This document shows positions 1 to 64,000 of a DNA stretch of 64,000 nt, one piece after another. This DNA comes from a virus. Numbering within the stretch: position 1 is the first letter of the stretch; each line of letters starts with the position of its first letter. The stretch is taken from the IMG/VR virus record IMGVR_UViG_3300009168_000041, positions 1 through 64,000 of that record. The stretch is one strand, 5' to 3'. The notes beneath the pieces were generated by a model. The model was not told the DNA's origin. It saw only the letters and a program-made list of their open reading frames with translations, and ran no database searches. The position numbers and the translations under genes were made by a program.

Positions 1-339
1 ACCGACGCCCTACTATCCCTTATCAATGAAACGCTGGACCGCTTCGACGAGGTAGGTCAGACAATCATCGCCCGGCGGATCGCCAGAGCGATGCAAGCGA
101 ACCTGCCGGCCGAGAAGCCGTCAGACAAGCCGCCGCACTTGGAGCCCATGACGGATGCCGAGGCGAAGAACTACGGAGCGACGCGCATGCCGTTTGGCCA
201 GTACGTAACGTGCCTGGTCGATTCCGTGCCACTCGACTACCTGGCGTGGCTGGCCGATAAGAGCTGGCAGACGGGGCGGGACTTGCGCCGTTACTTGAAC
301 AGCCCGCGGATCGCGGGGGAAGAAAGGGAACCAGCGTAA
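1..339 (+). CDS. DUF3820/ExoX C-terminal-like small domain protein (probably 5' truncated by the window)
   Basis: MPFGQY..LVDSVPLDYLAWL motif; frame is open from base 1. Confidence 0.55.
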   Translation, partial: TDALLSLINETLDRFDEVGQTIIARRIARAMQANLPAEKPSDKPPHLEPMTDAEAKNYGATRMPFGQYVTCLVDSVPLDYLAWLADKSWQTGRDLRRYLNSPRIAGEEREPA

Positions 340-485
340 GCCGTGAGAGCGCGGGCGGCGCGAAGCTGGCACAGTAGCGCCGCCCAAGACGGGCCAGCCG
401 GGGACTTCACCTCCTGTCGGCAAGAAATGGAGTCGCCCCCCTCCTGCCCATCCGCGGCGGGGGCTTTTGAAACAAGGAGGATCCG

Positions 486-851
486 ATGCCCAAAAAACGC
501 CTGCACACGACGCTTCCGAAAGAGACGCAAGCGGAGATCCTGAGACTCAGGGCGGCCGGGCTGTCGATTGCCGGAATCCACCTGGAGACGGGCATCTCGA
601 ACACCACAATTCTGCACGTCGTTCGGATCGGGCACGTCACCGAGCCGCTCCCGGAAGGCTATGGGAAACCGCCCGCGTTTTTCCCCCGCGAGGGAGACGG
701 CCAAATTGCAAAGCGGATTGCGGAGGTGCAGGCCGGCTGGACGGAAGAAGATCGGCTGAAGCGTTGGAAGCGGGCCCACGGCACGGCTCAGCACGTCGAA
801 ACGAAGGAATATCACTACTCCAGCCGCACGGCAACATTTGAGGCCAGATAG
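486..851 (+). CDS. Hypothetical protein with N-terminal HTH-like segment
   Basis: AAGGAGG RBS; ILRLRAAGLSIAGIHLETGISNTTI HTH-like pattern. Confidence 0.5.
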   Translation: MPKKRLHTTLPKETQAEILRLRAAGLSIAGIHLETGISNTTILHVVRIGHVTEPLPEGYGKPPAFFPREGDGQIAKRIAEVQAGWTEEDRLKRWKRAHGTAQHVETKEYHYSSRTATFEAR

Positions 852-900
852 TGGTTGCCCGTATTGACTTAATTCGGAAACAGGTTCTGCTAAGGAAATC

Positions 901-1476
901 ATGCCAATCCAACTAGCCCTAGCCCGCGACTTGATCCGCAACGGCGACCTAATCGCCACGGGCTGCCGCCGTCCTGTCCCCAGGCTCATCCAGTGGTGGA
1001 CCCACAGCGACGTGAGCCACGTCGAACTCGCGGTTTGGCGGCAGTACACCTGTAATTACGAGCCCGAACTAGGGTCGATTGGGGCGACGGGCGCCGGGGT
1101 CCGGTGGATTCCGCTCGATGTCCTGGTTGCGAAATACGCCGCGTGGGGCGGCCACACGTGGGTCTATCCGCATAACGGCAATCCCTACGACGGGAACCGC
1201 GTGGCCCAGGAGGCCGTGAAGATGGAACGCTGGCCATACCCCAACCGGTTTCAACACGTCCTGGCTGGCGTCCGGTGGATGCGCGCGGCATGGAAGGCGT
1301 TGACCCAAGCCGATCTGGACATCGACATTCGTGCCGTCATGTGCTCGGAGTTTGTTTCAACGGCACTCGACAACGCGGGCTACCATCCAGGCACGCTGCC
1401 GGCCGTCGTCCGGCCGGTGGACTTGACGACGTGCGGCTGGTGGCCCGAAGAGAACAGGTACGAAATCACGTTGTAA
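901..1476 (+). CDS. Permuted papain-like (NlpC/P60 YiiX/YebB-like) enzyme
   Basis: GDLI...SHVELA (His) near the N-terminus and MCSEFV (Cys) near the C-terminus, i.e. permuted order. Confidence 0.7.
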   Translation: MPIQLALARDLIRNGDLIATGCRRPVPRLIQWWTHSDVSHVELAVWRQYTCNYEPELGSIGATGAGVRWIPLDVLVAKYAAWGGHTWVYPHNGNPYDGNRVAQEAVKMERWPYPNRFQHVLAGVRWMRAAWKALTQADLDIDIRAVMCSEFVSTALDNAGYHPGTLPAVVRPVDLTTCGWWPEENRYEITL

Positions 1477-1505
1477 CAGGGGCAATAGCACAAAGGAGCG
1501 AAGCG

Positions 1506-1766
1506 ATGGCTGAGACAGTAGGAGTGCGGCAGGCGAAGGTCGAGGGAATTATCTCGGACTTGATCGCGCGAATCTGGAAGAACCTGGAGAACATCGACGC
1601 TGCGGAGGCGGAGGCGATCATCGCCAAGCTGGTCGAGGCGGGGACGGCCCTCGCCACCGGCCGGTACTGGACGGCGGCGGCGGCGGCGTGGGAGGCTTTG
1701 CGGCTCTACCGCAAGGCGGTCCTTGACATGCCGGCACCCGGCCCGGCCCCGAAGCCGTTGTCCTGA
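1506..1766 (+). CDS. Small hypothetical protein
   Basis: AAGGAG RBS before ATG 1506; followed by a terminator. Confidence 0.55.
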   Translation: MAETVGVRQAKVEGIISDLIARIWKNLENIDAAEAEAIIAKLVEAGTALATGRYWTAAAAAWEALRLYRKAVLDMPAPGPAPKPLS

Positions 1767-1778
1767 CAACCCGCGGTC

Positions 1779-1817
1779 GCCCGGCGGGGTTTCGTTTGCC
1801 TCCCCGCCGGGCATTTT
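1779..1817 (+). terminator. Rho-independent terminator
   Basis: GCCCGGCGGGG / CCCCGCCGGGC perfect 11-bp stem followed by ATTTT. Confidence 0.6.
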
Positions 1818-1829
1818 GGAGCCAATCGC

Positions 1830-3515
1830 ATGAAACCACTCTCTTATCGAAACCCGGTAGTCCCATGCCGGTCAAACCACCGGCAGGACTACCTGATTCC
1901 CCTTGCCGTTTTGGCGCTCTTCGCCTTCTTCCTTGGGATCGGCTTGCTCTGCGGTGCCGAGCCGCCGACGGCTATCCCCCAACCCATCTACGAGATCAAG
2001 AGCGCCTACACGGCGAAGGGTGACACCCTGACGGAAACGCGGACGATCCGGCCGACGAACATGCCTGCCGATGCCCTCGTCCGCTGGTACATCGCGCCGG
2101 TGATGCCCCCGCTGCCGATCTTGCTGGTTGCCCAGGGCGGCGACATATATCCATTCCCGTGGGGCACCGGGCCTGTGCCCCCGGTGCCTCCCGTCCCGCC
2201 GATTCCGCCTGTTCCACCAGTGCCTCCGGACCCGCCCGTGCCACCTGTGCCTCCGACAACCGGGCTCAACGTGGCTTTGATCGGCCCCGAGCCGAGGATC
2301 GTCCGCAACTTCACCCCGGCCCAAGTGGCGATTCTCAGCAGCAAATCGCTCCGCAACTACCTAGAGGCCAATTGCGAGAAGGACGACGACGGGACGACGC
2401 CGGCCTACCGCGTGCTCATTCGCGCGAACGACAACGCGCTGCTCTCGCCGCGGTGGAAGTCAATCCTCGAAAAGGCACCCGCGGAGGGTTGCTGGTTTGC
2501 GGCCGTGGACGGCAACAAGTTCTTTATCAAGGATTTTGTCAAAGAGGTGCCCGACACGGCGACGGCCTTGAAGATGCTCGCGGACCTGACGGGCCGGCCG
2601 GCCGATCAACTCATCCCGCGGGAATTCCCGCGGTTGCGGATTATCCCGGACGGCGACTGGGAGAAATACAACCCGCCTCCGGGCCCGGATGGGATCAAGG
2701 TGGCGATTGTCGATGGGGAACGGCGGTATCTTTCGAGCTTGCCCCGCGACCTCGACCGCAATCCCCGCGGCCGGTCGCTGGCGTCATTCGGGATCAACGT
2801 CATTCCGAGGTCTGAATGGCCGGCGAGGATCGCGGCCTTGAAGGCGGCCAACGCGGGCCTCATGCCTTTGACGTATCACATCCCGCCTTACGACCAAAAC
2901 GGCACGAACTACTGTTGGTGCAACGCCGTCGCGCAGGGTATGACGGCGATGGGCTACCAGCAGGGCCGGCCGCACTACTTGCTTTCTGCCGCCTCGATCG
3001 GCGGGCCGATCACCAACTACCGAAACGTCGGCGGCTGGGGCGCCGACGCCATGAATTTTGGGCAGAAGACGGGCGCGGTCCGCGTCGATTTGTGGCCGTC
3101 CAACGCCATTTCGTCCAGCTACTTCAAGAAGGCGGAGGTCCAGGCGGATTATCCCCGCAACAAGCTCACCGCTCAGATCGCGGACCTCGGGCAAACGGGC
3201 GGCTCGATGTTCGATGAGGTCGCTACGTGCGTCTTGCTCGGGGCACCCGTGCCCGTAGGATACAACTGGTGGTCGCATGAGGTGCTGGCCGTGGGACTGG
3301 AAATCAAGGATGGCAAGCCGTACTTGATCCTCCGCAACTCCTGGGGCCAGTACGAAGACAATGGATTCTTCTTGCTGCCCGAGGGCTCGGGTCGGAACAA
3401 GGGGACGCCAGATGATGCGCAGGCGATCCTCTCGATGAAGAGCGCTTCGGTGCGACGGCATCGGTCGCCCAGGCTATTCCGAATGGATGAACTCTTTACC
3501 GCGACGGTTGCTTAG
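1830..3515 (+). CDS. Exported/membrane-anchored C1 papain-family cysteine peptidase with (PVP)n linker
   Basis: N-terminal hydrophobic helix; DQNGTNYCW (Gln/Cys), WWSHEV (His), LRNSWG (Asn) catalytic motifs. Confidence 0.8.
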   Translation: MKPLSYRNPVVPCRSNHRQDYLIPLAVLALFAFFLGIGLLCGAEPPTAIPQPIYEIKSAYTAKGDTLTETRTIRPTNMPADALVRWYIAPVMPPLPILLVAQGGDIYPFPWGTGPVPPVPPVPPIPPVPPVPPDPPVPPVPPTTGLNVALIGPEPRIVRNFTPAQVAILSSKSLRNYLEANCEKDDDGTTPAYRVLIRANDNALLSPRWKSILEKAPAEGCWFAAVDGNKFFIKDFVKEVPDTATALKMLADLTGRPADQLIPREFPRLRIIPDGDWEKYNPPPGPDGIKVAIVDGERRYLSSLPRDLDRNPRGRSLASFGINVIPRSEWPARIAALKAANAGLMPLTYHIPPYDQNGTNYCWCNAVAQGMTAMGYQQGRPHYLLSAASIGGPITNYRNVGGWGADAMNFGQKTGAVRVDLWPSNAISSSYFKKAEVQADYPRNKLTAQIADLGQTGGSMFDEVATCVLLGAPVPVGYNWWSHEVLAVGLEIKDGKPYLILRNSWGQYEDNGFFLLPEGSGRNKGTPDDAQAILSMKSASVRRHRSPRLFRMDELFTATVA

Positions 3516-3693
3516 ATGCTGAGCGATACAGAGATTGTCGTATCAGACGATCTGATAGGTTCACAACGTGCCGTTCAACTCAACGGTGCCATCTTCGTCA
3601 GCCCGGCGATGTGGTCGTTGTTGAAGGGGGCGACTGGAGAAGAACTCGAAGAACTGTTGCAGAAAATCCCGGTACTGAGATTGGAGCGGTATC

Positions 3694-4398
3694 GTGAACG
3701 CAATCCTTTTGGTGTCTAGTCTCTTGGCAGCCAACGATCCTTGGTCGGTCGTTCCCGGTCCGCGTGACCCGTGGGCCGCCGTTCGGCCGGCCGTCTCTGT
3801 TTCCGTCCCCGTGACGGCGACTATCGAGTCTAAGACTCCCCCGGCGTCCGCTCATCCGGCTACCTCTGGCCAACCTCCCGTTACCGAAGGAATGCACGAC
3901 GCGACAGTCCGCCCGCCGGCCGCCGGGGGTCTTTCCAAGTCAGAACAGGAGGCGATCAATGCCCGATTCGTCGAGAAGTGGAAGTGGAAGCTCTGTCCCG
4001 GCAGTTGCAACATGCTCAACTGCGGGAGCCACCCAAGCCACTGGGAAGTGGTTCCTGCAAGCGAACCCGACTTCGCTGGTATCGACATGCTTAGAGGTCG
4101 GGCCAAACCACCTCCGCCGGCTGCGCCACCTCTGCCTAGCGTGGGCACGACGAGAACAGGTGGTCACTGGGAGACTAGGACAGTTTACGGTCCTCTAGGT
4201 CGTCCGCGAGGAACCAAGCAGGTTTGGGTAGAAGGTGCAGAGGCAGAGGCTGGTGGACCCGTGGCCCAACCGGGGCCGCAAGCGAAGACGAGCGGCGGAA
4301 TAAACGGCGCACACGACTCCCCGACCGCTAGGTCGGTTGCCCCGCCGAAGTGTCCGTCTTGCGGCTCCGGTTCTCCCGGGCATACGTGCGGGAAGTGA
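3694..4398 (+). CDS. Secreted Pro-rich hypothetical protein with Cys/His motifs
   Basis: Signal-like N-terminus; CPGSCNMLNCGSH and C-terminal CPSC..HTC. Confidence 0.4.
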   Translation: MNAILLVSSLLAANDPWSVVPGPRDPWAAVRPAVSVSVPVTATIESKTPPASAHPATSGQPPVTEGMHDATVRPPAAGGLSKSEQEAINARFVEKWKWKLCPGSCNMLNCGSHPSHWEVVPASEPDFAGIDMLRGRAKPPPPAAPPLPSVGTTRTGGHWETRTVYGPLGRPRGTKQVWVEGAEAEAGGPVAQPGPQAKTSGGINGAHDSPTARSVAPPKCPSCGSGSPGHTCGK

Positions 4399-4640
4399 AC
4401 CGCCGTCGTGGCGACGGGAGAACGCATGATCGTTATCGGTGTCGTTTGCAAAGATGGGATTGCCTGTACCCACGCCGAGGCTACGGCCTTGATTGAGGAA
4501 TTGCAGAGGGCTATCGAAGAAAGCAAGGGTCATGCTTACGCATGGCCTGTCACGCTCGTTTTGCCGGACGCCAGCCAATTTATTATCTACGTTTTGCATC
4601 CAACCGCTCCCGCGTCGGGGGCCTAACTGAGGAGTTGACT

Positions 4641-4820
4641 ATGACTCTTAACGTAGCGTTTTGGATTTTGATGTTGTTGTGGATGGTGTTCGGATTCTGG
4701 GGTGTTTATCCGCACCCCGGCAAGCCGCCGTTTGTTCCCTACGTTGGGGTCGGTTTGATCTTTGCATTGATCTTCATCCTCGGGTGGAAGACGTTCGGGT
4801 TCATCATCCAGGGCGGCTGA
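4641..4820 (+). CDS. Small two-TM membrane protein (holin-like)
   Basis: GAGGAG RBS; two hydrophobic segments in 59 aa. Confidence 0.55.
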   Translation: MTLNVAFWILMLLWMVFGFWGVYPHPGKPPFVPYVGVGLIFALIFILGWKTFGFIIQGG

Positions 4821-5330
4821 CTCGTCGGTGGCCATTCGCTATTTCGAGCGTAGAACACTGATGAGACACGCCCGCCGCCACGATACGTTGCCGAAGAAAG
4901 CCAAGCCGATGGGCACACGATACACAAGTGTGCTGGCCGGTGACGCACTGGAGGCGGCCGGATTCGAGTGTGCGGACAACGCCGAAGTGTTCGTGTCCCT
5001 TGTGGACATTGACGATGCGGGCAACCGCTCAGCCGCCCGCGAGCAGACCTTCACTGTGACGGACACGATGGCTCCGCCGGTCCCCGGCACGATCGGCTTG
5101 GAAGTGACCGGCGAAACCTAGTACATGGTCGTCTGGTGGACGGCACGTCTAGCTTCTAACAGCGGGGCCCCAACACACGGGATGGCGGTCAGTTGGGTTT
5201 TCCGATTCTGACACGCGGCCTGATACCTAACGGATATAGGTGGGCAATAGGAACTTCCCGTTGAGTCGATAGCCACACGACGGTTGGGCCCTGCTGAGTT
5301 TTAACCCGTTTTTCTCAAGGAGTTTTCAAG

Positions 5331-5777
5331 ATGACGCGACGGATTTCTTTTGATGCCGCGATTGCTGCGATTTCCATGATTGCCGTACTCGCGTTCCTGG
5401 TTGACGCCGGCACGGCCGCGGGTACTGCCACACCGGCTTCTACACCTGCCGCCACCGCGTCCCCGTGTTGCGCCGCTGGTCAATGCCGACACCCAGTTTC
5501 CTCTACCGCCACCGCCATTCTTCGTGTTCCCGTGCGAGGCGTCGTGGGCGTTGCTGGTGTCGCCAAAGCGGGTGCCGTCAAGACTGCCAAGGTAGCCAAG
5601 GCCACTGGAAAGGCTATTGGCAAAGCGACCGGCAAGGCAGTCAATGGTGTTGCTCACGTCGCTCGTGTCACCACCCACATTGCCCGCCGCTCGCTTACCC
5701 TGGTCAGACGAGCGGCCGCCGTCCGCCACACTTCTACTCGTTTACTCATTCATCATCGGAATGCGGTGCGACGATGA
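5331..5777 (+). CDS. Secreted basic Ala-rich hypothetical protein
   Basis: AAGGAG RBS, signal peptide, CCAAGQC motif, K/R-rich tail. Confidence 0.5.
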   Translation: MTRRISFDAAIAAISMIAVLAFLVDAGTAAGTATPASTPAATASPCCAAGQCRHPVSSTATAILRVPVRGVVGVAGVAKAGAVKTAKVAKATGKAIGKATGKAVNGVAHVARVTTHIARRSLTLVRRAAAVRHTSTRLLIHHRNAVRR

Positions 5778-6220
5778 GCAGCGGCAGCGACAGTGACAGC
5801 GATAGTGGAAGCAATAGCAGTAGCAACTTCGGCATTTCTGGCCGGGCGAAAGCCACCGTCGAATTCTGCAAAGGGTTCTCGGTGGGTAGCGTTGAGCTAA
5901 TTCCCGTGGCGTCTGCGTCTGCGGAATTTCGCGATGGTTGGGCGGCCGGGCGACTCGCTTCCAAGGATGCCATTGTCAGCCTACAACGCGACGGCAAGAC
6001 GTTAGAACCATCGCGCGAGCAATTATTCCGCGAGGGGTTTTGCGTTGGGGCGTCACACAAGCCCATACCAAACAACGGAATGCAATGGCACGATCACGTA
6101 TTCAATGATGGCTGGTGTGCTGGCCGCCTCGCCGCCCGCGACGCCGTGACTGAATACCTCCGGCAACGCGGCTTTTCCGACTGGAAAGATATACCGCTGG
6201 AAGAAGTGCTTTCGCAGTAG
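5774..6220 (+). CDS. Hypothetical protein with internal duplication (GF..G ... F.DGW.AG twice)
   Basis: ATGA overlap with the upstream stop; two repeated halves. Confidence 0.5.
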   Translation: MSSGSDSDSDSGSNSSSNFGISGRAKATVEFCKGFSVGSVELIPVASASAEFRDGWAAGRLASKDAIVSLQRDGKTLEPSREQLFREGFCVGASHKPIPNNGMQWHDHVFNDGWCAGRLAARDAVTEYLRQRGFSDWKDIPLEEVLSQ

Positions 6221-6237
6221 AGGATAGGCTTTCCGTC

Positions 6238-6582
6238 ATGATCGCACCAGCGAGGGCAAGCAGTGGCAGCACAACCCCGAGGCCGCGGACGCCTCGTCGA
6301 ATTATTCCCGCCCCTGCCTACGCCCACGCCATTGCCATGCCGCTATCCCAACCCTCGCGCCCGCCGCCCCCCGAGTGCGAAGCCAGCCTCAACCAACTAT
6401 CCCACGCCGTAGACCGTCTCCGCGTCGTCTACGCCGAGTTGCACGCTACATTCAAACTCCCCAAGGGCGAGGCCGCCGCGGCTCGCAACGCTGCCGATTA
6501 CCACGCTCGCCAAGCGTATCAAGCGTTAGCGGACTTCCAAAATGGGTTTGTTGTTGAGTGCGACCCTGTCAAAGTGGGTTGA
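6238..6582 (+). CDS. Hypothetical protein
   Basis: ORF in operon orientation, AGGA upstream. Confidence 0.35.
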   Translation: MIAPARASSGSTTPRPRTPRRIIPAPAYAHAIAMPLSQPSRPPPPECEASLNQLSHAVDRLRVVYAELHATFKLPKGEAAAARNAADYHARQAYQALADFQNGFVVECDPVKVG

Positions 6583-6705
6583 AAAAGGGTGTTAAGGGGA
6601 TGCCACTAGACTCCAGTAGGATGCCACTCTCAACACTACCAACACTTCACTACCCCACCCCACACCACCCACTTTACCCCACCACCCGCCATTTCACCCT
6701 CTCTA

Positions 6706-6734
6706 TTGCCATGCCCCCACCGGTAGGGTATGAT
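6706..6734 (+). promoter_or_regulatory. Sigma70-like promoter upstream of terS-like gene
   Basis: TTGCCA-17 bp-TATGAT, with ATG at 6743. Confidence 0.55.
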
Positions 6735-6742
6735 TCTTGAAT

Positions 6743-7756
6743 ATGCCACGGCAAGCCAAAGATCCTGGGTCAACTATACGGCAGCGGCTCAAAGTCATGG
6801 ACCTGCTGGCCCAGGGGCTCTCACAAGGGCAGACGGCATTAAAGCTCGGGATATCTAGTGAGTCGGTTCGCTACGCCGCCAATTGGAACAACCAATATTG
6901 GCTCAACCAGCTTGGCGAACGCATCGGCGAGTTCAAGGCGGACATCCTAAACAAGTACGCCCGCCTATTCCATGAGGCCATCGACGCTTGGGAGCGCAGC
7001 AAGGAGCAGTCTGGCGAGAGCAAAGAGTCCTACCTCGAACGCGACAGCAAGATGGGCCCCATCAACATGGCGTCTATCGGGGCACCCAACCGGTTCAAGC
7101 AGCGGACGGTGACGAAGAAGGGGCCGGGCGATCCGCGGTTCCTGGCTGAGGCTCGCGGCATTCTGCACGACATTCGCAAGCTCACGGGCGTTGACGCGGC
7201 GAAGCAGGTTGATCTTATCCTGCCCTCTGGCCGGAACATTCTGACGACGTTTATTAAGACGCTCTCGACGGAAGAACTGAAGGTTATCGACGGCACATTC
7301 GAGCGGTTTGACGAGTGCGCAAAGCAAATGGCGATAGCGGACGAGAGTGGGGGCGATAACGAAGGTGACGAGGGCGGCAGTGAGAGCGGCGTCGATGTGG
7401 CTGAGGAACGGGTGACCGATGTAGAAGGCAAGCCGTGCGGCAGTGGCGGTGGCGGTGGTAGTGGCGTAGGTGAGAAGTCGGTGGCCGATAAGCCAGCCGA
7501 CAAGGAAGCCGACAAGCCAGCGGCCGACAAGCCAGCCAACGGGAAGGCCAACGGTGAGGCCGCCGGTAGTGGGACTATCATCGACGCCAACGGCAAGCCC
7601 AAGCGACGCCGCGGCAGGCTGCGTAAGAGCGACGGTGGCGGGGGCGGCGGAAGTGGGAGCAATGGAAGTGGCGGAAGTGGTGGCAGCAACGGAAGTGGCA
7701 GTAACGGCAGCGGCAGCAACGGCAACGGAGACGGAAAGAACCCCATCGGAGGATAA
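6743..7756 (+). CDS. Probable terminase small subunit (HTH plus low-complexity Gly/Ser tail)
   Basis: N-terminal HTH (GLSQGQTALKLGIS), GDPRFL...RKLTGVDA motif, position two genes upstream of terL. Confidence 0.6.
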   Translation: MPRQAKDPGSTIRQRLKVMDLLAQGLSQGQTALKLGISSESVRYAANWNNQYWLNQLGERIGEFKADILNKYARLFHEAIDAWERSKEQSGESKESYLERDSKMGPINMASIGAPNRFKQRTVTKKGPGDPRFLAEARGILHDIRKLTGVDAAKQVDLILPSGRNILTTFIKTLSTEELKVIDGTFERFDECAKQMAIADESGGDNEGDEGGSESGVDVAEERVTDVEGKPCGSGGGGGSGVGEKSVADKPADKEADKPAADKPANGKANGEAAGSGTIIDANGKPKRRRGRLRKSDGGGGGGSGSNGSGGSGGSNGSGSNGSGSNGNGDGKNPIGG

Positions 7757-7760
7757 TTCT

Positions 7761-8468
7761 GTGGCCCGCAATCCAGACTGGCAGACCGCCGACGGAGCCG
7801 TGCAATTGTGGTTGGGGGATTCTCTGGCCGTTCTGCCATCGCTTGAGCCGGGGAGCGTCGATGCCGTCGTGACCGACCCACCGTATGGGATTGGATGGAA
7901 ACCTCGTGTCAATCACCAAGATCAAAGTTGGTGTGATAACAAACCATTTGATCCACGTCCTTGGTTGCTGATAGGATCGCAGCATCTATTTTGGGGTGCA
8001 AACTACTTCGCAGATAAATTGCCACCCATGTCGGGCTGGGCCACGTGGATAAAGAGGCCGATGGGTACTGATGTTAATTTTACGAACGATGTACGTACCT
8101 ACTCAACGACAGAATTGGCTTGGTCTGATTTTGGAAAAGCCAGGTTCTTTGTGCATACTTGGGATGGTGGAAAGCGTCAAGGCGATTCATCAAACAGGAC
8201 ATTCTGCCATCCAAGTCAGAAGCCGATTGAATTGATGATATGGTGTTTACCAGATCGCGGCATAACCATCCTCGACCCCTTCATGGGCAGCGGCACGACC
8301 GGCGTGGCGTGTATCCGCACGGGGCGGCGCTTCATGGGCATCGAGATTTCCGAACAATACTTCGACATCGCCGTCAAGCGTATCGAAGCCGAGCTAAACC
8401 GGTTCCCCCTCTTAGAGTCGAAGCCAAAGCCACAACTACAGCCTCGCCTATTCCAAGAGACGCTATGA
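7761..8468 (+). CDS. DNA methyltransferase, N4-C/N6-A, beta class
   Basis: TDPPY (motif IV) precedes HPSQKP and DPFMGSGTTG (motif I); GGAGG RBS before GTG 7761. Confidence 0.9.
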   Translation: MARNPDWQTADGAVQLWLGDSLAVLPSLEPGSVDAVVTDPPYGIGWKPRVNHQDQSWCDNKPFDPRPWLLIGSQHLFWGANYFADKLPPMSGWATWIKRPMGTDVNFTNDVRTYSTTELAWSDFGKARFFVHTWDGGKRQGDSSNRTFCHPSQKPIELMIWCLPDRGITILDPFMGSGTTGVACIRTGRRFMGIEISEQYFDIAVKRIEAELNRFPLLESKPKPQLQPRLFQETL

Positions 8469-8494
8469 CGTGATACATAGCAATGACGTGATAC

Positions 8495-10354
8495 ATGGCA
8501 TCCCCCACCCCTACCCCGACCCCAACCCCTGCCCCCACCACCACCCCCAATCGCGCCGTACCGCCGTCCCACATCATCGAAGCCTACGCCTACGCCGGCT
8601 TCTTTCAACGGCGTGAGGCAAAAAAGCTCGCCAAGCGGCTCATCCTTGAAAGTAGCTTCCACGAATTCGTGCGCGCCGCATGGCCGCACATCGAAACCAC
8701 GCCGCTCATCGACGGCTGGTACATCGGGGCCGTGTGCGAGCACCTGCAAGCCGTCAGCGAAGGACATATCCGCAACTTGCTTTTAACGGTCGCGCCACGC
8801 TGTGCCAAGTCCCTTTTAGTCGCCACTCTCTGGCCGTGCTGGGAATGGACTCGCTGGCCGGAAAACCGCTGGATGTTTGCCAGCTACGCGGCCACGCTCA
8901 GCAAGCGTGACAGCATCAAGCGGCGCGACCTCATCAAGTCCGCGTGGTATCGCAACTTCTGGTGGGGGTGGAAGCTCAAAGACGATTCCGATACCCAGGT
9001 TCGATTCGAGAACACGAAACATGGATGGATGTTCTCTACATCTATCGGGGGAGTCGTAACCGGCGAAGGTGGGGATAGGCAGGTTATCGACGATCCGCTA
9101 AAGGCCGACGCCCGCTTCTCAAAAGCCGAGCGGGTCGAGGCCATTCGCTTCTACGATTCTACCTGGGTGACTCGTATTAACGACCCGAAGACGATCCGCC
9201 GCGTCGTCATCGGCCAGTGTATCTGCCAGGATGATTTCATCGGGCATATTCGCAGCCTCGGCACCTATGAGGAATTGTGCCTGCCGATGCACTGGACAAA
9301 GACGCACCATTACGCCAAGGGGCCGTTCCCGTTGCCCGGCACCTACGATCCACGGAGCCGCGGCGAGACGGATTCCGACTTGCTCTGCCCAAAGCGGTTC
9401 AGCGAAGAGGAAGTCAATGCATACGCCCCGCCGGGTGCATACGACCGCTCGGCACAAATTGAGCAGGACCCGCAGCCGGAGGAAGGCGACATGTTCAGCC
9501 GGAAGAACTTCTGTTACTTCACGGCAGAGGGAGTGGGTGAGAATGAGACGTTCACCCTACAATGCCGCGACGGCAAGACACGCAAGGTGCGGGCGGCTGA
9601 CTGCTGTTGGTTTCAAACTATCGACACGGCCCTGGAAGATACCGACACGGCCGCCTATACGGTTGTCACGACGCTCGCTATCACGCCCGCGCCCGCGTGC
9701 CTGCTGGTGTACGACGTGGCCCGCGAGCGGCTCGTAGTGCCGCGCCAGTATGGGTTCATTCTGGCCCAGCGGAAGCGGCACCCGCGAGTCATGGCCCAAT
9801 ACGTCGAGAAGAAGGCCAGCGGCCACGGACTCTTGCAGGAAGGGGCAATTAGCGGGACGCCGTTCGGGGCTCTCGTGGCTGACGTAAGCAAAGAGAAGCG
9901 GGCCGTGGCTATCGCAATCGCTTATGAAAATGGGATGGTGTTCCACCGCGTCGGGGCCCCCTGGTTGGACATCCTGGAAGACGAGCTGCTCAGCTTCCCA
10001 AGCGGCACTTACAAGGACCAGGTTGACACGCTATCCTACGCCGGGCTCATCATGCAGCGGCAGACGTATATGTCGCTTTTGGGGAGCCAGCACATTGCGT
10101 ATTTGCCAGAGGGTGAGGGGGCGGTGAAGTCAGATAACGAGAACAAGGATAGGGACGATGACAGGGACGGGGATGGTGGTAAAAATGGGAGCGCGGTAGA
10201 CGGCAGCGAACCTAAACGCACGATGGCTGACGACCTCGCGGCGGCACTAGGGATGGGAGGGGCGGGGGGCCAGGCAGCCGGCGGCGGTCAGGCGGGCGGC
10301 ACGGCTCTATCCAGGGCCCGCAGCGTGCGGCCGGAGTGGTTTCAAAGGGACTAG
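8495..10354 (+). CDS. terL: Terminase large subunit
   Basis: APRCAKS Walker A, TGEGGD..VIDDP Walker B, C-terminal nuclease with EKKASG and FPSG.YKDQVD. Confidence 0.92.
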   Translation: MASPTPTPTPTPAPTTTPNRAVPPSHIIEAYAYAGFFQRREAKKLAKRLILESSFHEFVRAAWPHIETTPLIDGWYIGAVCEHLQAVSEGHIRNLLLTVAPRCAKSLLVATLWPCWEWTRWPENRWMFASYAATLSKRDSIKRRDLIKSAWYRNFWWGWKLKDDSDTQVRFENTKHGWMFSTSIGGVVTGEGGDRQVIDDPLKADARFSKAERVEAIRFYDSTWVTRINDPKTIRRVVIGQCICQDDFIGHIRSLGTYEELCLPMHWTKTHHYAKGPFPLPGTYDPRSRGETDSDLLCPKRFSEEEVNAYAPPGAYDRSAQIEQDPQPEEGDMFSRKNFCYFTAEGVGENETFTLQCRDGKTRKVRAADCCWFQTIDTALEDTDTAAYTVVTTLAITPAPACLLVYDVARERLVVPRQYGFILAQRKRHPRVMAQYVEKKASGHGLLQEGAISGTPFGALVADVSKEKRAVAIAIAYENGMVFHRVGAPWLDILEDELLSFPSGTYKDQVDTLSYAGLIMQRQTYMSLLGSQHIAYLPEGEGAVKSDNENKDRDDDRDGDGGKNGSAVDGSEPKRTMADDLAAALGMGGAGGQAAGGGQAGGTALSRARSVRPEWFQRD

Positions 10355-10376
10355 GATTAGGACAAGGAACGTACCC

Positions 10377-10847
10377 ATGCCGCAACGCAATATCGCTAAC
10401 TCAGATTTTCCTTCGCAACTAACCCAGTTGGCTTCCGATGAATTCGCTGTCTCAGTAGCCGGCCTATCGACGCCTACCGCTCTGTTGAGGCTCTTACGAA
10501 GGCATCCGGATGTTACGGCCCTTTGGCAAGCCATCCAGGAAGGCGCGATTCAAGAAGACACATTTTGTCGCTTCATTTCCTGGCTGTCCGTTGATTCTTG
10601 CGTCGGCGTTCATTTCATTCATGATGTCACCTTGGCCGCTCTGGTAGTGGCGTGCGACGGCTGCCGGCCAACTTTCACGGATGATTTCATTCGCCGTCTT
10701 GCGAACGTGCGGCTGGCAGAGATACCACTTGCCCCGCGGGTGGCGAGAGAGTGCATTAGGCAATTGGCAAGTCGGGTGCCATCCTCGGGGGGCAATATGG
10801 TTAGCAGTGGCACCTTGTCGTCTGGGTATATGAACTGCTCGATGTAG
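10377..10847 (+). CDS. Hypothetical protein
   Basis: AAGGA RBS; 156-aa ORF. Confidence 0.45.
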   Translation: MPQRNIANSDFPSQLTQLASDEFAVSVAGLSTPTALLRLLRRHPDVTALWQAIQEGAIQEDTFCRFISWLSVDSCVGVHFIHDVTLAALVVACDGCRPTFTDDFIRRLANVRLAEIPLAPRVARECIRQLASRVPSSGGNMVSSGTLSSGYMNCSM

Positions 10848-10859
10848 CGAACTTCCCTC

Positions 10860-10889
10860 TTGACACCACCCCCTTTAGCATGGCACAAT
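10860..10889 (+). promoter_or_regulatory. Sigma70-like promoter
   Basis: TTGACA-18 bp-CACAAT with extended -10 TG. Confidence 0.5.
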
Positions 10890-10993
10890 GGGCGGCGGCG
10901 AGACGGTGGCGTAAGAACGACACGGGCAGTGTGTTTGTGGTAGGGGATTAGTCGTTCTTAGCAGGGCGAGCGTGCTGGAGATCGCCTGTCGTG

Positions 10994-11115
10994 GTAGCCG
11001 CCGATATTGTAGCCGCCGATATCTCTGATGCTGGCCAACTACTCTATGGTTGGCTGTCTAGTTGCCTGGTTGGCTGGCCGTCTAGTTGCCTAGTTGGTTG
11101 GCTATCTAGCCGATT
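10994..11115. repeat. Tandem repeats: 2 x GTAGCCGCCGATAT and 3 degenerate 24-bp units
   Basis: 10994-11007/11009-11022; GGTTGGCTGTCTAGTTGCCT-like units at 24-bp period from 11048. Confidence 0.75.
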
Positions 11116-11449
11116 GCCGCTGGATTCCCTGGATGATGTGAGGCGTTTGTCTATGGGTGCGGGGGTAGACGGATGATCGCTCTTTACACGCCATACGAAG
11201 GCACGTCCACTTGGCTGCCCGTGAGCATGTCGGCTACGGACCCTCGATACAATACGATCGCAACCAACGTGTGCGTCTGCGACGAGACCTTCCAGGCAAC
11301 CACTCTCAACAACCCGCCCGCGAAGACCCGCCGCTTGTGTCCGCCGCCGCTGGACCTGCGTCGCAGACGGCGGACGACGTTTGCCCGCGTGAGAACACCC
11401 TCGAGTCACAAGGCACCACCTGCCGGTGCCGGGAGGATGCTGATTCGAC

Positions 11450-11827
11450 ATGTTCGTTGAAGGAGACAAAGTAAGATGCCTCCAAGCGGGTTTGCCCCCA
11501 GGCGTTCCGATAACTATAGACCTTGAAAACGAGTTGGATGAGTTGTGTTTTGAGTATTCACACGACAGTGACGGCCTAGAGGTTGGTCGCATTTACGAAG
11601 TTTTGTGGGAACGTACGATGCTAGGCGAGTTAGTGATAGGACTCACAGGAGTTCCGGGTATCAATCGCCCGGCCGCGTGGTTTGCGTTAGTTGAAGAATC
11701 GCCGCTGGAAGATTGGTGGATTAGGGCACTACGTGGTCAGGTGCGTACGTTTTTGGATAAATCGCACGGAGATGTGGATTTTCTTCATCGCGTTGTGGAA
11801 GAGAGTGTCCAATCTGGAGGATGTTGA
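11450..11827 (+). CDS. Hypothetical protein
   Basis: GGAGG RBS; acidic 125-aa ORF. Confidence 0.45.
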   Translation: MFVEGDKVRCLQAGLPPGVPITIDLENELDELCFEYSHDSDGLEVGRIYEVLWERTMLGELVIGLTGVPGINRPAAWFALVEESPLEDWWIRALRGQVRTFLDKSHGDVDFLHRVVEESVQSGGC

Positions 11828-12363
11828 TGGCGAAGAACAAAGCCAAGACAAAACCTAAGACGAGAGTCAAAAGCATTACGGCCCCGCGGACCACGACGTT
11901 CCGCTTTCGCTTCAGCCCGGCGACACTGGCCGTTACCGGCATGAGCAACGCGGACTTGCGAGCGTGCGTGCTTGAGGCTGGGCGACTTTGGAGCCGCGCC
12001 GCCAATGTGGCCATCGTCGAAGCCCCGGCCGGCCAGCCGACAAGTTGGTACATCCGGGCGATACCGCGGCCAGGCGTGTGGGGGACGTACAGCGGCATCA
12101 CGATCACGATCTCGACATGGAAGTCCAACGTGACCTACTGGATGAGTCTGAATGCCGTCCAGAGGCGCCAGTTCTTCACCTCGTTGCTTTACCATGAGAC
12201 GTGGCACGGTATGGGCGGGCATGGGAACACGACGCCGGCCGCCATGCGGGCGTGGCTCGCCAAACGGTACGGACCGCCGGTCGCGAAGAAGGCCGGGGTA
12301 GTTCCTCGGCTGAAGAAACTACCCGTGTTAGATGCTGACACCGCGGTCCGATCCGCAGACTGA
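11821..12363 (+). CDS. Small zincin-like metalloprotease
   Basis: LLYHETWHGMG (HExxH) motif; basic N-terminus. Confidence 0.5.
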   Translation: MLMAKNKAKTKPKTRVKSITAPRTTTFRFRFSPATLAVTGMSNADLRACVLEAGRLWSRAANVAIVEAPAGQPTSWYIRAIPRPGVWGTYSGITITISTWKSNVTYWMSLNAVQRRQFFTSLLYHETWHGMGGHGNTTPAAMRAWLAKRYGPPVAKKAGVVPRLKKLPVLDADTAVRSAD

Positions 12364-12388
12364 TTTAACGGCATCTGGAGACGGCGGG

Positions 12389-12622
12389 ATGACCCTTGTA
12401 GAGTTGAAAGCGGTTGTAGACCGTCTGGTGAGTGAAGGACACGGCGAAGTGGAAGTAGTAACTACGCCCGAAAACTACAACCCAGGATACCGTATGAGAG
12501 TGTTTCTGGCTGGCTTGCGTGAAGCTGTCGTCATGGGCGAGGGCTTCTGGATCTACAACCTCAGGAATGAGCCGAGAGTTAGCGTGTTCGAGTTGGCCCA
12601 CGCGGGATTTCCGAAGTCATAA
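12389..12622 (+). CDS. Hypothetical protein
   Basis: GGAG RBS; MTLVELKAVVDRL typical small phage ORF. Confidence 0.45.
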   Translation: MTLVELKAVVDRLVSEGHGEVEVVTTPENYNPGYRMRVFLAGLREAVVMGEGFWIYNLRNEPRVSVFELAHAGFPKS

Positions 12623-12648
12623 CCCTGTTTCACAAGGAGAGAAGTACG

Positions 12649-12837
12649 ATGCCTGAGTCGAAAGAATGGGTTCTGTTCAAGGAAAAGGCTGAGGGCACGA
12701 TTGTCATGCTTCAGGGATTGCTCAGCCAAGCTACGAGTGGTAATCCGGCTGGCGAGATTGTCAAACCCATCGCGCTGAAGTACGCGAAGCAACTGGCCGA
12801 CACGCTCTCGGCCTTGCTCGCCATACCGCCCGTGTGA
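12649..12837 (+). CDS. Hypothetical protein
   Basis: AAGGAG RBS. Confidence 0.45.
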   Translation: MPESKEWVLFKEKAEGTIVMLQGLLSQATSGNPAGEIVKPIALKYAKQLADTLSALLAIPPV

Positions 12838-13025
12838 GATCGGTTGGTAGCAACCCTACAGGCGTCGGCCGGGGTTCCAATCCCGATAACTCCAGCAAAA
12901 GAATCGAGGTGACCGAACGTATGGCGATTACCACGAACAGGGACGCGCGACAACCCGCCACTCTTTACCGCGTTCCGTTTTTCCCGGCCGACGCTTGAGT
13001 AAATAACGCCAAAGATTAGTGCATT

Positions 13026-16000
13026 ATGGTACCGCTTGCTGGATATTCTTTCTGTCAGAAGTTCACCATTGATGGTTCTAAAATCATCGGTGGTCCGCAC
13101 TCCAAGTTTCCTCTTTACTTGAGACTTGGAAGCAATCCAGCAATGACGGGCGATGATGGCCCTATGCTCAGTGGGGCCGATATCCGGATCACGGCAGTTG
13201 ATGGCACGACCGTACTGCCCTACCAGATCGTTCCCGACGGCCAGTTTCTCTGTTTCGACGGCATGACGCCGGTGCCCTACTACCGCAACGGCACGGCCGA
13301 GCGGCTGTACGCTACCACCGTGGACACTGCCGGCGTGCAGCGGGTCTACAGCTACGACTACGACACGGGCAAAGTAGACACCGGCTCTCCGATCAACCGG
13401 GGAGAACGAGACGACCACGACAGCGGCAGTCTGTGCTTCCGGTCGGACGGGAAACTGATTGCCTTCGGGGCCTCGCATCCCGACACGGTTATCAGTTGGG
13501 CTATCAGCACCAATGCCGAAGATGTGACGACGTGGGGGGCGGCATCGACGATGACCCCCGGTGCCGCAAGCAGCACCTACACGTATCCCTACGCTTACCG
13601 GCTGACCAATGAAGGAACGGGCGTTGGGCGGGTGCGTCTGTTCTATCGGACTCAGCCCGGCGGCACGGGAGATAACAAGTGGGCCTACGTCGATTCGGAC
13701 GACGGCGGTGCAACGTGGTCTGCCGAGCAACTGTTTTTGTACTCAGGGAACGACTTTGGGTATTTGCAGCCGCGCATGAACGCGGCGGGCACGCGGATCG
13801 ACTTCGTTGCCACAGGCAGCTATCCTCCGACTGCGCTCTACCATTTTTATTACGACGGGACCTACCGGAATTCGGACGGTACGGAAATCGCCGGAGGGCT
13901 GCCCATCGACGTTGCCAACTTGGCGGCGTGCTCCAAGATATGGGACGGCACCGCGGCGACCCCGGACGATACGAGCTCGATTGCCGGAGCCGATCCGGTC
14001 CTGACGGACGACGGGCACGTTCACGTCCTGTTTCTCAAGCGGCCCAACGGAGACACCGACCACTACTGGATGATGCACGGGGAGTGGGATGGCTCGTCGT
14101 GGTCTACCGAGGCAATCGTAGATACCGGCGGGCCCTGGGATCCTGGCAATACGGGCTACGGCGGTGGCGGGTGTTTCGAGGATGGCGACGTGACGACCGC
14201 GTATCTGTGCGTCGCGGACGGAAGCGACGTACACCAGATCCAGAAGTGGCAGAAGGCCGGCGGCACTTGGTCGAAGACGCTCGACGTTACCGCGGGCGGC
14301 ACGCGGGACAACATCCGGCTCAAGATGGCGCAGGGGGCTGCCGGCAAGCGGGGCCGCCTCGTCTGGGTTGGAAACGGCCCATTCGTCACCTACAACAACT
14401 GGGGGCCAAATGGTATCAGGGTTTATCCGGGCTTCCGCGAGCGATGGGAGCACTGTTGGTTTCAGGCGGATGGAATTCAGAACGGTACTGACTTCACCGC
14501 CTACATCCACTGGGGAAAGGCAGACGCGACGGATGGATCGGACGCGGCGGCCGTTTGGGGCGCAACCGGGGCGGCGTATTCGTCCGTAGTTCATTGCAGC
14601 TACTCACTCACCGCGGACGTTGGATCGCAGTTCCTCGATTCGACGGGGAACAACGTCGATGTGACGGTGCGATCCGCCGGGACGAGCTGGCTATTCACTT
14701 GCCGGCCGGATTACTCCCAGCCGATTCCGGCGGTCATTGTGGGCGATGCGACGATCCCGGCAACGGTTCATCCCTCTTTTGATTCGTTGAACCTTGCAGG
14801 CGCTACGGCGGTTTCGATGGAAGTATGGGGCCAGTGGGCCGACGTGGGGCCAACCACCGTATGCTTTTTGGGAATCTATACGGCAACCAAGGGGTCGATC
14901 TATCTCGGCGTCGCGCAGAACGACGGCAACAAGATTCGCGTCCGACTGGTGCGCGAAGCAAACACCGTGGACGGCGGCAACGTGACCGGAGTGACCTGTC
15001 CTCCCGGAGAGTGGCACCGGCTGGCGGTGAATTTCCAGTCCGGCGCCAACAACGTCACGGCCCGATCCGACAAGAGCGGCGGTACGGTGCCTACCACGGG
15101 GACTGCCGCATTAGATGCTACGGCGTCCGATCCGATGGGTCTTGGCGCGATCAGTGCGACCGACACGGCTTCCGATGTCCACGGGCCGACTTCCGAGCCA
15201 CGGGTCACCGTGGGTGCAGTCCGATCGCCGGACTGGTTCGACACTCAGTTCGACAACATTTCGGATTACGCTAACTTTGTTACATGGGATGGCGTTGAGC
15301 CCGCGGAGCCTGAGTGGTGGAGCAGCACGAGTAGCTCATCGACGGAATTAGCGTCATGGTCTTCTTCAACATCTTCCAGCACCGTACAGGTATCGCGTTC
15401 ATCGAGCACCTCATCGAGTAGCAGCACTGTACTTGTATCGCGGTCAAGTTCGTCGAGTACATCGACAGCGCTGGCATCGTGGTCAAGCAGTTCGACAAGT
15501 TCTCGGACATACACAAGCTGGAGCACGCCATCGTCGGCGAGCACAACATCGCATAGCAGTTCAACAGTTGAAATATCGCGGTCCAGTTCAAGCAGCGTAT
15601 CCAGTTCAAGCCAATCGTCTTCGTCTTCAACGTCGGCTTCGTCGAGTTCATCAAGCAAATCGGCATCATCGGGGTCGTCGTCATCCACTTCGGCATCGTC
15701 TGCTTCGTCTAGTTCTTCAAGCAAGTCCGCGTCTTCGGAATCCTCCTCCTCATCCAGCAAGAGCGAATCGTCGTCAAGCACGTCGCTGTCTACATCGTCG
15801 CTTTCGGCGTCTTCGCAGTCGGAATCCTCATCGTCCACTTCGGCGTCATCGGCTTCGGCATCTTCGGCCTCGGAATCGTCTTCCTCTACATCTTCTTCTT
15901 CTACGTCTGCCTCGTCTCAATCCGTCTCCTCGCAATCGGCATCTTCGCAATCAGAGTCTTCTTCTTCCACCTCGGCATCATCGGCTTCGGCTTCCTCTGC

Positions 16001-18194
16001 TTCAGAATCCTCTTCCTCAACTTCCGGATCCTCTTCCTCGGCTTCCGTTTCAAGCAGCAGTGCAACCTCTGGTGGTGGCGGCGGCGACGAATCATCGTCT
16101 AGCACCAGCACGGCACTAATCAGCCGCTCTAGTTCATCTTCCTCATCTTCAACTTCCTCAACTCCATCATCCTCATCCACATCATCCTCAACTTCCTCAT
16201 CCAGCACGGTTGTTTTATCCTGGTCGAGCAGCAGTTCCTCTACTTCATCCAGTAGCTCGACGGCCGCACTCACCGCCGTTGAAGACGTATACCTCGACCC
16301 GGTTTCAGGCAGCGACGCGAACGACGGCATTACGGAATCGACGCCCGCCAAAACGGTCAACTACCTGCACGACCGCTATTCGTGGCGGACAATCCACCTC
16401 AAGGCCGGCACGACCACGCGGGAAGGAATCATGGTTCCGCGTAGCGGCACGGCGAAGCGGCCGGCGTCAGTGACGCGGTACGGGACCGGTGACGACCCGA
16501 AGATTACTGCCTGCGACTCCGCCCTCGGCGTGGCCGGAGATTGGACGGACCTCGGCTCGAACGTATGGAGCCGAACATGGGCCGACACGTGCCGCGTGGT
16601 GATTGTGGACGGGGCGATGGGCGTCCGCTGTTCGACCCAGGCAGCCGTCAACGCGGCGAGTGAATGGTTTTGGGACGCTGGCGTGCTCTACCTCTACTCG
16701 ACCAGCAACCCCGCAACGGCATTCACCACCCTGGAGGCCGGCAAGCGGACCTATGCGATCTACGCCCGCGGCCGCTCGCACGTCAAGGTTCACGACGTGG
16801 AAATCTACGGCGGCCAGACGCCCAACGCCGCGGACGCGACAGACGACGGCGGGGGCATCGTCATTGACGACGGCTGCTCGGACGTGGAAGTCGCCGATTG
16901 CGAGGTCTGGGGCTGTTATGGGTTCGGCATCGTCATGCGTGGCGTGACCGGGGCGACCGTTCACGGCGTGGCCGTCCACGACATCGACGGCGATCTGACC
17001 AACTCGACGCATGGTGACGGGATCGCCTTCAAGGCCGCGGCAGACGGCACGCAATCGACCGCGATCAAAGTGTACGCCATTACCGACGGCAGCGGTTGCG
17101 TTCGCAGCGTAGTCCACGGCACGGCAATTGACGACTTCCACGTTTACGACTGTAACTTTCAGGACTGCTACAACTACGCCATCTACGTTTTGCCCGACGA
17201 CGGAGAGACGAGTAACGATGTGGAAATCGGCCCGGGCATCGTAGTCGATCACATCGGGATCAACGCTTGCATTGCCGTCCACCTAAAGACCACGGGTACG
17301 CTGAGCAACGTCTGGATTCATGGCAACACAATCGACATGAATTCCGTGGTCGATAGAAATCACCACGGGATCAATCTCGGTACGAACGCCGGTACGAACA
17401 TTGTCGAGAAGAACAAAATCACCAACGCTCACAACGGCATTCGGATTTTCAGCGGCACGAGCACCATCCGCTATAACTCGATTTCAGGCTACACGCTCAG
17501 CAACATCGGTCTGTTTCTGACTGGTCAGGTTATAACCGCCTACGGAAACCTGGTGGATCACGCCGACCGATCCGTCGCAGTCGGGGAGCTATGCTCATGC
17601 ACCATCTACAACAACACCTTTACGCGATGGGTCAACTATTGTCTCTACATGGACGCGACCGGATCGGAGGCTGGGCAGTATACAATCTTCAAAAACAACA
17701 TTTGCTGGACGGCGCAAGCCACCAGCAACGGCGTTATCCAGCAGAATAACCCAAATCGGATTCTAACGTCTGACTATAATCGTATCTACACGCCCGACGT
17801 AACGAGCGTCTATTACCGTAAGCCCGTGTTCTACAATACGCTCGCCGCATGGGCCGCCGGAACGGGGCAGGACGCCCACAGCACGGCTGGGGTGCCTGAA
17901 TTCGTGGATACCGCGACCCAAGACTACCGCTTGGCAGCAGCAAGCCCGTGCATTGGGGCGGGGCTTGATTTGGGCTCGCCGTACAACGATATTCTGAGCT
18001 ACCATGCCACCTGGCCGGACCACGTGCGGCTCTACGACCAGGATGGGGCAGACGGACAATGGATGATAGGCTGCTACGGCCCCTATACGGCGGCGGGGCC
18101 CGCTGTGTGGGACGAATTGGATATCTTCCTGCCGGGGCCCGACGAGATGGACGTGTTCATTCCTGGGGCCGTTGAAATGGATGTGGCTGTTTAG
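13026..18194 (+). CDS. Giant multidomain virion/adhesin protein: split DUF2341, BNR-repeat domain, LamG-like domain, ~310-aa Ser/Thr tract, right-handed beta-helix
   Basis: DIRITAVDGTTVLPYQI and WFQ...AYIHWG (DUF2341 halves); DDHD, TYPY, SDDGGATWS (BNR); GEWHRLAV (LamG); YLDPVSGSDANDG ... DYRLAAASPCIGAG (beta-helix). Confidence 0.8.
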   Translation: MVPLAGYSFCQKFTIDGSKIIGGPHSKFPLYLRLGSNPAMTGDDGPMLSGADIRITAVDGTTVLPYQIVPDGQFLCFDGMTPVPYYRNGTAERLYATTVDTAGVQRVYSYDYDTGKVDTGSPINRGERDDHDSGSLCFRSDGKLIAFGASHPDTVISWAISTNAEDVTTWGAASTMTPGAASSTYTYPYAYRLTNEGTGVGRVRLFYRTQPGGTGDNKWAYVDSDDGGATWSAEQLFLYSGNDFGYLQPRMNAAGTRIDFVATGSYPPTALYHFYYDGTYRNSDGTEIAGGLPIDVANLAACSKIWDGTAATPDDTSSIAGADPVLTDDGHVHVLFLKRPNGDTDHYWMMHGEWDGSSWSTEAIVDTGGPWDPGNTGYGGGGCFEDGDVTTAYLCVADGSDVHQIQKWQKAGGTWSKTLDVTAGGTRDNIRLKMAQGAAGKRGRLVWVGNGPFVTYNNWGPNGIRVYPGFRERWEHCWFQADGIQNGTDFTAYIHWGKADATDGSDAAAVWGATGAAYSSVVHCSYSLTADVGSQFLDSTGNNVDVTVRSAGTSWLFTCRPDYSQPIPAVIVGDATIPATVHPSFDSLNLAGATAVSMEVWGQWADVGPTTVCFLGIYTATKGSIYLGVAQNDGNKIRVRLVREANTVDGGNVTGVTCPPGEWHRLAVNFQSGANNVTARSDKSGGTVPTTGTAALDATASDPMGLGAISATDTASDVHGPTSEPRVTVGAVRSPDWFDTQFDNISDYANFVTWDGVEPAEPEWWSSTSSSSTELASWSSSTSSSTVQVSRSSSTSSSSSTVLVSRSSSSSTSTALASWSSSSTSSRTYTSWSTPSSASTTSHSSSTVEISRSSSSSVSSSSQSSSSSTSASSSSSSKSASSGSSSSTSASSASSSSSSKSASSESSSSSSKSESSSSTSLSTSSLSASSQSESSSSTSASSASASSASESSSSTSSSSTSASSQSVSSQSASSQSESSSSTSASSASASSASESSSSTSGSSSSASVSSSSATSGGGGGDESSSSTSTALISRSSSSSSSSTSSTPSSSSTSSSTSSSSTVVLSWSSSSSSTSSSSSTAALTAVEDVYLDPVSGSDANDGITESTPAKTVNYLHDRYSWRTIHLKAGTTTREGIMVPRSGTAKRPASVTRYGTGDDPKITACDSALGVAGDWTDLGSNVWSRTWADTCRVVIVDGAMGVRCSTQAAVNAASEWFWDAGVLYLYSTSNPATAFTTLEAGKRTYAIYARGRSHVKVHDVEIYGGQTPNAADATDDGGGIVIDDGCSDVEVADCEVWGCYGFGIVMRGVTGATVHGVAVHDIDGDLTNSTHGDGIAFKAAADGTQSTAIKVYAITDGSGCVRSVVHGTAIDDFHVYDCNFQDCYNYAIYVLPDDGETSNDVEIGPGIVVDHIGINACIAVHLKTTGTLSNVWIHGNTIDMNSVVDRNHHGINLGTNAGTNIVEKNKITNAHNGIRIFSGTSTIRYNSISGYTLSNIGLFLTGQVITAYGNLVDHADRSVAVGELCSCTIYNNTFTRWVNYCLYMDATGSEAGQYTIFKNNICWTAQATSNGVIQQNNPNRILTSDYNRIYTPDVTSVYYRKPVFYNTLAAWAAGTGQDAHSTAGVPEFVDTATQDYRLAAASPCIGAGLDLGSPYNDILSYHATWPDHVRLYDQDGADGQWMIGCYGPYTAAGPAVWDELDIFLPGPDEMDVFIPGAVEMDVAV
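15321..16262 (+). repeat. Poly-Ser/Thr low-complexity coding tract
   Basis: Mixed Ser codons; internal ~30-aa duplication SASSQSESSSSTSASSASASSASESSSSTS. Confidence 0.9.
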
Positions 18195-18296
18195 TGCGGC
18201 CGTTTAGTGCGACCGCGTTTAGTGTTGACTACCCATACCCCAAAGTGGTAGGCTACCAATCATAAGCAATAGGGCGGCTGGAAAGGTCGAATAGGG

Positions 18297-18680
18297 ATGC
18301 CAACGGAAGCTGTTTTGCAATCGACCGACATTTGGAAGGGCAACCCGGCGGTATGCTTGGCACGGTGCCGCGTCGAGGACGGCACATATCTGACGCAGGC
18401 CGATTTGAGTAGCGTCGATTACGTGGTGTACGACTTGGACGCAGGATCGGCCCAGACCGGCTCCGATTCAATATCCCCCGACGATTGCGTGTACGACACA
18501 CTCCAGACTGATGATATCTGGACGAAAGATACAACCGGGTACAACTTGAAACTGACGCTGCCGGCAAGTTGCTTTCCTACTGGCAGCCATCGGTACAGGG
18601 CGGTGGTGACGCTGAAAATGCTGGTGTGGGATGACGTGTCGCAGCCGTTTGAATTTCATACGGAAGACCCAGCTGGGTAG
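18297..18680 (+). CDS. Probable virion structural protein
   Basis: beta-rich 127 aa with VYDTLQTDDIWTKDTTGYN motif, directly after the giant protein. Confidence 0.5.
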   Translation: MPTEAVLQSTDIWKGNPAVCLARCRVEDGTYLTQADLSSVDYVVYDLDAGSAQTGSDSISPDDCVYDTLQTDDIWTKDTTGYNLKLTLPASCFPTGSHRYRAVVTLKMLVWDDVSQPFEFHTEDPAG

Positions 18681-18782
18681 CAGGGATCTAGGATGGTTGG
18701 GTATGGCGGTATGGCGGCGTGTGGCGGCACAGGATCGCCACATTAAGAGACAGAGCGTCCAGCGACAATCGAGGGCGATGCG

Positions 18783-19205
18783 ATGGGACTAGCGGGCTGG
18801 CTCGGCAATCAATGGGGAAACCTTATCGGCCGCAAGCCAGCCCGCACCCGTCGCAAAAACAACAAACTGAAGCTGGCAATCGTCGCGGCGAACGCCGAAA
18901 ACAGCCGGCTCATGGATTGCCTGGCCGCGGCGATACACGAGCGCGACGAATGGAAACAAGAGAGCGAACGCCAACAGGCGACCATCGAGGGCTTGCACGA
19001 TGACAATGCGGACCTTGAAAAGACTATCCGCCGGCTGGAAGAAGAGAAAGAATTACTCAACGCCGATGTCGAGGCGGCCAGCCGAATGATCGACACACAA
19101 CAGTCGTGGCTTGAGCGAATGCAGGCCGTAGAAACAGCCAAAAGGGCGGTAGCCGAGGGCACACGAGGAGCGTCAAATGGCATCGGTTCTTACCGCGTCG
19201 ATTAA
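18783..19205 (+). CDS. Coiled-coil hypothetical protein
   Basis: Heptad E/R/L-rich pattern; overlaps the portal start. Confidence 0.5.
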   Translation: MGLAGWLGNQWGNLIGRKPARTRRKNNKLKLAIVAANAENSRLMDCLAAAIHERDEWKQESERQQATIEGLHDDNADLEKTIRRLEEEKELLNADVEAASRMIDTQQSWLERMQAVETAKRAVAEGTRGASNGIGSYRVD

Positions 19206-21513
19206 GGCCCACCGCGCCCGCCGCGAGGCCGTGGGGCGCAGCCTAGTTTTATCCAAGGCATCATCTTCATCGTCGCCCATGTCCGTCATGACTGGCGGAT
19301 ATCCAAGCTTCATGGAATTGGCCTATGGTACGACGCTGGCCCGCCAGTCTGAGCAGTTCAGGCACTACTGCGGCTGGTCGTACACCGCAATCAATTGCAT
19401 CGCCCGCCGTCTTGCTGGCCAGAAGGTGAAGATGGGGCGCAAAGCCGAGGCGGCGGCCGAGATATCCACCTGGGCGTGGGACCGGCCGCCCGGCCGCAAG
19501 ATCCCCTTCCATACGCGACTCAAGGCCCCGGAATTCGTCAAGTCGATTGATTCGGACATCGAGGTAATCGAGACGCACCCGCTCTTAGACGCGGTGCAAA
19601 ATCCCAACCCAATCATGACATCATGGGACTTGCTGTTCTTCACCGTGGCCGGGCTGGAAATCACGGGGTTGGCCTATTGGTGGATTACCGATGACACTGG
19701 AGACGGTGAGGACCGGATGCAAATCTGGCCTCTGCCAAGCGATTGGGTGACGCCCAAGCACGGCAAGACGCTTTTCGAGAGCTACGTCATTCAGCCGCCC
19801 GGCCAGTTTGGGGTCAAGGTGGAAGTGGACGCTTCTGAGATTGTGCGGTTTCCGCTCATCGACCCCGCCAACCCACTTGGTACCGTTTCCCCGATGCAAG
19901 CGCAGGCCCCGGCCATAGCGGTTGACGAGGAAATTCAGGTTGCCCAGCATCGGGCGATGAAGAATGATGTGATTCCTGGCTTGGTATTTCGAGTTGGCAG
20001 GTTGCCATCAATGACCGGCATCGGCGAAGGGCCGCGGCCTGTACTTACAACAGAACAACGCCGCGAGCTTTATGACACCATTCGTGTGACTCACCAGGGG
20101 GTCGTCAATTTCCGAATGCCGCTCATCATCGACGGCATGATTGAGGGTGTAGATAGAGTTACCTACGCCCCGGCGGAACTCGACTTCCTCAACTCGGGCA
20201 ACGCGGTCAAGAGTCGCATTTTTCAGTCCTATGGCGTCAACCCGATCGTGGCCGGCGAGATTGCCGGTGTGAATCGGGCCCAAGCCGCCGTGGCTGATAG
20301 CATCTTCCTGCGCGGCGTCTGCAATCCGATCGCCGAAATGATCGGTCAAAAAATGACGCAGCACATCGGCAAGAAGGACGTTTTCTTCTGGCTGGAGATG
20401 CTAGAGGCAGACGATCCGGAATTGAAGTTGCGGCAAATGACAGAGGCAAGCCGCTTGAAGACGGAAAGCGGCAAAGGATTGGTGACGAAAAACGAGTGGC
20501 GGGCACAAATCCTTGGTCTGCCGCCAACGGACGATGGGGAAGAGACGGTAAGCAGTTCACCAGCCCCGCCGCCCAATCCGTTCGGAGTCGGTTTCCCTGG
20601 TCAGACGCCCGGCGGGCCGCCGAAGCTGGGGGAGAAGCCGGGGGATGAGGATGAAGACGGCAAGCCGCGTGGTAAGCTGCTGCCGCCGAAACCAGGTGGG
20701 GAAGGGAGCGGGGCAGGGAATGATACTGGTAACATTGAGGCAGCAGAAGAAAGCAGTAAGTCTGCTATCCGTCAAGTGAAGTTCGACTCCAATCAGCCGC
20801 GCGAACCGGCGGGAAGCCCCGAGGGCGGACAGTGGGCGGGAGGCGAAGGTAGTGGTGGTGGAAGTGGCGGCAGAATGGGTGATACATCGCGTTCATCGCG
20901 CCCGTTTGCTGATCCTTCTATCAAACGGGAATTTAATCCCAAAACTCTGCCGATTAATGCGCTGACATCAAGTACATCCAAGATATCTGATGATTCTAAG
21001 GAAGCGTTGAAGTGGTGGACTAGCGCAGATACCCAGTTCTCAAAAATAAACCGGGCGTTGTGGTCCGACAAGCCGATGCCGGCGAAACTCCAGTCTCTCC
21101 ATAATCGCATCGTCAAAGGTATTGAAGAGGCAAGACCGGTTGCTGAGGGTACCGTTGCCTATCGCGGGATTACACTGAAATCGACACGAGCTAGGGATGA
21201 ATTGGTCAAACAATTCGAGAAGTCGGCGGCCAGTGGTGAGCCTGTCACTATGAAAGGGTTTACTGCGACTTCGCTTGACCCAGAGCTATCTCGCAGTCTC
21301 TACGCCGGTGAACGATGGAAGGCTGTAATGTTTGAAATACGCCCAAAGAATGGCGTGTATCTATCACCTATTAGTACGGTGCCGAGCGAACAGGAATTGC
21401 TGATGAAACCCGGTGCCAAGTTTCGTGTAGCTGGGGTTCAGAAAAGCGTACTTGTCGGTTGGCAGACAGTTCAAGGCACGGGCCATATCCTCATTCAACT
21501 GGAGGAGGTGTAA
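19177..21513 (+). CDS. HK97-type portal protein fused to C-terminal ADP-ribosyltransferase (VIP2/Alt-like, R-S-ExE class)
   Basis: Portal motifs HPLL...NPNP.MT, GLAYWWI, IWPLP, SPM, NEWR...GLPP; then INRAL, AYRG, GFTATS, SEQELL. Confidence 0.85.
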   Translation: MASVLTASIKAHRARREAVGRSLVLSKASSSSSPMSVMTGGYPSFMELAYGTTLARQSEQFRHYCGWSYTAINCIARRLAGQKVKMGRKAEAAAEISTWAWDRPPGRKIPFHTRLKAPEFVKSIDSDIEVIETHPLLDAVQNPNPIMTSWDLLFFTVAGLEITGLAYWWITDDTGDGEDRMQIWPLPSDWVTPKHGKTLFESYVIQPPGQFGVKVEVDASEIVRFPLIDPANPLGTVSPMQAQAPAIAVDEEIQVAQHRAMKNDVIPGLVFRVGRLPSMTGIGEGPRPVLTTEQRRELYDTIRVTHQGVVNFRMPLIIDGMIEGVDRVTYAPAELDFLNSGNAVKSRIFQSYGVNPIVAGEIAGVNRAQAAVADSIFLRGVCNPIAEMIGQKMTQHIGKKDVFFWLEMLEADDPELKLRQMTEASRLKTESGKGLVTKNEWRAQILGLPPTDDGEETVSSSPAPPPNPFGVGFPGQTPGGPPKLGEKPGDEDEDGKPRGKLLPPKPGGEGSGAGNDTGNIEAAEESSKSAIRQVKFDSNQPREPAGSPEGGQWAGGEGSGGGSGGRMGDTSRSSRPFADPSIKREFNPKTLPINALTSSTSKISDDSKEALKWWTSADTQFSKINRALWSDKPMPAKLQSLHNRIVKGIEEARPVAEGTVAYRGITLKSTRARDELVKQFEKSAASGEPVTMKGFTATSLDPELSRSLYAGERWKAVMFEIRPKNGVYLSPISTVPSEQELLMKPGAKFRVAGVQKSVLVGWQTVQGTGHILIQLEEV

Positions 21514-21514
21514 C

Positions 21515-21670
21515 GTGAGTCGGTTCTCTGCTGTATTGGATGAGATTGTATTTGGCACTACGCCAGCAAGGGATATCATCGACGATGAAGAGGAAGAGGA
21601 AGAGGAGGATGATGAAGAGACGCATTCTCGCCCGCCCGCGAAGCCGCAACCGGAAGGTGCCGAGGGATGA
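21515..21670 (+). CDS. Small acidic protein, candidate ART inhibitor
   Basis: GGAGGAGG RBS, GTG start 1 nt after the portal-ART stop, poly-Glu/Asp. Confidence 0.5.
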   Translation: MSRFSAVLDEIVFGTTPARDIIDDEEEEEEEDDEETHSRPPAKPQPEGAEG

Positions 21671-21894
21671 CGCCGCAAACATTTTCTGTCTTTTCTATCT
21701 GGGGACCGACACCTTATACTCCCAACACGCTTCGGCAAGGCGAAGGGCCTGTGGTGTTTGGCGACGGAACAGTAGACGCCGAATGTGTGATAAAGTTTGC
21801 GACGTTCTTAGCACCCACTTGGGAAGATGCTTGCAAAGTGTATGAGGTCTTCCGCGGAGAGATCGAGTGGATGCGAGCGCAGGCACAGACGTGA
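21667..21894 (+). CDS. Hypothetical protein
   Basis: ATGA overlap with the previous stop. Confidence 0.4.
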   Translation: MTPQTFSVFSIWGPTPYTPNTLRQGEGPVVFGDGTVDAECVIKFATFLAPTWEDACKVYEVFRGEIEWMRAQAQT

Positions 21895-21911
21895 ATGCAG
21901 GCGTGAACGCA

Positions 21912-24215
21912 ATGTCTAATCGCGAATCTCTTATCGCCCGCAAGTCTTGGCTTCGCGACGCCTCGATTGCCCTCTGGACGAAAGCTGAACGCGAGGCGGC
22001 ACGCGAAGTCTACGATGCGGCATATCTCTTTTGTCAGGCCCAGCGGCGGGCCGTGGCGGCTGATTTGCGGCGGATTCACGACGACAGCCCCGGTACGAAC
22101 ACGGCGGACAAGATTGAGGCGGACGTTCTGAAAACAAAGGATTGGGAGAAGCTGCTGCGGGATACGGTTGGCGTGGCGGTGGTCAAGACGGTGGCGAGGG
22201 GGTATTTGGCGGCGAAGGCGGCGCAGGTGGGGCGGCGCAGGAGGCAGGCGGCGGGGGTGTGGGGGAAGGGTGGTCCTGGCTCGGGGAATTTCGGCCATGC
22301 TGGCAGGCCAGGAATGGTAGGTGGAAGCGCGGCGGGGGAAGGTGGTGGCACTTCTAGAGTGTCGTGGCCACATGGAGGAAGAAAGCCCGATACGGTATAT
22401 CGGATTCAACCGCAAGGTGCCAATTTACACGGTCAACAGTCCGAGACAAGCAACGGCGAGGTTATTGGTGGAGTTTTTGTATTTGATAACCTCAATGAAC
22501 TAGCTGCGATTGACTGGATGAATGAACCAGACGTTGAGCTTGTCGAAATTAGGATTGAACCCGGCGATACATTCCGAACATTTGACCAAGAGGGTACGGG
22601 ACTTCGGCAAGGCCGTGGTCAGGTTGTAGGTCGTATTCGCTTTGATGATGTTCGTGCTGCACGTGAATGGGCTGTCGAGGAACAAAGTAAAGACAACAAA
22701 AAGACCAGTAGAGTTGATGCCCGTAAATTTACTAAGCAAGGTTGGTCCGATGCCCCGCTCACCGACGCCGAGGAAGCCGAAATTCTCTCATTCGAGCTTC
22801 CGCCGTCCGTCACCCGCCGCGTCTTCGCTCACTCTGCCGAAATCATATCCAAGCCTTATTGGAAGGACGTGACGCAAACGGGGCTGGAATCCATGAAGTG
22901 GAGCATCCAGGAGGGCATCGAAGAGGGTAAGACGCTCAAGCAGATCGCCGATGACATCCAGGGGGACATTGACTCGGATAAAGTGCGTGCGAGGCGGATT
23001 GCAACGACGGAAGTTTCGGGGGCTTACGCCGCAGGCGCGCTTACCGAAGCCGAGGAAGCGGAAGCCGCGGGCGTGCGGATTGCGAAAACATGGATTACCA
23101 TCGGCGACGACAAGGTGCGTCCGCAGCACGAGGATATGGACGGTACGGTTGTGGAGGGTGCGGCCGGACTATTCAACGTCGATGGGGTCGAGGTGCCGTA
23201 TCCGGCGCACCCGGACTTGCCGGCAGCTAGTCGATGTAATTGTCGTTGCACGATGAGCATAGAGCCGATCCTTGAGGGTGAGACGGCCGCCCAGCATATC
23301 GAGGCGTACAAGGCGATAAGAGAGGCGGCAAGATGGCTCAAGTTCGACCCGGACCAGCCGCGTGACCCCGACGGCAAGTGGTCTGGCGGCGGTTCGTATC
23401 ACGCCGTCACTCGCGACAGCAACGGCACAGTTCGGCACAGCGATGGCAAAGTGAGCAAGGAACTCACGGCACGAGCGAAGGCGCTGCGTCTGCCGCCCGC
23501 GTGGACGGACTTGAAAATGAGCGCCGATCCCAAAAACGCTTTACAGGCCACGGGCAAAGACGCCAAGAGCCGCACCCAGTATGTCTATTCGGCGGCGCAT
23601 TCCGAGCGGGCGGCTGCCGAAAAGTTTGGGCGTGTGAAGCGGCTTATTAAAGAGCTTCCGGCCATCGACAAAAGCATTCGCCGCGATGCATCCACGAAAG
23701 ACGAGGCGGCCGTATTGCTTCTCATGCGGAAGACAGGGATTCGCATTGGCTCGGAACGGGATACGAAAGCTGAGAAGCAAGCTTATGGGGCATCGACATT
23801 GCGGGCAGAGCACGTCAAGATCGCCGGCGACAAGGTAACGCTCGCATTCACTGGCAAGAAGGGTGTTGATATCCGGCTGGAAGTCAAAGACAAGGAGCTT
23901 GTCGAGGTGCTCAGAAGTCGAATGGAAAAAGGCGGGAAGCTGTTTGACACTGACGACACGCGGGTAAGGGATTACATGCACTCAATCGACGGCAAATTCA
24001 AACCAAAAGACTTACGGACGATCAAGGCGGCGGACGTAGCACTGCAAACAATGAAGGGCATGTCGTCCCCGAAGAGCCAGGCGGAATTCAAAAAGTTCCG
24101 CAACGCGATAGGCGATGCAGTGGCGGCCAAGCTAGGAAACACGCGGGCCGTGGCGTTGGCAAGCTATGTGCCGCCCGAGGTCTTTTCACCGTGGAAGGCG
24201 AAGCTGGGGATATGA
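21912..24215 (+). CDS. Phage MuF minor head protein with an internal cargo domain and C-terminal DNA topoisomerase IB
   Basis: RARRIATTE, KTW...DDKVRPQH, NCRC (MuF); LPPAW, GKDAKSRTQY, GIRIG, GKKG, KDLRT, LGNT, SYV (complete TopIB catalytic set). Confidence 0.88.
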   Translation: MSNRESLIARKSWLRDASIALWTKAEREAAREVYDAAYLFCQAQRRAVAADLRRIHDDSPGTNTADKIEADVLKTKDWEKLLRDTVGVAVVKTVARGYLAAKAAQVGRRRRQAAGVWGKGGPGSGNFGHAGRPGMVGGSAAGEGGGTSRVSWPHGGRKPDTVYRIQPQGANLHGQQSETSNGEVIGGVFVFDNLNELAAIDWMNEPDVELVEIRIEPGDTFRTFDQEGTGLRQGRGQVVGRIRFDDVRAAREWAVEEQSKDNKKTSRVDARKFTKQGWSDAPLTDAEEAEILSFELPPSVTRRVFAHSAEIISKPYWKDVTQTGLESMKWSIQEGIEEGKTLKQIADDIQGDIDSDKVRARRIATTEVSGAYAAGALTEAEEAEAAGVRIAKTWITIGDDKVRPQHEDMDGTVVEGAAGLFNVDGVEVPYPAHPDLPAASRCNCRCTMSIEPILEGETAAQHIEAYKAIREAARWLKFDPDQPRDPDGKWSGGGSYHAVTRDSNGTVRHSDGKVSKELTARAKALRLPPAWTDLKMSADPKNALQATGKDAKSRTQYVYSAAHSERAAAEKFGRVKRLIKELPAIDKSIRRDASTKDEAAVLLLMRKTGIRIGSERDTKAEKQAYGASTLRAEHVKIAGDKVTLAFTGKKGVDIRLEVKDKELVEVLRSRMEKGGKLFDTDDTRVRDYMHSIDGKFKPKDLRTIKAADVALQTMKGMSSPKSQAEFKKFRNAIGDAVAAKLGNTRAVALASYVPPEVFSPWKAKLGI
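22734..22765 (+). repeat. 32-bp direct repeat copy 1 (encodes KQGWSDAPLT)
   Basis: 31/32 identical to 25178-25209. Confidence 0.9.
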
Positions 24216-25243
24216 GCGCACAAGAAGACTACAGCAGACTCGAAGCGTGGGCGGATTCCGTCCATTATGTCGGCGTCGGTGGCGGCAACCAGTGGGATGA
24301 CGATGAGACGCTTGCGGCGGAATGGTGGGATACGCCGGAGACGCAAGATGATCCCGACGATGAGGAGGATGAGGATAATGTTTCATCAGATACGTCGAAG
24401 CGATTTGCGGAAGTGTTAGGCAAGGGCGGCCCGGGGAGCGGCAACTTTGGACACGCGGGGCGGCCGGGAGAAGTCGGGGGGAGTGGGCCGGGGGGCGCGA
24501 CGGGCGAGGTGAACCCGAAGGTCGAGGCGTGGGCGCGGCAGCGGTTCGGCAGTGAGGAGAAGGCGCAGGCATTTACCAAATGGTTTGGACAGAGCAAAGT
24601 AGTCGATGAGAATGGCGAGCCGCTGGTCGTGTATCATGGGAATCGAGGTGAATCGTTCAATGAATTCGATGCGAGTAAGAATCGTGAACCACCGATGCCG
24701 AATGGATTGAAGCCGTGGTTTTTTGCCAATGATGAGACTATAGCTGGCAGTTATGGGCCAAATATCCAGTCATTCTATCTGCGAATGGATAATGTATTAG
24801 ACGTAACAGAAGTTCCTGTCTGGAATAAGGAGACTGCTGAACGAGATTCAATGTTTGTCCGTTCAGGGGACTACCGCAGGTTTCCTTATTCTTTACGAAA
24901 GGAACTGGAACAAGATGGAGTAAAGGGCGAAACTGATACGCAGCATATTCTTGATTGGATGGACAGTAAAGGCATCGCCTATGCTAAATGGAATTATGCC
25001 AACGCAATGAAGAAGTTTGGTACAAAGTATGATGGGATCATTGCCCGTAACACCCTAGATACATTCGGATCCGAGACACGGGGAGATATCTATATTGCCT
25101 TTAGACCCACTCAAATCAAGTCCACCAACAACCGTGGCACGTTCTCGCCGGACTCATCCGACATCCGCAAGTCCATCAAGCAAGGTTGGTCCGACGCCCC
25201 GCTCACCGAAGGCATCGAAAGCAAGGAGGCGGATACGGAATGA
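24212..25243 (+). CDS. Acidic N-module plus ART-PolyVal-like ADP-ribosyltransferase cassette
   Basis: AFTKWFGQSKVVDENGEPLVVYHG...FD, YDGII, IAFRPTQIKS..NRGTF motifs typical of the polyvalent-protein ART domain. Confidence 0.75.
   Translation: MSAQEDYSRLEAWADSVHYVGVGGGNQWDDDETLAAEWWDTPETQDDPDDEEDEDNVSSDTSKRFAEVLGKGGPGSGNFGHAGRPGEVGGSGPGGATGEVNPKVEAWARQRFGSEEKAQAFTKWFGQSKVVDENGEPLVVYHGNRGESFNEFDASKNREPPMPNGLKPWFFANDETIAGSYGPNIQSFYLRMDNVLDVTEVPVWNKETAERDSMFVRSGDYRRFPYSLRKELEQDGVKGETDTQHILDWMDSKGIAYAKWNYANAMKKFGTKYDGIIARNTLDTFGSETRGDIYIAFRPTQIKSTNNRGTFSPDSSDIRKSIKQGWSDAPLTEGIESKEADTE
25178..25209 (+). repeat. 32-bp direct repeat copy 2 (encodes KQGWSDAPLT)
   Basis: 31/32 identical to 22734-22765. 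Confidence 0.9.
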
Positions 25244-25992
25244 CCGGCTGTTTCGTCCGCGCCCTCTGGGGTGACGAGTACACGCAAGCCCACCCGGGCA
25301 CGCGCCCGCGCCCGTGCAAGACCCGCATGGATGTGCGGGCCGCTCTCCAGTGGCCGAACCGCCTTACCTCTCCCGTGGCCGTCTACAGCTTCGGCGTGGC
25401 CAACCAGCGATTCCTGGAGAAGTTGGGCGTGCGGTCGGTCATGCTGTCTGACGAGTACCTCCCTGGCTGCTTCAGCGGCGACGACCGGAACGTCAAAAAG
25501 CACGGGCAAGTCCACTGGGGCGTCAACCCGTTCAAGTACAAGATTGACGCGATTGCCGACGCCCTGAAAACCTATCCCGATGTCGTCTGGCTCGACTGGG
25601 ACGTGGAACCCGTCGCTCCCGAGCCGCCGGACCTATGGGAAAAACTAGCATGGGACCAGCCGCTCCAGGCGGCCGTGCGAACGCTCCGGGCCCGCTCGGC
25701 GAAGTGGCGGACGGGTGACGAGGCGGGAATGCGGGTTCAGCATCATGGGGCGTTCGTGTACATACGTGGACGCGAAACCGTGCGGCGGCTGCAAACCCTC
25801 GTGGCCGAACGCCCAACGGAGACGGAGGAGCACGCCATCGGCCGGCTGGTTGACGAGATGATGGGCGGCCGGTGGCTCGGGCTGGACACGTATCGGGAAA
25901 TGGGGTTCGTGCCATATTGCTATGACGTAGGGGACAAGCACAATAAGGTGTGGGACGCGGAAGAGGTGGTGTTTATGAACAGGGGAAGATAA
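25240..25992 (+). CDS. Putative GT-A glycosyltransferase, paralog 1
   Basis: CFVRALWGD N-terminal motif; VVWLDWDV DxD motif. Confidence 0.6.
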   Translation: MTGCFVRALWGDEYTQAHPGTRPRPCKTRMDVRAALQWPNRLTSPVAVYSFGVANQRFLEKLGVRSVMLSDEYLPGCFSGDDRNVKKHGQVHWGVNPFKYKIDAIADALKTYPDVVWLDWDVEPVAPEPPDLWEKLAWDQPLQAAVRTLRARSAKWRTGDEAGMRVQHHGAFVYIRGRETVRRLQTLVAERPTETEEHAIGRLVDEMMGGRWLGLDTYREMGFVPYCYDVGDKHNKVWDAEEVVFMNRGR

Positions 25993-26010
25993 CAAACGTG
26001 AAGGAATATC

Positions 26011-27051
26011 ATGCGAATTGTAGTAACGGGCGCGGTGGGCTTCATTGGCTCTTGGTTGTGCGAGCGGCTGATTGCCGATGAGCGTGATGTCGTCGGCGTG
26101 GACGATTTCAGCACGGGGCGGCACGAGAATGTCGGCTGCCTATTGAACGGCGACAGTCGTATGAGGATGTACTGTCATGACGCGGGCGACAAACTAATGA
26201 TGGAGCCAATTATCGCCGAGGCTGATTTTGTGTTCCATTTGGCTGCTACCGTAGGCGTCTTTCAGTACATGCAGGCAAGTGTCACAACCGTCCGCAATAA
26301 CGTCAACACCAGCGATACGGTGTTCGGGCTCTGCAATCGCTACCGCGTGCCGGTGCTCTTTACGAGCACGTCGGAAGTCTACGGCAAGTCGGCGGACGTG
26401 CCGTTCCGCGAGGATGCCGATATCGTCTTAGGGCCGTCCGAGCGGGCGCGGTGGGGCTACGCCGCAAGCAAGCTGACGGATGAGTTTTTGGCACTGGCCT
26501 ATCATCGGCAGTATGGCTTGCCAGTGCGAATCGTGCGGCTGTTCAATTGCGTTGGGCCGCGCCAGACGGGGCGATACGGTATGGTCGTGCCGCGGTTTGT
26601 CAGCCAGGCCAAAGCGGGGCAGCCGATGACGGTGTTCGGCGACGGCAACCAGACGCGGTGTTTTTGTTCTGTCCACGATATCGTGGATGGACTGATTGCC
26701 ATTGCTGGTTGCGGGGCCGCGGTGGGGCGGGTGGTGAATCTCGGAACTGACGAGGAAGTGTCGATAAACGAATTGGCGGAAGAGGTGGCGTTCTACGTCA
26801 ACCCGCACGGCGGCATTGTGCATGTTTCGTACTCAGAAGCTTACGGGGAAGGGTTCGAGGATATGACGCGGCGGGTGCCGGACATCACGCGGGCAAGGGA
26901 ACTCATCGGTTGGAAGCCGAGGCTATCGCTGGCGGATATTCTCGTAGAGATGGCAAACGAAAGGAATACATCATGCAAGGGGGCTGCTTCGTCCGCTGTC
27001 TCTTCGGCGACGCCACCATCCCCAACTTCGCTTCCGTGCTCAACGAAGTAA
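26011..27051 (+). CDS. NAD-dependent NDP-sugar epimerase/decarboxylase (extended SDR)
   Basis: TGAVGFIG, STSEVYG, YAASK, GDGNQTRCF. Confidence 0.9.
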   Translation: MRIVVTGAVGFIGSWLCERLIADERDVVGVDDFSTGRHENVGCLLNGDSRMRMYCHDAGDKLMMEPIIAEADFVFHLAATVGVFQYMQASVTTVRNNVNTSDTVFGLCNRYRVPVLFTSTSEVYGKSADVPFREDADIVLGPSERARWGYAASKLTDEFLALAYHRQYGLPVRIVRLFNCVGPRQTGRYGMVVPRFVSQAKAGQPMTVFGDGNQTRCFCSVHDIVDGLIAIAGCGAAVGRVVNLGTDEEVSINELAEEVAFYVNPHGGIVHVSYSEAYGEGFEDMTRRVPDITRARELIGWKPRLSLADILVEMANERNTSCKGAASSAVSSATPPSPTSLPCSTK

Positions 27052-27758
27052 AATGGTGCGTCGAGCGGCCCCACCAGCCCGAACCGACGCTCTGGTATGT
27101 CTTCGGCGAAGCCAACCGGGATGTCCTTCGCGATTGTGGTTGCCACCCCATCATGCTCTCGCCGGAACCGTTCTGCTACTTCGGCCACGACGACGGCAGC
27201 GGCATTAGCCACGACGGTCTGGTTCGCGGCGGCTCTAGCCTATGGCGGCACAAGTATCCGGCCATTGCGGACGCCTTGCACGTCTACCCGGCGGCTGTGT
27301 GGCTTGACTTCGATACGTTCCCATCGGGGGTCGTGCCGGCCGACTTCTGGACTCGGCTGGCGGCCGGGGCCGCATTCCAAGGCACCCTCGGGCAAATGGG
27401 CATGAAGCGGGCGAAGTGGCGAACGTGCGATGAGCGAAAGATACCGCTCGGGGCAATGCTCTACTTTCGTGGCCGCGAGTCCATCCAAGCGATGTTGGAC
27501 TTGTACGCCGAACATCCCGGCGAGTGGGACATGGTTGTGCTTGCCCGCCTGGCTGACCAGATGATGGGCGGTTGGAAGGGGCCGGAAGAGTACGTCAAGC
27601 AAGGATTTCAATTGTACTGCCACATACTGCTGCGGCGGCTGCGGTGGCAAGTCTACGCACCGGAGCAGCGGCTATTCGTGACGTTGACGGAGCATAAGCA
27701 GACGGTTCGCAAGGCGATAAAGGAATTGCAGGGTGGAATTGCGGACGGCGGAAATTGA
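26973..27758 (+). CDS. Putative GT-A glycosyltransferase, paralog 2
   Basis: CFVRCLFGD; VWLDFD; MMGGW. Confidence 0.6.
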   Translation: MQGGCFVRCLFGDATIPNFASVLNEVKWCVERPHQPEPTLWYVFGEANRDVLRDCGCHPIMLSPEPFCYFGHDDGSGISHDGLVRGGSSLWRHKYPAIADALHVYPAAVWLDFDTFPSGVVPADFWTRLAAGAAFQGTLGQMGMKRAKWRTCDERKIPLGAMLYFRGRESIQAMLDLYAEHPGEWDMVVLARLADQMMGGWKGPEEYVKQGFQLYCHILLRRLRWQVYAPEQRLFVTLTEHKQTVRKAIKELQGGIADGGN

Positions 27759-27963
27759 AGCGGGAGCGGCCAAGGCGGCACCGGAACCCCTGGCTGATAA
27801 CTTGGCTGATAACCCGATGGATAACCCGACGGCTAACCTGACGGCCTTGGTAGGCAACCCACGCTGGGCGCGGGTGCATCGTCGGATATGGGACACGCCA
27901 GGCAGCATTCTGGATATCGGCTGCGCCGGGTGGCAGTGGAGCCGGCAATTCATCGGACGCCGC
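27733..27963 (+). pseudogene. 5' fragment of a SAM-dependent methyltransferase, cut by the IS
   Basis: ILDIGCAG motif I; reading frame runs into the left IR at 27964. Confidence 0.55.
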
Positions 27964-28369
27964 GGTAGTGGTACAGTTTGAGGGGACTGGCAGAAAAAAC
28001 GCCAGGAAATAACCTAGGCCGCCAGTGTAACCAGCGGCCTAGGTTGGAAGTGTGCGCGACCCAGATGGCATAATGTGCGGGTTTTCACCGAGCCTGTAGT
28101 ATTTCCCCGAACGAGACCATCGGGTAATTGATATCTTTCCTTGGTGACGGGCTCAGATCCCAAGGCGCGCCTCCGTCAAAAACTCCGCCAAGCTACACCT
28201 TCCTTTCTCGGCCATGCGGCCGATCTGCTCATCATAGCTATTCGCCGGGTGAAAGCAACTCTTAGCCCCACCCCCCACAGTCTGAGACAAATGGCCGGGG
28301 GGAGATGGTCAGGAATTGTTACGTAAGTTTTCAGGCCGAAGAAAATAATCTTTGGACTGACTTGAGTGG

Positions 28370-28398
28370 TTGACAATCAAATTCGACATTGGTAAACT
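28370..28398 (+). promoter_or_regulatory. Sigma70-like promoter inside the IS
   Basis: TTGACA-17 bp-TAAACT. Confidence 0.55.
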
Positions 28399-28431
28399 TC
28401 TCTCATGGTGCTAGATGCGAGGAGTGGACGT

Positions 28432-28791
28432 ATGGCAAATCCGGTCATCGAAAAGTTGCGACAAGCAATCGACGCGAAGCACGCCGAGGCATTGGCGAGC
28501 CTCACGAAGCTTGCGACCTACCTGGAGGATCTGGGGTCGCCGGCAACAAATGGACAGGGGCAGAAAGGCAAGAAGCCATCCCCTCGTGCGGGAACCGGGA
28601 AGATCCGAAATGCCGTCATCGCTGCCTTCCGGGAGGAATATTTGCCGGTTGACGTAGTGGCAGAACGGATCAAGAAGACGCCCCTTCAGGTTAGGGGTGT
28701 TGTGCTGTCACCGGCCATCAAGAAGCAGTTTTCCAAGAAGGAAGTCGATGGAGTGATGCACTACAAATACGAAGGAGCGACCAAAGAATGA
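28432..28791 (+). CDS. IS passenger: small basic, possibly winged-HTH protein
   Basis: GAGGAG RBS; N-terminal helix, basic linker, helical C-terminal domain. Confidence 0.5.
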   Translation: MANPVIEKLRQAIDAKHAEALASLTKLATYLEDLGSPATNGQGQKGKKPSPRAGTGKIRNAVIAAFREEYLPVDVVAERIKKTPLQVRGVVLSPAIKKQFSKKEVDGVMHYKYEGATKE

Positions 28792-29128
28792 AAATGGCCC
28801 GCGACATCCACGGCATGGAAAACTGAGGATGTCGGGGCCAATTCACCCAGCAGGGAGAGCATTGTCGGTGGCAAAGCCAATAAGACCACCGGAGGTGTCG
28901 CCTGAGCCTCCACCGCTCAGGCGGGGCGGGGTCCAAACCTGCCTTGCCTTGCTGGCTTTTAATGTTACCTAGTTTATCGCATGAAGTCAACGCCCTCATA
29001 CCTAATGTGGCGATGGTCGCTGTCTCCCTTGTTCTGGAGAGTGGCCCGCGTCTTGGCGGCGCAGCAGTCTTATAACCTGCCGGAGGGGTCCGCTTCTGCG
29101 CGGACGGGATCGTAACCCCCTCTCTCCG

Positions 29129-29317
29129 CTAGCCCCGTGCGATTCGCCGCTGGGCTCCCCGCATCAGCGTATTCCGAGCCCACTTGGACATCTTCACGCC
29201 CTCTAGCTGGGCCGCCTGTTCGCAGTCTGCCTTTTCGGCCGACGTGAGCCGGATTTGGACAACGTGGCCCTTACGCTCATCGGGGGGTTTAACCGGGGCT
29301 CCGCGTTTCTTTCCCAT
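29129..29317 (-). CDS. Ribbon-helix-helix-like regulator
   Basis: VVQIRLTSAEKA..EQAAQLEGVKMSKWAR pattern; divergent from the transposase. Confidence 0.6.
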   Translation of the reverse strand: MGKKRGAPVKPPDERKGHVVQIRLTSAEKADCEQAAQLEGVKMSKWARNTLMRGAQRRIARG

Positions 29318-29323
29318 AGCGGA

Positions 29324-29392
29324 ATTGTAGTGCAATTATTCTGGCTGTCAACCTGTTTTCCCTCTTGACTCCCAGAATAATTGCACTACAAT
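29324..29392. promoter_or_regulatory. Mirror-image divergent promoters / operator
   Basis: Perfect 21-bp inverted repeat 29324-29344/29372-29392; TTGACW-16 bp-TACAAT on both strands. Confidence 0.7.
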
Positions 29393-29535
29393 AAATATAG
29401 ATGCTTGACAACCAGAACGAAAAACCCCGGCCGGGATTGGCGTCTCGACCGGGGCGAATCACAGACCGGCTTTCGCCAGAATGCGACCCGAGCAAGCCCA
29501 TTCTAGCGAGAGCCCCGACGAAAGGGAATCTCGCC

Positions 29536-30462
29536 ATGTCCAACATCCTCCCCCGCGAAAAGCAGATCGAAGTCCTTCACCACCTGGTTGAAGGCAACAC
29601 GCTCCGCAGCACGGCCCGCCTAACGGGCATTCACCGCACGACCATCACGAACCTCATGGTCCGCTTCGGCATGGTCTGTAAGGCGTTCATGGACCGCCAG
29701 CTACGCGGCCTGACGCTCAACCACGTTGAGGTTGACGAAATCTGGACGTTCGTTTGGAAGAAGCAAGGCCGCCTCACGGCCGAAGAGAAAGCCGAGTGCC
29801 ACGACCGCGGCGATATTTTCTTGTGGACTGCTTTGGACGCCGAAACGAAGCTGGTGGCTTCCTTCCTGGTAGGCAAGCGATCGGGCGACAACGCGCGGCG
29901 GCTCATGAAAGACCTAGCAAGCCGGCTGGTCATGCCCAAGCCTCACCAGAGCGATCCCCACGCCTACAAGGCCGGCGGGTACGTCTACGTCACTCGGCTG
30001 AGCAGCGATGCCTTCGCGGCCTACCCTGAGGCGGTGGACTTGGCTTTCGGTCCCTACGCCAAGTTTGGGACGATCAAGAAGGACTACCGCAACGCGGACC
30101 AGCCCGGTCGCTACGCCCCGCCGGAAATGGTCGGCACTGAGCGCCGCGGCGTGTTTGGGATACGGGAGGATGAGGAGCGGGGGATTTGCACGTCCCACGT
30201 CGAGCGCCACAACCTGACGATCCGAACCCTCATGAAGCGATTCACCCGGCTCTGCCTCGGCTTCTCCAAGAAGCTGGAGAACCTGGAAGCGGCCTGCGCC
30301 ATGTTTCTGGCGTTCTACAACTTCGTCTGGCGCACGAGGGACGCGAACGAGGGCCGGACCCGGGTGCCCGCCGCAATGGCCGCTGGCGTGGTCAAGAGCC
30401 TCTGGAGCTTCGAGAACCTGTTTGACCGCGTGATGGGCGGGCAACAGGCGATAGCAGCATGA
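29536..30462 (+). CDS. IS1-family DDE transposase
   Basis: N-terminal HTH; VEVDEIWTFVWKK, SSDAF, TSHVERHNLTIR...FTRL..GFSKK. Confidence 0.88.
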   Translation: MSNILPREKQIEVLHHLVEGNTLRSTARLTGIHRTTITNLMVRFGMVCKAFMDRQLRGLTLNHVEVDEIWTFVWKKQGRLTAEEKAECHDRGDIFLWTALDAETKLVASFLVGKRSGDNARRLMKDLASRLVMPKPHQSDPHAYKAGGYVYVTRLSSDAFAAYPEAVDLAFGPYAKFGTIKKDYRNADQPGRYAPPEMVGTERRGVFGIREDEERGICTSHVERHNLTIRTLMKRFTRLCLGFSKKLENLEAACAMFLAFYNFVWRTRDANEGRTRVPAAMAAGVVKSLWSFENLFDRVMGGQQAIAA

Positions 30463-30615
30463 TTCCCCTTGCCAAGGGGTGGGAAAATACAGAAAATGAA
30501 AGCGGCCGGTGGGGACCGGCCGCTTTCTCGTTTCTTGTGCCGCTGGGGCGACACTGGCATCAAGCTACCGCCATTGTACGCCCTCCGGCTTGGTCTAGCA
30601 AGGGGAGGGCGTGCG

Positions 30616-31197
30616 ATGGCGGAATCACGGGCGTGCATTGATTGTGGTCGTCTCGGTTGGGTGAACAACCAGGAAATCAATGAAGAGCGTCGGGATGAAA
30701 TCAGGACGCCACCGGCACATCGCGTCGATAGACTTCCCGTCTATTGCTATGGGAGTACCCACCGATTTCCAGAGACAAAGGAAACCGAAAGACACCGTAA
30801 CTCGCTCATGCAGGCTTGGGAATGTCCTCATGGGTTCATTCAACATTGCGATGGGCAAAGTCCAAAGGACCATCTTGAAATGATATCGCTAGAAGAAAAT
30901 CGGCGATGGCAAAAAGACCAAGAAATTGACCGTCGCCAATGGGAAGAAAAGCAAGAGAATGGCCGACAAGCTTGGGAGGAGAAACGTGAGAGCTGGCATG
31001 TTCGACAGGGGCATCGTACCTTGATGGTTGCCGCAGTTGCTGTTATTGTAGCGGTCCTTTCTCCATTCGTGCAGTGGTGGTTAAGTCAACAAAGTCAGCC
31101 CACGGCTGTTGTTCCACAACCGTCAGTTTCTACTTTCGCACCTGCCAACCAAGCAAATAGTCTCCCTGCATCCACGGATTCTTCCTCCGGAGACTGA
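30616..31197 (+). CDS. IS passenger: hypothetical membrane protein
   Basis: GGAGG RBS; CxxC, coiled coil, C-terminal TM helix. Confidence 0.45.
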   Translation: MAESRACIDCGRLGWVNNQEINEERRDEIRTPPAHRVDRLPVYCYGSTHRFPETKETERHRNSLMQAWECPHGFIQHCDGQSPKDHLEMISLEENRRWQKDQEIDRRQWEEKQENGRQAWEEKRESWHVRQGHRTLMVAAVAVIVAVLSPFVQWWLSQQSQPTAVVPQPSVSTFAPANQANSLPASTDSSSGD

Positions 31198-31672
31198 CGC
31201 CACGAACGCCAACGAACTGGACTTTCTGAAAGATCAGACGTTACCGCCCTCAGCGGGACGCAAGGGCTGGCCGCCGTGGGTCTGCTGGTCGCTCATCGGG
31301 GCAAACGTGGTCGTTCTGCTCTGCCTATGTTGGGTTGGTTACCTTGTGTTTTTCGGAAGCAAACCGAAACAGCAACCATCCCGCGTGACTAAGGCCAATT
31401 ATGACAAGATCCACGAGGGAATGAGTGAACAGGATGTGACAACCATTCTGGGGCATGGGCAGGCGTTTGTGGAGTTGACCTTGCCGAAGCGACAACCAGA
31501 GACAGGTCTAGTGCCGATCAAGGAATGGAGCCAAGCGTTTCAAGAATCTGTCCTGCGGAAACCAAATCCAACGTCCATGAAGAGCGTGAAGTGGGTGACC
31601 AGCCGGTGCATGATCGAAGTCACTTTCAGCGATGGAGTCGTCAAGCAGAAAAGTTACGAAGTCCTTCAGTAA
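31109..31672 (+). CDS. IS passenger: membrane-anchored SmpA/OmlA(BamE)-like domain protein (start uncertain)
   Basis: TM helix then VTKANYDKIHEGMSEQDVTTILG motif. Confidence 0.45.
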   Translation: MFHNRQFLLSHLPTKQIVSLHPRILPPETDATNANELDFLKDQTLPPSAGRKGWPPWVCWSLIGANVVVLLCLCWVGYLVFFGSKPKQQPSRVTKANYDKIHEGMSEQDVTTILGHGQAFVELTLPKRQPETGLVPIKEWSQAFQESVLRKPNPTSMKSVKWVTSRCMIEVTFSDGVVKQKSYEVLQ

Positions 31673-31743
31673 CCCCTGCTAGCGGTACTCCTCCACGATT
31701 TCCCTTGACACTTGGGAATTCCCCGGCAAAGTGTACCACTACC

Positions 31744-31887
31744 TGGCAGTTTCCTGATTTGCGGAAGTCGTGGACGAACGTTATCATAAGGCAATTGGCG
31801 GAGTGGTATGAGCCGGCGGTGCGACTGCAAGAGAAGTTCAATTGGTGGCTGTTTCTGGCCAGAGAAACGCGAGCGGCGGCGATATGA
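31744..31887 (+). pseudogene. Probable 3' fragment of the interrupted methyltransferase
   Basis: Open frame from the right IR (WQFPDL...WWLFL) ending in an ATGA overlap with the next gene. Confidence 0.45.
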
Positions 31888-32717
31888 GTGATAGTAGAGG
31901 CACGGTTGGTAACGGCGGAACGGGCGGTAACAGAAGCAATGGCGATCATCGCGGCTGTTTTGTCCGGGCCCTCTGGGGCGACCGCCTTATCCCCATTTTT
32001 CAGCAAGTGCTAGACGAGGTAACGTGGTGCCTGGAGCAGCCGCACCAACCGGCCCCGACGGCCTGGTATGCCTACGGGTGGGAAAATTACAAGTGGCTGA
32101 AGCAGCATGGTTGCGACGCGGAACTCTTGGATGAACTGCCGTTCCGGGTCTTCGCGAACGCCACGGCAGAAGAGAATGCGGACCCGGAGTATATCACGCG
32201 GTACGGCAGTTCAATGTGGCGGCACAAGTATCCCGCGATCCGCGAGGCATTGCGGCATTATCCAGCCGTCGTGTGGATGGACTTGGATACGGTTCTAACG
32301 GGACCATTGCCGAAAGACTTCTGGGGCCGCATGGCTGCCGGTGCGGAATTCCAATGCACGCTACAGCAAAATTTCCGCAAGCGGGCGGGCTGGCGAGGGC
32401 TCGACAATGAGCCGCGTAAAACGCCGGGCGGAAATTGGATGTACTTTCGCGGCACGAATGCCATAGACCGGCTGTTGCGCCTCTACGAAGAGCATCCAGG
32501 TGAATGGGACTTGACGGTGCTGGCACGCCTCACCGATGAACTTATGGGGGGGACGTGGCTGGGTTCGGCGGCGTACAAGGAACAAGGGTACGAACCCTAT
32601 TGTCATTCGCTCGGGCGGCGGGCGGGCCGGCAGATATACCCGCCTGAGGAAACGCTTTTCCTGACCCACTGGCGGAAGACCGGGCTCGTTAAGATTGGGA
32701 AGCGGGGAAGCAAGTAA
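31884..32717 (+). CDS. Putative GT-A glycosyltransferase, paralog 3
   Basis: CFVRALWGD; VVWMDLD; closest to paralog 2 (shared WRHKYPAI, EHPGEWD). Confidence 0.6.
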   Translation: MSDSRGTVGNGGTGGNRSNGDHRGCFVRALWGDRLIPIFQQVLDEVTWCLEQPHQPAPTAWYAYGWENYKWLKQHGCDAELLDELPFRVFANATAEENADPEYITRYGSSMWRHKYPAIREALRHYPAVVWMDLDTVLTGPLPKDFWGRMAAGAEFQCTLQQNFRKRAGWRGLDNEPRKTPGGNWMYFRGTNAIDRLLRLYEEHPGEWDLTVLARLTDELMGGTWLGSAAYKEQGYEPYCHSLGRRAGRQIYPPEETLFLTHWRKTGLVKIGKRGSK

Positions 32718-32739
32718 CACGGGAAGGACCAGGTAATAT

Positions 32740-33321
32740 ATGAAGCGATATCATCATGACTTTTGCCGAAACGCAATTGCCAGGTGCCGCGAGTCAGTAC
32801 GCGGCACGCTCTGGGCGGCGGAAATCGGCGTGGCCAGCGGCGAAAATTCGGCGGAGATGCTGAAAGCCTTTCCGGATTTGCACCTCCTGATGATTGATCC
32901 TTGGTCGGGGAACGCGGACTATCTCCAAAGCCTTCCAAGGAAAGGGGCATGGGCCGAACTGCTCAAGGATGTCGATGGGTTGCTTCGGGAGCAGCAGAAG
33001 TGGTATGAGACGGCAGTTCGGAATACGGAGTTTGCCAGTACCCGCCGGGTTGTAATCCGAATGCCGTCGGTCGAGGCCGCCACTATCATACCCGACGGCC
33101 TGCTGTCTTTCGTTTTCATCGACGGAGACCACCGCCAGCAATCCGTGGATGCCGATATGCGGGCGTACTGGCCGAAGGTGCGGCCGGGCGGGATATTCGC
33201 GGGGCACGACTACGGGACGAGGGGGCATATTTCGGTTGGTCTGGCCGTGAATCAGTGGTTTGCGGAAACGGGTCTGCAATTTCAGGTGTTAGGACGTTGC
33301 TGGTATCACGATAAGGTATAG
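32740..33321 (+). CDS. Class I SAM methyltransferase (Methyltransf_24-like)
   Basis: AEIGVASG, FIDGDH, WPKVRPGG..AGHDY. Confidence 0.85.
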   Translation: MKRYHHDFCRNAIARCRESVRGTLWAAEIGVASGENSAEMLKAFPDLHLLMIDPWSGNADYLQSLPRKGAWAELLKDVDGLLREQQKWYETAVRNTEFASTRRVVIRMPSVEAATIIPDGLLSFVFIDGDHRQQSVDADMRAYWPKVRPGGIFAGHDYGTRGHISVGLAVNQWFAETGLQFQVLGRCWYHDKV

Positions 33322-33327
33322 GGCTTT

Positions 33328-34065
33328 ATGCGGGCTGCTGCGTTTGTTAGCGGGCTCTGGGGCGACGCGGTGACGCTGGCATACCCTGGTCAGCGGCCAT
33401 ATAAGGTGTTGGACGATGCTCGGGCCACGGCCGCGTGGGAGCACAAGGCAGAGCCGCGGCTGGCATTTGCCTTCGGCCAGACGAACGCCGACTTCCTGCA
33501 TTCGTTGGGGTTCCGCGAGAAGCTACTGAATGCCGAGGCGGTAGTCAACTACACGGGGGCGACAGAACGCAACCCAAATTCAGTTGGCTCATTCAACTTT
33601 GGGGCGTCGATATGGCGGCAGAAGATTGAGTGCATGGTGGCGGCATTCGAGGAGCCGGGCGTCAGGGAAATCGTCTGGCTCGATTGGGACATCCGGCCAA
33701 TGGTTCCCGTGCCGGCCGACTTCTGGGGACAGTTGCAACGTGGCCAGCCATTCCAAGCGGCACTAACCCAGCGGCACCGCAAGCAATGCTCGTGGCGTGC
33801 CACCGAACCACGTAAGCTTCACCACGGCGGATTCGTTTATGTTCGCGGATACGATACGGTATGCCGGTTGGCTGAATTAGCGGAGACGCGGCCTGAATTG
33901 AATGACGAACTACTCTACGGGTTGCTGGTTGATGAGCTAATGGGCGGCAAGTGGCTTGGGAGTGAGCAGTACAAGGAAATGGGATTCGAGCCGTGGTGTT
34001 ACAACGTGGCGAATGGGGCAGTGTTTCCGAAAGAGAACGAGGTCTTTCGCAACTGCGGGAGGTGA
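33328..34065 (+). CDS. Putative GT-A glycosyltransferase, paralog 4
   Basis: FVSGLWGD; IVWLDWDI; LMGGKW. Confidence 0.6.
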   Translation: MRAAAFVSGLWGDAVTLAYPGQRPYKVLDDARATAAWEHKAEPRLAFAFGQTNADFLHSLGFREKLLNAEAVVNYTGATERNPNSVGSFNFGASIWRQKIECMVAAFEEPGVREIVWLDWDIRPMVPVPADFWGQLQRGQPFQAALTQRHRKQCSWRATEPRKLHHGGFVYVRGYDTVCRLAELAETRPELNDELLYGLLVDELMGGKWLGSEQYKEMGFEPWCYNVANGAVFPKENEVFRNCGR

Positions 34066-34068
34066 GGC

Positions 34069-34851
34069 GTGCGAGGATGCTTCGTTCGGCTGCTGTTCGG
34101 CGATTCCCTGGTTGACCGCCGCGAGGCAGTTGTCCGCGAGGTATCGCTATCCCGCCAGTTCCCGCAGCCGGAGCCGCTTGTCTTCTGGGCAATGGGGCGC
34201 GAAAATCTGGAGATTGCCAGGGCGGCCGGATGGGACGCCAAACTGCTATGCGAAGAGTCGGTATTGAACCTCACTGGCCAGACGGAACGGCACCCGGAAC
34301 GCGAGCGTGGGTTCTTGCCGTATGGAACCAATGTTTTCAACGCAAAGTTTCTGGCCCTTCAAGAGACAATACGCCTCGGGTACGACCAGGCCGTCTTTCT
34401 GGATCTTGATATCGGCATGGTTCAGCCTTTGCCGGCCGACTTCTGGGAACGACTTGAAGCGGGCCGCGAAATTCAGACTGGGCTTCGCACCTATCACCGG
34501 AAGATATGCAAGTGGCGTCGTGACGGGCAGCGGACGGTATGCTGGGCGGCAGCCATTTACGTTCGCGGCCTGTCGATTTGCGAGCAACTACTTGCCGCCG
34601 CCCGCCAGCATCCAGAGTGGTATGAACAGTGGATTATGTCGCTCGTGACTGACAACATGCTGGGTGGGTGGACGAACGCAGATGCCTACCGAAGTGCCGG
34701 CTTCTACTTCCCGTACCTTGAGCAGAAGCTATGTTTTCCGGCCGACGTTCCCGTGTTCCGGCCCGTATTAGACAAAGGGTTTTCACCCATGACGAAACAC
34801 CCCGAGGCTTGGGTTGAGCACGTGATAGCCGTTCAGTCTCAGAATACTTGA
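34069..34851 (+). CDS. Putative GT-A glycosyltransferase, paralog 5
   Basis: CFVRLLFGD; VFLDLDI; MLGGW. Confidence 0.6.
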   Translation: MRGCFVRLLFGDSLVDRREAVVREVSLSRQFPQPEPLVFWAMGRENLEIARAAGWDAKLLCEESVLNLTGQTERHPERERGFLPYGTNVFNAKFLALQETIRLGYDQAVFLDLDIGMVQPLPADFWERLEAGREIQTGLRTYHRKICKWRRDGQRTVCWAAAIYVRGLSICEQLLAAARQHPEWYEQWIMSLVTDNMLGGWTNADAYRSAGFYFPYLEQKLCFPADVPVFRPVLDKGFSPMTKHPEAWVEHVIAVQSQNT

Positions 34852-34866
34852 TAACGGAATCGCCCC

Positions 34867-35457
34867 ATGTTTCCACCCTGGATGCACCTAAATCCCGCAT
34901 ACTCGAAATACAAAATCGGCCAATGGTCCTACGGGAAGCCGACGATTAACGACTATGGTATGCCCGCGTCGGCCGTGACTATCGGGAAGTTTTGCTCGAT
35001 TGGCGGCGGGACACTTTTCATTCGCGGCCAGCACAGTATGGATATTGTCAGTACAGGTGGCGTCGCACTGTATCTGACTTCCGACAGAGAGTTGCGATCT
35101 AAGCTTGTCGGCCTTGACCCGCGCGGGGATATCACCGTCGGAAACGACGTGTGGATTGGGTACAACGTCATCCTCATGCCCAACGTAACCATCGGCGACG
35201 GGGCAGTCATTGGTGCATCGGCCGTCGTGACTCGGGACATCCCGCCATACGCCGTTGCGGTTGGCGTGCCGGCCCGCGTCCACCACATTCGGTTCCCGCC
35301 AGACGTAGTTGAGGCGTTGCTTCGCATTCGCTGGTGGGACTGGCCAGACGATGTGGTGCGGGCGCGAATTGCCGATATCCAGTCGAACGACGTGGCTGGG
35401 TTTGTTGCTAGGTACGATCCGCTCAAGGCGGCGGCGTCAGCAAAGGGAACAGCATGA
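34867..35457 (+). CDS. CatB-related hexapeptide-repeat O-acetyltransferase
   Basis: [34 protein letters not shown]. Confidence 0.88.
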
Positions 35458-35460
35458 GCA

Positions 35461-36216
35461 ATGATGCGAGTAACAAGTATGAGAAACGTATTTGTCCGCG
35501 GCCTGTGGGGCGACGAAACGACGCAACGCCGGCCGAAGCGGCATGGGCATTCCCTGGCTGACGAGATTAAGGAAACCCGCGACTGGCAGTACCGCGAATC
35601 GCCGCTTCTGGTTTGCAGTTTCGGGCGGCCGAACCACGATACCCTGGCTGAACTAGGCATCCCGTCCACGATGCTCTTCTCGGACGGGGTTATCAATTAC
35701 TCGGGGGCCGCCTCCCGCGACTCTACTGGGCGACGCGGTTGGGTCAACTATGGGTCGGATATCTCCCGGCAGAAATTCGAGTGCATTGCCGCCGCGTTAG
35801 AGTCGAACGACGCGGCCCTCTGGATTGACTGGGATGTTCGGCTTGTCGAGCCGCTGCCGGAAGATTTTTGGGGCCGGATGAATTCCGGTCCGCCCATGCA
35901 GGCACCGCTTGGGTTCGGATACAAAAACAAGCAGTGCTTATGGCGAAAGATTCAACCACGAATCTTGCACCACACATGGTTTCTGTACGTCCGGGGGATG
36001 GCGATAGCGCGGCGGCTTTTGGCTGTTGCGGCGGAATACCCCCTGGAATACGACGAACGGATTGCGGCCCGCGTGTTCGATGAGTTGTCCGGCGGCTGGA
36101 AAGGCACAGAAACGTACATAAGGGAGGGCTACCAGCCGTACTGTGCGGAGCATATCACGGGCGATATGTTTGGGTACAAGGCGGAGCAGCTGGTTTTTCA
36201 ATGTCAAGGGAAGTAG
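35461..36216 (+). CDS. Putative GT-A glycosyltransferase, paralog 6
   Basis: FVRGLWGD; LWIDWDV; SGGW. Confidence 0.6.
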   Translation: MMRVTSMRNVFVRGLWGDETTQRRPKRHGHSLADEIKETRDWQYRESPLLVCSFGRPNHDTLAELGIPSTMLFSDGVINYSGAASRDSTGRRGWVNYGSDISRQKFECIAAALESNDAALWIDWDVRLVEPLPEDFWGRMNSGPPMQAPLGFGYKNKQCLWRKIQPRILHHTWFLYVRGMAIARRLLAVAAEYPLEYDERIAARVFDELSGGWKGTETYIREGYQPYCAEHITGDMFGYKAEQLVFQCQGK

Positions 36217-36234
36217 GGGGCGGTACGAAGGCCC

Positions 36235-36972
36235 ATGAATCTGAGTATTGAACTCAACGTCACACTCGCCTGCAACGCCCGCTGCCGCTGCTGCGACCGC
36301 CTATGCGACAAGTTCCCAGAACGGACTGAGCACATGGAAGTCTGCCAGGTGGAAAGATTCCTGACTGAGGCTCGGCTGGCCGGCGGCGTAAGCAAGGTTC
36401 GCGTCTTGGGCGGCGAGCCGACGCTTCATCCACAGATAGACGCAATCATGCGGCTTCTGGTCGATGCCATTCACGACGGAACGGTCGGGGCTGTCGAGGT
36501 GAACACCAATACGATATCGCCTACTTGGAAGGCCCACCGCGACGCCTGCCTTGATCCCAAAGTGCGATGGGACCGCTCGCCGCCGAATCGCAAACACCAC
36601 CTGCCTTTTTTGTGGGCCCCGAAAGACTTGGGGTTCGCGACCACCGGGCCGTGCCGCCACCCGGTTCAGTGTGGGTTCAGCCTGGATTCGCTCGGTTGGT
36701 TGCCGTGCAGCCCGGCGATTGCCATTACCCGCCTGTTTTTCGGCGGCCGGCATTACCGCCAGGCCATGCCGGACGGAACGGCGTGGGGGTGCGAAGACCT
36801 ATGCCCGCTGTGTATTTACTCGATGCCGCGCGGGTGGCGAATCAGGAACCGGCGAAAGCTTCGCGATTTTACGGCGGCGATGAAAGAGCCAACGCGGTCC
36901 TGGGCAGACGCTCTGAAAGAGGCGACACAGAAGGCACCTGCGGAAGCATCGCAAGGGAACCCCAATGGGTAA
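36235..36972 (+). CDS. Radical SAM protein
   Basis: CNARCRCC (CxxxCxxC), GGEPTLHP, Cys-rich C-terminus. Confidence 0.88.
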   Translation: MNLSIELNVTLACNARCRCCDRLCDKFPERTEHMEVCQVERFLTEARLAGGVSKVRVLGGEPTLHPQIDAIMRLLVDAIHDGTVGAVEVNTNTISPTWKAHRDACLDPKVRWDRSPPNRKHHLPFLWAPKDLGFATTGPCRHPVQCGFSLDSLGWLPCSPAIAITRLFFGGRHYRQAMPDGTAWGCEDLCPLCIYSMPRGWRIRNRRKLRDFTAAMKEPTRSWADALKEATQKAPAEASQGNPNG

Positions 36973-37513
36973 CGTCTTCTCAAAGGGCTCCCACCTCCCC
37001 ATCCTTGCCTATGCCGTCCGCAAAACGCAAGGAACGGTCATAGAGTGCGGGGTCGGCTACTTCTCGACACCGTTCCTCCACTATGTTTGCTGTCCCAACA
37101 GGCCGGTTGTGAGCCTAGAGCCGGATGAAAAATGGGCCAATCTGTTCACTGGGTTCGCGTGCGACGGCCACAGAATCGAACGGGTCGCCTCTACCGTGGT
37201 CGGATGGATTGATGCCCTAGCGGCGGCCTGCAATGCGTCACACATCGGAGTTGCTTTGATAGACCAAGATAACGACACGTTTGCTAACAGGGCGGCGACT
37301 GCCGGGTACCTCATCGACCGGGCTGATATCGTCGTGATTCACGATATGAAAATAGACAGCGGACATCATCGTCGGATACCAAAGCGCGTGCGGCGGGCGA
37401 AATTCGTTCGCTTCTTTCCTGACCACGGGGACAAGTATTGCTTCGGCACGATTGCGGCCAGCCAGCGAATCGACGTGCATAAGTGGCCCGAACTGACGTT
37501 TGAAAATGCGTGA
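36965..37513 (+). CDS. Putative SAM-dependent methyltransferase
   Basis: VIECGVGYFST motif I; ALID; VIHD. Confidence 0.6.
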   Translation: MGNVFSKGSHLPILAYAVRKTQGTVIECGVGYFSTPFLHYVCCPNRPVVSLEPDEKWANLFTGFACDGHRIERVASTVVGWIDALAAACNASHIGVALIDQDNDTFANRAATAGYLIDRADIVVIHDMKIDSGHHRRIPKRVRRAKFVRFFPDHGDKYCFGTIAASQRIDVHKWPELTFENA

Positions 37514-37598
37514 ATACTACTTTGACGCAACCGCTTTGCTGGCAATATGTTAGCGTTGCGTATCGCCCCTGTTATGTACCTCCCGTACCGTTTTTCTC

Positions 37599-37628
37599 TT
37601 GACATACCCGCCCCTGATTGTGCAAACT
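37599..37628 (+). promoter_or_regulatory. Sigma70-like promoter
   Basis: TTGACA-18 bp-CAAACT upstream of ATG 37638. Confidence 0.45.
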
Positions 37629-37637
37629 ACGCGAAAG

Positions 37638-37853
37638 ATGAATCGGTTCGACTGCTTTGAGTCCGAAGGCGGCCGGCGAACGGCAACAGTTGCCTCGGAA
37701 TCACTAGCGGCCGAAATGGAAAGGTTTCACCGAAACCGGTCTTACGGCCGTGTGACGGTGGAAGTGGACTTCCGGGCGGGCGAGCCGGTTCAAGTCACCG
37801 TGACCCCAAGGCTGACTATCACTGCAAGCAGCCTCATTTCCGGTGGCTCGTGA
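37638..37853 (+). CDS. Small DUF2292/YezD-like protein
   Basis: YGRVTVEV..RAGEPV pattern. Confidence 0.45.
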   Translation: MNRFDCFESEGGRRTATVASESLAAEMERFHRNRSYGRVTVEVDFRAGEPVQVTVTPRLTITASSLISGGS

Positions 37854-37889
37854 GCGAATGAAGTAGCATAGCCGGAGTATTCCATCGAG

Positions 37890-37946
37890 AAGCCCGGCGT
37901 CTGCGTTTGTGCCTGGTGCATGAATGCGGACGCCGGGCTTTTTTCG
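37890..37946 (+). terminator. Rho-independent terminator upstream of head genes
   Basis: 18-bp stem AAGCCCGGCGTCTGCGTT / AATGCGGACGCCGGGCTT followed by a T-run. Confidence 0.75.
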
Positions 37947-37964
37947 TTTTCGGGGAGCTTGGAA

Positions 37965-39293
37965 ATGGCGGACGCCGACTACGTAGAAGTCCATATCCAG
38001 TTCCCGCCCGCCGACACCGACGCCGTTAAGAATCGCCACATCAAAGCATGGGATGTGAACGCGGCCGAGGCGGGCACTGCTGGCCAGCCGTTCGTCAATA
38101 AGACGCTCGCCAACACCGTCAACTTCTACTCGTTCTCGTGCTTGAGTGGTGCCCGCATTCGCGTCGGCCAGTATGACGTAATGAACGGCGGTCGCGTGAC
38201 GGAGATGCACACGATCGAGTTCGGTGCCCATGCGGGGACGTGGGTGGAAACCGAATGGCTGTGGGTGAGCGACATCCAGGACCTCAGCGAATCGTCAAGC
38301 AGCACGTCCAGCACTTCCACCGCCGAGGTGAGCCGGTCGTCATCTTCCTCGACATCATCCAGTTCCAAGTCTACGGAATCGCTCAGCAGCTTCTCGTCGT
38401 CCACGGCTTCCACTGCATCCGTCACTTCGGAAAGCAGCCTGAGCACGACATCGACAAGCACGCTTGTTTCCACGTCTTCCACGAGCAGCAGCACGACATC
38501 GAGTTCCTCGTGGTCTTCGCCCAGCGTATCTACGCTATCGTCGCAAAGTGCGGCCAGCGAATCGTCGGCCAGCGAATCCAGCGAATCGTCAACCAGTTCG
38601 GCTAGCACGTCTTCTAGCAGCACGGCCGAAGCTTCCTGGTCGAGTTCCTCGACGACGAGCGGTTCTAGCAGCAGCACGTCAAGCGTTTCCACGACTTCTG
38701 GTAGCTCGTCTTCTAGCTCGTCCACGGTGGTGGCGTCCGGCTCGTCAAGTTCTACGTCAAGCAGCACCTCGTCTAGCACGTCCAGTAGCACGACGGAAAG
38801 CATTACCTCGGCTTCTTCGTTGAGCTACTCGACGGCAACTTCGTCTAGCACATCTTCGTCTAGCACGAGTGCATCTTCGCTGTCGAGCGCGTCTAGTGTT
38901 TCAGGTTCGTCGTCAAGCTCGAATAGCTCGTCTTCAACGGTTGTGGCTTCGTGGTCGTCAAGCAGCACATCAAGCAGTTCGTCGAAGAGTGAATCGTCGT
39001 CTTCGTCGAAGAGCGTATCGTCGTCTTCTTCCAATTCGGAAAGCTCAACCAGCACCGCCGGTGCTTCGTGGTCGTCTTCATCGTCGTCTAGCACGGCATC
39101 GGTTTCGAGTTCGTCCAGCAAATCTGTTTCGTCTTCCTCCACCTCAAGTTCGTCTAGCGCGTCGGTTTCGTCGTCGTCTTCCAAGTCGGTATCTTCTTCC
39201 TCGGCCTCTAGTTCCTCGACCGTCGAAATTTCGATGTCCAGTTCGTCCTCTACGTCTTCTTCCAGCACCAGTAGTTCGGAGAGCCAGGGATGA
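37965..39293 (+). CDS. Protein with ~105-aa beta domain and ~330-aa poly-Ser/Thr tail
   Basis: GGGAG RBS; Ser tract ~38286-39283; ATGA overlap with the prohead protease. Confidence 0.75.
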   Translation: MADADYVEVHIQFPPADTDAVKNRHIKAWDVNAAEAGTAGQPFVNKTLANTVNFYSFSCLSGARIRVGQYDVMNGGRVTEMHTIEFGAHAGTWVETEWLWVSDIQDLSESSSSTSSTSTAEVSRSSSSSTSSSSKSTESLSSFSSSTASTASVTSESSLSTTSTSTLVSTSSTSSSTTSSSSWSSPSVSTLSSQSAASESSASESSESSTSSASTSSSSTAEASWSSSSTTSGSSSSTSSVSTTSGSSSSSSSTVVASGSSSSTSSSTSSSTSSSTTESITSASSLSYSTATSSSTSSSSTSASSLSSASSVSGSSSSSNSSSSTVVASWSSSSTSSSSSKSESSSSSKSVSSSSSNSESSTSTAGASWSSSSSSSTASVSSSSSKSVSSSSTSSSSSASVSSSSSKSVSSSSASSSSTVEISMSSSSSTSSSSTSSSESQG

Positions 39294-41110
39294 GCCCAGA
39301 CGAATTGAACCTGAAGCTCGCCGATATTGTCCGCGGACGCACGGATCGCATGTCGCTCTATGGCTCGGGTATCCGGCTGGCCAGTGACTACGTTCGCGGG
39401 GTTCTGGACGCGGCTGGCAGCGACGGGGCGGTAGCGTTTCCGGACGCCGCTGGGATGGTAAAGGAAGCGGAAAACCGGCTCGTGTATCGCAATGACGATA
39501 TGGCTTACGAGCCGCCCATGACGAGCATGGGGGCCATCGCCGGGTACTGCAAAAGCATCGGGGTCGATACGCCGCCGCGGTGCCTCATGGTATTCGAGAA
39601 TATCGTCACTACCAGCAAGGAAGACAGGGACGGCGACATTCTTCGTAGCGAAGGGGCGATGGTTGACCCGCAAATGCCGCTGCTCTGGCACCACATGCTG
39701 CCGGCAATCGTTGGCAAGATGCTTTCGGTGCGGGAACAGAACAGCAACCACGTCCGCGTGGCGTCGGCCATCATGGAATCGCCGCTCGGGAACGACGTGG
39801 CCAACCTAATCGAGTTTGGGGCGTTGCGAATCAGCCACGGGTTCCGGCCTCTGGACTTCCGGCCGCGTGAAAAGGGACTGCGAAATACGCAAGTGCCACG
39901 AGGATACGACATCCGTTCATACGAAATGCTTGAGGAAAGCGTGGTTTCGGTGCCAAGCAACGTGGGGGGCGTTATCACCGCGTGGAGCCGCGGGAAGCTT
40001 TGCACCCCAATGGTCAAGGCGTGGGCAAAGTCGCTCAACGAATCGCGGCCAGACAAGGTGTATGCGGTGGGTGTCGCGATTGGTGGTGCGGCCAGCGTGG
40101 TTGGAATGTCCGCGCCTGACGCCAACATGCAATCGACAGACCAGGATGCCTACACGCTTGGCACGGTCACGATCCCGGTGAATCTGGAGATCAAAATGAG
40201 CCGCAAAAACGCAGACCCCACAGAACCCGACGGCCAGAAGCCGACGCCCACCGATGAAGACGTTCGCCTCGGGGCCGACGCCAAGCGGCAGAAGGAATCG
40301 GGCGACAACCCGCCGTCGTGGGCCGTGGATGAGGCGTTGTGGGAGCGTGCGAAGAAAGCGGCCGATAAGTCATACGACGAATCGGACGAGGCGTACTGGC
40401 CGGTGGTGGTCACCATCTACCGAAACATGGGCGGAACAATCCAGGGCGACGCCCAGAAGTCTGTTGAACCCGAACCCAAGCCGGCGGCCAAGCCGGAGGA
40501 GAAAGTCATGGACCCCGAAGTCAAAACCGCGCTCTCCTCCAAAGCGATGGGCACTGAACCGGATGAGGAGGGAGATGGCGAAGACACCGCCGAAGCCAAG
40601 TGCCCTGAGTGCGGCGAAACGGTAACACCCGATGCCGATGGCAAGTGCCCTGAGTGTGGGGCTGCGATGAAAAAGCCGGAAAGCAAGAGTGCCGAAAGCG
40701 ACGCGGAAAAGTCCCCGGCACCCCTGGCTGACAAAGCAGGCCGCGTACTCTCCACCGCCAACGAGGCCGCTATTCGCACCGCCGCTGCCGCCCTCCAAGC
40801 GGTTCTCGACCAGGTAGGCGAGCCCGAGAAACAGAAGCCCGGCGAGCCGCCGGCCACCGACAAGCCGGACGAACAGCCGCCACGCGAAGGGCCGCCGGTA
40901 GAACTCAACCTCCCTGACTCTTCGCTTTCGCTTCAAGCGGCGTGCCAGACGGTGGTAACAAAACTATTCGACTTGGACCCCGCAGACACGTCGGCCGAAG
41001 ACGTGAAGATCATGCGGCGAACCAACGAAGCACTCGGCTTGGCCTTGGAACAGGTCAATAGGGCGAAACGGCGGCGGGCCGTTGAGAAGGTATTTTCCCG
41101 TAAGCGGTAG
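39290..41110 (+). CDS. HK97-family prohead protease with long C-terminal extension
   Basis: DRDGDIL, PLLWHH, ISHGF, EESVVSVPSN; extension with LWERAK..YRNMGG, double CPECG and KAGRVLS motifs. Confidence 0.85.
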   Translation: MSPDELNLKLADIVRGRTDRMSLYGSGIRLASDYVRGVLDAAGSDGAVAFPDAAGMVKEAENRLVYRNDDMAYEPPMTSMGAIAGYCKSIGVDTPPRCLMVFENIVTTSKEDRDGDILRSEGAMVDPQMPLLWHHMLPAIVGKMLSVREQNSNHVRVASAIMESPLGNDVANLIEFGALRISHGFRPLDFRPREKGLRNTQVPRGYDIRSYEMLEESVVSVPSNVGGVITAWSRGKLCTPMVKAWAKSLNESRPDKVYAVGVAIGGAASVVGMSAPDANMQSTDQDAYTLGTVTIPVNLEIKMSRKNADPTEPDGQKPTPTDEDVRLGADAKRQKESGDNPPSWAVDEALWERAKKAADKSYDESDEAYWPVVVTIYRNMGGTIQGDAQKSVEPEPKPAAKPEEKVMDPEVKTALSSKAMGTEPDEEGDGEDTAEAKCPECGETVTPDADGKCPECGAAMKKPESKSAESDAEKSPAPLADKAGRVLSTANEAAIRTAAAALQAVLDQVGEPEKQKPGEPPATDKPDEQPPREGPPVELNLPDSSLSLQAACQTVVTKLFDLDPADTSAEDVKIMRRTNEALGLALEQVNRAKRRRAVEKVFSRKR

Positions 41111-41170
41111 TGCCGCCGTTGGCACCACCGAACACCAGCCTCGTGTAACCGTGTAACAAGGATCGAAACT

Positions 41171-42799
41171 ATGAATCTCACGACCAACCTGAAGGGCTGG
41201 CTTGCGGAGAACTGCCAAGTTCCGGCAACGGCCAGCGACGAAGAGTTCAAGAAGGCCGCCAGCCTGGCGATCTTCGATGACAAGCTTTCCGCTACCAAAC
41301 TCGCCGAACTCACCGAGGAAGGCGGGCCGGACGCGGCCGACGTGATTGGGCAGGCACTCGCCAAGGCCCTGGCCCCGATTACCCAGAAAATGGCTTCCCT
41401 GGAAGAGCGGCAGTCGCAACTCCAGAACGCCGGGGCCCTCGGCTCCGCCCTGGAATCGGCCATTACCAACGTCAAGCCGACGGTCAGCGGCGAGCCCGAC
41501 AAGGTGCCGTCCAGCACCCGGGCGGCGCAACTGTTCGGGGCCGCCGACCCGCAAGTCCGCGTCAAGTCGCCGATGGAGCGGTACAGCCATACCAAGTCGA
41601 TGCTGACGTACCCCGACCGGGACAAGCACGGCCGCCCGCACCCGAAGGCCGGGCTGCCCATTTCCATGCCGAACGCCTTCAACAGTTCTTTCGAGACCAT
41701 CGCCCAGGATGAGACGGCGATTATCGGCGCGTTCGTCAAGTGGTCGGCGAACATGGGCGGCAAGGGCGTTTGCCCGCACCCGCTGCTTCGCATGACGGAG
41801 CACGACCAGCAACTGATGGAATACGCGATGCACGAGATGCCCTGGACGGGCTACCTCAACGCCTCGGGCCGAAACGAGATCGAGTTGACCGGAGAGAAGC
41901 TGACCGACTTCCAGCGGAAGACGCTGCTTGACGATTCCACGTCCGGCGGCCTGGAAGCCGTGCCCGTTGTCGTGGACCTCGCCCTGATTACCACGCCGGT
42001 TCTCTTCGGCGAACTGTTTCCCCTGGTTGAGGTGGTGCCGATTCCTCGGGGCCGCCGGATCGAGGGGGCCAGCATCGGCAACATCTCGTGGACCTCGGGC
42101 ACCGCCGAGGGCACGAGCATCACGCCGTTCAACACGGCGTCGATGATCGCGGCGTTCGACAACACCGTCTATCCCGTGGTTGCGGCCATCGAAGTCGGAA
42201 ACGACTTCCAAGAGGATTCGCCGTTCTCTATCGGCCAGACGATCATCAGCAAGGCCGGCGAGAAGCACATGGAATGGCTTGACAACCAGATCGCCAACGG
42301 CGACGGCACGACTGAGCCGCAAGGCATTTTCAACGCCAGCGGCACGACCGACATCGGCAACCCGTCCGGCGGGGCCGGCGCGGCGGCCACGATCACCGAC
42401 TACGAGAACCTGCTGTTTGGGATCTCGAAGGCGTATCGCAACACCCCGCAAGACCGGGCCCGCACCGTGTACATCGCCAACGACACGTCTTACAAGCGTG
42501 CCCGCGCGATCTACGTCGGGGCTGCCGACGCCCGGCGTCTGTTCGGAACGGACTACCAGAGCTACATGCTCGGGGACGTGCCGTTCAAGGTTCAGAACGA
42601 CATCGACAACGCCTACGCGGCGTGCTGCAATCTCCGCTACTACCGCATGTATCGCCGGCAAGGCGTACAGGTGGTGACGGAGACCGGCGGCCGGACGCTG
42701 CAGCTCCAGAATCTCACCCTCATCGTCATGCGGGCTCGCTGGGCTGGAAAGCTGACGCTGGGCGGGGCCTGCGCGTATTCCGACAACTGGCAGGCGTAA
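41171..42799 (+). CDS. Major capsid protein (HK97 fold) with N-terminal scaffold domain
   Basis: Follows the protease; SGGLEAVP and NGDGTTEPQGI motifs; strong C/G-ending codon bias. Confidence 0.88.
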   Translation: MNLTTNLKGWLAENCQVPATASDEEFKKAASLAIFDDKLSATKLAELTEEGGPDAADVIGQALAKALAPITQKMASLEERQSQLQNAGALGSALESAITNVKPTVSGEPDKVPSSTRAAQLFGAADPQVRVKSPMERYSHTKSMLTYPDRDKHGRPHPKAGLPISMPNAFNSSFETIAQDETAIIGAFVKWSANMGGKGVCPHPLLRMTEHDQQLMEYAMHEMPWTGYLNASGRNEIELTGEKLTDFQRKTLLDDSTSGGLEAVPVVVDLALITTPVLFGELFPLVEVVPIPRGRRIEGASIGNISWTSGTAEGTSITPFNTASMIAAFDNTVYPVVAAIEVGNDFQEDSPFSIGQTIISKAGEKHMEWLDNQIANGDGTTEPQGIFNASGTTDIGNPSGGAGAAATITDYENLLFGISKAYRNTPQDRARTVYIANDTSYKRARAIYVGAADARRLFGTDYQSYMLGDVPFKVQNDIDNAYAACCNLRYYRMYRRQGVQVVTETGGRTLQLQNLTLIVMRARWAGKLTLGGACAYSDNWQA

Positions 42800-42850
42800 C
42801 CCATCGGATAGGCCGTGACGCACAAGCATTGCGGCCAGAAAGGAAATGCT

Positions 42851-43243
42851 ATGGCCAGAATGAACCGTTCTCTGCTGCCTGCCGAAGTGGTTGTCGAACT
42901 CACCGGGGCCCGACAGCAGAGTTTTCTATTCAGTCCGCTTGGCCGCAACTTGCGCAGCCGCGGCACGGTGAAGATCGCCGGCAGCCCGCTTCCCGGAATG
43001 TATCTGGCGTTTGATTTCGATAGGAAGGTGGTCCGCGTTTTGGAGCCGCTTTCCTACATCGACACAGCGCCGCGGATACGCGATGCCAGTGGGCAGTTGG
43101 TTGTCCAAGCGTATGTTCAACCGCAGCACGCCTATGACAAACTGAGCCCTGCGGACTTCGCTGACTTGGCGGCAACGGTCGCCGGACTGGTCAGCGGCGG
43201 CGAGGCTCGTTACGTCCAAGGCAAGTTCCCAGACAACCCCTAA
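42851..43243 (+). CDS. Hypothetical virion-associated protein, paralog A
   Basis: LFSPLGRNLRSR, PLPGMYLA, EPLS shared with the next gene. Confidence 0.5.
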   Translation: MARMNRSLLPAEVVVELTGARQQSFLFSPLGRNLRSRGTVKIAGSPLPGMYLAFDFDRKVVRVLEPLSYIDTAPRIRDASGQLVVQAYVQPQHAYDKLSPADFADLAATVAGLVSGGEARYVQGKFPDNP

Positions 43244-43363
43244 CAACCCCAGAGGGATCTGTCGTTTCGTTTCTCCTGTGTCAACCCGCCCGGGTGCCCC
43301 ACAGCCCGCGGCCCCGGGCGGGCGATTTGAATTGCTAGCGGGCCACAATCGAGGGCTTTTTCG

Positions 43364-43963
43364 ATGGCTAGACTACGTGACTTCAACAACAGTGAAATCG
43401 TTATCGAGGTCGGCACCGACCGAAACAGCAATGTGCTGTTCACGCCGCTCGATACCGTGCTGCGGGGCCGCTGGGTGCGGTCTAACACGCGGCTGAGCTT
43501 CTCGCCCGACTCGGGCTACAACCAACTGCCAGACGTGCCCGGCATCTATGTGGCGCTGGACATCAAGAGCGGCACGCTTCGGGGCGTCGATCCGTTGTCC
43601 CTGGATGAAAACAAGGACTTGATGGCCAAGGTGGCGGCGGCGGCGTTACACGACCAGGGCCCAGTCGGGCCGTGGACGGAGATTAAGAAACGCGGCCTGT
43701 CGCCTACCAAGATCAAGAGCGCCTTGTGGCGGATGCACGAATTGGTCGAGGGCAATAAGGCCCGCGTTGTGCGTGGCGAGATGCCCAAGCCGCAAGATAT
43801 CCTCGCGATGGATGGTGAGCTTGAGCTTCGCACCGGGCCGATTCGCATCGTGGACGCCGATCCGGAAACCGGCAAGACGCTGACGGCGTTCGCAACGCCG
43901 CAAGAGTTGGATTCAATCAAGGCGAGCCTCGCGTCACGGGCGGGCGCGGGCGCGAGTGCCTGA
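43364..43963 (+). CDS. Hypothetical virion-associated protein, paralog B
   Basis: LFTPLDTVLRGR, DVPGIYVA, DPLS. Confidence 0.55.
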   Translation: MARLRDFNNSEIVIEVGTDRNSNVLFTPLDTVLRGRWVRSNTRLSFSPDSGYNQLPDVPGIYVALDIKSGTLRGVDPLSLDENKDLMAKVAAAALHDQGPVGPWTEIKKRGLSPTKIKSALWRMHELVEGNKARVVRGEMPKPQDILAMDGELELRTGPIRIVDADPETGKTLTAFATPQELDSIKASLASRAGAGASA

Positions 43964-43992
43964 GCAAGCACCATCGTCTCGCCCTCGATGGT

Positions 43993-44042
43993 CGCCGGCT
44001 GTGCCCGGCCGGGATGTTACCGGCCGGGCCCCGGCGTTTTTT
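43993..44042 (+). terminator. Rho-independent terminator
   Basis: GCCCGGCCGG / CCGGCCGGGC stem, outer CGCCGG/CCGGCG pairing, then TTTTTT. Confidence 0.7.
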
Positions 44043-44096
44043 CTAATGTGAAATGCTGGCGTGAAAGAAATACTAGCGTGAAATAGGAGAGTAGAG

Positions 44097-44309
44097 GTGG
44101 AACAGACGCTTTGTTGGTCGCCGCTAGAACCGCTGGCTGGAATGTCGGGGCCGTCGGGTATGCCGAGGCGGTCGAGCAATCCGTGTGAGAAGCAATGCCC
44201 GGAGTGCGGCGGGAACGGCCGAATCAAAATGCAGACGACCAAGGGGCTTGAGTACGAGTCGCGTTGTCCGGCGTGTAACGGGCGGGGGTATGGGTTTGCA
44301 ACGAAGTAA
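44097..44309 (+). CDS. Small DnaJ-type zinc-finger protein
   Basis: CPECGGNG and CPACNGRG. Confidence 0.5.
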   Translation: MEQTLCWSPLEPLAGMSGPSGMPRRSSNPCEKQCPECGGNGRIKMQTTKGLEYESRCPACNGRGYGFATK

Positions 44310-44413
44310 CTGCTTTCGCATTGCTCAATAGCAACGGCGATGCAGTGGTCGAAACCCTGGCTGGAATGGCATTAGACAATAACAGACGAGGCTACCAGTG
44401 GGAGGGTGGCCGC

Positions 44414-44869
44414 ATGAGAATGCAAACCATGACAAAACTGGCGTTGATGGGATTTCTGGGGTTCTGCGCACTACTATCTGGCAGCGCTACATGGATGACG
44501 GTGTTCGCACAGGCCCCGACTCCAGCCCCAACACAAACTGATCCCCTCACGGATCACATCTTCACGCCGATGATGCAGCTTGGATTCGCGATGGCGTTCG
44601 TCATGGCGATGGGCTTCCTTTGGTGGCTCATGCGGGCGCGTCGTGACGACTGGAATTCGTGGCACCAGAGCGATCTGGGCCTGATGAATAAGATGACCGA
44701 TGTGATCGTGAAAAACACGGAGGCTAACGTCAGTCACACGAGTTCAACTCTGGAGCTTGCCCGTCGGCTTGCCGAGTTCGGCGCGGTGCTTCAGGAACTG
44801 AATAAGGAACTGCTGTCTCGGCCGTGCTTGTTGCCGCAGAGTCATTCAGTAAGGCGTGGCGAGGAATAG
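44414..44869 (+). CDS. Holin-like membrane protein
   Basis: Two hydrophobic helices then a coiled coil (VIVKNTEA). Confidence 0.45.
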   Translation: MRMQTMTKLALMGFLGFCALLSGSATWMTVFAQAPTPAPTQTDPLTDHIFTPMMQLGFAMAFVMAMGFLWWLMRARRDDWNSWHQSDLGLMNKMTDVIVKNTEANVSHTSSTLELARRLAEFGAVLQELNKELLSRPCLLPQSHSVRRGEE

Positions 44870-44885
44870 TAGAGGGCAATAGGAC

Positions 44886-45656
44886 GTGATTGTTTCCGAC
44901 ACTGACGCAATTGCTTACTGCGGGTGCGACTCGGGCGACCCCGTATTGCCGATGCTCCACCTTGGCGTGGAGAAGGCTATCAAGCAGTTCCTTCGATGGA
45001 ACCCAGTCTATACGTCCTACACGGAATACTACCCGAAGGGCGAGCCGGGCGGGGCCGATGATGAGTTTGTCGAAAACTATGGCAGCATCCCGCGGCGCGG
45101 CGGCGTCGGGGACACGCTCCAATTGCAGCAGAAGTTCGTCCGCAAGACGCCCATGCGGGTATTCGAGCAATCGGGGGCGTGGTTTGGACAGGCTACCGAT
45201 GCCGACTTTGATGCCAACGAACTCACCTACGGTGAGCAATGGGTATTAGAGTTGGATGACGAAAGCGGCATGGTCAGCCGCTCTGGCAAGATCATTCGCG
45301 TCGGGCGGCAGCAGTGGCCGAAGAGCCGCGGGTCAGTGAAGGTGGTTTACGTGGCCGGGTTCAGCGACAACGAATTCAAGGGTACGACGGGCGGCGACGA
45401 TTACACAGACGCCAGCGATATCCGGCTGGCTGTCTTGAATACGCTTGGCAAGTGCTACAACGAAGCCAAGATGCACCAGTACCGGCAGAGCACCGGGCGG
45501 CCGGGCGGCCTGGTGGCAAGTGAGTCGATCCCCGGTTACTCGTATTCGATGCCGGCCGACGTGGCAATGGCGATGGCCGGCAACTTGCGAGTGCTGACGC
45601 CGCTAGCAATGGACCTATTGCAGCCGTACCGGCGGTATGGGGATTTGCTGGGGTAA
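44886..45656 (+). CDS. Head-tail adaptor (gp6-like)
   Basis: GSVKVVYVAGF, SESIPGYSYS, LLQPYRR; position. Confidence 0.75.
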   Translation: MIVSDTDAIAYCGCDSGDPVLPMLHLGVEKAIKQFLRWNPVYTSYTEYYPKGEPGGADDEFVENYGSIPRRGGVGDTLQLQQKFVRKTPMRVFEQSGAWFGQATDADFDANELTYGEQWVLELDDESGMVSRSGKIIRVGRQQWPKSRGSVKVVYVAGFSDNEFKGTTGGDDYTDASDIRLAVLNTLGKCYNEAKMHQYRQSTGRPGGLVASESIPGYSYSMPADVAMAMAGNLRVLTPLAMDLLQPYRRYGDLLG

Positions 45657-45702
45657 GACAAAGCTTTTAGGTGGTGGCTGGTTGTGACTGAGTGAGCAAA
45701 CC

Positions 45703-46047
45703 ATGAGCCTCGAATCACTCTGCGAACGTGACGAGATTGTCGTGTTCACCACCACGACCGCGCAAGACGACATGATGAGCAACGTGGACTCGAAATCGTC
45801 CAAACGCCGTAAGTTGAAGTGCCGCATGACGCAAGTGGCCCGCGACGCCGAGAACAACCACGATATGCCGATGATGTCGGAAGTCTACAACGCGATGTTT
45901 GCGGGCGACCCGAAAATCACGATTAACGATACCGTCGTGTACGACAACAAGGTATTCAGCGTCGAGGCGGCCGGCAACAGTGCCGAGCAAAGCTGGCTCT
46001 GGACGGTGCAATTGGCCCATAAACCCGGATTGCAGATTGATGTGTGA
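45703..46047 (+). CDS. Head-closure protein
   Basis: Size, beta-rich character and position after the adaptor. Confidence 0.6.
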   Translation: MSLESLCERDEIVVFTTTTAQDDMMSNVDSKSSKRRKLKCRMTQVARDAENNHDMPMMSEVYNAMFAGDPKITINDTVVYDNKVFSVEAAGNSAEQSWLWTVQLAHKPGLQIDV

Positions 46048-46058
46048 GAACGTGAACA

Positions 46059-46943
46059 GTGGCCAACATCGTATGGCATGGTGCGGCAGTACAGAAAGAG
46101 TTGCGGCAACTCGCGTGGAAGCGGGTGCGGGCGGCCGGTGCGTATTTGAAGGCCAAAACGCAACGGAACGTCAGCATCCCGACCAAGGCGTATGGGCCGT
46201 CGAAGCCGGGCGAGTTTCCGCACGTCATTACCGGAACGTTGCGACGGTCGATTTTCCTTCGCAATCGCCAAGACGCTATTGCGGTGGATGTTGGGACGAA
46301 ATTGAGCTACGGCATTCATTGGGAGGTGACCAACCGGCCGTATATCCGTCGGACGATGGCGGAAGAACTGGCCACGATTCGCGGGATCCTCGATGGAACC
46401 GTGACGCGGACGATTGAGGATGTGCGGGCCGAAGCGGCGGAGATGAAAGAGGCCCACGCGGCGGCCAAACAGCGAATCCAAGAGAAGCGAGAAGCAAAAC
46501 GGGCCCAAAAGAAAGAGAAGAAGTGGGCCCGCCGCGTGCGAGCCAAGACGGAAAAGGCCATGAAAAGGACGGCTGTCAAGGCTAGGCAGAAGAAGCGGGC
46601 CGAAAAAGAGAAGGCCGAAAAGCGATCTAAAGTGAGGGCGAAGAAGGTGAAAACACTGAGGCGGCGGGACAAGGAGCGGGCAGCGAAGCAAGAGAAACGG
46701 GAACGGGCAACCGTAAAACGCATTGCCAAACAGGCCAAGGCGGAAGCACGAAAGGCAACGGCCATTATCAAGGCTCGATTCAAGCCAGCAACCAAAGCGT
46801 CGCTGGCACGATCGCTGAAAGAAGCCAAGGCCAAATCTCTTGCTAAAGCGGTCAGCAAGGCGGCAACCGCAGCCAAGGGGGCCATTGCAATGGGACAAGC
46901 CATCGGGCAGGCAAAGGGTGGAACACAGCAAGAATCTCAATAG
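46059..46943 (+). CDS. HK97 gp10-like neck/tail-completion protein with long K/R/A-rich extension
   Basis: PSKPGEFPHVITGTLRRSI, RPYIR; ~180-aa basic tail. Confidence 0.7.
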   Translation: MANIVWHGAAVQKELRQLAWKRVRAAGAYLKAKTQRNVSIPTKAYGPSKPGEFPHVITGTLRRSIFLRNRQDAIAVDVGTKLSYGIHWEVTNRPYIRRTMAEELATIRGILDGTVTRTIEDVRAEAAEMKEAHAAAKQRIQEKREAKRAQKKEKKWARRVRAKTEKAMKRTAVKARQKKRAEKEKAEKRSKVRAKKVKTLRRRDKERAAKQEKRERATVKRIAKQAKAEARKATAIIKARFKPATKASLARSLKEAKAKSLAKAVSKAATAAKGAIAMGQAIGQAKGGTQQESQ

Positions 46944-47010
46944 GAGTCACCGCTAACTGAACAGGGCCCGCCACCGGGCCTGATTACGTAGCGACCTTCG
47001 GAGCCGCGAC

Positions 47011-47454
47011 ATGTTGGGCGAATTGCTCAAGGCCATCAAGATACGGTGGACCGCTAAAGGTCTAGCATCGACGTTTCCCGGCGGAATTTCCGAGGGGACG
47101 CCGGTGCCGGGGTCCGCAACATCGTGGCCGTTCGTTACCGTGAACATCTTGGGTTCGTCCAACACCGGCCGCCGCACCTCCTCGAACTCCACTCAATTCA
47201 ACCAGGAAGAGACTGTCACCGTCGAATTGATAGTCCATTCTCGCGGCGGGCTCTCTGCCGCTTCCACGCTATCCGAAGCGCTCAAGACGGCATTCGACAA
47301 TGCCGTCATGACGTTGGCTAGTGGCGTGACACTCTGCAAATTCTGGTACCAGGGCGAGATGGTCGTGGACGATCCGGACCACGCGAACGTGAAGGACTGG
47401 TCGATCACCTACCAGGCAGTTTTGGAACAAGCCAAGACGCTGGTGAATACATAG
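47011..47454 (+). CDS. Tail terminator protein
   Basis: WPFVTV motif, size and position. Confidence 0.6.
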   Translation: MLGELLKAIKIRWTAKGLASTFPGGISEGTPVPGSATSWPFVTVNILGSSNTGRRTSSNSTQFNQEETVTVELIVHSRGGLSAASTLSEALKTAFDNAVMTLASGVTLCKFWYQGEMVVDDPDHANVKDWSITYQAVLEQAKTLVNT

Positions 47455-47465
47455 GAGCCTGCCGC

Positions 47466-48194
47466 ATGGCCACCAACCTATCCGCCACTGTGACCGGGGG
47501 TATCAATTACTCGTACACCAAATCGGACACGCTCAACGCCGTTTCCGAAGCGTTGAGCATGAACACGGCCAATTCCTATGCGTTCGGCAAGGGGTCCAGT
47601 AAGGCAGAGATCATCTATCGCGCCCGCGTCACAGTCACGACGGGCAGCCCCAACCAGGATATCACGCTCTATGGCGTACTGGCCGACGTGTTCGGCGATG
47701 ACGTGGATATCGAGGTTTTGCGCGGCATCTACATCCACAATCGAAGCACGACGGCCGGCGACAATATCTATGTCGGGCCGCTCGGGGTGAGCAACCCGCT
47801 CTTGGGGCCGTGGATTGACGCTGATGGGAACAACAAAGTGGGGCCGGGCGGTACGCTTCTGCTTGACAATCCGCTCGATGGGTACGCCCTGGAAAACGAC
47901 GCCGATACGATCCGCATTCAGTATCAGGGCACCTCTGGCAGTATCGACGTGGATGTCTGCTTCCTTGGAAACGAAGGCGACTTTGTTTCCTCGTCTTCTT
48001 CGTCTACGTCCAGCAGCAGCAGCAAGTCCGTCAGTTCCTCTTCCACGTCGAGTACAAACAGCAATTCGTCAAGCTCGACTTCAAGCAGTACGTCTAGCAA
48101 GTCCACCCGAAGCTCGTCTAGCTCGCAATCGGCGTCTAAGTCGTCGTCGTCAACCAGCAATAGCAGCAGTTCCGAAAGTTCGGTCGAGGCGTAG
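47466..48194 (+). CDS. Tail-associated protein, paralog 1, with C-terminal Ser tract
   Basis: DVFGD, NRSTT, VGP, DNPLDGY; Ser tract 47988-48183. Confidence 0.65.
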   Translation: MATNLSATVTGGINYSYTKSDTLNAVSEALSMNTANSYAFGKGSSKAEIIYRARVTVTTGSPNQDITLYGVLADVFGDDVDIEVLRGIYIHNRSTTAGDNIYVGPLGVSNPLLGPWIDADGNNKVGPGGTLLLDNPLDGYALENDADTIRIQYQGTSGSIDVDVCFLGNEGDFVSSSSSSTSSSSSKSVSSSSTSSTNSNSSSSTSSSTSSKSTRSSSSSQSASKSSSSTSNSSSSESSVEA

Positions 48195-48223
48195 TAGAGT
48201 CGTAAACCACACAAGAACCGGGT

Positions 48224-48736
48224 ATGTCCAACACCCTTGAAGCGACGGTCACTTGCGGGGCTCAATGGAGCTTTGAGCGGTCTGATGATATCGGAACCGC
48301 CAGGGACGCAAGCAGCGTGTCGCAAACCACGGAATATGCCAATGGCGAAGACGCCAGCCAAGCGACTGTCATTTTTCGCGACCGCCTCACGCTTACCCTG
48401 GCTGACACAACTCACGACATCGACTTGAAAACAGCCATAGATATCTACGGCGATGCCTGTGCTATGACGAGTGTGCGGGCGATTTACCTGAAAAACCGCA
48501 GTGCCGTCTCTGGCGATTGGGTGCGAATCGGGCCGCAGAGTGCCGCTAATGCACTCGCGAAGCCGTGGGGGTTCGTTGCCGCCGGATACAACCGGATTGG
48601 ATGCGGGGCAGTATTCTGCTTGAACGACCCAATCGACGGGTTCCCGGTAACTGATACTGCCAAGGTGGTTCGTATCAAGCATGATGGCGCGTCTTACTCC
48701 CTGGTTGTGGACATTGCAATCGTGGGGGTGCGGTAA
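48224..48736 (+). CDS. Tail-associated protein, paralog 2 (no Ser tract)
   Basis: DIYGD, NRS, IGP, DPIDGF. Confidence 0.65.
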   Translation: MSNTLEATVTCGAQWSFERSDDIGTARDASSVSQTTEYANGEDASQATVIFRDRLTLTLADTTHDIDLKTAIDIYGDACAMTSVRAIYLKNRSAVSGDWVRIGPQSAANALAKPWGFVAAGYNRIGCGAVFCLNDPIDGFPVTDTAKVVRIKHDGASYSLVVDIAIVGVR

Positions 48737-49800
48737 TGGCTGTTACCAAAAATCTTAACGCGACAACGACGGGCGGCGTCAAGTGGACGTTCTCAAAAGC
48801 CCAGGGGCTAGAGACGGCATCGGAAACCGTAACCTACTTCGGTGGCAGTACGCTCATTGGGGCGGGGCAAGTTTATACCGCCGACGTGACGCTGACGGAC
48901 GCCTCAATCAATCTGGATGTCGTATTGACCGGCGTTGGCGCACCGGATGATATCTACGGCGATGTGTTGGCGTTCAACCAGCTTATGGCCCTGGTTGTGT
49001 GGAATCGCTCGACCACGCCCGGGGATATGCTCAAGGTGGGGCCGATTCTCGCGTCCAATCCGCTGACAGAGCCGTGGGCCACATCCGATGGCATGAATGC
49101 AATCGGCCCCGGCGGCTCTCTCGTTATCGACAATCCGCTGGACGGGTACGACGTGGCGGCCGGAACGTCGGTTATTCGCATTCAGTACCAAGGTGTCAGC
49201 GGCTCGATTCGCGTCGGCGTGGCGGTCATCGGCTCAATTTCGACAGAGCTTGAGGAATCCAGTTCGTCGTCTGTCTCGTCATCGTCGAGTACCAGCACAT
49301 CGTCCGCGTCTTCTAGCAGCACGAGTTCCTCGTCTACTAGTTCGTCCAGCACAAGCAGCACGCTTCATATTCCGGAATCGAGTTCGTCATACTCGACGCT
49401 CTCGGACGTTAGTGAAAGCAGCAGCAGTACGGCCGGTGCTTCCTGGTCGTCATCGTCAAGTAGCTCATCGAAGTCGGTATCCAGTTCTTCAACTTCATCG
49501 TCCAGCACGGCAGAAGCAAGCTGGTCGTCTTCGTCTACTTCGGCAAGTTCTGCTTCTAGCTCGTCATCGTCTTCTGAGTCGCTGTCAAGTAAGAGCAGTA
49601 TGTCATCGTCGGCGTCAACGAGCAGCACGGCCCAGCAATCGTGGTCCAGTTCATCGAGCACCGGTCTTGAAAAATCAAGCAGTTCTCAGTCCAACACTAT
49701 GTCGGCATCCACTGCTACAAGTACATCGACAGAGGCACAGTGGTTCTATTCGTCGTCGTCGAGTCAATCCACAACGAGTACCTCGTCACCACCACCCTAA
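48736..49800 (+). CDS. Tail-associated protein, paralog 3, with C-terminal Ser tract
   Basis: DIYGD, NRSTT, VGP, DNPLDGY; Ser tract 49258-49788. Confidence 0.65.
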   Translation: MAVTKNLNATTTGGVKWTFSKAQGLETASETVTYFGGSTLIGAGQVYTADVTLTDASINLDVVLTGVGAPDDIYGDVLAFNQLMALVVWNRSTTPGDMLKVGPILASNPLTEPWATSDGMNAIGPGGSLVIDNPLDGYDVAAGTSVIRIQYQGVSGSIRVGVAVIGSISTELEESSSSSVSSSSSTSTSSASSSSTSSSSTSSSSTSSTLHIPESSSSYSTLSDVSESSSSTAGASWSSSSSSSSKSVSSSSTSSSSTAEASWSSSSTSASSASSSSSSSESLSSKSSMSSSASTSSTAQQSWSSSSSTGLEKSSSSQSNTMSASTATSTSTEAQWFYSSSSSQSTTSTSSPPP

Positions 49801-49882
49801 TCAATAAACCGTAAACACATATCGAGGGCGCGGAAAGCTGGTGCGGTGCAATGCGTTTCTCAAGCAATAAGGAGCCACCGCA

Positions 49883-50275
49883 ATGGCTGCATACAGTGGA
49901 CAGAACGGAAAGGTCTTGGCCGGTGCCGTAACGCTTGCCGAGATCACCAAATGGACCTTCGACCCGAAGGCCAACATCAGCAAATGGGCGTCCAGCACAA
50001 CGCCCGGTTACAAGAAGGCCGTAGCCGGCGTCAAGGACGGGGCCGGCGGGTTCGACTTCAAGGTCGATAACACCGTGGCACCATACTTGGAGAGCCAGGG
50101 GGTCAAGGAAGGGGACAGCGTGACCTTGAACCTGTATCTCGATGCCACGCGATACTTCATCGTGCCGGCCTACATCGAGTCGCACCACTACGAAGTGGAT
50201 ATGGATGAGGGGCCGGTCGTTTCCGGCTCGGCGACATTCACCACGAATGGCGCTTGGACGCCCCCGACAACCTGA
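49883..50275 (+). CDS. Major tail tube protein
   Basis: SGQNGKV...ITKWTF...KAVAGVKD pattern; AAGGAG RBS; upstream of the chaperone. Confidence 0.75.
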   Translation: MAAYSGQNGKVLAGAVTLAEITKWTFDPKANISKWASSTTPGYKKAVAGVKDGAGGFDFKVDNTVAPYLESQGVKEGDSVTLNLYLDATRYFIVPAYIESHHYEVDMDEGPVVSGSATFTTNGAWTPPTT

Positions 50276-50314
50276 TATTACTAACCTAACACCATGACAA
50301 AAAGGACGTAACCA

Positions 50315-50857
50315 ATGGATGGATTAGGGCGAGCGATCGGCGCGGGTGTGCCAATTCAGTTCAGTGGCGAGACTCTGATTCTCGATCCCGTGACGGTCAG
50401 CGACTTTGGCCTTATCGAGCAAGAGCTTTTGTCGCGTCGGCCAAACCCAATGGACCTGACCAGGAAGGAGGCCCAGGCGTTCATTTTGGACGCGGCCAAA
50501 CTTGGAAGTAGTGCCGAAGATGAATTTCTGCGCAAGCAGTACATTGCTATGGCAGAAAAGATCATGGCTGACGGCATGGCGGCGGCTCGCAAAGCGAATG
50601 GAATTAAGCCGACAGAGGTGGCCGAGTGGCTCGATACGTTCGACGGGGTTCAGTTCACCCTCTGGCTGAAGCTCGACCAGCGGTATCCAGACCGGTTCTT
50701 CACGCTCGACAAAATCAAGGAGGTCATGCAGTCGATGCAGGAGGATGAAATCGAGCGGCTGAAGAAGCTTCGCGACCAGGCGAGCGGGCTCGACGAACTG
50801 GGAAACTCGACTGGCCCGACCTCCAAGGCTCCGGGGGCCGGGCAAACTGGCGTCTGA
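50315..50857 (+). CDS. Tail assembly chaperone (G)
   Basis: Between tube and tape measure; contains the slippery site. Confidence 0.75.
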   Translation: MDGLGRAIGAGVPIQFSGETLILDPVTVSDFGLIEQELLSRRPNPMDLTRKEAQAFILDAAKLGSSAEDEFLRKQYIAMAEKIMADGMAAARKANGIKPTEVAEWLDTFDGVQFTLWLKLDQRYPDRFFTLDKIKEVMQSMQEDEIERLKKLRDQASGLDELGNSTGPTSKAPGAGQTGV

Positions 50858-51099
50858 TACTGCGGGAATTGGCCGAATGCGATGGCCACTATGACGCAGA
50901 AACGGTAGGCAAGTGGACGTGGTATCAATTCCGCATGTACACCTGCGATAAGAAGATGCTGCGAGGCAACAAGATGGAATTCGACAGTCTTGAGGCGGCA
51001 CGGGAAGCCGTTGAAAAGATGAAGGCAGAGCGGCTGCAAAAGTTTGACCGGCCGGAGAGCCAATCCGAGGGTGAGGGTAAGTGTGAGGGTGCGTCATGA
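50800..51099 (+). other. -1 programmed frameshift (G GGA AAC) and GT-extension frame
   Basis: X XXY YYZ heptamer 50800-50806 correctly phased; -1 frame open to the stop at 51099. Confidence 0.8.
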
Positions 51100-52691
51100 C
51101 TGCCCTGGCTGAAGCCTACGTAACGATCCGCGCAGACGATGCCCGACTGCCTGGCGAACTGAATAAGGTTCAGTCGATGTTTGGCCGGGCGGCCGACAAC
51201 ATCGCGGCCAAGTTTGCCATGACGGGCTATGTGTTCCGGAGGTTAGTGGACGTTGGAAAGGAATTTGCCCATGCCGTGGCTTCCGAGGAGGAAGAGGCGT
51301 CCAAGTTCGCGGCCATCGTGGACGCGAGCGGGCGCGGCGAGTATTTCCGGCAAATGGTATCGCGGTTTGGCGAGGCGAGCGAAGCGGCCACCGCATTCAG
51401 CAGCGACGCTGTGCGGGCCGCGGCCACGGCGATCGCGTCATTTCAGACGCTTGGCGATGACACGCTCGGACAGGTACTAAAGGCATCGCGGGATGTGACG
51501 GCGTTGTTCGGCGGCGACTTCGCGATGAATGCTCGCACGTTAGCGATGGTGCTGGAGCGGCCGGAAATGGCGAACCGGCGGCTGCGGTCAATGAAAATCA
51601 GTCTGACGGCGGCGGAGCAGCAGTACATCAAGACGCTCATGGAATCGGGGCGGCTTGCCGAGGCCCAGGCGGCGGTCATGGAGGTAGTGACGCGCAAGAC
51701 AGCCAACGGTGCCGAGAGAATGGCGGGGACGCTGGTGTCATTGTGGAGGCGGGTACGGATACAGGTGGAGGAAACCGCTGAGTCGATTGGCGTCAAGATG
51801 GCGGATTCGCTGAAAGCGGCAGCAAACGCGGCGATTGACTTTATGAAGAGCGTTCGCTGGTTGGTTGAAGGCGATACGCTGGTAGGCAAGTTGACGATGG
51901 TTGCGGCAAAGTTCCTTGCGTTGGGTATGGCCGTCAACGTCGTGGCGGCCGTCTGGGTATCCGTTCGGTCGATTTTGTTCGGCACCATGCCGTGGTGGAT
52001 GTGGCTGGCTGCCGGAATCACGGCGGTGGTGACAAGCCTTTTCGATATGAAGGACATTTTGGGGGCAATCCAAAACCCGTGGGTTTTGTGGATCGCAGGA
52101 CTGACGGCGGCGGTACTTGTGTTGCCGAAATTGATTCGACTGATGAAGGAATTGTATGTTGCCATTGTGGCTGTTGGTTGGTCGATCAAAACGGCAGGGT
52201 GGGGAGCATTGCTCGGGGCGTCGGCTTCGGCAGGCGTTGTTGGTGGCGTAGTCGGCGGCGGCATCTTAGCGGCAGGTGGCTTAAAGTCGCTATACGAAAA
52301 GATGGTAGGAGCAAATACGGAAGAGATGACCCCAGACGTGGCTTCCAGGTTCAGAAAACAAGGCGGCGTATTTGGATACCTTCTAGGGCCAGAACCAAGC
52401 GGAGACACCAGTAAGGGCACTGTGATATCCAAGTGGATTGCGGATGCATTCGGACAGATATCAGGTCTTGCGTCTAAAGCATTTCCTGGAATTGGCGGCG
52501 GTGCCGGAGGGGCATCCAAGGGGGTTGGGTTCGTAGACGTTGTTCAGTGGTCCAGCCAATTTCAAGAGGCCATTCTAAAGAAAAGCGACCCTGTAGTCGG
52601 TGCCATAGAAGACAACACATCGGCTACGCGAGACGTTGAAACCGCAGTCAATCGTATGCGAGGGGATATGGGGGGAGGAACCTATCCGTGA
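51096..52691 (+). CDS. Tape measure protein (short, 531 aa)
   Basis: LAEAYVTIRAD N-terminus, Ala-rich helices, hydrophobic segments. Confidence 0.8.
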   Translation: MTALAEAYVTIRADDARLPGELNKVQSMFGRAADNIAAKFAMTGYVFRRLVDVGKEFAHAVASEEEEASKFAAIVDASGRGEYFRQMVSRFGEASEAATAFSSDAVRAAATAIASFQTLGDDTLGQVLKASRDVTALFGGDFAMNARTLAMVLERPEMANRRLRSMKISLTAAEQQYIKTLMESGRLAEAQAAVMEVVTRKTANGAERMAGTLVSLWRRVRIQVEETAESIGVKMADSLKAAANAAIDFMKSVRWLVEGDTLVGKLTMVAAKFLALGMAVNVVAAVWVSVRSILFGTMPWWMWLAAGITAVVTSLFDMKDILGAIQNPWVLWIAGLTAAVLVLPKLIRLMKELYVAIVAVGWSIKTAGWGALLGASASAGVVGGVVGGGILAAGGLKSLYEKMVGANTEEMTPDVASRFRKQGGVFGYLLGPEPSGDTSKGTVISKWIADAFGQISGLASKAFPGIGGGAGGASKGVGFVDVVQWSSQFQEAILKKSDPVVGAIEDNTSATRDVETAVNRMRGDMGGGTYP

Positions 52692-53635
52692 GCGGAACAA
52701 TCACAATACCAGCTTCTGGTGGAAGCTTCGATATTGAGGAACTTGACGGCCCAAAGCTTTCGGGAACGCGCGACGGGCCCACCGGCATCCGCACCTTTAA
52801 GGTGCCGTGGACAAAAGTGGAGGCGTTTTTGGGATACGTCTTTCCTCCTATCGTCAATCGCGGCACGGCATGGTCGTTTCCCGACCCGCAGACATTCACT
52901 TTGGGCACCAGTCCGTCGTTTAGTCATCTGTTGGCAATCGCCTATGAAGTCGAGCCCTTCGATCCAGATGCGACGACTGGAATAGACGCGAACAATTTGC
53001 GGAACTATCTTGATACCGTCGGGTCCAGAATAACAATCTCCTATGGACCGGCACCATACGACAAAAGCCGAAAGGACTGGATTGCCAAGGGGTCGTCTCT
53101 GTGCGTCGATTGGTCTACGGAATTTTCCGCCCAAATGCTGCGGCTAGGAAAGCCAGGATGGGTGTGGGTAACGCAGGTATCGAAGCCGCCTATCAAAAGC
53201 GAAGAGGTTTCTTTGGGAAAGATGGTTCCGTGCGAGGAGCACAACCTGGAGTGGTTGTATGTTCCCGAGCCGCCGCTCAATACGATCCGTGCTACGATCG
53301 GATGCGTGAACAATGATAAGTTCTTGTTCAACGCGCCGCCGGAGACGCTCTTGCTTGTCGGCGCGCGGACGAGACGGTCGTGGACGGTCACCGGGCAGGA
53401 GTGCTACACAGTGAGCTATAAGATCCTCGACAGGTGGATCAAGTCATCCGTGCAGCCTTACGTGGGGTGGAATTTCGTGTGGAATCCCGACAGGAACCCG
53501 CCGGGATGGGACCAGCCGGCGTATGCCAGTGGGTCAAGCGGCTCTGACAACTACGACAGTTACCTGTACAAGCGAATGGACTTCAAGGATTTGTTTAAGC
53601 GTGACGACACCTTCGACGTGAAGCAGCAAAACTGA
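52688..53635 (+). CDS. Distal tail/baseplate protein (putative)
   Basis: Immediately after tape measure; IGCVN..F...PPETLLL and GWN motifs. Confidence 0.55.
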   Translation: MSGTITIPASGGSFDIEELDGPKLSGTRDGPTGIRTFKVPWTKVEAFLGYVFPPIVNRGTAWSFPDPQTFTLGTSPSFSHLLAIAYEVEPFDPDATTGIDANNLRNYLDTVGSRITISYGPAPYDKSRKDWIAKGSSLCVDWSTEFSAQMLRLGKPGWVWVTQVSKPPIKSEEVSLGKMVPCEEHNLEWLYVPEPPLNTIRATIGCVNNDKFLFNAPPETLLLVGARTRRSWTVTGQECYTVSYKILDRWIKSSVQPYVGWNFVWNPDRNPPGWDQPAYASGSSGSDNYDSYLYKRMDFKDLFKRDDTFDVKQQN

Positions 53636-54582
53636 TGAACGCCGACTACATTCGCAAGTATGACATTCCAATTCCTGGTCGGGCACCCCACGGCGCTCCG
53701 GTTGGAATTCGGCGCGCATTTCAGCGGGAGAATATAGGAGATTTGCGATCACTGCTTGAAGGCGTCAACGAATCGGTCGGGATTGACGCCAGTGTGCCGC
53801 AACAAACTCTCATCATCCAACTCATGGAACTTGACGAGGATTTGCCGGCTTATGACGAATCAGCAACGCCAGACGACAATGGCGTCATGCCGTGGGACGG
53901 CAAGAAGGCGACGCCGCTATACTGGGACGCCGCGGGGAAGAAGTTTGCGCGGATCGAGTCGCAACAGAAGTTGAACGTGTGCAACCCGTATGAGTTACGG
54001 CATTACCATTATCATGACCGCGTGCCACTCCTGTATCTTCCGCAAGCGGTAAAGTGGGTGCCAACTCGATACGGAGAGGAATCCACTGGTGTCGTCATCG
54101 CGAATCCATCTCAGATGACCATTCCAAGTGATGGTTCGGCTGCACACATTAAATGGGAGTTAGGCGCATACGGCGCGTATGGTCCAGATGGCACTTCCAT
54201 TGACGACAACGGAGATATCGTACTTTCTCCATCATGGAGCGGCACGCTTCTGAAAGCACACTTCAATCTGGTGACATACGGGCCGTGGGCTTCAGGAGAG
54301 GGACCGTGGCATGGTCTTGTAATGTTTGGTCGTTATAGCGGTTCGTCTTCAGGCTCGGGCGCGTTATCCTCAATAATCGCGTCAGCACAAACCAATTTCT
54401 ATCCAGGAGGATCCAGCGGTAACGTCGGGTACCATGTGCTCTCTGGCTTTGAGATATTCATCCCGGTAGGCGACGGAGAAACACTCTCCTATGGAATCAT
54501 GCAATTGAAGGGAAGCACCAATCCTTCAATTACTCCCATCGGTCTTACGTCGGGAGTATGTTACATTGAGCCCGTTGTGTAG
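53635..54582 (+). CDS. Tail tip protein (putative)
   Basis: Last + gene of the tail operon; beta-rich, lower-GC C-terminal half. Confidence 0.45.
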   Translation: MNADYIRKYDIPIPGRAPHGAPVGIRRAFQRENIGDLRSLLEGVNESVGIDASVPQQTLIIQLMELDEDLPAYDESATPDDNGVMPWDGKKATPLYWDAAGKKFARIESQQKLNVCNPYELRHYHYHDRVPLLYLPQAVKWVPTRYGEESTGVVIANPSQMTIPSDGSAAHIKWELGAYGAYGPDGTSIDDNGDIVLSPSWSGTLLKAHFNLVTYGPWASGEGPWHGLVMFGRYSGSSSGSGALSSIIASAQTNFYPGGSSGNVGYHVLSGFEIFIPVGDGETLSYGIMQLKGSTNPSITPIGLTSGVCYIEPVV

Positions 54583-54598
54583 CATCGATAGTATCCGG

Positions 54599-55063
54599 CT
54601 ACCACATTCCCTCTCCAGGAACGGGCGTATAGAGTGGAACGTAGGCTCCTGATATCTGGCAAGTTCCGTTGCCGCCGAAAGTCGCATTGACGTTTGCCGG
54701 TAGTGCCGAGCGAGGATGGAGAATAGCACCTTGCCAGACTGCGCAAACGGGAGACGGATTCCATGCCAGCGTCCAGTAGTAGCCTGCGCTGGACCAAAAC
54801 AAGACGCTTTCGGGCCGCCAATTGATTGCGGTTCCCGTGGCCGAAACGTACACCGTCACGTAAACCTGCCAAGGGCCAAGTTGCTTCACCACGGTTCTTC
54901 GGTACACCGTCATGCCGGATTGGATGCTATCAAGCACGAGAGTGTAATGGCCGTTCAGCGGGGAATTTATCCGCGAATTGTCTTGGACTCCGCTGATTGT
55001 AACCTCGCACGTTCCGACCGATTGAAACAGCGCGACCGACAGGAAAAGACCAAACAGATTCAT
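54599..55063 (-). CDS. Secreted beta-rich protein, moron-like
   Basis: AAGGAG RBS, signal peptide MNLFGLFLSVALFQS; opposite strand to its neighbours. Confidence 0.55.
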   Translation of the reverse strand: MNLFGLFLSVALFQSVGTCEVTISGVQDNSRINSPLNGHYTLVLDSIQSGMTVYRRTVVKQLGPWQVYVTVYVSATGTAINWRPESVLFWSSAGYYWTLAWNPSPVCAVWQGAILHPRSALPANVNATFGGNGTCQISGAYVPLYTPVPGEGMW

Positions 55064-55177
55064 GGAACACTCCTTCCCGGCGAGCCGGGAGAAAACGAGC
55101 CTTGCCACCGCCACCAGCCGCGGCTAGGCTTTGGGGTAGAAGAGTCGGCATGACCTTCGCCTCATCGCCGATTCTCT

Positions 55178-55213
55178 GAGCCCGGCGGACCACCCGCTGG
55201 GCTCTTCTATTTT
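55178..55213 (+). terminator. Terminator-like hairpin
   Basis: GAGCCCGGCGG / CCGCTGGGCTC then TTCTATTTT. Confidence 0.5.
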
Positions 55214-55441
55214 ACTCGGCCGGCAATCGCCAGTGTCAATAATCCCGTCGCGAATTCTACCGCCGAATTCCGCTGCGGTTATTTATTGTCGGTTATGGGT
55301 GGCATTATCCATTCGGATTTCGCCAGTTTCCCTTGACTTTACTACCCGCAATCGGCGAAACTACTCCCTTGGCGGTCTGGATGCCTATTCTCACGGCACC
55401 AGACGCCAGCATTACAGGCATTTGTCGTTCAGGGCGAGAAC

Positions 55442-56215
55442 ATGATGCCGGTCTTCCCACCCATCCAAGCTACTCCAGCTTGTCTAGTCGTTATCCCGGC
55501 CAGGATGGAATCCCAGCGATTCCCCGGCAAACCGCTGGCCGACGCGGCGGGCCACCCGCTTATCTGGCACGCCTGGCACGCCGCTGTGACGTGGCCGCGG
55601 GCTACGTCTGTGGTTGTAGCATCCCCGGATGACGCGATTCTGGACGCAGCCAGGGCGTTTGGCGCGGTCACTCAGCATACCTCCCCAGATTGCCGGTGCG
55701 GCAGTCAGCGGGCATTCGAGGTGTGGCAGCGAAACCCGAAATACCCAGTCTTGATAAACCTCCAGGCGGACGAGCCGCTCGTCACCCACGAAATGTTGGA
55801 TGCTTTGGCGTTTGCCGCCCGGCCGCAAGGCGGCACCACCATTGCCACACTGGCCGCCTCGTTTCCGGCCGGGCTGCCGACGCCGGACCCCAATGAAGTC
55901 AAGGTGATTTCCAGTCGTTTCGGCCGGGCCCTCTATTTCACCCGACATCCCATCGTCGGATCGCAGCGGCACATCGGCGTCTATGCGTTCAGCGGGCGAG
56001 GGATCTCGTTCATCAGCAACATTCCTGAGTCGGCGATTGGGGCGGCCGAGCGTCTGGAGCAGCTCGACTGGCTTGACGCGGGTTGGGACATACACGTGCA
56101 TAAGATTTCCGAGGCCCCGCTGAGCGTGAATACGCCGAGGGACTTGGATCGGTTGAAAGAGCGGTTGAAAGAACGGTTGAATGAGCAGACGAAAGAACAA
56201 GGGGAGGCAGCTTGA
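55442..56215 (+). CDS. kdsB: 3-deoxy-manno-octulosonate cytidylyltransferase (CMP-Kdo synthetase)
   Basis: IPARMESQRFPGKPL, INLQADEPL, ALYFTR, HIGVYAF, ERLEQL, VNTPRDL. Confidence 0.85.
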   Translation: MMPVFPPIQATPACLVVIPARMESQRFPGKPLADAAGHPLIWHAWHAAVTWPRATSVVVASPDDAILDAARAFGAVTQHTSPDCRCGSQRAFEVWQRNPKYPVLINLQADEPLVTHEMLDALAFAARPQGGTTIATLAASFPAGLPTPDPNEVKVISSRFGRALYFTRHPIVGSQRHIGVYAFSGRGISFISNIPESAIGAAERLEQLDWLDAGWDIHVHKISEAPLSVNTPRDLDRLKERLKERLNEQTKEQGEAA

Positions 56216-57144
56216 CCCAGCCCACCACCGTTAACCGCTTCGGAATGCTCAGCACTTGGGAGGATGTCTGCCACGGCGGGCACTGCTTCTTGCTTTGCGG
56301 CGGCCCGTCGATTCACACCATCGTGCCCGATAAGTCGGTGCTTCAGCATCGCGGCATTGTGACCTTCGCGTTCAACAATGTAGCGGCCTTGGTTCGGCCT
56401 AACTTCTGGACATACGGCGACTCGACCCGCAAGTTTCACGACGCGATATGGAAAGACCCGGGGATTATCAAGTTCGTTCCCTACCCGAAAATGGACAACA
56501 AGGTGCGGGAAAAGCGGCCCGACGCCGGCTTCGTTGAGACGGAGCTTCGCCCGCGTCAGTGCCCGGGGATCGTGGGCATTTCCCGCAACTCGGATATGAA
56601 TCCCGAGGGGTACTTGACGGAAGACACAATCAATTGGGGCGTCGGGGCCGATTCTCTGGTCAGACGGCTTACCCCCTGGTTGAAAGAAAACTTGAAGTTG
56701 CCGGACGACCAGCTAAAGTGGAAGCACGTCCGCCCGCTCATCGACAGCGGCCGGGTGCCGTCGGACGTGTTCCATTCGCTCTGTCCGTATCCCAAAGTGC
56801 TCTCGACGATGTTCCAAGCGGTGCGGCTGGTGTACTTCCTCGGATTCCGCGTGTGTTACTTGCTCGGGGCCGACTTCTCGATGGGCCAAGAGCAGCACTA
56901 CGCATTCGATGAGACGGGCAACCCTGGCACGGTGCGCGGAAACAACGGCTCGTACCCGAAGATTAACGAGATTTTCGGCGTACTTCGGCCGCACTTTGAC
57001 GCGGCGAATTTCCAGGTGTTCAACTGCAATCCTCGCTCGCAACTGATGGCGTTCGATTACATCGACTTCGCGGACGCCTACGGGTGGGCGACGGAACTGA
57101 TGCCGAAGAGCATAGATACGAGTGGGTGGTATGAGAAAGACTGA
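56212..57144 (+). CDS. Maf/DUF115-like putative CMP-sugar transferase
   Basis: LLCGGPS, FAFNN, YLLGADF, VFNCN motifs; overlaps the kdsB stop. Confidence 0.55.
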   Translation: MTQPTTVNRFGMLSTWEDVCHGGHCFLLCGGPSIHTIVPDKSVLQHRGIVTFAFNNVAALVRPNFWTYGDSTRKFHDAIWKDPGIIKFVPYPKMDNKVREKRPDAGFVETELRPRQCPGIVGISRNSDMNPEGYLTEDTINWGVGADSLVRRLTPWLKENLKLPDDQLKWKHVRPLIDSGRVPSDVFHSLCPYPKVLSTMFQAVRLVYFLGFRVCYLLGADFSMGQEQHYAFDETGNPGTVRGNNGSYPKINEIFGVLRPHFDAANFQVFNCNPRSQLMAFDYIDFADAYGWATELMPKSIDTSGWYEKD

Positions 57145-57607
57145 CTGGCTTGATGTTGCTACATCGTTAGCTAACGCTATTCTGAGCGGCAAAGTAGCCA
57201 TACAGATTGAGACGTATGACTGTCTTGAGCCGCTCTCACCAGAGGAAAGCAAAAAATTCAGCGTCTCAAATAGACAACGGCGGGGATGGATATTTCGATG
57301 CATCACAATGGAGCCGAAAGAAGGCTGACATGGATGAAACAGAACTAAGATAAGCCAATTCTACAATGCCCAAAGCCACGCAACACGTCTTCGATCGCTT
57401 TCTAAAAGCAACACAGGCCGCTAACTTTTGTCTCACGAAGACACCCGTGGCTGGTTCGTTGAAGGGCGTCATTTACGAAACACGCCTGATAGTGAAATGG
57501 ACTTCCTGGCACCATGATGGATTGCAGTGTAAACATGAGTACGTTATATCTGGCAAGTCGCCAGTAGACGTACTACAGCGATACCTCGACGAACCGAAAG
57601 GAACCCT

Positions 57608-58132
57608 ATGACCGACGAATTTTCCCCGCGCTCGACGACTACCAGCGACTTCTCGCAACCGCTCAAGGAAGCCGTCCAGGACGCCATTGCTGACGGTCTT
57701 CTCCAGCCGAAGACACTCACCACATTCGAGCCGGCATCCGACCCCGTGGCCGCGGCCCACGGTGCTAAGAAATTCCAGCCGCACTTTGCCGACGCCGAGG
57801 TGCAGGCCGCGCTCGATAAGGCCGCCGTTGCGGGAATGTGGTATGTCGCGATCCATTTCATCGCGTCCAAGGAACAGTCGCAACCGGACGGTACGACGCG
57901 GCTCGTGCGAACACTCAATCACTTTTTCAAGCCGAGCGACCGGTTCCCGAACATGGAAAACTTTCACGACGGCGAGACGGGCCGCGACGATCCGGCGATT
58001 GCTCACTGCGCCGTCAAATGCATGGAAGACGCCAAGAAGCGGCTCGCGGCCATGCGAGAGCAAGCGATTGCCGGGCTGAGCGGGCTGGCGAATTTCGGGC
58101 CGAATGAACCAATTGAAGACGAGAGGGACTGA
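57608..58132 (+). CDS. Hypothetical protein
   Basis: AAGGA RBS; phage-like codon usage. Confidence 0.5.
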   Translation: MTDEFSPRSTTTSDFSQPLKEAVQDAIADGLLQPKTLTTFEPASDPVAAAHGAKKFQPHFADAEVQAALDKAAVAGMWYVAIHFIASKEQSQPDGTTRLVRTLNHFFKPSDRFPNMENFHDGETGRDDPAIAHCAVKCMEDAKKRLAAMREQAIAGLSGLANFGPNEPIEDERD

Positions 58133-58177
58133 GGCGAGAAGGAGTGAGAAGAAAGAGATTGCGATGAAAGGGGCTAA

Positions 58178-58405
58178 ATGGGGCTCGAATCGCTGGAAGA
58201 GCTTCTAGGCCATCTAGTGCGTTCTGGATGCTGCTTCCGACTGGAGAAGAGGCACAACGGGCCCGGTGGTTATGAGTTAACCGCTATGCGGACTAGCGAC
58301 GATATTGAGCCCGTGTTAGTTCTGGATGTACGAGCCGGCACGCTTGATGGGCTGGTGTTGGCGGCGGACAGCGAATTGAATGGAGGAACGGGCGAAACCC
58401 GATGA
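58178..58405 (+). CDS. Hypothetical protein
   Basis: Small ORF in operon. Confidence 0.4.
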   Translation: MGLESLEELLGHLVRSGCCFRLEKRHNGPGGYELTAMRTSDDIEPVLVLDVRAGTLDGLVLAADSELNGGTGETR

Positions 58406-58414
58406 GCTACAGTA

Positions 58415-58669
58415 ATGCCTGACTTTACCACGTTCGACGACCTCATGCGTTTTTGGGAAGATCGGCGATGGATCGTCGATATCGGCCACGACCGCGAGTA
58501 TGGATGGTGCCTAGATGTGCTTACTAGCGATCACCACGGGGCTCCAGAAGTACACGTATGCGACGTAGGTGGTCTGGATGAAGATGTGTTGCATTTTGAC
58601 GAATTGATCGCAGAGGCACGCAAGCAAACGCTAGCATATCTTGCCAAGGTGGAATCTGGCGATGCCTGA
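58415..58669 (+). CDS. Hypothetical protein
   Basis: Small acidic ORF in operon. Confidence 0.4.
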   Translation: MPDFTTFDDLMRFWEDRRWIVDIGHDREYGWCLDVLTSDHHGAPEVHVCDVGGLDEDVLHFDELIAEARKQTLAYLAKVESGDA

Positions 58670-59051
58670 GTCAATACACGAGTCAATGCCTGAGTCTTCT
58701 ATCTGGGGCACTTGGGTCCGTGTCTACTGCGATGCTTGCGTAGAGCTTCGCATCCTGCAAATTCAGAAGGGCGGTTTTTCTTCGCCGCACTGCCACCACA
58801 CGAAAGCGAACGTCTTCCACGTCGCCCGGGGCCGCGTCAAGTTGCGGATGTGGGTGCAAGACGACCAGGTAGTTGAGCACCTTGCCGCGCCCGAGGGCCA
58901 ACCGCCATGCGTGCCCGCGGGCGTTATGCACCAGTTTCATGCCCTGGAAGATAGCGTCGTGTACGAGATATCCGTTGCCGAGTCGGGGCGGGTAATGGAC
59001 CCGGATGAAATTGAACGGCATGGGCCGTCGGGAGTGCAAGACAGCCAATGA
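58662..59051 (+). CDS. Cupin-domain protein (sugar isomerase-like)
   Basis: SSPHCHHTK.N.FHV..G and VPAGVMHQF. Confidence 0.7.
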   Translation: MPESIHESMPESSIWGTWVRVYCDACVELRILQIQKGGFSSPHCHHTKANVFHVARGRVKLRMWVQDDQVVEHLAAPEGQPPCVPAGVMHQFHALEDSVVYEISVAESGRVMDPDEIERHGPSGVQDSQ

Positions 59052-59355
59052 CCAAAGACCTGAAAATCAAGGCTCTCAAAGCGAAAGTCGCCACACTATC
59101 CAGCCAACTTCGGCAGTCCGAAGCGGCTGTGCGGGCGCTGGGCCAGCAGTGCGAGGAGTTGAGGCGGCAGGCGAGGAAGTACGGGAATGGGAAAGCATGA
59201 AACGCGCCGTAGTTGAAGGGAAGTGGATCCCGCAATGTATCGAGGATGCAACATGGGGATTGATGTTCGTTTTTGTTGTTATTCCTTTTACGATTCTTGG
59301 TATTCCGTTCTGGTTTCTAGGGTGGCTTCTTCGGAAGATTTGGAGATAACAAGGA

Positions 59356-59976
59356 ATGACCGATCCTCCCCTTCAAGGTTGGGACATCCTCCACAGTCTC
59401 ATCGTCGAATTACAAACTCGCAAGGCCAAAGGCATCGCCCCAACAACGCCACTCTCACTCCCACTCACCGGGGCGGAAATTGGCGTATCCCGTGGCTGGA
59501 CGAGCGAACATCTTTTGCGGGCGTTCCCGACGTTGACACTCTACCTGATTGACTGGTGGGGTCATCCAGAAGCAACCAGCGTCTACGCCAAGAGCGGCGA
59601 CGGCCACGCAAAGCTGACGCTTGCCGAACAGCAAGAGCACCGATTGCAGGCCGAGCAGCGGACGTTATTCGCCAAGGAGCGGAGGTTCGTCTGGGCCAGT
59701 GATAGCGTCAAGGCGGCTGAGGCGATGCTGTCTGGGCATCTCGACTTCGCGTTCATCGACGGCGACCACACGTATCCAGGCGTGCGGCGGGACTTGGAGG
59801 CGTGGTATCCCAAGGTGCGGGCCGGCGGGCTCGTACTGATGCACGATATTGACCACCCGCGAGACCGACGCGGGCTGTGGGGCGTCCGTAAGGCGGCCGA
59901 AGAATTCTGTCAGGAACGTGGGGTGACGCTGACAGTTAACAGCAAGGCGACGCTAGGGTGGTTTTGGAAAGGTTGA
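59356..59976 (+). CDS. Class I SAM methyltransferase (Methyltransf_24-like)
   Basis: GAEIGVSRG, FIDGDHTY, WYPKVRAGG..MHD; paralog of 32740-33321. Confidence 0.85.
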   Translation: MTDPPLQGWDILHSLIVELQTRKAKGIAPTTPLSLPLTGAEIGVSRGWTSEHLLRAFPTLTLYLIDWWGHPEATSVYAKSGDGHAKLTLAEQQEHRLQAEQRTLFAKERRFVWASDSVKAAEAMLSGHLDFAFIDGDHTYPGVRRDLEAWYPKVRAGGLVLMHDIDHPRDRRGLWGVRKAAEEFCQERGVTLTVNSKATLGWFWKG

Positions 59977-59993
59977 AAAGGCACACAAGAACA

Positions 59994-60779
59994 ATGGCAA
60001 TACTCACCCCTCCCCCCTTCACTACCGTCGTGGCCGTTGACATGGCCCACTTCCAGGAATTCCGCCTCGCGTCCCAAACGTGGCGAAAGAACCGGCCGGA
60101 AATGTGGACAAACCCCATGCTCATCTTCGCCGATACCAGTCTCCGCGGCGAGTCCATTGGCTGGTGGGCCCGCAAGTTGCACCAGGCGTGCGACCACCCG
60201 GCCCTTCGCGTTGTCGGCTGGCCGGACGTGAAGCCGCTGCCAGGGCAGCCGGATGCAAGCCAGCGGCACCGGATGCTGTCGGTGTTTGTGTATGGGGTTG
60301 CCGAGGAAGTGAAGACGGCATACTTTCTCAAGATCGACACTGATACCCTCTGTATCAAGTCCGAAAACCGCTGGCACGAAAACTGGTGGAATGAGACTAA
60401 CCCTTTTGTTTTCGTCACGAGCGCATGGGGGTACTCGAAAAGTATCGACCGGTGGCACCGGCTAAAGGCGTGGGGCGCCACGGTGCCGCAGTTGCGGGAC
60501 TTGCCGGAAGTCGAGGGCGAAGAGAATCCACTTAAGGACCACGTTCGCCACGGCCGAATTATCAGCTTCTTCTTCTGGGGTCAGACGGAGTTTATGCGCG
60601 AACTGGAGAAGTTGGCCCCGGGACCGCTCATGCCGATCGACAGCCAGGATGGGTTTGTGTGGTACTGCGCTAAGCGGCTGGGGCGGAGGTTTGCGGCGGT
60701 GCGCATAAAGAAATTTGGTCTTTTCCACGGGGCGCGTGGAATGGAAAAGCGGGTGAAGGCGATAATGGAGGAGAAGTGA
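59994..60779 (+). CDS. Putative GT-A glycosyltransferase
   Basis: YFLKIDTDT DxD; SQD; terminal FHG. Confidence 0.55.
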   Translation: MAILTPPPFTTVVAVDMAHFQEFRLASQTWRKNRPEMWTNPMLIFADTSLRGESIGWWARKLHQACDHPALRVVGWPDVKPLPGQPDASQRHRMLSVFVYGVAEEVKTAYFLKIDTDTLCIKSENRWHENWWNETNPFVFVTSAWGYSKSIDRWHRLKAWGATVPQLRDLPEVEGEENPLKDHVRHGRIISFFFWGQTEFMRELEKLAPGPLMPIDSQDGFVWYCAKRLGRRFAAVRIKKFGLFHGARGMEKRVKAIMEEK

Positions 60780-60780
60780 T

Positions 60781-61017
60781 ATGGCACAGCTTGGCGATAT
60801 GGTAGTGGCGGAAATCACGGTTCAGAAAGTAAGTGTCAAGGCCGCCTCGTTCGTTTTGGAACTAGACGGGCTCAAGGTTGTTCGCATGGAGTTAGATGGG
60901 CATCCACTGACTGACTTGACAACTCTATCGCTTCATGTGGATTGGGAGTCTGCCGTTCAGCCGATACTATGCACGACCGTACCGCGGCTGCAACTTGAGC
61001 GGCTATTGATGAAGTAG
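60781..61017 (+). CDS. Hypothetical protein
   Basis: GGAGGAG RBS. Confidence 0.4.
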   Translation: MAQLGDMVVAEITVQKVSVKAASFVLELDGLKVVRMELDGHPLTDLTTLSLHVDWESAVQPILCTTVPRLQLERLLMK

Positions 61018-61045
61018 ACGCAGGCGATTGTCGTGGAGAAGTGAC

Positions 61046-61303
61046 ATGGCCAAGTACCGCCACAAGCCGCTCATTGTAGAAGCCGAGCAGTGGTTTCCAG
61101 ACAAGCCGCATGACCTTGTGTTGTATCCGGTCGTTCAGTGGGATGGATGCCCAAGCCTGGATGACGACGAAGGGTTGTTTATGTGTACGGGGCTCACTCC
61201 GGGAGAGATCGTTCATCCCGGAGACTGGATTGTCACAGACAGAGACGGCTTTCATTCGTTGTATTGGGAGGCACATTTCGAGAACTGCTATGAACCAGTT
61301 TGA
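61046..61303 (+). CDS. Conserved small phage protein
   Basis: KYRHKPLIVEAEQW...PGDWIV...FENCYE motif. Confidence 0.65.
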   Translation: MAKYRHKPLIVEAEQWFPDKPHDLVLYPVVQWDGCPSLDDDEGLFMCTGLTPGEIVHPGDWIVTDRDGFHSLYWEAHFENCYEPV

Positions 61304-62162
61304 TCGCTCCATCATTCCCGCAAGTCTTACGGATATGCGTGGCATCACCTACCTTGCCCTCGGCCGACGCATTCCCGCCGTGCTCGCCGTCAGTCTCCGC
61401 ACGCTCCGCCGGCACTGGCAAGGGCCCGTGACGCTCTTTGTCGATGACGCCGCCGCCCCATTCGTCGCCCGTATTGCCGCCGACTGCGACCCTCCGATAT
61501 GTGTCGTCAATTACAACCCGCCGCCGTATCGGGCCTATACCGTCAAGCCACACCTGCCGCAACTATCGCACTACGACTACACGATCCAAGTGGACGCCGA
61601 CACCCTCTGGATGAAATCGCCACAACAGCTATTCGACTTGTTGAAGCCGGGGCTAACTATCGTGACGAAATTCTCTGGTTGGCTGACCACTGGCAACCGA
61701 ATGCGAGGCCGAATCGAGGAGTGGTGGACAAAGGACCGTCAGAAGGTTGAAGCGTGTCTTGCGAAGCCGTGGCCGGCACTCAACACGGGCGTGGTCGCCT
61801 TCCACAAGGGGGCCAAAGTGGCGTGTGAAGTGTGGCTAGAAGAGACAATGAAAAACCCGAAGCAGTTCATCTCTGACGAAATTGCCGCGAATTTGCTGGT
61901 GCCGTTCTATGGGCCGAACGAACTGCTTGTGGTTAGCGACCGCTTCAACCGCTCGCCGAAATTTCCCGGCGGCAGTGACACGCCGATGTTGTACCACCAG
62001 CATGGCCAGAAGCATACGAAGGATCCGAAGATGCGGGCCGTGTGGCTGCCTGAGTTCACGGCGATGTACCGCGAGAACTGGGGCAGCGTCCGCGATTGGC
62101 TGCCGCTGTGTGCGGACAAGAGGCTGCACGAGTGGCTGAGAGAGAATCCGGCGAAGGAATGA
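61290..62162 (+). CDS. Putative GT8-like glycosyltransferase
   Basis: AVSLRTLR, TIQVDADT, LNTGV, SDE, YHQHG.K. Confidence 0.7.
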   Translation: MNQFDRSIIPASLTDMRGITYLALGRRIPAVLAVSLRTLRRHWQGPVTLFVDDAAAPFVARIAADCDPPICVVNYNPPPYRAYTVKPHLPQLSHYDYTIQVDADTLWMKSPQQLFDLLKPGLTIVTKFSGWLTTGNRMRGRIEEWWTKDRQKVEACLAKPWPALNTGVVAFHKGAKVACEVWLEETMKNPKQFISDEIAANLLVPFYGPNELLVVSDRFNRSPKFPGGSDTPMLYHQHGQKHTKDPKMRAVWLPEFTAMYRENWGSVRDWLPLCADKRLHEWLRENPAKE

Positions 62163-62827
62163 CTTGGATTTGTCCACAATGTGGAGTCATTCAGCCTGGC
62201 GATGGCCGTATGCGCCGCATTGTCTCTTTATCGCCGTGGTTGAACTACCAATATTATCATGAATCACCGGCATGGATTTGCCAAGAGTGCGATATAGACA
62301 ATCACACAGTTCTTAACAAGCATGATCCGTTTTCTTACCATGCTTGTGGGTATATCTACCTCATTCAAGCACAATTGTCGTCTGTTTCACGACGACTCAA
62401 GATTGGACATGTTCAAGATAGTGATGGTGCCAAGAAACGGCTAAGTCAACTGCAAGTCGGATGCCCCGTTCTCTTAAAGATTTTGAGCGTTTTCCCTGGA
62501 GGTGTTGAAGAGGAAAAGAGATTACACAAAGTCTTTCGGCCATATCACGAGCGTGGGGAGTGGTTTAAGCTCGTTGGTCCCGTTATCGCATTTCGTAATT
62601 CCGCCCAAAAGTATTACGAGGCATGGCAGAATGCACCTTGTGTTACAGAACAGCAACAAAGTAAGCGGTCCTATTTTGCATGGGCGTTTTCTAAGTATCC
62701 GGATACGCGCTGGCATATTCCGAGACCTGAAGCCACGTCAAGACTAACGCAGACGCGGGGCCTGCCATTGTCGGCGGTGCAGGAGGAAAATGAAAACATG
62801 AAACACGAGTGGCTGAGAGAGAACCCG
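62127..62827 (+). repeat. 24-bp direct repeats flanking the GIY-YIG gene
   Basis: CACGAGTGGCTGAGAGAGAA(T/C)CCG at 62127-62150 and 62804-62827. Confidence 0.85.
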
Positions 62828-62851
62828 ATAGATGTAGAGGCGGCAACGTGA
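62159..62851 (+). CDS. GIY-YIG (T5orf172/MUG113-like) nuclease
   Basis: YIYLIQ, LKIG, KKRLSQLQVGCP, EKRLH..F, GEWF. Confidence 0.8.
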   Translation: MTWICPQCGVIQPGDGRMRRIVSLSPWLNYQYYHESPAWICQECDIDNHTVLNKHDPFSYHACGYIYLIQAQLSSVSRRLKIGHVQDSDGAKKRLSQLQVGCPVLLKILSVFPGGVEEEKRLHKVFRPYHERGEWFKLVGPVIAFRNSAQKYYEAWQNAPCVTEQQQSKRSYFAWAFSKYPDTRWHIPRPEATSRLTQTRGLPLSAVQEENENMKHEWLRENPIDVEAAT

Positions 62852-63098
62852 CATACTCCCTTTGCACCTTCTGTCCAGCGACGCCGGCCCCGCGAACTGC
62901 GCGGCGGAAGAGCGACGGGATTATCATTCCCGTGTGTGAGCATTGTTATGCGCACATTCGACGCCGAAAGGACGAGGCTTTGGAAGTGACGGGGCCGAAG
63001 TGCGGACTGCCAGAGTATCCGGGGATTGCACGAGATACGTGGTAGGTGGACAATATGACCAATGTGCCTGATGTGCCCGCATAACATGGAGCCAAAAA

Positions 63099-63374
63099 GT
63101 GAAAGGAAAACATAGACGCACCCTCACCAGGGATGACTGGATCGCCCTGGCCAATAAGGTCCGCGCAGCGACGGCCATCCTTGCCCAGATCGAACTGGAT
63201 CTGTCATCCACACTGACTGTGGCCAGCATGAAACCGTTCTACAAAGCGTTTGGCCGCGTACAGTCTCTCCGAACCCGACTCGACGCCCTGGTCGTCGTTC
63301 AGCATCGTGATTGGCCGGAAGCAAGCCGGCTGTTTTATGGGCCGGAGTGGACCTACAACGCACACTGGGGGTAA
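63099..63374 (+). CDS. Hypothetical protein
   Basis: GGAG RBS, GTG start. Confidence 0.4.
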   Translation: MKGKHRRTLTRDDWIALANKVRAATAILAQIELDLSSTLTVASMKPFYKAFGRVQSLRTRLDALVVVQHRDWPEASRLFYGPEWTYNAHWG

Positions 63375-63434
63375 CGCTGCAAAACCCACCTCACGTTCCC
63401 GCGGACAAAACCACAATGATGGTAGGTAACGGAT

Positions 63435-63638
63435 ATGACGCCCAAACAATACGATGCCATCCACGACCTCGCGTGTATCATGGTTCGCGAATCATCGACA
63501 CTCTCTACTGCCATGCGAGAAGGCGTCAAGACGTTGGTGGGAGTCGTGTTGGAATTAAGCAAACAGTGCGATAAGCTGAGTGAGAGAGTGGTGACATTGG
63601 AAGAGAAAGTATCACGCCACGATTGGGATGACGATTGA
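63435..63638 (+). CDS. Small coiled-coil protein
   Basis: Stop overlaps the next ATG. Confidence 0.4.
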   Translation: MTPKQYDAIHDLACIMVRESSTLSTAMREGVKTLVGVVLELSKQCDKLSERVVTLEEKVSRHDWDDD

Positions 63639-64000
63639 TGCTGCTGCCTGACATCGAAATCGTGCCTCACGTTTGGGGCTACTCCCGCTGCCTGTGCCTG
63701 CAATTGTCTTCGCTTGTTTGCTTCCCGCCGACGTGCCGCGTGCTCTATCGCCCGTGCGTCACGGCCGAAGACGCGGCCACGATCGCCACCCTTGAGTTCT
63801 TCGGCGACAAGCTCCCGCCGACGGTCGCGATGCAACCGATTCTCATGGAACGTCGCCGGCTTATGCGGCGGTGCATCGGCCGCAACGACGCCTTTTTTTC
63901 GAGCACTGCCCCCGTACTGTGGGCCGCCGACTGCGACTATCTGATAGGGCCTGGGGATCTGGAGACGATTCTGAACGCCCTCCCGGCAGGCGTGAAGCTG
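63638..64000 (+). CDS. GT2-like glycosyltransferase (3' truncated by the window; not in the ORF track)
   Basis: Manual translation: MLLPDIEIVPHVWGY...RRCIGRNDAF.SSTAPVLWAADCDY (RN plus DxD). Confidence 0.6.
   Translation, partial: MLLPDIEIVPHVWGYSRCLCLQLSSLVCFPPTCRVLYRPCVTAEDAATIATLEFFGDKLPPTVAMQPILMERRRLMRRCIGRNDAFFSSTAPVLWAADCDYLIGPGDLETILNALPAGVKL

Follow-up and report, generated by a model that had tools for sequence, protein, structure and literature searches.

A recurring short motif in the polyserine tracts of phage particle proteins is conserved in relatives at the protein level

Ser/Thr-rich tracts on phage particle proteins are usually regarded as featureless spacers, and we know of no internal motif like the one reported here that has been described for the virions of the mycobacteriophages Che8, Corndog and Myrna. 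Long Ser runs of mixed codons also constitute the polyserine linkers of secreted carbohydrate-active enzymes from Cellvibrio, Saccharophagus and Teredinibacter, where they join folded domains; to our knowledge, these linkers consist of plain Ser, with no recurrent interruption by hydrophobic residues or by Trp/Arg. In the stickers-and-spacers concept of eukaryotic condensates, aromatic and Arg stickers are set in Ser/Gly spacers. The serine-rich repeat glycoproteins of Gram-positive bacteria have very long Ser-rich, presumably extended and glycosylated surface regions with S-[A/V/T/E] dipeptide-type repeats, together with GtfA/B and an accessory Sec system (PMC6973325, PMC7948813). Flagellin is O-glycosylated on its folded D1-D3 surface by Maf (MptE-like) transferases using CMP-nonulosonic acids or Kdo. 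These transferases have no strict sequon, their Ser/Thr targets lie close to hydrophobic residues or low-complexity sequence, and they accept CMP-Kdo; the acceptor sites of the Aeromonas caviae Maf have apolar flanks (PMC11339370). For Che8, Corndog and Myrna (Freeman et al. 2023, as cited in PMC12363180), the phage-encoded sugar genes of virion glycosylation are near the structural genes, and surface particle proteins are the presumed targets.

The phage analysed here is of uncultured freshwater-sediment origin. Its record of 87.6 kb is a single contig and includes the window, the stretch of 64,000 nucleotides that was analysed. One sequencing run containing the sequence is listed, a freshwater-sediment metagenome from which the record may derive; no RNA run containing it is listed. 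There are exactly four tracts with at least 50% Ser (Table 1). One gene carrying such a tract, 37920-39293 (the 37965 gene of the first-pass annotation), lies directly upstream of a prohead protease gene (39290-41110), which is followed by the major capsid gene (41171-42799). For the N-terminal 120-122 or so residues of its product, a protein search returned no homologue and the Atlas no usable match. The jelly-roll genes come after a tail-terminator-like gene (47011-47454). The tRNAs found in the genome were tRNA-Ile and tRNA-Met only, so that the phage has no tRNA-Ser of its own for the tracts. Only in the product of gene 13026 does the Ser run connect two folded domains as in the polyserine linkers, whereas the tracts of the 37920, 47466 and 48736 proteins are C-terminal tails, and the carriers here are phage particle proteins. 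The tracts share great length and Ser richness with the serine-rich repeat glycoproteins but consist of long stretches of pure Ser in which a hexapeptide recurs at intervals of 13-100 residues; they contain no dipeptide-type S-X repeats, no GtfA/B-type family was recognised among the ORFs scanned, and there is no such export system for a phage particle.

Table 1. Coordinates of the Ser tracts, their motif copies, the carrier genes and the sugar-related genes
Feature	Coordinates	Strand	Remarks
Gene 13026	13026-18194	+	1722-aa fibre/depolymerase-like protein; BNR_4 at residues 95-364, beta-helix at 1370-1532
Ser tract 1 (gene 13026)	15312-16286	+	about 325 aa, 61% Ser; between BNR_4-type N-terminal and right-handed beta-helix C-terminal parts
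Tract 1, TELASW (15342), TVQVSR (15381), TVLVSR (15426), TALASW (15465)	15342-15482	+	spacing 13, 15, 13 residues; directly after N-terminal domain
Tract 1, TVEISR	15564-15581	+	
Tract 1, SSKS[A/A/E]SS units (15651, 15717, 15753)	15651-15773	+	in motif-free middle
Tract 1, TALISR (16110), TVVLSW (16206)	16110-16223	+	immediately ahead of C-terminal beta-helix part
NAD-dependent sugar-nucleotide epimerase/dehydratase	26011-27051	+	E 9e-49
Methyltransf_24/TylF-like methyltransferases	32740-33321, 59356-59976		sugar-type genes
Hexapeptide acyltransferase	34867-35457		sugar-type gene
Ser tract 2 (gene 37920-39293)	38262-39290	+	about 343 aa, 61% Ser; makes up the last three quarters of the protein
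Tract 2, TAEVSR (38319), TSSSSW (38496, degenerate), TAEASW (38622), TVVASG (38724), TVVASW (38937), TAGASW (39054), TVEISM (39219)	38319-39236	+	
Tract 2, SSKS[E/V/V/V]SS units	38979, 39003, 39114, 39177	+	
Jelly-roll paralogue 1 (gene 47466)	47466-48194	+	242 aa; Ser tail of about 70 aa (tract 47952-48191), one SSKSVSS (48018)
Jelly-roll paralogue 2	48224-48736	+	170 aa, without Ser tail
Jelly-roll paralogue 3 (gene 48736)	48736-49800	+	354 aa; Ser tail (tract 49216-49728)
48736 tail, TAGASW (49429), SSKSVSS (49465), TAEASW (49507), TAQQSW (49627)	49216-49728	+	
CMP-sugar synthetase-type cytidylyltransferase	55442-56215	+	CTP_transf_3, E 3e-27, 96 bits (cut-off 22.6)
Candidate ulosonic-acid transferase (weak lead)	56212-57144	+	PHROG sialyltransferase, E 8.5e-4; overlaps cytidylyltransferase gene

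All 15 copies of T-x-x-x-S-[W/R/M] listed in the first-pass annotation were present, seven in gene 13026, five in gene 37920 and three in gene 48736. Two more were found in tract 2, a Gly variant and a degenerate copy. The motif was far more frequent than in 20,000 residue shuffles within the tracts: T-x3-S-[WR]-SS was seen 15 times against a mean of 0.55, and none of the shuffles reached this count (maximum 6). The stricter pattern ST-[AV]-x-[not S]-S-[WRMG]-SSS was likewise seen 15 times, with 0.016 expected from the shuffles, and SSKS[VEA]SS nine times, with 0.17 expected. Taking the W/R/M/G residue as position 0, so that T is at -5 and S at -1, T at -5 accompanies 16 and S at -1 accompanies 19 of the 22 W/R/M residues in the tracts. 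T at -5 never varies in the 16 copies, the residue after it is A or V in all but one, and A, V, I, L or Q stands before S at -1. The consensus reads S-T-[A/V]-x-[A/V/I/L/Q]-S-[W/R/M/G]-SSSS and is part of a longer unit, about 13 or 26 residues in length, in which SKS[V/E/A] also occurs. A stretch of 160 residues in the middle of the fibre tract contains no motif. The motif had been described as shared by unrelated genes; this holds for three families but not for four, because the 47466 and 48736 proteins are paralogues. Recurrence across all tracts was confirmed for the SSKS unit (four of four) but not for intact T-x3-S-[WR], of which the 47466 tract has only an eroded KSTRSSSSS.

At the DNA level, the tracts proved to be no simple microsatellites, as had been noted: all six Ser codons are used, and adjacent identical pairs (68) are as frequent as in random order (64.1 +/- 7.0). 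Selection for codon alternation against slippage found no support. Neither tandem identical DNA units nor long DNA repeats were found in the tracts; there are weak repeats with a period of 15-30 nt and 78-92% match, none of which spans motif copies. Codon identity at the Ser positions of the motif is about the 0.19 expected. A DNA-level signal was rejected, since no nucleotide word is common to all copies, GGTC occurring in just 12 of the first 15. Exchange among the genes had been offered as one way in which the motif could be kept. It found no support, as long DNA repeats are absent and k-mer sharing between genes does not exceed that of codon-resampled controls of the same proteins; the sole marginal pair was 37920 and 48736 (p about 0.05-0.1). 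Recent gene conversion between the tracts was rejected on the same comparison.

Selection, the other way proposed, was borne out by relatives, in which absence of the motif had been set beforehand as a refuting result. The search of JGI/ENA metagenome contigs yielded two short loci, L001 and L002, from a single groundwater metagenome; both loci have the three-gene jelly-roll arrangement. Six metagenomic orthologues of the 47466 protein (P0005-P0009 and L002:1813-2544; core 57-69% identical) have ST-x3-S-[W/R/M] and ST-V-x-x-S-G in the same alignment columns, 26 residues apart in the four in which both are intact and ungapped, and the paralogue 48736 has W-type copies at both columns. Synonymous sites in these tails are scrambled: among 46 identical Ser positions in the L001 and L002 tails, 14 have the same codon and 13 have switched between the TCN and AGY boxes. 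Because the relatives keep the motif while the codons are scrambled, selection acts at the protein level. These results showed that the motif is real and no chance pattern, that relatives keep its position, and that its conservation is confined to the protein level. It is a selected short linear protein element and neither a DNA repeat nor a recently exchanged cassette; the spacer here has a conserved internal syntax that survived complete synonymous-site turnover. In the 47466 protein itself both motif sites are eroded, and the motif is therefore dispensable on at least one carrier. No match to the capsid protein or the jelly-roll core was found among deposited phages; IMG/VR, searched with single proteins and with alignment A1, gave no relatives, nor did GTDB genome contigs searched with alignment A1. 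A query with 84 aa of tail matched 596 pattern stretches, none of which was confirmed by tblastn.

As to function, we tentatively read the motif as a sticker or beta-staple, short and extended, set in Ser stalks that are probably glycosylated, a reading that we hold to be somewhat short of an even chance. The hexaresidue stretch would be extended (beta), its positions -4, -2 and 0 facing the same way, and Ser stalks that are otherwise featureless and probably O-glycosylated would gain defined contact points. The contacts would be either with adjacent chains in an oligomer, be it the fibre or jelly-roll subunits that self-associate, or with the virion surface. There is an analogy, though only an analogy, to stickers and spacers, since position 0 alternates between Trp and Arg, classic sticker residues, in Ser spacers at conserved intervals. 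If the motif is such a contact element, it shows how a disordered coat gains register.

Covariation within the motif favours this contact reading. In the 16 copies of the window, V or I at -2 is paired with R or M at 0 in six of six cases and never with W, and A, L or Q at -2 is paired with W in nine of ten. The coupling is significant by Fisher's test when the shared ancestry of the copies is ignored (p = 0.0009) and also with the orthologues added (p = 0.008); positions -4 and 0 are uncoupled (p = 0.13). Two orthologues, with A at -2 and R at 0, go against the pairing rule. The placement of the copies in the fibre points in the same direction, as four follow the N-terminal part and two precede the beta-helix, all adjoining folded parts. 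Further support comes from P0162, the sole homologue found for fibre residues 1-753 (33% identity, E 9e-91). Homology stops at the tract junction, beyond which P0162 has some seven repeats of GALAG-x-x-T-[V/I]-x-[V/I]-x-[A/P]-[S/T]-G-T-L. In this single sequence, which may stand for the repetitive beta-strand shafts of phage fibres, the T-V-x-V core of the motif is found at the same junction. The linkers between the cores are of Ala/Gly type with a spacing of about 20 residues, compared by sequence with poly-Ser and 13-15 residues in the 13026 tract.

The jelly-roll proteins, a family of 652 members of which the majority lack a tail, speak on both sides of the contact reading. Farther members of the family have poly-Ser tails interrupted by S-V-x-[F/V/I/Y/L]-S, and the hydrophobic residues of the tails are clustered at separations of 1-3 and depleted at 4-5, both of which argue for it. 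The core of the 48736 protein was predicted by AlphaFold2 as a jelly-roll with pLDDT above 90. Its predicted structure matches the capsid cement or decoration proteins KHP40 (Z 8.1) and Pam1 (Z 6.8), but Ena3A (Z 8.8) and satellite-virus coats (Z 8.4) match it no less well. When residues 1-320 were modelled as three copies, ipSAE was 0.44 against 0.03 for the best control, a mark reached by 20 of 30 solved pairs and by 1 of 23 single chains; agreement between runs was at least 14% of contacts, and the pLDDT of the partner was at least 50. Self-association of the core is thus supported by the model, and several tails would then emerge side by side. The confident interface comprises core residues 13-165 and was taken as uninformative on the tails, which lie outside it. 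Against the contact reading, the 48736 tail was predicted with pLDDT of about 40 throughout and without strands, TAGASW and TAEASW are poor beta-formers, W, R, M or G is a loose choice for a packing residue, and the 47466 tail has lost sites which its orthologues keep.

Alternatively, the motif could serve a protein O-glycosyltransferase encoded by the phage as an acceptor or priming determinant, which we regard as possible but rather unlikely. Such an enzyme would recognise Ser/Thr with apolar flanks, the T at -5 being followed by A/V and the S at -1 lying between a hydrophobic residue and W/R, and the motif sites would be the preferred or first points for sugar-coating the tract, possibly with a CMP-activated ulosonic acid. 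Sugar-nucleotide genes robustly identified within or beside the virion module (epimerase/dehydratase, cytidylyltransferase, acyltransferase and two methyltransferases) are consistent with this, as are the invariance of T at -5 and the near-constant A or V after it. The motif also resembles the acceptor setting of Maf, which selects Ser/Thr by apolar residues or low-complexity sequence and accepts CMP-Kdo (PMC11339370). By contrast, among the 40 ORFs of the window that were scanned, Pfam recognised no glycosyltransferase. Were the motif a required sequon, the 160 motif-free residues within the fibre tract would stay bare, and so would the entire 47466 tail. Position 0 can be W, R, M or G, and P0162 has the core of the motif in a non-Ser context. 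The Bacteroidota O-glycosylation sequon D-(S/T)-(A/I/L/V/M/T) fits only in its (S/T)-(A/V) half, since the residue before the motif T is Ser in 16 of 16 copies. Compared with Che8, Corndog and Myrna, the arrangement of sugar and structural genes is similar, but no GT-A or GT-B enzyme was recognised here and the candidate acceptors are extreme poly-Ser tracts with a conserved motif. If the motif marks glycosylation, it would be a testable sequon for an enzyme class without one; with this function or as a contact element, it is a short peptide suited to mutation or transplantation in a simple experiment.

A more specific form of the O-transferase proposal, that S-T-[A/V]-x-[hydrophobic]-S-[W/R] is the recognition or priming sequon of a phage ulosonic-acid (Kdo/nonulosonic) transferase that builds a sugar coat on the particle, appears doubtful to us; if true, a Maf-like enzyme would for the first time have a defined sequon, which would also be a portable tag for glycosylation. 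Bearing on both forms of the proposal, and as in Maf systems, a CMP-ulosonic-acid synthetase candidate (55442-56215) lies beside a candidate transferase (56212-57144). In addition to its weak sialyltransferase match, the latter has language-model neighbours that carry PF01973 MptE-like (scores 0.91-0.93) and WaaZ_KDO_III; its Atlas neighbours hint at a host among the Planctomycetota. Against both forms, a Pfam scan of 56212-57144 gave no family at E <= 0.01, phmmer found nothing among PDB chains, its single-sequence fold was unusable (pLDDT 33), and the PF01973 HMM matched none of the six frames of this genome at E <= 1. The setting also differs from flagellin in that the putative acceptors are predicted disordered tails of virion proteins.

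It is improbable, in our estimation, that the motif is a neutral relic, left over because an ancestral unit (about 13-26 residues) that contained it by chance was duplicated as the tracts grew. This would agree with the larger repeating unit shared with SKS[VEA], with the weak DNA periodicity of the tracts and with the loss of copies from the 47466 tail. Yet the T, S and hydrophobic positions stay at orthologous columns while synonymous sites are scrambled within and between genomes, W stays although a single base change (TGG to TCG) would give the surrounding Ser, and ancestry alone would not be expected to couple -2, but not -4, to position 0.

Another kind of processing or modification site is highly improbable: [A/V]-x-[A/V] before Ser resembles the -3/-1 small-residue rule of cleavage sites, the phage encodes a radical-SAM enzyme (36235-36972) some 1 kb upstream of gene 37920 and Arg-specific ADP-ribosyltransferases with domains at 19177-21513 and 24191-25243, but V, I and L at -1 do not match signal-peptidase-type rules, the radical-SAM match covers the generic CxxxCxxC core only with no peptide-maturase family above its cut-off, W, M and G offer no guanidino group for ADP-ribosylation, and the W-to-K distance in the tracts varies from 9 to 17 residues.

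Scanning the entire genome in six frames revealed exactly four stretches with a serine content of at least 50%, each on the plus strand and within a long ORF (Table). The first-pass annotation regarded their carriers as unrelated genes, which holds for three families rather than four because tracts 3 and 4 sit on tandem paralogues. The tract-1 carrier is a fibre or depolymerase-like protein, as indicated by the BNR_4-type part and the right-handed beta-helix flanking its tract. The only homologue found for its first 753 residues (P0162, 33% identity) loses homology at the same junction. Past this junction, P0162 residues 756-974 form about seven repeats, each roughly 20 residues long and rich in Ala/Gly/Thr/Val, with a T-[V/I]-x-[V/I] core and Ala/Gly-rich linkers in place of serine; no Pfam family matched these repeats. 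The 120-residue head of the tract-2 carrier (37920 protein) had no detectable relatives and showed no relationship to the jelly-roll paralogues. The protein ends in S-Q-G (window 39270-39290), as do three distant tailed jelly-roll members from other metagenomes (P0010, P0011, P0022), and this terminus may be a C-terminal signal with which Ser tails end in proteins that have no other kinship. The phage's radical-SAM gene (window 36235-36972) precedes the 37920 gene by about 1 kb; its match was confined to the generic N-terminal core, none of the subfamily profiles scoring above its own cut-off.

Serine tracts and selected genes of the phage
Feature	Location	Strand	Remarks
Ser tract 1	15312-16286	+	in 1722-residue protein; BNR_4-type part before, right-handed beta-helix after
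Ser tract 2	38262-39290	+	C-terminal three quarters of 457-residue protein; gene just upstream of protease and capsid genes
Ser tract 3	47952-48191	+	tail of first of three tandem paralogues
Middle tandem paralogue	48224-48736		without Ser tail
Ser tract 4	49216-49728	+	tail of third tandem paralogue
Portal protein with C-terminal ADP-ribosyltransferase domain	window 19177-21513		Phage_portal E 5e-32; ADPrib_exo_Tox E 2e-11
MuF-like protein fused to type IB topoisomerase	window 21867-24215		Topoisom_I E 6e-23, plus Top1B_N_bact
ADP-ribosyltransferase-domain gene	window 24191-25243		ART-PolyVal domain; next after MuF/topoisomerase fusion
Ro60/TROVE protein with vWA domain	L003 (rest of genome):1624-3342 = genome 65624-67342		TROVE E 2.5e-43; vWA_Ro60 E 5e-58

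All 15 previously listed copies of the motif T-x-x-x-S-[W/R/M] were recovered in place, and two more were added, one a variant with Gly (38724) and one degenerate (38496). The shuffling check proposed earlier (20,000 shuffles of residues within each tract) showed enrichment: T-x3-S-[WR]-SS occurred 15 times, whereas shuffles averaged 0.55 and never exceeded 6; a stricter form occurred 15 times against 0.016, and SSKS[VEA]SS, confirmed in all four tracts, 9 times against 0.17. Trp, Arg and Met together account for 22 residues within the tracts, and 16 of these have a Thr five positions upstream. In the fibre, four copies spaced by 13-15 residues directly follow the N-terminal part and two directly precede the beta-helix, and no copy falls within the central 160 residues of the tract; the tail of the 47466 protein (tract 3) has no intact copy.

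The 47466 core family has 652 detectable members, most of them about 170 residues long and without a tail. In the closest members (P0005-P0009 and L002:1813-2544), cores are 57-69% identical and all carry a Ser tail. Here ST-x3-S-[W/R/M] occupies one alignment column (eroded in P0005; the L002 copy was misplaced by MAFFT), and ST-V-x-x-S-G a second, 26 residues downstream in members whose two copies are both intact and ungapped. The 48736 paralogue (tract 4) has W-type copies at both columns, and the intervening SSKSS[Q/R]SSSS-bearing stretch is conserved too. L001 and L002 are short contigs of a single groundwater metagenome, the 0.1-um fraction to judge by the contig names; their tails use the same codon at 14 of 46 identical Ser positions, and 13 of the 46 are switched between TCN and AGY boxes. 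The motif, whose absence from relatives had been named as counter-evidence, is thus retained at matching columns in the closest tailed members while the Ser codons are scrambled. The Ser-tract grammar is real and kept by protein-level selection, one of the two causes first proposed. In more distant family tails, poly-Ser is broken by the simpler S-V-x-[F/V/I/Y/L]-S. Both contigs (L001:1609-3319, L002:1813-3087) carry a terminator-like gene followed by tandem jelly-roll paralogues, tailed then tail-less, with the start of a third in L001.

We tentatively favour the reading that the motif may act as a short extended sticker or beta-staple within Ser stalks. Counting the W/R/M/G residue as position 0, V/I at -2 goes with R/M at 0 in 6 of 6 copies and A/L/Q with W in 9 of 10 (Fisher p = 0.0009, shared ancestry of copies uncorrected); position -4 is uncoupled, and two orthologues are exceptions to the rule. 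This covariation looks like size compensation, since residues two apart share one face of an extended chain. The 48736 core was predicted with confidence to be a jelly roll (pLDDT above 90), and its tail to be disordered (about 40). Fold matches of the modelled core (Ena3A, Z 8.8; satellite-virus coats, 8.4; KHP40 cement protein, 8.1; Pam1 cement, 6.8) are of a kind generic for jelly rolls. A three-copy model of residues 1-320 gave ipSAE 0.44 against 0.03 for the best control, with contact agreement between runs of at least 14% and partner pLDDT of at least 50; of 30 solved pairs 20 attained this mark, and of 23 single chains 1 did. This prediction, whose confident contacts involve the core only, supports self-association of the protein.

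Ranked second, and rather doubtful, is that the motif is an acceptor determinant for a phage O-transferase; this and a sticker or beta-staple are mutually compatible. The phage encodes a sugar-nucleotide epimerase/dehydratase, a hexapeptide acyltransferase, two sugar-type methyltransferases and a CTP_transf_3 cytidylyltransferase. The gene overlapping the latter has weak ties to sialyl/Kdo/Maf-type transferases and was not matched by the PF01973 HMM. Maf enzymes act without a sequon, favour Ser/Thr close to apolar residues or within low-complexity sequence, and can use CMP-Kdo (PMC11339370). An acceptor preference of this kind would suit the motif. Within the sugar-gene block, a tRNA-Ile (anticodon TAT, window 29035-29129) adjoins an ORF (29401-30462) with an IS1-type DDE transposase segment.

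Neutral repeat ancestry of the motif is improbable. Selection at the protein level, not DNA repetition, is what the tract DNA points to: repeat finders detected only weak 15-30-nt periodicity and no DNA repeats linking motif copies. Between copies, codon identity at conserved Ser positions was 0.17-0.31, where tract-wide usage predicts 0.19, and Ser codon order was indistinguishable from a random deal. Nor was the suggested exchange among genes borne out, as 12-mers and 15-mers common to different genes' tracts showed no excess over controls that encode the same proteins with synonymous codons resampled, the 37920-48736 pair alone being marginal. Some other processing site is a very remote prospect. 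Tracts 1 and 2, the two longest, were compared over 15318-16286 and 38286-39290 and have fewer long DNA words in common than do their codon-resampled versions (longest 12 nt, null mean 14.8). Their Ser codon preferences differ, one making common use of TCA and the other of AGC; this may reflect recombination avoidance or gene-specific codon use only. The four tracts together contain about 560 Ser codons, yet the phage lacks a tRNA-Ser.

The record is a single 87.6-kb contig of 58% G+C, the window being its first 64 kb, with an estimated completeness of 79% (CheckV-type). Further virion genes recognised were those for a prohead protease, a major capsid protein and a head-tail adaptor, and a tail-terminator-like gene. 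The phage was present in one public sequencing run, a freshwater-sediment metagenome from which the record may derive.

Follow-up and report, generated by a model that had tools for sequence, protein, structure and literature searches.

Leader peptides behind junction lysines mark effector modules on the head proteins of an uncultured tailed phage and may signal their release by the head protease

Why would enzyme modules joined to the structural proteins of a phage head each begin directly behind a lysine, and with one of only two kinds of short leader peptide? We examined this question in the window, a stretch of 64,000 nucleotides of virus record IMGVR_UViG_3300009168_000041. It covers the head module of a tailed phage that has not been cultured and that may infect a planctomycete. 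The two leader kinds are GGxGSGNFGHAGRPGxVGGS (hereafter GG) and FDxxQPRxxxGxW (hereafter FD), with a length of ~13–20 residues. The whole 87.6-kb phage genome contains only four leaders in total, and a Lys stands directly before each of them. A motif check of the window placed all the motifs listed in the original prediction in frame and at their positions in the portal, MuF, ORF3, the protease and the major capsid protein (MCP). That prediction had described every cargo as following a Lys with a Gly-rich leader; the Lys was found at 4 out of 4 junctions, while only the GG type is itself Gly-rich, the FD type having a Pro/Arg/Trp motif with a Gly-rich stretch behind it. The leader-bearing genes and their parts are the following:

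19177 to 21513, + strand: portal protein, 778 aa (Pfam Phage_portal at aa 127-443, 5e-32)
20779 to 20835, + strand: junction 1, in the portal gene; Lys codon (20779-20781), then a long FD-type leader, FDSNQPREPAGSPEGGQW (motif check)
21867 to 24215, + strand: MuF polyprotein, 782 aa (Pfam Phage_Mu_F 1.6e-16; TIGR01641 phageSPP1_gp7)
22266 to 22328, + strand: junction 2, in the MuF gene; Lys codon, then the GG leader GGPGSGNFGHAGRPGMVGGS, with GGPGSG from 22269 (motif check)
22329 to 22733, + strand: cassette cargo inside MuF with no assigned function, between the leader and the QGW border
22734 to 22763, + strand: right cassette border in MuF; K, then QGWSDAPLT, directly ahead of the MuF domain (motif check)
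23340 to 23381, + strand: junction 3, in the MuF gene; Lys codon, then the FD leader FDPDQPRDPDGKW before the topoisomerase, with FDPDQPR from 23343 (motif check)
24191 to 25243, + strand: ORF3, 350 aa, the gene after MuF (Pfam ART-PolyVal 4.2e-19)

The cargo of this phage comprised two ADP-ribosyltransferases, one type IB topoisomerase and one module with no assigned function. In the portal protein, which also matched NCBIfam portal_HK97 weakly, the C-terminal extension consisted of a linker, the FD leader (K|FDSNQPR…GQW, with FDSNQPR from 20782) and, next to it, an ADP-ribosyltransferase (Pfam ADPrib_exo_Tox, aa 600-757, 1.8e-11). The MuF polyprotein combined an N-terminal helical part, the GG leader, the cassette, the MuF domain (aa 343-463), the FD leader and a topoisomerase IB (aa 531-763; Pfam Topoisom_I 5.9e-23 and Top1B_N_bact 2.2e-9). 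The cassette had no match in Pfam or PHROG and only weak matches in the ESM Atlas (0.88). ORF3 opened with an acidic 78-aa N-terminal propeptide, followed by K, the GG leader (24425-24484), the ART-PolyVal domain (aa 139-318), K-QGWSDAPLT (25178-25207) and a short tail. According to Pfam, two structural domains of the head module were thus fused to effector enzymes (portal with ADPrib_exo_Tox, MuF with topoisomerase IB) and ART-PolyVal lay in the adjacent gene; a Pfam search of portal, MuF and ORF3 detected no zincin-like metallopeptidase (MPTase) domain, a processing component that is frequent but not required in polyvalent proteins.

The two K|QGW motifs had been taken for cassette ends. Both are present in this phage and none was found in 120 other leader-bearing ORFs, so their status as cassette ends rests on one phage. 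The border region in MuF forms a direct repeat (D13) with 25165-25209, with 84% identity over 45 nt, and the two borders look like a recent duplication at the DNA level. Cleavage at K289|Q290 would split MuF too, which counts against the release reading set out below.

The protease that might act on the junctions and the capsid protein, a candidate substrate, are encoded side by side further downstream:

39290 to 41110, + strand: head maturation protease with a scaffold-like tail, 606 aa (Pfam Peptidase_S78, borderline)
41171 to 42799, + strand: major capsid protein (MCP), 542 aa (Pfam Phage_capsid)

The protease contained an S78-like domain (aa ~128-230), a linker with a zinc ribbon (CxxC-x16-CxxC, with a duplicated KCPECG unit), the motif K482-AGRVLS (40733-40753) and a tail of ~125 aa. 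Its assignment as an S78-like, HK97-type enzyme is borderline: Peptidase_S78 reached 20.9 bits where 21 are required (E 4.3e-4), TIGR01543 matched weakly and well under the family cut-off (E 0.0024), and BLASTP against HK97 gp4 gave no significant pairwise match. His135 and Ser182 were invariant in 26 homologs, and hhalign of the 26-sequence profile against gp4 (115 columns, E=0.1) placed them opposite H65 and S114, which we take to be the catalytic residues of gp4. The motif K-x-GRVLSxxN occurred in the tail of 25 out of 25 relatives, 101-138 aa from the C-terminus. The protease gene ends at 41110 and the MCP gene begins at 41171, a gene order that is kept in related loci.

The MCP has a scaffold (delta) domain of ~250 aa and a candidate maturation site at K250|T251 (K codon 41918-41920; K-TLLDD at 41918-41935). 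At this motif, which the original prediction had placed at the likely scaffold boundary, residue 250 was K in 101 of 102 homologs, inside the block K-[ATS]-L-L-D-D-S-T-S-G-G, and it sits 8 residues ahead of the N-arm motif GG-L-E-A-P, at an HK97-like distance. In HK97, the capsid protein gp5 is cleaved at K103/S104 by the gp4 protease (PMC10275583). All 8 candidate borders of our phage, including MCP K250, end in K.

Our preferred reading, held with moderate confidence, is that the portal, MuF and one free-standing protein are predicted precursors of capsid cargo, which the S78-like head protease would free by cutting after the junction Lys. The carrier (portal, MuF or an N-terminal propeptide) would take the precursor into the procapsid, where the HK97-type (S78-like) maturation protease would cut after the Lys at every junction, the putative cut site being a short phage-specific stretch that ends in Lys directly ahead of each leader. 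Trimming of the MCP behind K250, and probably of the protease tail behind K482, would fall to the same enzyme, and each cargo would be left unattached inside the head, its N-terminus now formed by the leader. More speculatively, the exposed leader could serve as an unfolded threading end for exit via the portal and tail, or as a docking peptide.

The leaders turned out to be widespread in viruses. A GG profile search (E<=1e-3) recovered at least 5,647 protein clusters (representatives), with up to 10 copies per polyprotein; the exact GG pattern was present at 108 viral loci, with up to 6 copies apiece, and the FD pattern at 120 viral loci or more. The GG leader of junction 2 agreed with the consensus of 100 aligned leaders, and the FD leader of junction 3 fitted the FD pattern. 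The same GG search pattern in 185,579 prokaryote genomes gave 3 loci, every one of them on metagenome-assembled contigs; the GG leader is thus almost confined to viral contigs. A search of Pfam, NCBIfam, PHROGs and the searchable literature turned up no account of the GG or the FD leader. We also looked for a virion proteome, an N-terminal sequence and a leader-bearing cultured relative, and none was found.

The original prediction had portal, MuF and protease as carriers of effectors, and both parts agreed with what we saw in other phages. The segments upstream of the leaders were portal (21), MuF (7), DUF2213 protease (4), S78 protease (2) or another cargo, and the cargo 3' of the leaders was effector-like (ADP-ribosyltransferases, Zeta toxin, GNAT, topoisomerase IB, kinases and nucleases). 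In some phages the leader immediately follows the initiating Met, and the gene has a good ribosome-binding site (M-GG… or M-A-G-FDPNQPRD; 9 genes), so the leader can naturally occur as a free N-terminus. Among phages with related capsid proteins we found only 2 leaders in 80 loci, so the test inside the phage's own lineage had no power.

The residue before the leader was characteristic of each phage. Across phages, 26% of the GG leaders had K and 35% had L at -1, and K preceded 29% of the FD leaders in other phages; the 4 out of 4 Lys of our phage therefore exceed chance (probability ~0.006, assuming independent sites). Within contigs, identity at -1 was 73% against 20% expected (z=22) and background was reached by -5/-6, and 150 independent polyproteins replicated the pattern (77% versus 27% expected). 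These values bear on the possibility that the leaders are recombination or linker joints for cassette swapping, of the kind that VENN or Rhs-core borders represent in polymorphic toxins, with a functionless -1 residue inherited by within-genome duplication and gene conversion. The cargo is indeed highly modular and shuffled behind identical leaders, the window shows DNA-level conservation of the right border KQGWSDAPLT, and some within-contig similarity exists at variable leader positions (at +2, 0.56 versus 0.34 expected). However, the excess of within-contig identity was 0.53 at -1 but did not go beyond ~0.2 at -2 to -4 or at the variable positions of the leader, and all synonymous codons occur at -1, so the constraint acts on the protein. 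Since the residue type also tracks the protease family across unrelated contigs, as described below, we regard recombination joints as an improbable explanation.

Lys at -1 of the GG leader was strongly associated with S78 proteases: 26 out of 26 GG leaders in S78-positive contigs followed a K, against 28 out of 184 elsewhere (Fisher 1.6e-18), and at the contig level 9 out of 9 S78-positive contigs were of the K type, against 13 out of 71 others (2e-6). Conservation of the P1 Lys among phages with an HK97-type protease, set beforehand as the test of the prediction, thus held for GG leaders and was looser for FD leaders, where K occupied -1 in 13 out of 40 cases in S78-positive contigs. A K or R within 3 residues of the FD leader was found in 38 out of 40 of these cases, against 68 out of 112 in other contigs; A, D, E or A-G often stood between the basic residue and the leader, so the exact bond that would be cut at FD leaders is uncertain. 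With its S78-like protease and MCP K250, our phage fits the K pattern.

As a general code, Lys did not hold. Other phages have D, N, E or [RK]-x-[LA] ahead of the leader, and these types track other protease families. DUF2213, named 'head maturation protease' in PHROGs and the family of T1 gp50, was present in 20 out of 50 non-K contigs and in 0 out of 22 K contigs. Strong DUF2213 matches were confined to D-type contigs: where a canonical T1-type DUF2213 protease was present, the residue was D. Contigs with a weak DUF2213 match were mostly of the [RK]-x-[LA] type. Three complete K-type contigs had no recognisable protease. Part of this co-variation could reflect shared ancestry of whole head modules, the contigs not being phylogenetically independent.

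Given that the residue ahead of the leader tracks the kind of head protease, release of the modules by cutting inside the capsid is probable, and comparison between phages supports cleavage of the junctions by the head protease well. Both the cleavage and the prohead protease as its agent are what we infer from these patterns. The same tracking could arise if the leader and its preceding residues were an uncut docking or packaging signal, with the junction binding the protease-scaffold or another phage-specific head component and the fusions staying intact as polyvalent proteins. Binding explains as readily as cutting why the junction residues follow the protease-scaffold gene family, and some polyvalent proteins, e.g. 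N4 vRNAP and P1 DarB, are packaged uncut (PMC5512222). We nevertheless consider a docking signal unlikely: a constraint on one residue that peaks at -1 and fades over ~4 residues is typical of a P4-P1 protease site, the K type equals the known P1 of a characterised protease (that of HK97), portal and MuF enter the head unaided and would not need an extra signal, and the genes that open directly with the leader lack any upstream site.

A third possibility, which we hold to be very improbable, is self-cleavage: the leader would break the bond ahead of itself and need no head protease. It would account for a leader that is invariant across phages with differing head proteases, and the N and D types give Asn-Gly and Asp-Gly bonds, which are chemically labile. 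The K, E and L types, however, are not labile, a universal self-cleaving peptide would not need a phage-specific residue that tracks the protease at -1, and the FD and GG leaders have no catalytic-looking residues in common.

Release by the head protease might also extend well beyond this phage, although we put this forward only tentatively. Tailed phages could share a near-universal, undescribed cargo-leader system, in which a few short leaders (GGxGSGNFGHAGRPGxVGGS, FDPxQPRDxxGRW) mark the N-terminus of capsid-loaded, injected proteins and the preceding residues form the site of the phage's own head protease. If so, S78 would correspond to Lys, T1-type DUF2213 to Asp, weak and possibly divergent DUF2213 to [RK]-x-[LA], and protease families still to be assigned to Asn or Glu, and head-protease specificity could be read from genomes, including that of the poorly studied DUF2213 (T1-type) family. 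A 20-residue peptide and its preceding residue would then pinpoint the head-packed, injected proteins of an uncultured phage, whose injected proteome could be listed from sequence alone; the predicted cargo includes ADP-ribosyltransferases, kinases, topoisomerases, nucleases and anti-defence enzymes. It would also suggest a portable tag for putting foreign proteins into HK97-type capsids.

Among the closest known systems are those of T4 and of phiKZ/SPN3US, in which the head protease trims cargo at the P1 of the capsid protein and the cargo is delivered with the DNA; T4 gp21 and the SPN3US/phiKZ proteases process packaged ejection proteins by removing their propeptides, with Glu as the fixed P1 (PMC5694885). 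The T4 IPI-III and Alt proteins with their capsid-targeting sequences (gp21) and the phiKZ/SPN3US ejection proteins (gp175/gp245) resemble our precursors as procapsid-loaded enzyme precursors, including an ADP-ribosyltransferase. A propeptide or carrier ending in a P1 common to the capsid site is likewise what the sequence of our phage presents, in an analogous, not homologous, form. In our phage, Lys would be the P1 of an HK97-type, S78-like protease, whereas their S77/S80 enzymes use Glu; the proposed carriers include portal and MuF besides propeptides; and the leader conserved across phages, which T4 lacks, would stay on the cargo side of the putative cut. If correct, our reading widens the T4/phiKZ model of protease-processed ejection proteins to HK97-like phages.

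The domain repertoire (ART-PolyVal, ADP-ribosyltransferases, Zeta toxin, GNAT, nucleases, 2H phosphoesterase and InPase) is the same as that of polyvalent proteins and of effectors joined to portal or MuF (Iyer, Burroughs, Anand, de Souza and Aravind 2017, PMC5512222) and of MuF polymorphic toxins (Jamet et al. 2017, PMC5576092). There, too, such domains are attached to MuF or portal or follow one another in tandem, and the prediction is that they accompany the DNA. Processing was proposed there mainly by embedded zincin metallopeptidases, with an assemblin-like peptidase mentioned in passing, and a text search of these papers found nothing on linkers, on glycine-rich motifs or on motifs for cleavage at the junctions. 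Neither the leaders nor a P1 residue matched to the protease is described in them. If our reading is correct, release by the head protease would offer a different route from the processing by metallopeptidases that was proposed for polyvalent proteins.

With HK97 itself, the phage shares a P1 Lys (in our phage a candidate site) a few residues upstream of a Gly-Ser/Gly-Gly N-arm start, a protease gene directly 5' of the capsid gene, and a His and Ser that align with the gp4 catalytic residues. HK97 is, however, not known to bear cargo fusions or leaders, and gp4 lacks both the zinc-ribbon linker and the K-AGRVLS tail module of our 606-aa protease. Finally, the leaders resemble in general character encapsulin cargo-loading peptides, which are short, Gly-rich and conserved and single out unrelated enzymes as the cargo of a shell with the HK97 fold. 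Encapsulin tags differ in that they usually sit at the C-terminus and attach to the shell itself.

The head module of the phage spans window positions 19177-42799 on the + strand. It carries two types of short peptide ahead of cargo enzymes: the GG leader (GGxGSGNFGHAGRPGxVGGS type) and the FD leader (FDxxQPRxxxGxW type). All the motifs behind the original prediction, according to which a head protease frees effectors by cutting after a Lys, were found in frame and in place.

Proteins, leader junctions and related motifs of the head module (a slash marks the proposed junction)
Portal protein, + strand, 778 aa; Phage_portal domain at aa 127-443 and C-terminal ADP-ribosyltransferase domain (ADPrib_exo_Tox) at aa 600-757
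MuF protein, + strand, 782 aa; in order, an unannotated cassette of ~155 aa, the MuF domain (aa 343-463) and a bacterial-type topoisomerase IB (aa 531-763)
24191-25243, + strand, ORF3, next gene after MuF, 350 aa; ART-PolyVal domain at aa 139-318
39290-41110, + strand, protease, ~13 kb beyond ORF3, 606 aa; borderline Peptidase_S78 match
41171-42799, + strand, capsid protein after the protease, 542 aa; HK97-family
20779 (K), + strand, portal junction, VK/FDSNQPR
22269 (leader start), + strand, MuF junction of GG type, GK/GGPGSGNFGHAGRPG
22734 (K), + strand, right border in MuF, TK/QGWSDAPLT
23343 (leader start), + strand, MuF junction of FD type, LK/FDPDQPRDPDGKW
24425 (leader start), + strand, ORF3 junction of GG type, GK/GGPGSGNFGHAGRPG
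25178 (K), + strand, right border in ORF3, IK/QGWSDAPLT
40733 (K), + strand, protease tail motif, DK/AGRVLS
41918 (K), + strand, capsid protein motif, QRK/TLLDD

The complete 87.6-kb genome, of which the window is the first 64 kb, contained the four leaders of the window and no others. A search for related loci with the window MuF protein found no close relatives, and the ESM Atlas gave no informative match for the MuF cassette. Compared with the other leader contexts, the K/QGWSDAPLT borders were present in the window phage only, with a mutual DNA similarity of 84% over 45 nt; they may be no more than the trace of an event that recently duplicated the right flank of the cassette. A cut at this border in MuF would also split MuF.

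Both leaders are widespread, virus-restricted modules. The back-translated pattern for GSGNFGHAGRPG recovered 149 matches in 108 viral loci (<=6 per locus), and the FDxxQPRDxxGxW pattern was present in at least 120 viral loci. All 133 distinct contexts of the GG matches had G-G-x before and x-x-G-G-S after the match, neither of which was part of the search pattern. A profile built from 100 GG leaders, searched against 1.84 billion protein representatives, gave 5,647 matching proteins at E<=1e-3, of which 157 reached E<=1e-30; polyproteins of ~2,000 aa or longer carried as many as 9-10 leaders each. Among prokaryotes (one genome for each of 185,579 species), the GG pattern was found in only three loci, all of them on metagenome-assembled contigs. 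No Pfam, NCBIfam or PHROG model covered either leader, and full-text literature searches for the leader motif strings returned nothing relevant. In tblastn against cultured phages, leader queries and leader-plus-cargo queries gave no match, or cargo domains only; masking of the GG leader by the low-complexity filter is probable. Among phages with related capsid proteins, 80 loci contained only 2 leaders, and a within-lineage test was thus powerless. In a MAFFT alignment of the two leader types, GH-A-G-RPG-x-V-GG (GG) fell opposite x-x-Q-PRD-x-x-G-R-W (FD). There are hints, on thin evidence of homology, that the two leaders could be variants of one older motif.

The residue directly before the leader (-1) carried the strongest phage-specific signal. 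Before the GG leader we counted L 46, K 34, D 12, N 12, A 12 and E 6 times (n=133), and before the FD leader, among the matches listed, K 38, G 23, A 21, D 11, N 10 and R 9 times (n=130). A preceding Lys is therefore not universal (34/133 for GG), but the residue is strikingly specific to each phage, and Lys would be one flavour of a protease-matched code. Among the other leader-bearing contigs, K preceded 9/9 leaders in L010, N 9/9 in L040, E 5/5 in L024 (in the context I/L/V/A-x-E) and D 5/5 in L080, and L054 had [RK]-x-[LA] in thirteen copies. Within contigs, pairs of GG leaders shared the same -1 residue in 73% of cases (279/382), against 20% in shuffles (z=22), and pairs of FD leaders, among the matches listed, in 47% (z=6). 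In an independent library, 150 polyproteins gave 77% identity at -1, against 27% expected. At -1 the identity excess was much higher than at variable positions within the leader, and within-contig likeness was at background level by -5/-6. All synonymous codons occurred at -1, which places the constraint at the amino-acid level. Such a restriction to one residue, peaking at the boundary and fading over ~4 residues, has, at the sequence level, the look of a P4-P1 protease site. An internal Shine-Dalgarno sequence (GGAGG in the Gly-Gly codons) was rejected as the source of the conserved leader start: it was present in only 13% of leaders, with no start codon downstream.

Pfam Peptidase_S78 was searched in the full set of 188 leader-bearing contigs, of which 38 were positive. 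K preceded all 26 GG leaders of the S78-positive contigs (9/9 contigs), against 28/184 elsewhere (Fisher 1.6e-18; 2e-6 at contig level), although these Fisher tests overstate significance because the contigs are not phylogenetically independent. Among the FD matches listed, K was at -1 in only 13/40 leaders of S78-positive contigs; K or R was located within three residues in 38/40 of them versus 68/112 elsewhere (p=1.6e-5), and the usual form of these junctions was [KR]-(A/D/E)-(G)-FD. Chance as the source of the Lys residues was ruled out by the identity within contigs and within proteins, together with the co-occurrence with S78. None of 22 K-type contigs had DUF2213, which was present in 20 of 50 non-K contigs. 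Strong DUF2213 matches (E<=1e-35) were restricted to D-type contigs, and the 16 contigs with weak matches had [RK]-x-[LA] in 11 cases, N in 2 and other residues in 3. In PHROGs, DUF2213 proteins are named "head maturation protease", and coliphage T1 has an annotated head maturation protease of this family. The proposed cleavage of the leader junctions by the head protease is well supported by comparison of sequences, and the original prediction is supported in part, with Lys as one flavour of the code and not its general rule.

Three complete K-type contigs had no recognisable protease, and one further K-type contig had a divergent S78-like enzyme, detected only by the profile of the window-lineage protease. 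Among 44 leader contigs, ClpP and T4-type S77 models had no match; as the control for S77 likewise matched nothing anywhere, this negative has little weight. In the N-type phage L040 (G002), locus L230:274-2412 contained a single 713-aa ORF, which on manual reading is a candidate fusion of a protease-like N-terminal domain, an acidic scaffold and a capsid protein. Its N-terminal domain had no Pfam or PHROG match. Candidate x-x-N/S sites (TVRN/S, IAKN/S) were located at the domain borders of this ORF and echo the x-x-N/GG at the nine L040 leaders.

The window protease scored 20.9 bits against Pfam Peptidase_S78, with a cut-off of 21. In a profile of 26 homologs one His and one Ser were invariant, and hhalign placed them opposite H65 and S114 of HK97 gp4 in a weak alignment (E=0.1); a sequence search of the PDB with the protease profile gave no match. 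In the capsid protein, K250 was conserved as K in 101/102 homologs, within the block [EQ]-[IRV]-K-[ATS]-L-L-D-D-S-T-S-G-G and with a GG-L-E-A-P N-arm motif eight residues later. HK97 gp5 is cleaved at K103/S104 (PMC10275583), where the spacing to its G-S-L-I-Q-P motif is similar. Direct MAFFT alignment with HK97 gp5 misplaced the N-arm and was unreliable at the site, so the comparison of K250 with HK97 rests on the spacing to GG/GS-L-x-x-P and on where the Pfam model starts. The protease tail had K-x-G-R-V-L-S-x-x-N in 25/25 relatives, 101-138 residues from the C-terminus and with an upstream length of 148 to 927 residues, a pattern that would fit a conserved tail module set off by Lys; it was absent from HK97 gp4. 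In the linker between protease domain and tail, a duplicated KCPECG unit (window 40589-40659, + strand, protease aa ~434-457) makes a CxxC-x16-CxxC zinc ribbon, which is unusual for a head protease.

We examined the domains flanking the leaders in 150 downstream and 150 upstream segments. Downstream, ADP-ribosyltransferases were represented by four ART-type Pfam families (12, 2, 2 and 1 matching segments), together with Zeta-toxin kinases, GNAT acetyltransferases, TopIB, PI3/4-kinase-like, CdiA-C, ParB-like nuclease and ATLF-like domains. Upstream, we found portal families (21), MuF (7), DUF2213 (4) and S78 protease (2), and in tandem polyproteins the upstream segment was another cargo domain. 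Phage "polyvalent proteins" and MuF- and portal-fused effectors have this domain repertoire (PMC5512222), and therefore the layout of the window is a common one. Nine genes with good ribosome-binding sites encoded a protein that began with M-GG…, M-V-GG… or M-A-G-FDPNQPRD, and in many other genes the propeptide before the leader was only 10-50 residues long; those of L010 were alike (…L-F-Q-K/GG). Since some genes start with the leader, a junction cut would recreate a state that is encoded directly elsewhere, with the leader as cargo N-terminus. In L010 (K-type, S78-positive), a ~10-residue element, (K)KS-x-h-x-x-L-F-x-K, was located directly 5' of each GG leader, in cargo proteins and at polyprotein joints (ORFs at 2656, 4047, 6350 and 10328, - strand), and at three gene starts as M…L-x-K-L-F-Q-K. 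In form this element is close to a T4-style capsid-targeting propeptide.

In T4, the capsid-targeting sequences of IPI-III and Alt are removed by gp21, and in phiKZ/SPN3US ejection proteins are cut at A/S/G-x-E (PMC5694885). The window cargo system would be functionally like this propeptide removal, but differs in protease family and P1 residue (S78-like and Lys), in its carriers (portal and MuF) and in a leader that is common to many phages and stays on the cargo side. Its architecture is of the polyvalent and MuF-effector class, for which processing mainly by embedded metallopeptidases has been proposed (PMC5512222; PMC5576092); a text search of these two papers found no description of junction motifs. 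A role of the exposed leader in retention or ejection, also part of the original prediction, is speculation; we infer only that an unfolded, Gly-rich N-terminus would suit as the end that threads first through portal and tail.

A ~12-kb block (window 25186-37513, + strand) lies within the head module, with the cargo genes on one side and the protease on the other. It encodes six paralogous proteins of 245-291 aa with an N-terminal CFVR.LWGD motif, a later L.DE(M/L).GG motif and no Pfam match, interspersed with an NAD-dependent epimerase/dehydratase, a methyltransferase, a hexapeptide acyltransferase, a radical-SAM protein and an IS1-type transposase, and is possibly an island for sugar or surface modification. 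Two proteins contain very long low-complexity stretches rich in Ser and Thr. The first (13026-18194, + strand; 1,722 aa) is a probable tail fibre or depolymerase that combines a BNR/sialidase-like domain with a right-handed beta-helix; the second (37920-39293, + strand; 457 aa) is immediately 5' of the protease gene and overlaps it. Long D/E/L-rich mirror ORFs on the strand opposite the Ser-rich DNA are probably not genes. Finally, the host is possibly a planctomycete, because one capsid homolog (P0114) is labelled Gemmataceae bacterium and a neighbour cluster in the ESM Atlas is planctomycete.

Follow-up and report, generated by a model that had tools for sequence, protein, structure and literature searches.

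A MuF-type minor head protein with a C-terminal topoisomerase IB domain, a candidate injected cargo of an uncultured phage

The MuF-TopIB gene and its place in the head operon

The DNA analyzed here (the window) is a stretch of 64,000 nucleotides, positions 1 to 64,000 of IMG/VR record IMGVR_UViG_3300009168_000041, a linear viral record of 87.6 kb that is 79% complete and derives from an uncultured freshwater-sediment phage. The head genes in the window follow the canonical order terL - portal - MuF - protease - major capsid (Table 1), and the MuF gene, P0001, codes for a single polypeptide in which a MuF domain, a type IB topoisomerase (TopIB) and a further tag-bounded cassette, here called domain X, are joined. 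Two small ORFs separate it from the portal gene, which is itself fused to an ADP-ribosyltransferase (ART) domain, and this fusion indicates that head-vertex proteins are used as cargo carriers in this phage. An acidic ORF behind the portal-ART gene (21515-21670) resembles by eye the TopIB partner described below, but it gives no match to the HMM of that family and was rejected as a member.

There are three possible starts for P0001, GTG 21867, GTG 21891 and ATG 21912, and a single stop, TGA 24213-24215. The ATG, which had been chosen as the start in a preliminary description of this DNA, is codon 16 of the 21867-24215 frame, and GTG 21891 is a possible start because it overlaps the stop of the upstream ORF as GTGA. 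An independent Logan assembly of the probable source run is identical to the record over 23700-24700, with zero differences. The helical N-terminus of the protein resembles that of other MuF-family proteins; its BLASTP alignment with aa 34-146 of the closest relative (P0004, in which the domains are TopIB, partner, another domain and MuF) is weak and not significant (E 0.44).

The MuF core at aa 343-463 scores 61.5 bits against Phage_Mu_F (PF04233; Pfam cut-off 29.6) and matches the PHROG head morphogenesis family phrog_2468 (E 1.5e-28). The tag KFDPDQPRDPDGKW, which comes after the NCRC motif (aa 458-461), lies at nt 23340-23381, exactly where the preliminary description had placed it. In phage SPP1 the MuF-type protein gp7 attaches to the portal, and each capsid holds 1-2 copies of it (PMC5576092). 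Judged by its own domains, P0001 would be a MuF-type (SPP1 gp7-like) minor head protein turned cargo carrier, predicted to bind the portal and to be present in the capsid.

Table 1. Features of the MuF-TopIB locus and of the surrounding head genes (positions are those of the window).
Feature	Position	Strand	Remarks
TerL	8495-10354		upstream of MuF-TopIB gene
Portal fused via KFDSNQPREPAGSPEGGQW-type tag to ADP-ribosyltransferase	19177..21513	+	Phage_portal E 5.3e-32, ADPrib_exo_Tox E 1.8e-11
MuF-TopIB gene P0001	21867..24215	+	open frame, 782 aa from GTG 21867
N-terminal helical segment, aa ~9-126	21891..22244	+	AlphaFold2 helices 9-126, pLDDT 50-75
Tag 1 GKGGPGSGNFGHAGRPGMVGGS, aa 133-154	22263..22328	+	recurs in P0003
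Cassette domain X, aa ~160-288	22345..22730	+	tag-bounded, no Pfam match
Junction peptide KQGWSDAPLT, aa 290-299	22734..22763	+	leads into MuF core
MuF core, aa 343-463	22893..23255	+	Pfam Phage_Mu_F; ends in CNCRC motif
Tag 2 KFDPDQPRDPDGKW, aa 492-505	23340..23381	+	leader of TopIB cassette
TopIB N-terminal beta-sheet (DNA-binding) domain, aa ~510-575	23394..23591	+	Top1B_N_bact; includes PPAWTD
TopIB catalytic domain, aa 576-782	23592..24212	+	Topoisom_I, 2f4q alignment, AlphaFold2
Catalytic codon R626	23742-23744	+	
Catalytic codon K664	23856-23858	+	
Catalytic codon R717	24015-24017	+	
Catalytic codon N758	24138-24140	+	
Catalytic codon Y767	24165-24167	+	
P0003	24212..25243	+	likely start ATG 24212, ATGA overlap with TopIB stop; GTG 24191 also used for numbering
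Acidic TopIB partner SRLEAWADSVHY...WDDDETLAAEWWDTPETQDDPDDEE	24233..24373	+	P0003 aa 15-61 from GTG 24191
Weak S78-like protease, candidate prohead protease	39290-41110		
HK97-type capsid protein	41171-42799		downstream of MuF-TopIB gene

A complete topoisomerase IB domain

Four observations bear on the nature of the C-terminal part of P0001. First, both domains of a bacterial-type TopIB are recognized by Pfam, Top1B_N_bact (PF21338) at aa 531-565 with 37.3 bits (cut-off 27) and Topoisom_I (PF01028) at aa 582-763 with 81.9 bits (cut-off 23.7). Second, the best solved relative is the TopIB of Deinococcus radiodurans (2f4q, E 5.2e-24 over aa 533-775), of which residues R137, K174, R239, N280 and Y289 align with R626, K664, R717, N758 and Y767 of P0001; the R-K-R-N-Y residues pointed out in the preliminary description thus form a complete pentad. 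Third, across 97 long homologues the pentad columns hold R in 97, K in 97, R in 97, N in 95 (with H in one) and Y in 96, the sole exception being one truncated protein, and conservation of this degree in the alignment is not due to chance. Fourth, AlphaFold2 models aa 510-782 with pLDDT values of 88-98 (88-94 for the strands at 511-574), and a proxy of 66% identity gives a model that fits the DNA-bound TopIB of variola with a TM of 0.71 over 314 columns and the D. radiodurans enzyme with an E of 6e-15 in a fold search. Telomere resolvases and tyrosine recombinases are also among the fold-search matches, at low rank. We read the C-terminus of P0001 as a complete two-domain TopIB of bacterial type that is apparently active, and predict that it relaxes DNA. 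The Pfam matches and the 2f4q alignment agree with the earlier account, in which the KFDPDQPRDPDGKW tag of a MuF protein leads into a TopIB with all of its catalytic residues.

Type IB topoisomerases need neither ATP nor Mg, and they work through a 3'-phosphotyrosyl covalent DNA intermediate, as kin of the telomere resolvases and tyrosine recombinases. The pentamer CCCTT, the cleavage site of both the poxvirus and the D. radiodurans enzymes, shows no bias in the window (94 occurrences against 95.8 expected) and, being neither depleted nor enriched, offers no clue to the target of the phage TopIB. Its strand asymmetry (25/69) probably follows the purine-rich coding strand.

Conserved tags and a second cassette

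Tag 1 (GKGGPGSGNFGHAGRPGMVGGS) and its copy in the next gene, P0003, are identical at 21 of 22 residues, and 19 of those 21 are specified by different codons. Since the residues are kept while the codons differ, the peptide is under purifying selection; it is also found in about 20 proteins with other payloads. The junction peptide KQGWSDAPLT is likewise repeated, at the C-terminus of P0003, as part of a 45-nt DNA repeat that is 84% identical. A tag of the same type as tag 2 (KFDPDQPRDPDGKW), in the form KFDSNQPREPAGSPEGGQW, links the portal to its ART domain. Of 203 homologues, 77 have a KFDPDQPRDPDGKW- or GNFGH-type tag in the 70 aa that precede TopIB, compared with 4 of 203 when shuffled, and the GNFGH tag is present on RelA/SpoT, PARP, ART, zeta-toxin and 2H/Acb1 payloads as well. 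The tag between the MuF core and TopIB is probably flexible.

Domain X matches no Pfam or PHROG family, and a single real homologue was found, P0216, which is also a MuF protein. AlphaFold2 models it with pLDDT below 50, and its structural neighbors in the Atlas, DUF3990 and DUF6886, were rejected as its fold because the similarity is too low (TM no higher than 0.48). With this second tag-bounded cassette besides TopIB, P0001 would be, by its predicted domains, a polyvalent protein, with domain X as a candidate effector.

An acidic partner follows TopIB

P0003, which begins where the TopIB gene ends, consists in order of the acidic TopIB partner, a GNFGH tag, an ART-PolyVal domain and the KQGWSDAPLT tail. 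The partner, which in this phage is the N-terminus of a 343-aa ART-PolyVal effector, is aromatic and rich in Asp and Glu, with a DPDD(E) tail. An HMM built without sequences from the window matches this segment at an iE of 5.8e-10, and all 17 of its in-protein matches elsewhere (17/17) sit 1-11 aa after a TopIB domain; no match was found that does not directly follow TopIB, in a set that includes only about 22 non-TopIB proteins.

The conserved partner always stands behind TopIB, in fused and split forms alike. In P0004, P0100, P0114 and others the two share one chain, and at five distinct loci (L003-L007, with L008 a repeat of L007) a small acidic ORF of its own encodes the partner. Segments homologous to TopIB and to parts of P0003 form a single polypeptide in P0004, and a frameshift or an assembly error joining TopIB and P0003 in our phage was considered and rejected: no slippery sequence of the X XXY YYZ type was seen at the junction, and the second assembly agrees with the record. 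The arrangement is explained by the ATGA stop/start coupling.

TopIB cargo in other phages

Many uncultured phages have this cassette in common. The nearest public TopIBs are mostly cargo, in that 112 of the best 150 representatives, taken with no length filter, exceed 430 aa; roughly one in four of the nearest representatives is 430 aa long or less, and some of these are perhaps fragments. The preliminary description had noted neither this prevalence of cargo forms nor the acidic partner nor the polyvalent make-up of P0001. A survey of architectures, as proposed in the preliminary description, revealed MuF fusions in 8 and portal fusions in 33 of the 97 long homologues, the portals belonging to PF06381 (16), PF06074 (9), PF04860 (6) and PF05136 (2). 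Other companion domains in these proteins are InPase (11), plus NUDIX, ART, 2H/Acb1, ParB and SNF2, and 76 of the 97 have TopIB at their C-terminal end. Among the IMG/VR loci, the TopIB gene adjoins or sits within the portal gene in L002, L006, L007 and L008, and the TopIB forms of L004 and L005, of 382 and 363 aa, have no carrier domain recognized by Pfam.

No cassette was found among the cultured phages of INPHARED, where the matches are 27-33% identical (those followed up, at most 29.3%). Two were inspected, those of Bacteroides phage BS162P1 and of Rhizobium phage RHph_N46, one of five similar Rhizobium phage records; both are stand-alone TopIBs, 27-29% identical, that lie outside the head modules and have neither tags nor partner. 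Exact peptide patterns found no relatives in 185,579 species-representative genomes.

Possible roles of the tethered topoisomerase

The interpretation that we favor, and to which we give about an even chance of being right, is that an active TopIB swivel is loaded into the capsid and injected; packaging, injection, activity and target are alike inferred. The MuF core would bind the portal in the procapsid, so that a few TopIB molecules would be enclosed with the genome, and at infection these would leave through portal and tail, the route taken by T4 Alt and other internal proteins. Needing neither ATP nor Mg, TopIB would then be a swivel for topologically constrained DNA, most probably the entering phage genome; at 1-12 copies per virion, action on the phage's own DNA would be a better fit than relaxation of the whole nucleoid. 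The proposal of packaging and injection made in the preliminary description gains strong comparative support from the five carrier families and from tags common to ART, RelA/SpoT, 2H/Acb1, PARP and zeta-toxin payloads.

The swivel may help early transcription or circularization, for which the encapsidated TopIB of vaccinia offers a parallel. This poxvirus precedent, invoked in the preliminary description, is real: the type I topoisomerase that vaccinia packages in its virion serves mainly early transcription (PMC12188299, with reference to Da Fonseca & Moss 2003 and Shaffer & Traktman 1987). There are also counterpoints to a swivel. A free linear genome holds no supercoils, and the need for a swivel is an assumption; moreover, the candidate prohead protease could remove TopIB before or after packaging.

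Within the capsid-loaded reading, the acidic partner would most likely occupy the basic DNA clamp of TopIB and keep the enzyme silent both in the cell that makes it and in a head filled with DNA, and the partner that is fused to ART-PolyVal may in addition tether this second effector to MuF-TopIB. When AlphaFold2 was applied to P0100, a natural chain of TopIB and trailer, the trailer had pLDDT below 55 and was not docked on TopIB; because the in-chain partner was left undocked, the idea of a plug is without structural support. We suggest tentatively, as a proposal that may well prove wrong, that tag, TopIB and partner make up an undescribed and widespread cassette that loads a silenced TopIB via portal or MuF, and that in this phage the partner stayed at the N-terminus of the following effector when the gene was split, where it would both inhibit TopIB and dock ART onto MuF-TopIB for the passage into the head.

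It seems unlikely that TopIB acts instead at the portal vertex, on DNA being pumped in or out and with no need of the host cytoplasm, the tethered enzyme nicking and resealing the genome and so releasing the twist that arises from the motor and from spooling. Such a role would suit the location, since all identified structural carriers (MuF and the four portal families) are found where DNA passes, TopIB is nearly always at the C-terminal end of its carrier, and the C-terminal end of the portal faces the capsid interior. It would also suit an enzyme independent of ATP and Mg, whose action an inhibitor-like partner could time. However, the same tags and carriers bear ART, RelA/SpoT, 2H/Acb1, NUDIX, PARP and zeta-toxin domains, which have no conceivable role inside a capsid, and roughly one in four of the nearest representatives is short (some perhaps as fragments), while the L004 and L005 forms have no carrier domain recognized by Pfam. 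To our knowledge, most tailed phages package their DNA without any topoisomerase.

We think it quite improbable that P0001 is a MuF polymorphic toxin, in which TopIB would damage DNA or relax the nucleoid of competitors or non-lysogenized cells and the partner would be the immunity protein. The architecture fits, with MuF followed by a variable C-terminal enzyme and a small downstream ORF, and 89.4% of 191 MuF toxin genes have a small ORF next downstream (PMC5576092); the confinement of partner HMM matches to positions after TopIB, fused and split (with about 22 non-TopIB proteins in the set), accords with it too. The toxin family is nonetheless described as exclusive to temperate phages (PMC5576092), and no tyrosine integrase (PF00589) was found in the 87.6-kb record, which is 79% complete. 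TopIB, furthermore, reseals its own cuts and is not intrinsically toxic, it is absent from the published catalogue of these toxins (PMC5576092), and its partner is often in the same polypeptide, an unusual arrangement where immunity proteins are concerned. The wording of the preliminary description, an enzyme rather than a classical toxin, may for all that prove wrong: a conserved acidic partner after TopIB is the pattern to be expected of a toxin with its immunity protein or inhibitor (PMC5576092).

The fusion might also be a matter of late co-expression, with a protease freeing TopIB for replication, recombination or concatemer processing in the producing cell. The conserved tags could be cleavage sites, the weak S78-like protease gene is present, and BS162P1 and RHph_N46 do have TopIBs outside their head modules; these are, however, the distant forms without tags or partner. 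Co-expression hardly explains repeated independent fusion to five capsid-resident carrier families, and late expression fits a replication enzyme poorly, so that we consider this very unlikely. Least credible of all is a covalent end-cap or pilot, likened to Mu N or T4 gp2, in which TopIB cleaves near the genome end and stays 3'-phosphotyrosyl-bound, shielding the entering end from exonucleases or keeping the two ends together: type IB enzymes do form a covalent DNA intermediate, resolvase and recombinase kin occur at low rank in the fold search and the tether, like the DNA end, is located at the vertex, but all five cleavage and religation residues are kept, as in true topoisomerases, and CCCTT is without site bias in the window.

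Significance and comparison with known systems

If the capsid-loaded, injected reading is true and the modular cassette of tag, enzyme and partner is the vehicle, many uncultured phages would manage DNA topology from the first seconds of infection, and a DNA-topology enzyme would join the protein- and nucleotide-modifying enzymes in the repertoire of injected effectors. For TopIB the acidic partner would be an inhibitory peptide of natural origin or a handle, and the conserved tags would be testable as general capsid-cargo signals.

The MuF/portal-TopIB cassette belongs with the virion-fused effectors, and we found no paper that describes a TopIB version; a literature search for MuF or portal proteins fused to TopIB, or for the GRPG motif, found nothing relevant. 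Fusions of MuF and portal proteins have been interpreted as injected effectors (Iyer, Burroughs, Anand, de Souza and Aravind 2017, PMC5512222). The phage-type polyvalent proteins of that study share with P0001 a head-vertex protein joined to enzymatic domains, a place among the late genes and, if domain X is an effector, several payloads per chain, and the adjoining ART-PolyVal and the portal-ART fusion in the window are of the same kind. They differ in that TopIB is not treated there ('topoisomerase' occurs only in a reference title), and the text, when checked for 'linker' and 'cleavage', yielded no description of conserved leader tags. The MuF polymorphic toxins (Jamet et al. 2017, PMC5576092) likewise combine MuF with a variable C-terminal enzyme, their small downstream ORF may have its counterpart in the acidic partner, and TopIB is absent from the text and six supplementary files of that paper. 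Whereas those toxins are described from temperate phages, no sign of temperate life was found in this 79%-complete record, and here an extra cassette upstream interrupts the MuF core and the partner forms part of another effector.

T4 Alt is targeted to the head by a short N-terminal capsid-targeting sequence that is removed by the head protease, whereas here capsid targeting would come from the covalent MuF fusion. The two would otherwise be alike, Alt being a head-packed enzyme that enters the host along with the DNA and reprograms early infection (cited in PMC5512222).

The TopIB of D. radiodurans (2f4q/3m4a) is the best match in both sequence and fold, at about 30% identity, and shares the two domains and the R-K-R-N-Y residues with Asn rather than His at the fourth position. 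It is a free cellular enzyme, in contrast to the phage form, which is the tagged end domain of a capsid protein with a dedicated acidic partner.

The only viruses known to us to have a type IB topoisomerase in their virions are the poxviruses. The poxvirus enzymes (vaccinia, variola; 2h7f) share the fold (TM 0.71 for the proxy model against variola) and are small TopIBs of a virion, as the phage form would be, serving mainly early transcription. They differ in being free core proteins with His at the fourth position, loaded without a portal-vertex fusion and distant in sequence (E 3e-8). If it is indeed packaged and injected, the cassette would give tailed phages a counterpart to the TopIB in poxvirus virions.

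The MuF-TopIB gene and its context

The frame encoding the MuF-TopIB protein (P0001) is open through 782 codons, and there are three candidate starts: GTG 21867, with GGAG 7 bases before it, GTG 21891, which shares GTGA with the stop of the preceding ORF, and ATG 21912, which was chosen in the preliminary description and is possible as one of these three options. Residues are numbered here from GTG 21867. Three Pfam domains score over their curated thresholds, Phage_Mu_F (aa 343–463), Top1B_N_bact (aa 531–565) and Topoisom_I (aa 582–763). The closest solved structure to the TopIB region is Deinococcus radiodurans TopIB (2f4q, E 5.2e-24), and R137/K174/R239/N280/Y289 of 2f4q align with R626/K664/R717/N758/Y767; the initial identification of a MuF protein carrying TopIB with an intact R-K-R-N-Y active site is thus borne out, and the motifs reported with it do lie where they were placed (CNCRC at aa 457–461 and KFDPDQPRDPDGKW at nt 23340). 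The fourth catalytic position is Asn, not His, which assigns the domain to the bacterial subfamily. AlphaFold2 models aa 510–782 with pLDDT 88–98, and a modelled natural relative (66% identical) matches D. radiodurans TopIB with E 6e-15 and DNA-bound variola TopIB with TM 0.71.

The record is a linear IMG/VR virus of 87.6 kb (CheckV-estimated completeness 79%) whose first 64 kb make up the window, and the sole public run containing it is a freshwater-sediment metagenome. Nearly all genes in the window are on the + strand. The genes from the large terminase to the HK97-type major capsid protein make up the head operon, and the MuF-TopIB gene is inside it. Upstream of the MuF-TopIB gene, a Pro/Gly-rich linker and the tag KFDSNQPREPAGSPEGGQW connect a portal protein with an ADPrib_exo_Tox-type ADP-ribosyltransferase (ART); this fusion is a second head-vertex cargo of the same phage. 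The first of the two intervening small ORFs contains a 14-long Asp/Glu run; the second overlaps it as ATGA and the possible MuF-TopIB start as GTGA. The 1722-aa protein looks depolymerase- or fibre-like, and its location is unusual. Within the sugar-modification-like block, the ORFs at 25186–25992 and 26910–27758 have no family match.

Features of the window and TopIB genes of two cultured phages
Feature	Position	Strand	Remarks
Large terminase	8495–10354	+	PHROG E 4.7e-51
BNR_4 and right-handed beta-helix protein, 1722 aa	13026–18194	+	between terminase and portal genes
Portal-ART fusion	19177–21513	+	Phage_portal E 5.3e-32; ADPrib_exo_Tox E 1.8e-11
Acidic small ORF, 51 aa	21515–21670	+	begins 2 bases past portal-ART stop; GGAGG upstream
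Small ORF, 75 aa	21667–21894	+	4-nt overlaps on both sides
MuF-TopIB gene (P0001)	21867–24215	+	after two small ORFs downstream of portal-ART
Domain X cassette	22345–22730	+	P0001 aa ~160–288, tag-bounded
ART-PolyVal protein (P0003)	24212–25243	+	ART-PolyVal E 4.2e-19
Sugar-modification-like block	25186–31200	+	directly after cargo genes
NAD-dependent epimerase/dehydratase	26011–27051		only block member identified as sugar-modification function
tRNA-Ile(TAT)	29035–29129		inside the block
IS1-type transposase	29401–30462		interrupts the block
S78-like prohead protease	39290–41110		weak match
HK97-type major capsid protein	41171–42799
Rhizobium phage RHph_N46 TopIB	L010 2909–4729		606 aa; 340-aa N-terminus without assignment; DUF6527 gene next
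Bacteroides phage BS162P1 TopIB	L009 1827–2591		254-aa minimal form, among small genes

TopIB as proposed cargo in other phages

A survey of MuF-TopIB architectures was advocated in the preliminary description. Among 97 proteins with TopIB of this type (the search being restricted to 430–1369 aa and carriers being assigned from precomputed Pfam), eight have MuF and 33 a portal domain, the latter from four families (PF04860, PF06074, PF06381 and PF05136). Other companions are InPase (11), NUDIX, ART, 2H/Acb1, ParB, SNF2 and prohead protease. TopIB is the extreme C-terminus in 76 of the 97, and the catalytic pentad is complete in all full-length members. An exhaustive search of 1.84 billion representatives with no length filter gave 5,909 matches (1,170 with E ≤1e-30); the best 150 include 112 longer than 430 aa (median 597) and several short TopIBs that start with a tag. 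Relatives are also encoded at seven IMG/VR loci, for example as a portal and then a TopIB-MuF fusion (L002), a single Portal_Mu...TopIB protein of 1826 aa (L006), or Portal_Mu followed by a GNAT...TopIB protein (L007, L008). Judged from these recurrent fusions, TopIB appears to be a widespread head-vertex cargo.

Tags and cassettes

In P0001 an N-terminal helical segment (aa 9–126) is followed by the domain X cassette, the MuF core and TopIB. Domain X is flanked by GKGGPGSGNFGHAGRPGMVGGS and KQGWSDAPLT, and the same pair of peptides flanks the ART-PolyVal domain of P0003. The two copies of the first tag are identical at 21 of 22 residues, 19 of which use different codons, so selection has conserved the peptide, and a recent duplication of the DNA does not account for it. 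This tag occurs at 70–95% identity in about 20 database proteins, which either carry payloads (RelA/SpoT, ADP-ribosyltransferases, PARP, 2H/Acb1, zeta toxin, PI3/4-kinase and a lethal-factor-like protease) or are portals and MuF proteins. The tag preceding TopIB (FDPxQPRDxxGKW) is of the same type as that between portal and ART in this phage, and in 77 of 203 homologues a tag of either type is found no more than 70 residues N-terminal to TopIB (4 of 203 when shuffled).

Domain X itself has no family match and a single real homologue, another MuF protein; AlphaFold2 gave no usable model, and its structural neighbours in the Atlas (DUF3990 and DUF6886, TM ≤0.48) are at most a lead. The C-terminus of P0003 is ...IKQGWSDAPLTEGIESKEADTE, the junction peptide that precedes the MuF core in P0001, and the 45-nt DNA repeat is 84% identical between the two genes; P0003 looks like a cassette excised from a MuF protein. 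In the closest relative, P0004 (TopIB 65% identical), the TopIB cassette occupies the slot that domain X has in P0001, behind the N-terminal helices and ahead of the MuF core, and on this comparison cassettes evidently move between slots.

The conserved acidic partner of TopIB

The TopIB stop and the next ATG overlap as ATGA (24212–24215), and P0003 begins MSAQEDYSRLEAWADSVHY...WDDDETLAAEWWDTPETQDDPDDEEDED, followed by a GNFGH tag and ART-PolyVal. There are several characteristics of this acidic segment. First, its homologue in P0004 is in one polypeptide with TopIB, immediately past ...WKSKLGI, and a similar trailer (approximately h-x-D-h-F-E-T-x-x-Y-D-x-x-G-D-W, then D-P-D-D-D-E, where h is hydrophobic) lies behind TopIB in many proteins in which TopIB is non-terminal. 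Second, where TopIB is gene-terminal, at five distinct IMG/VR loci (L003–L007; L008 repeats L007 and is counted with it), an acidic ORF of 27–69 aa is immediately downstream. Third, an HMM built without window sequences matches the window partner (iE 5.8e-10), and all 17 of its matches in other proteins are 1–11 residues past the TopIB domain end, with none elsewhere. Finally, the Logan contig from the run that is the probable source agrees base for base over 23700–24700, so the split between TopIB and partner genes is not one assembler's product. The ORF at 21515–21670 resembles other phages' partners by eye and was rejected as a candidate since the HMM does not match it; in this data set the partner therefore goes with TopIB. 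In a natural TopIB-trailer chain (P0100) the trailer has pLDDT <55, so AlphaFold2 gave no confident plug placement.

Possible roles

The analysis establishes the domains, the complete active site, the place in the operon, the repeated fusions to carriers, the common tags and the partner. We propose that fusion to MuF would enclose TopIB in the head, from which it would exit together with DNA, the route suggested generally for effectors fused to MuF or portals (PMC5512222), and that it would then relax topologically constrained DNA when infection starts. At one to twelve copies in each particle, TopIB would more plausibly act on the entering phage genome than on the host nucleoid. The acidic, aromatic partner is best read as a putative DNA-mimicking inhibitor of the basic TopIB clamp, and in this phage may also offer a handle on the ART-PolyVal protein fused to it. 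We give this whole chain an even chance of being correct. CCCTT occurs 94 times in the window (95.8 expected) and does not help in choosing among readings; its strand asymmetry (25 on +, 69 on −) probably follows the coding-strand purine bias.

That TopIB is instead a vertex swivel, active while DNA is packaged or ejected, seems unlikely. A MuF toxin paired with an immunity protein is rather less probable, and against it no integrase was found in the record, at its estimated 79% completeness. We doubt somewhat more strongly that TopIB is a producer-cell enzyme, cleaved off and never packaged, and a covalent end-cap is highly improbable.

Comparison with known systems

The best TopIB matches in 50,697 deposited phage records are 27–33% identical, and those inspected (≤29.3% identity) are outside head modules and have neither tag nor partner; they include the distant TopIBs (27–29%) of the cultured phages RHph_N46 and BS162P1. 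TopIB is absent from two systematic surveys: PMC5512222 has the word "topoisomerase" in the title of a reference and nowhere else, and PMC5576092 lacks it in its text and six supplementary files. In addition, a full-text literature search for TopIB with MuF, portal, phage or virion returned nothing relevant. MuF- and portal-fused effectors are an already known kind; this case adds a polyvalent MuF protein that has two cassette slots, a relative whose cassette sits in the other slot, and a partner fused to a second effector. The relaxation proposed at the start of infection would resemble the situation in vaccinia, where encapsidated TopIB serves early transcription.
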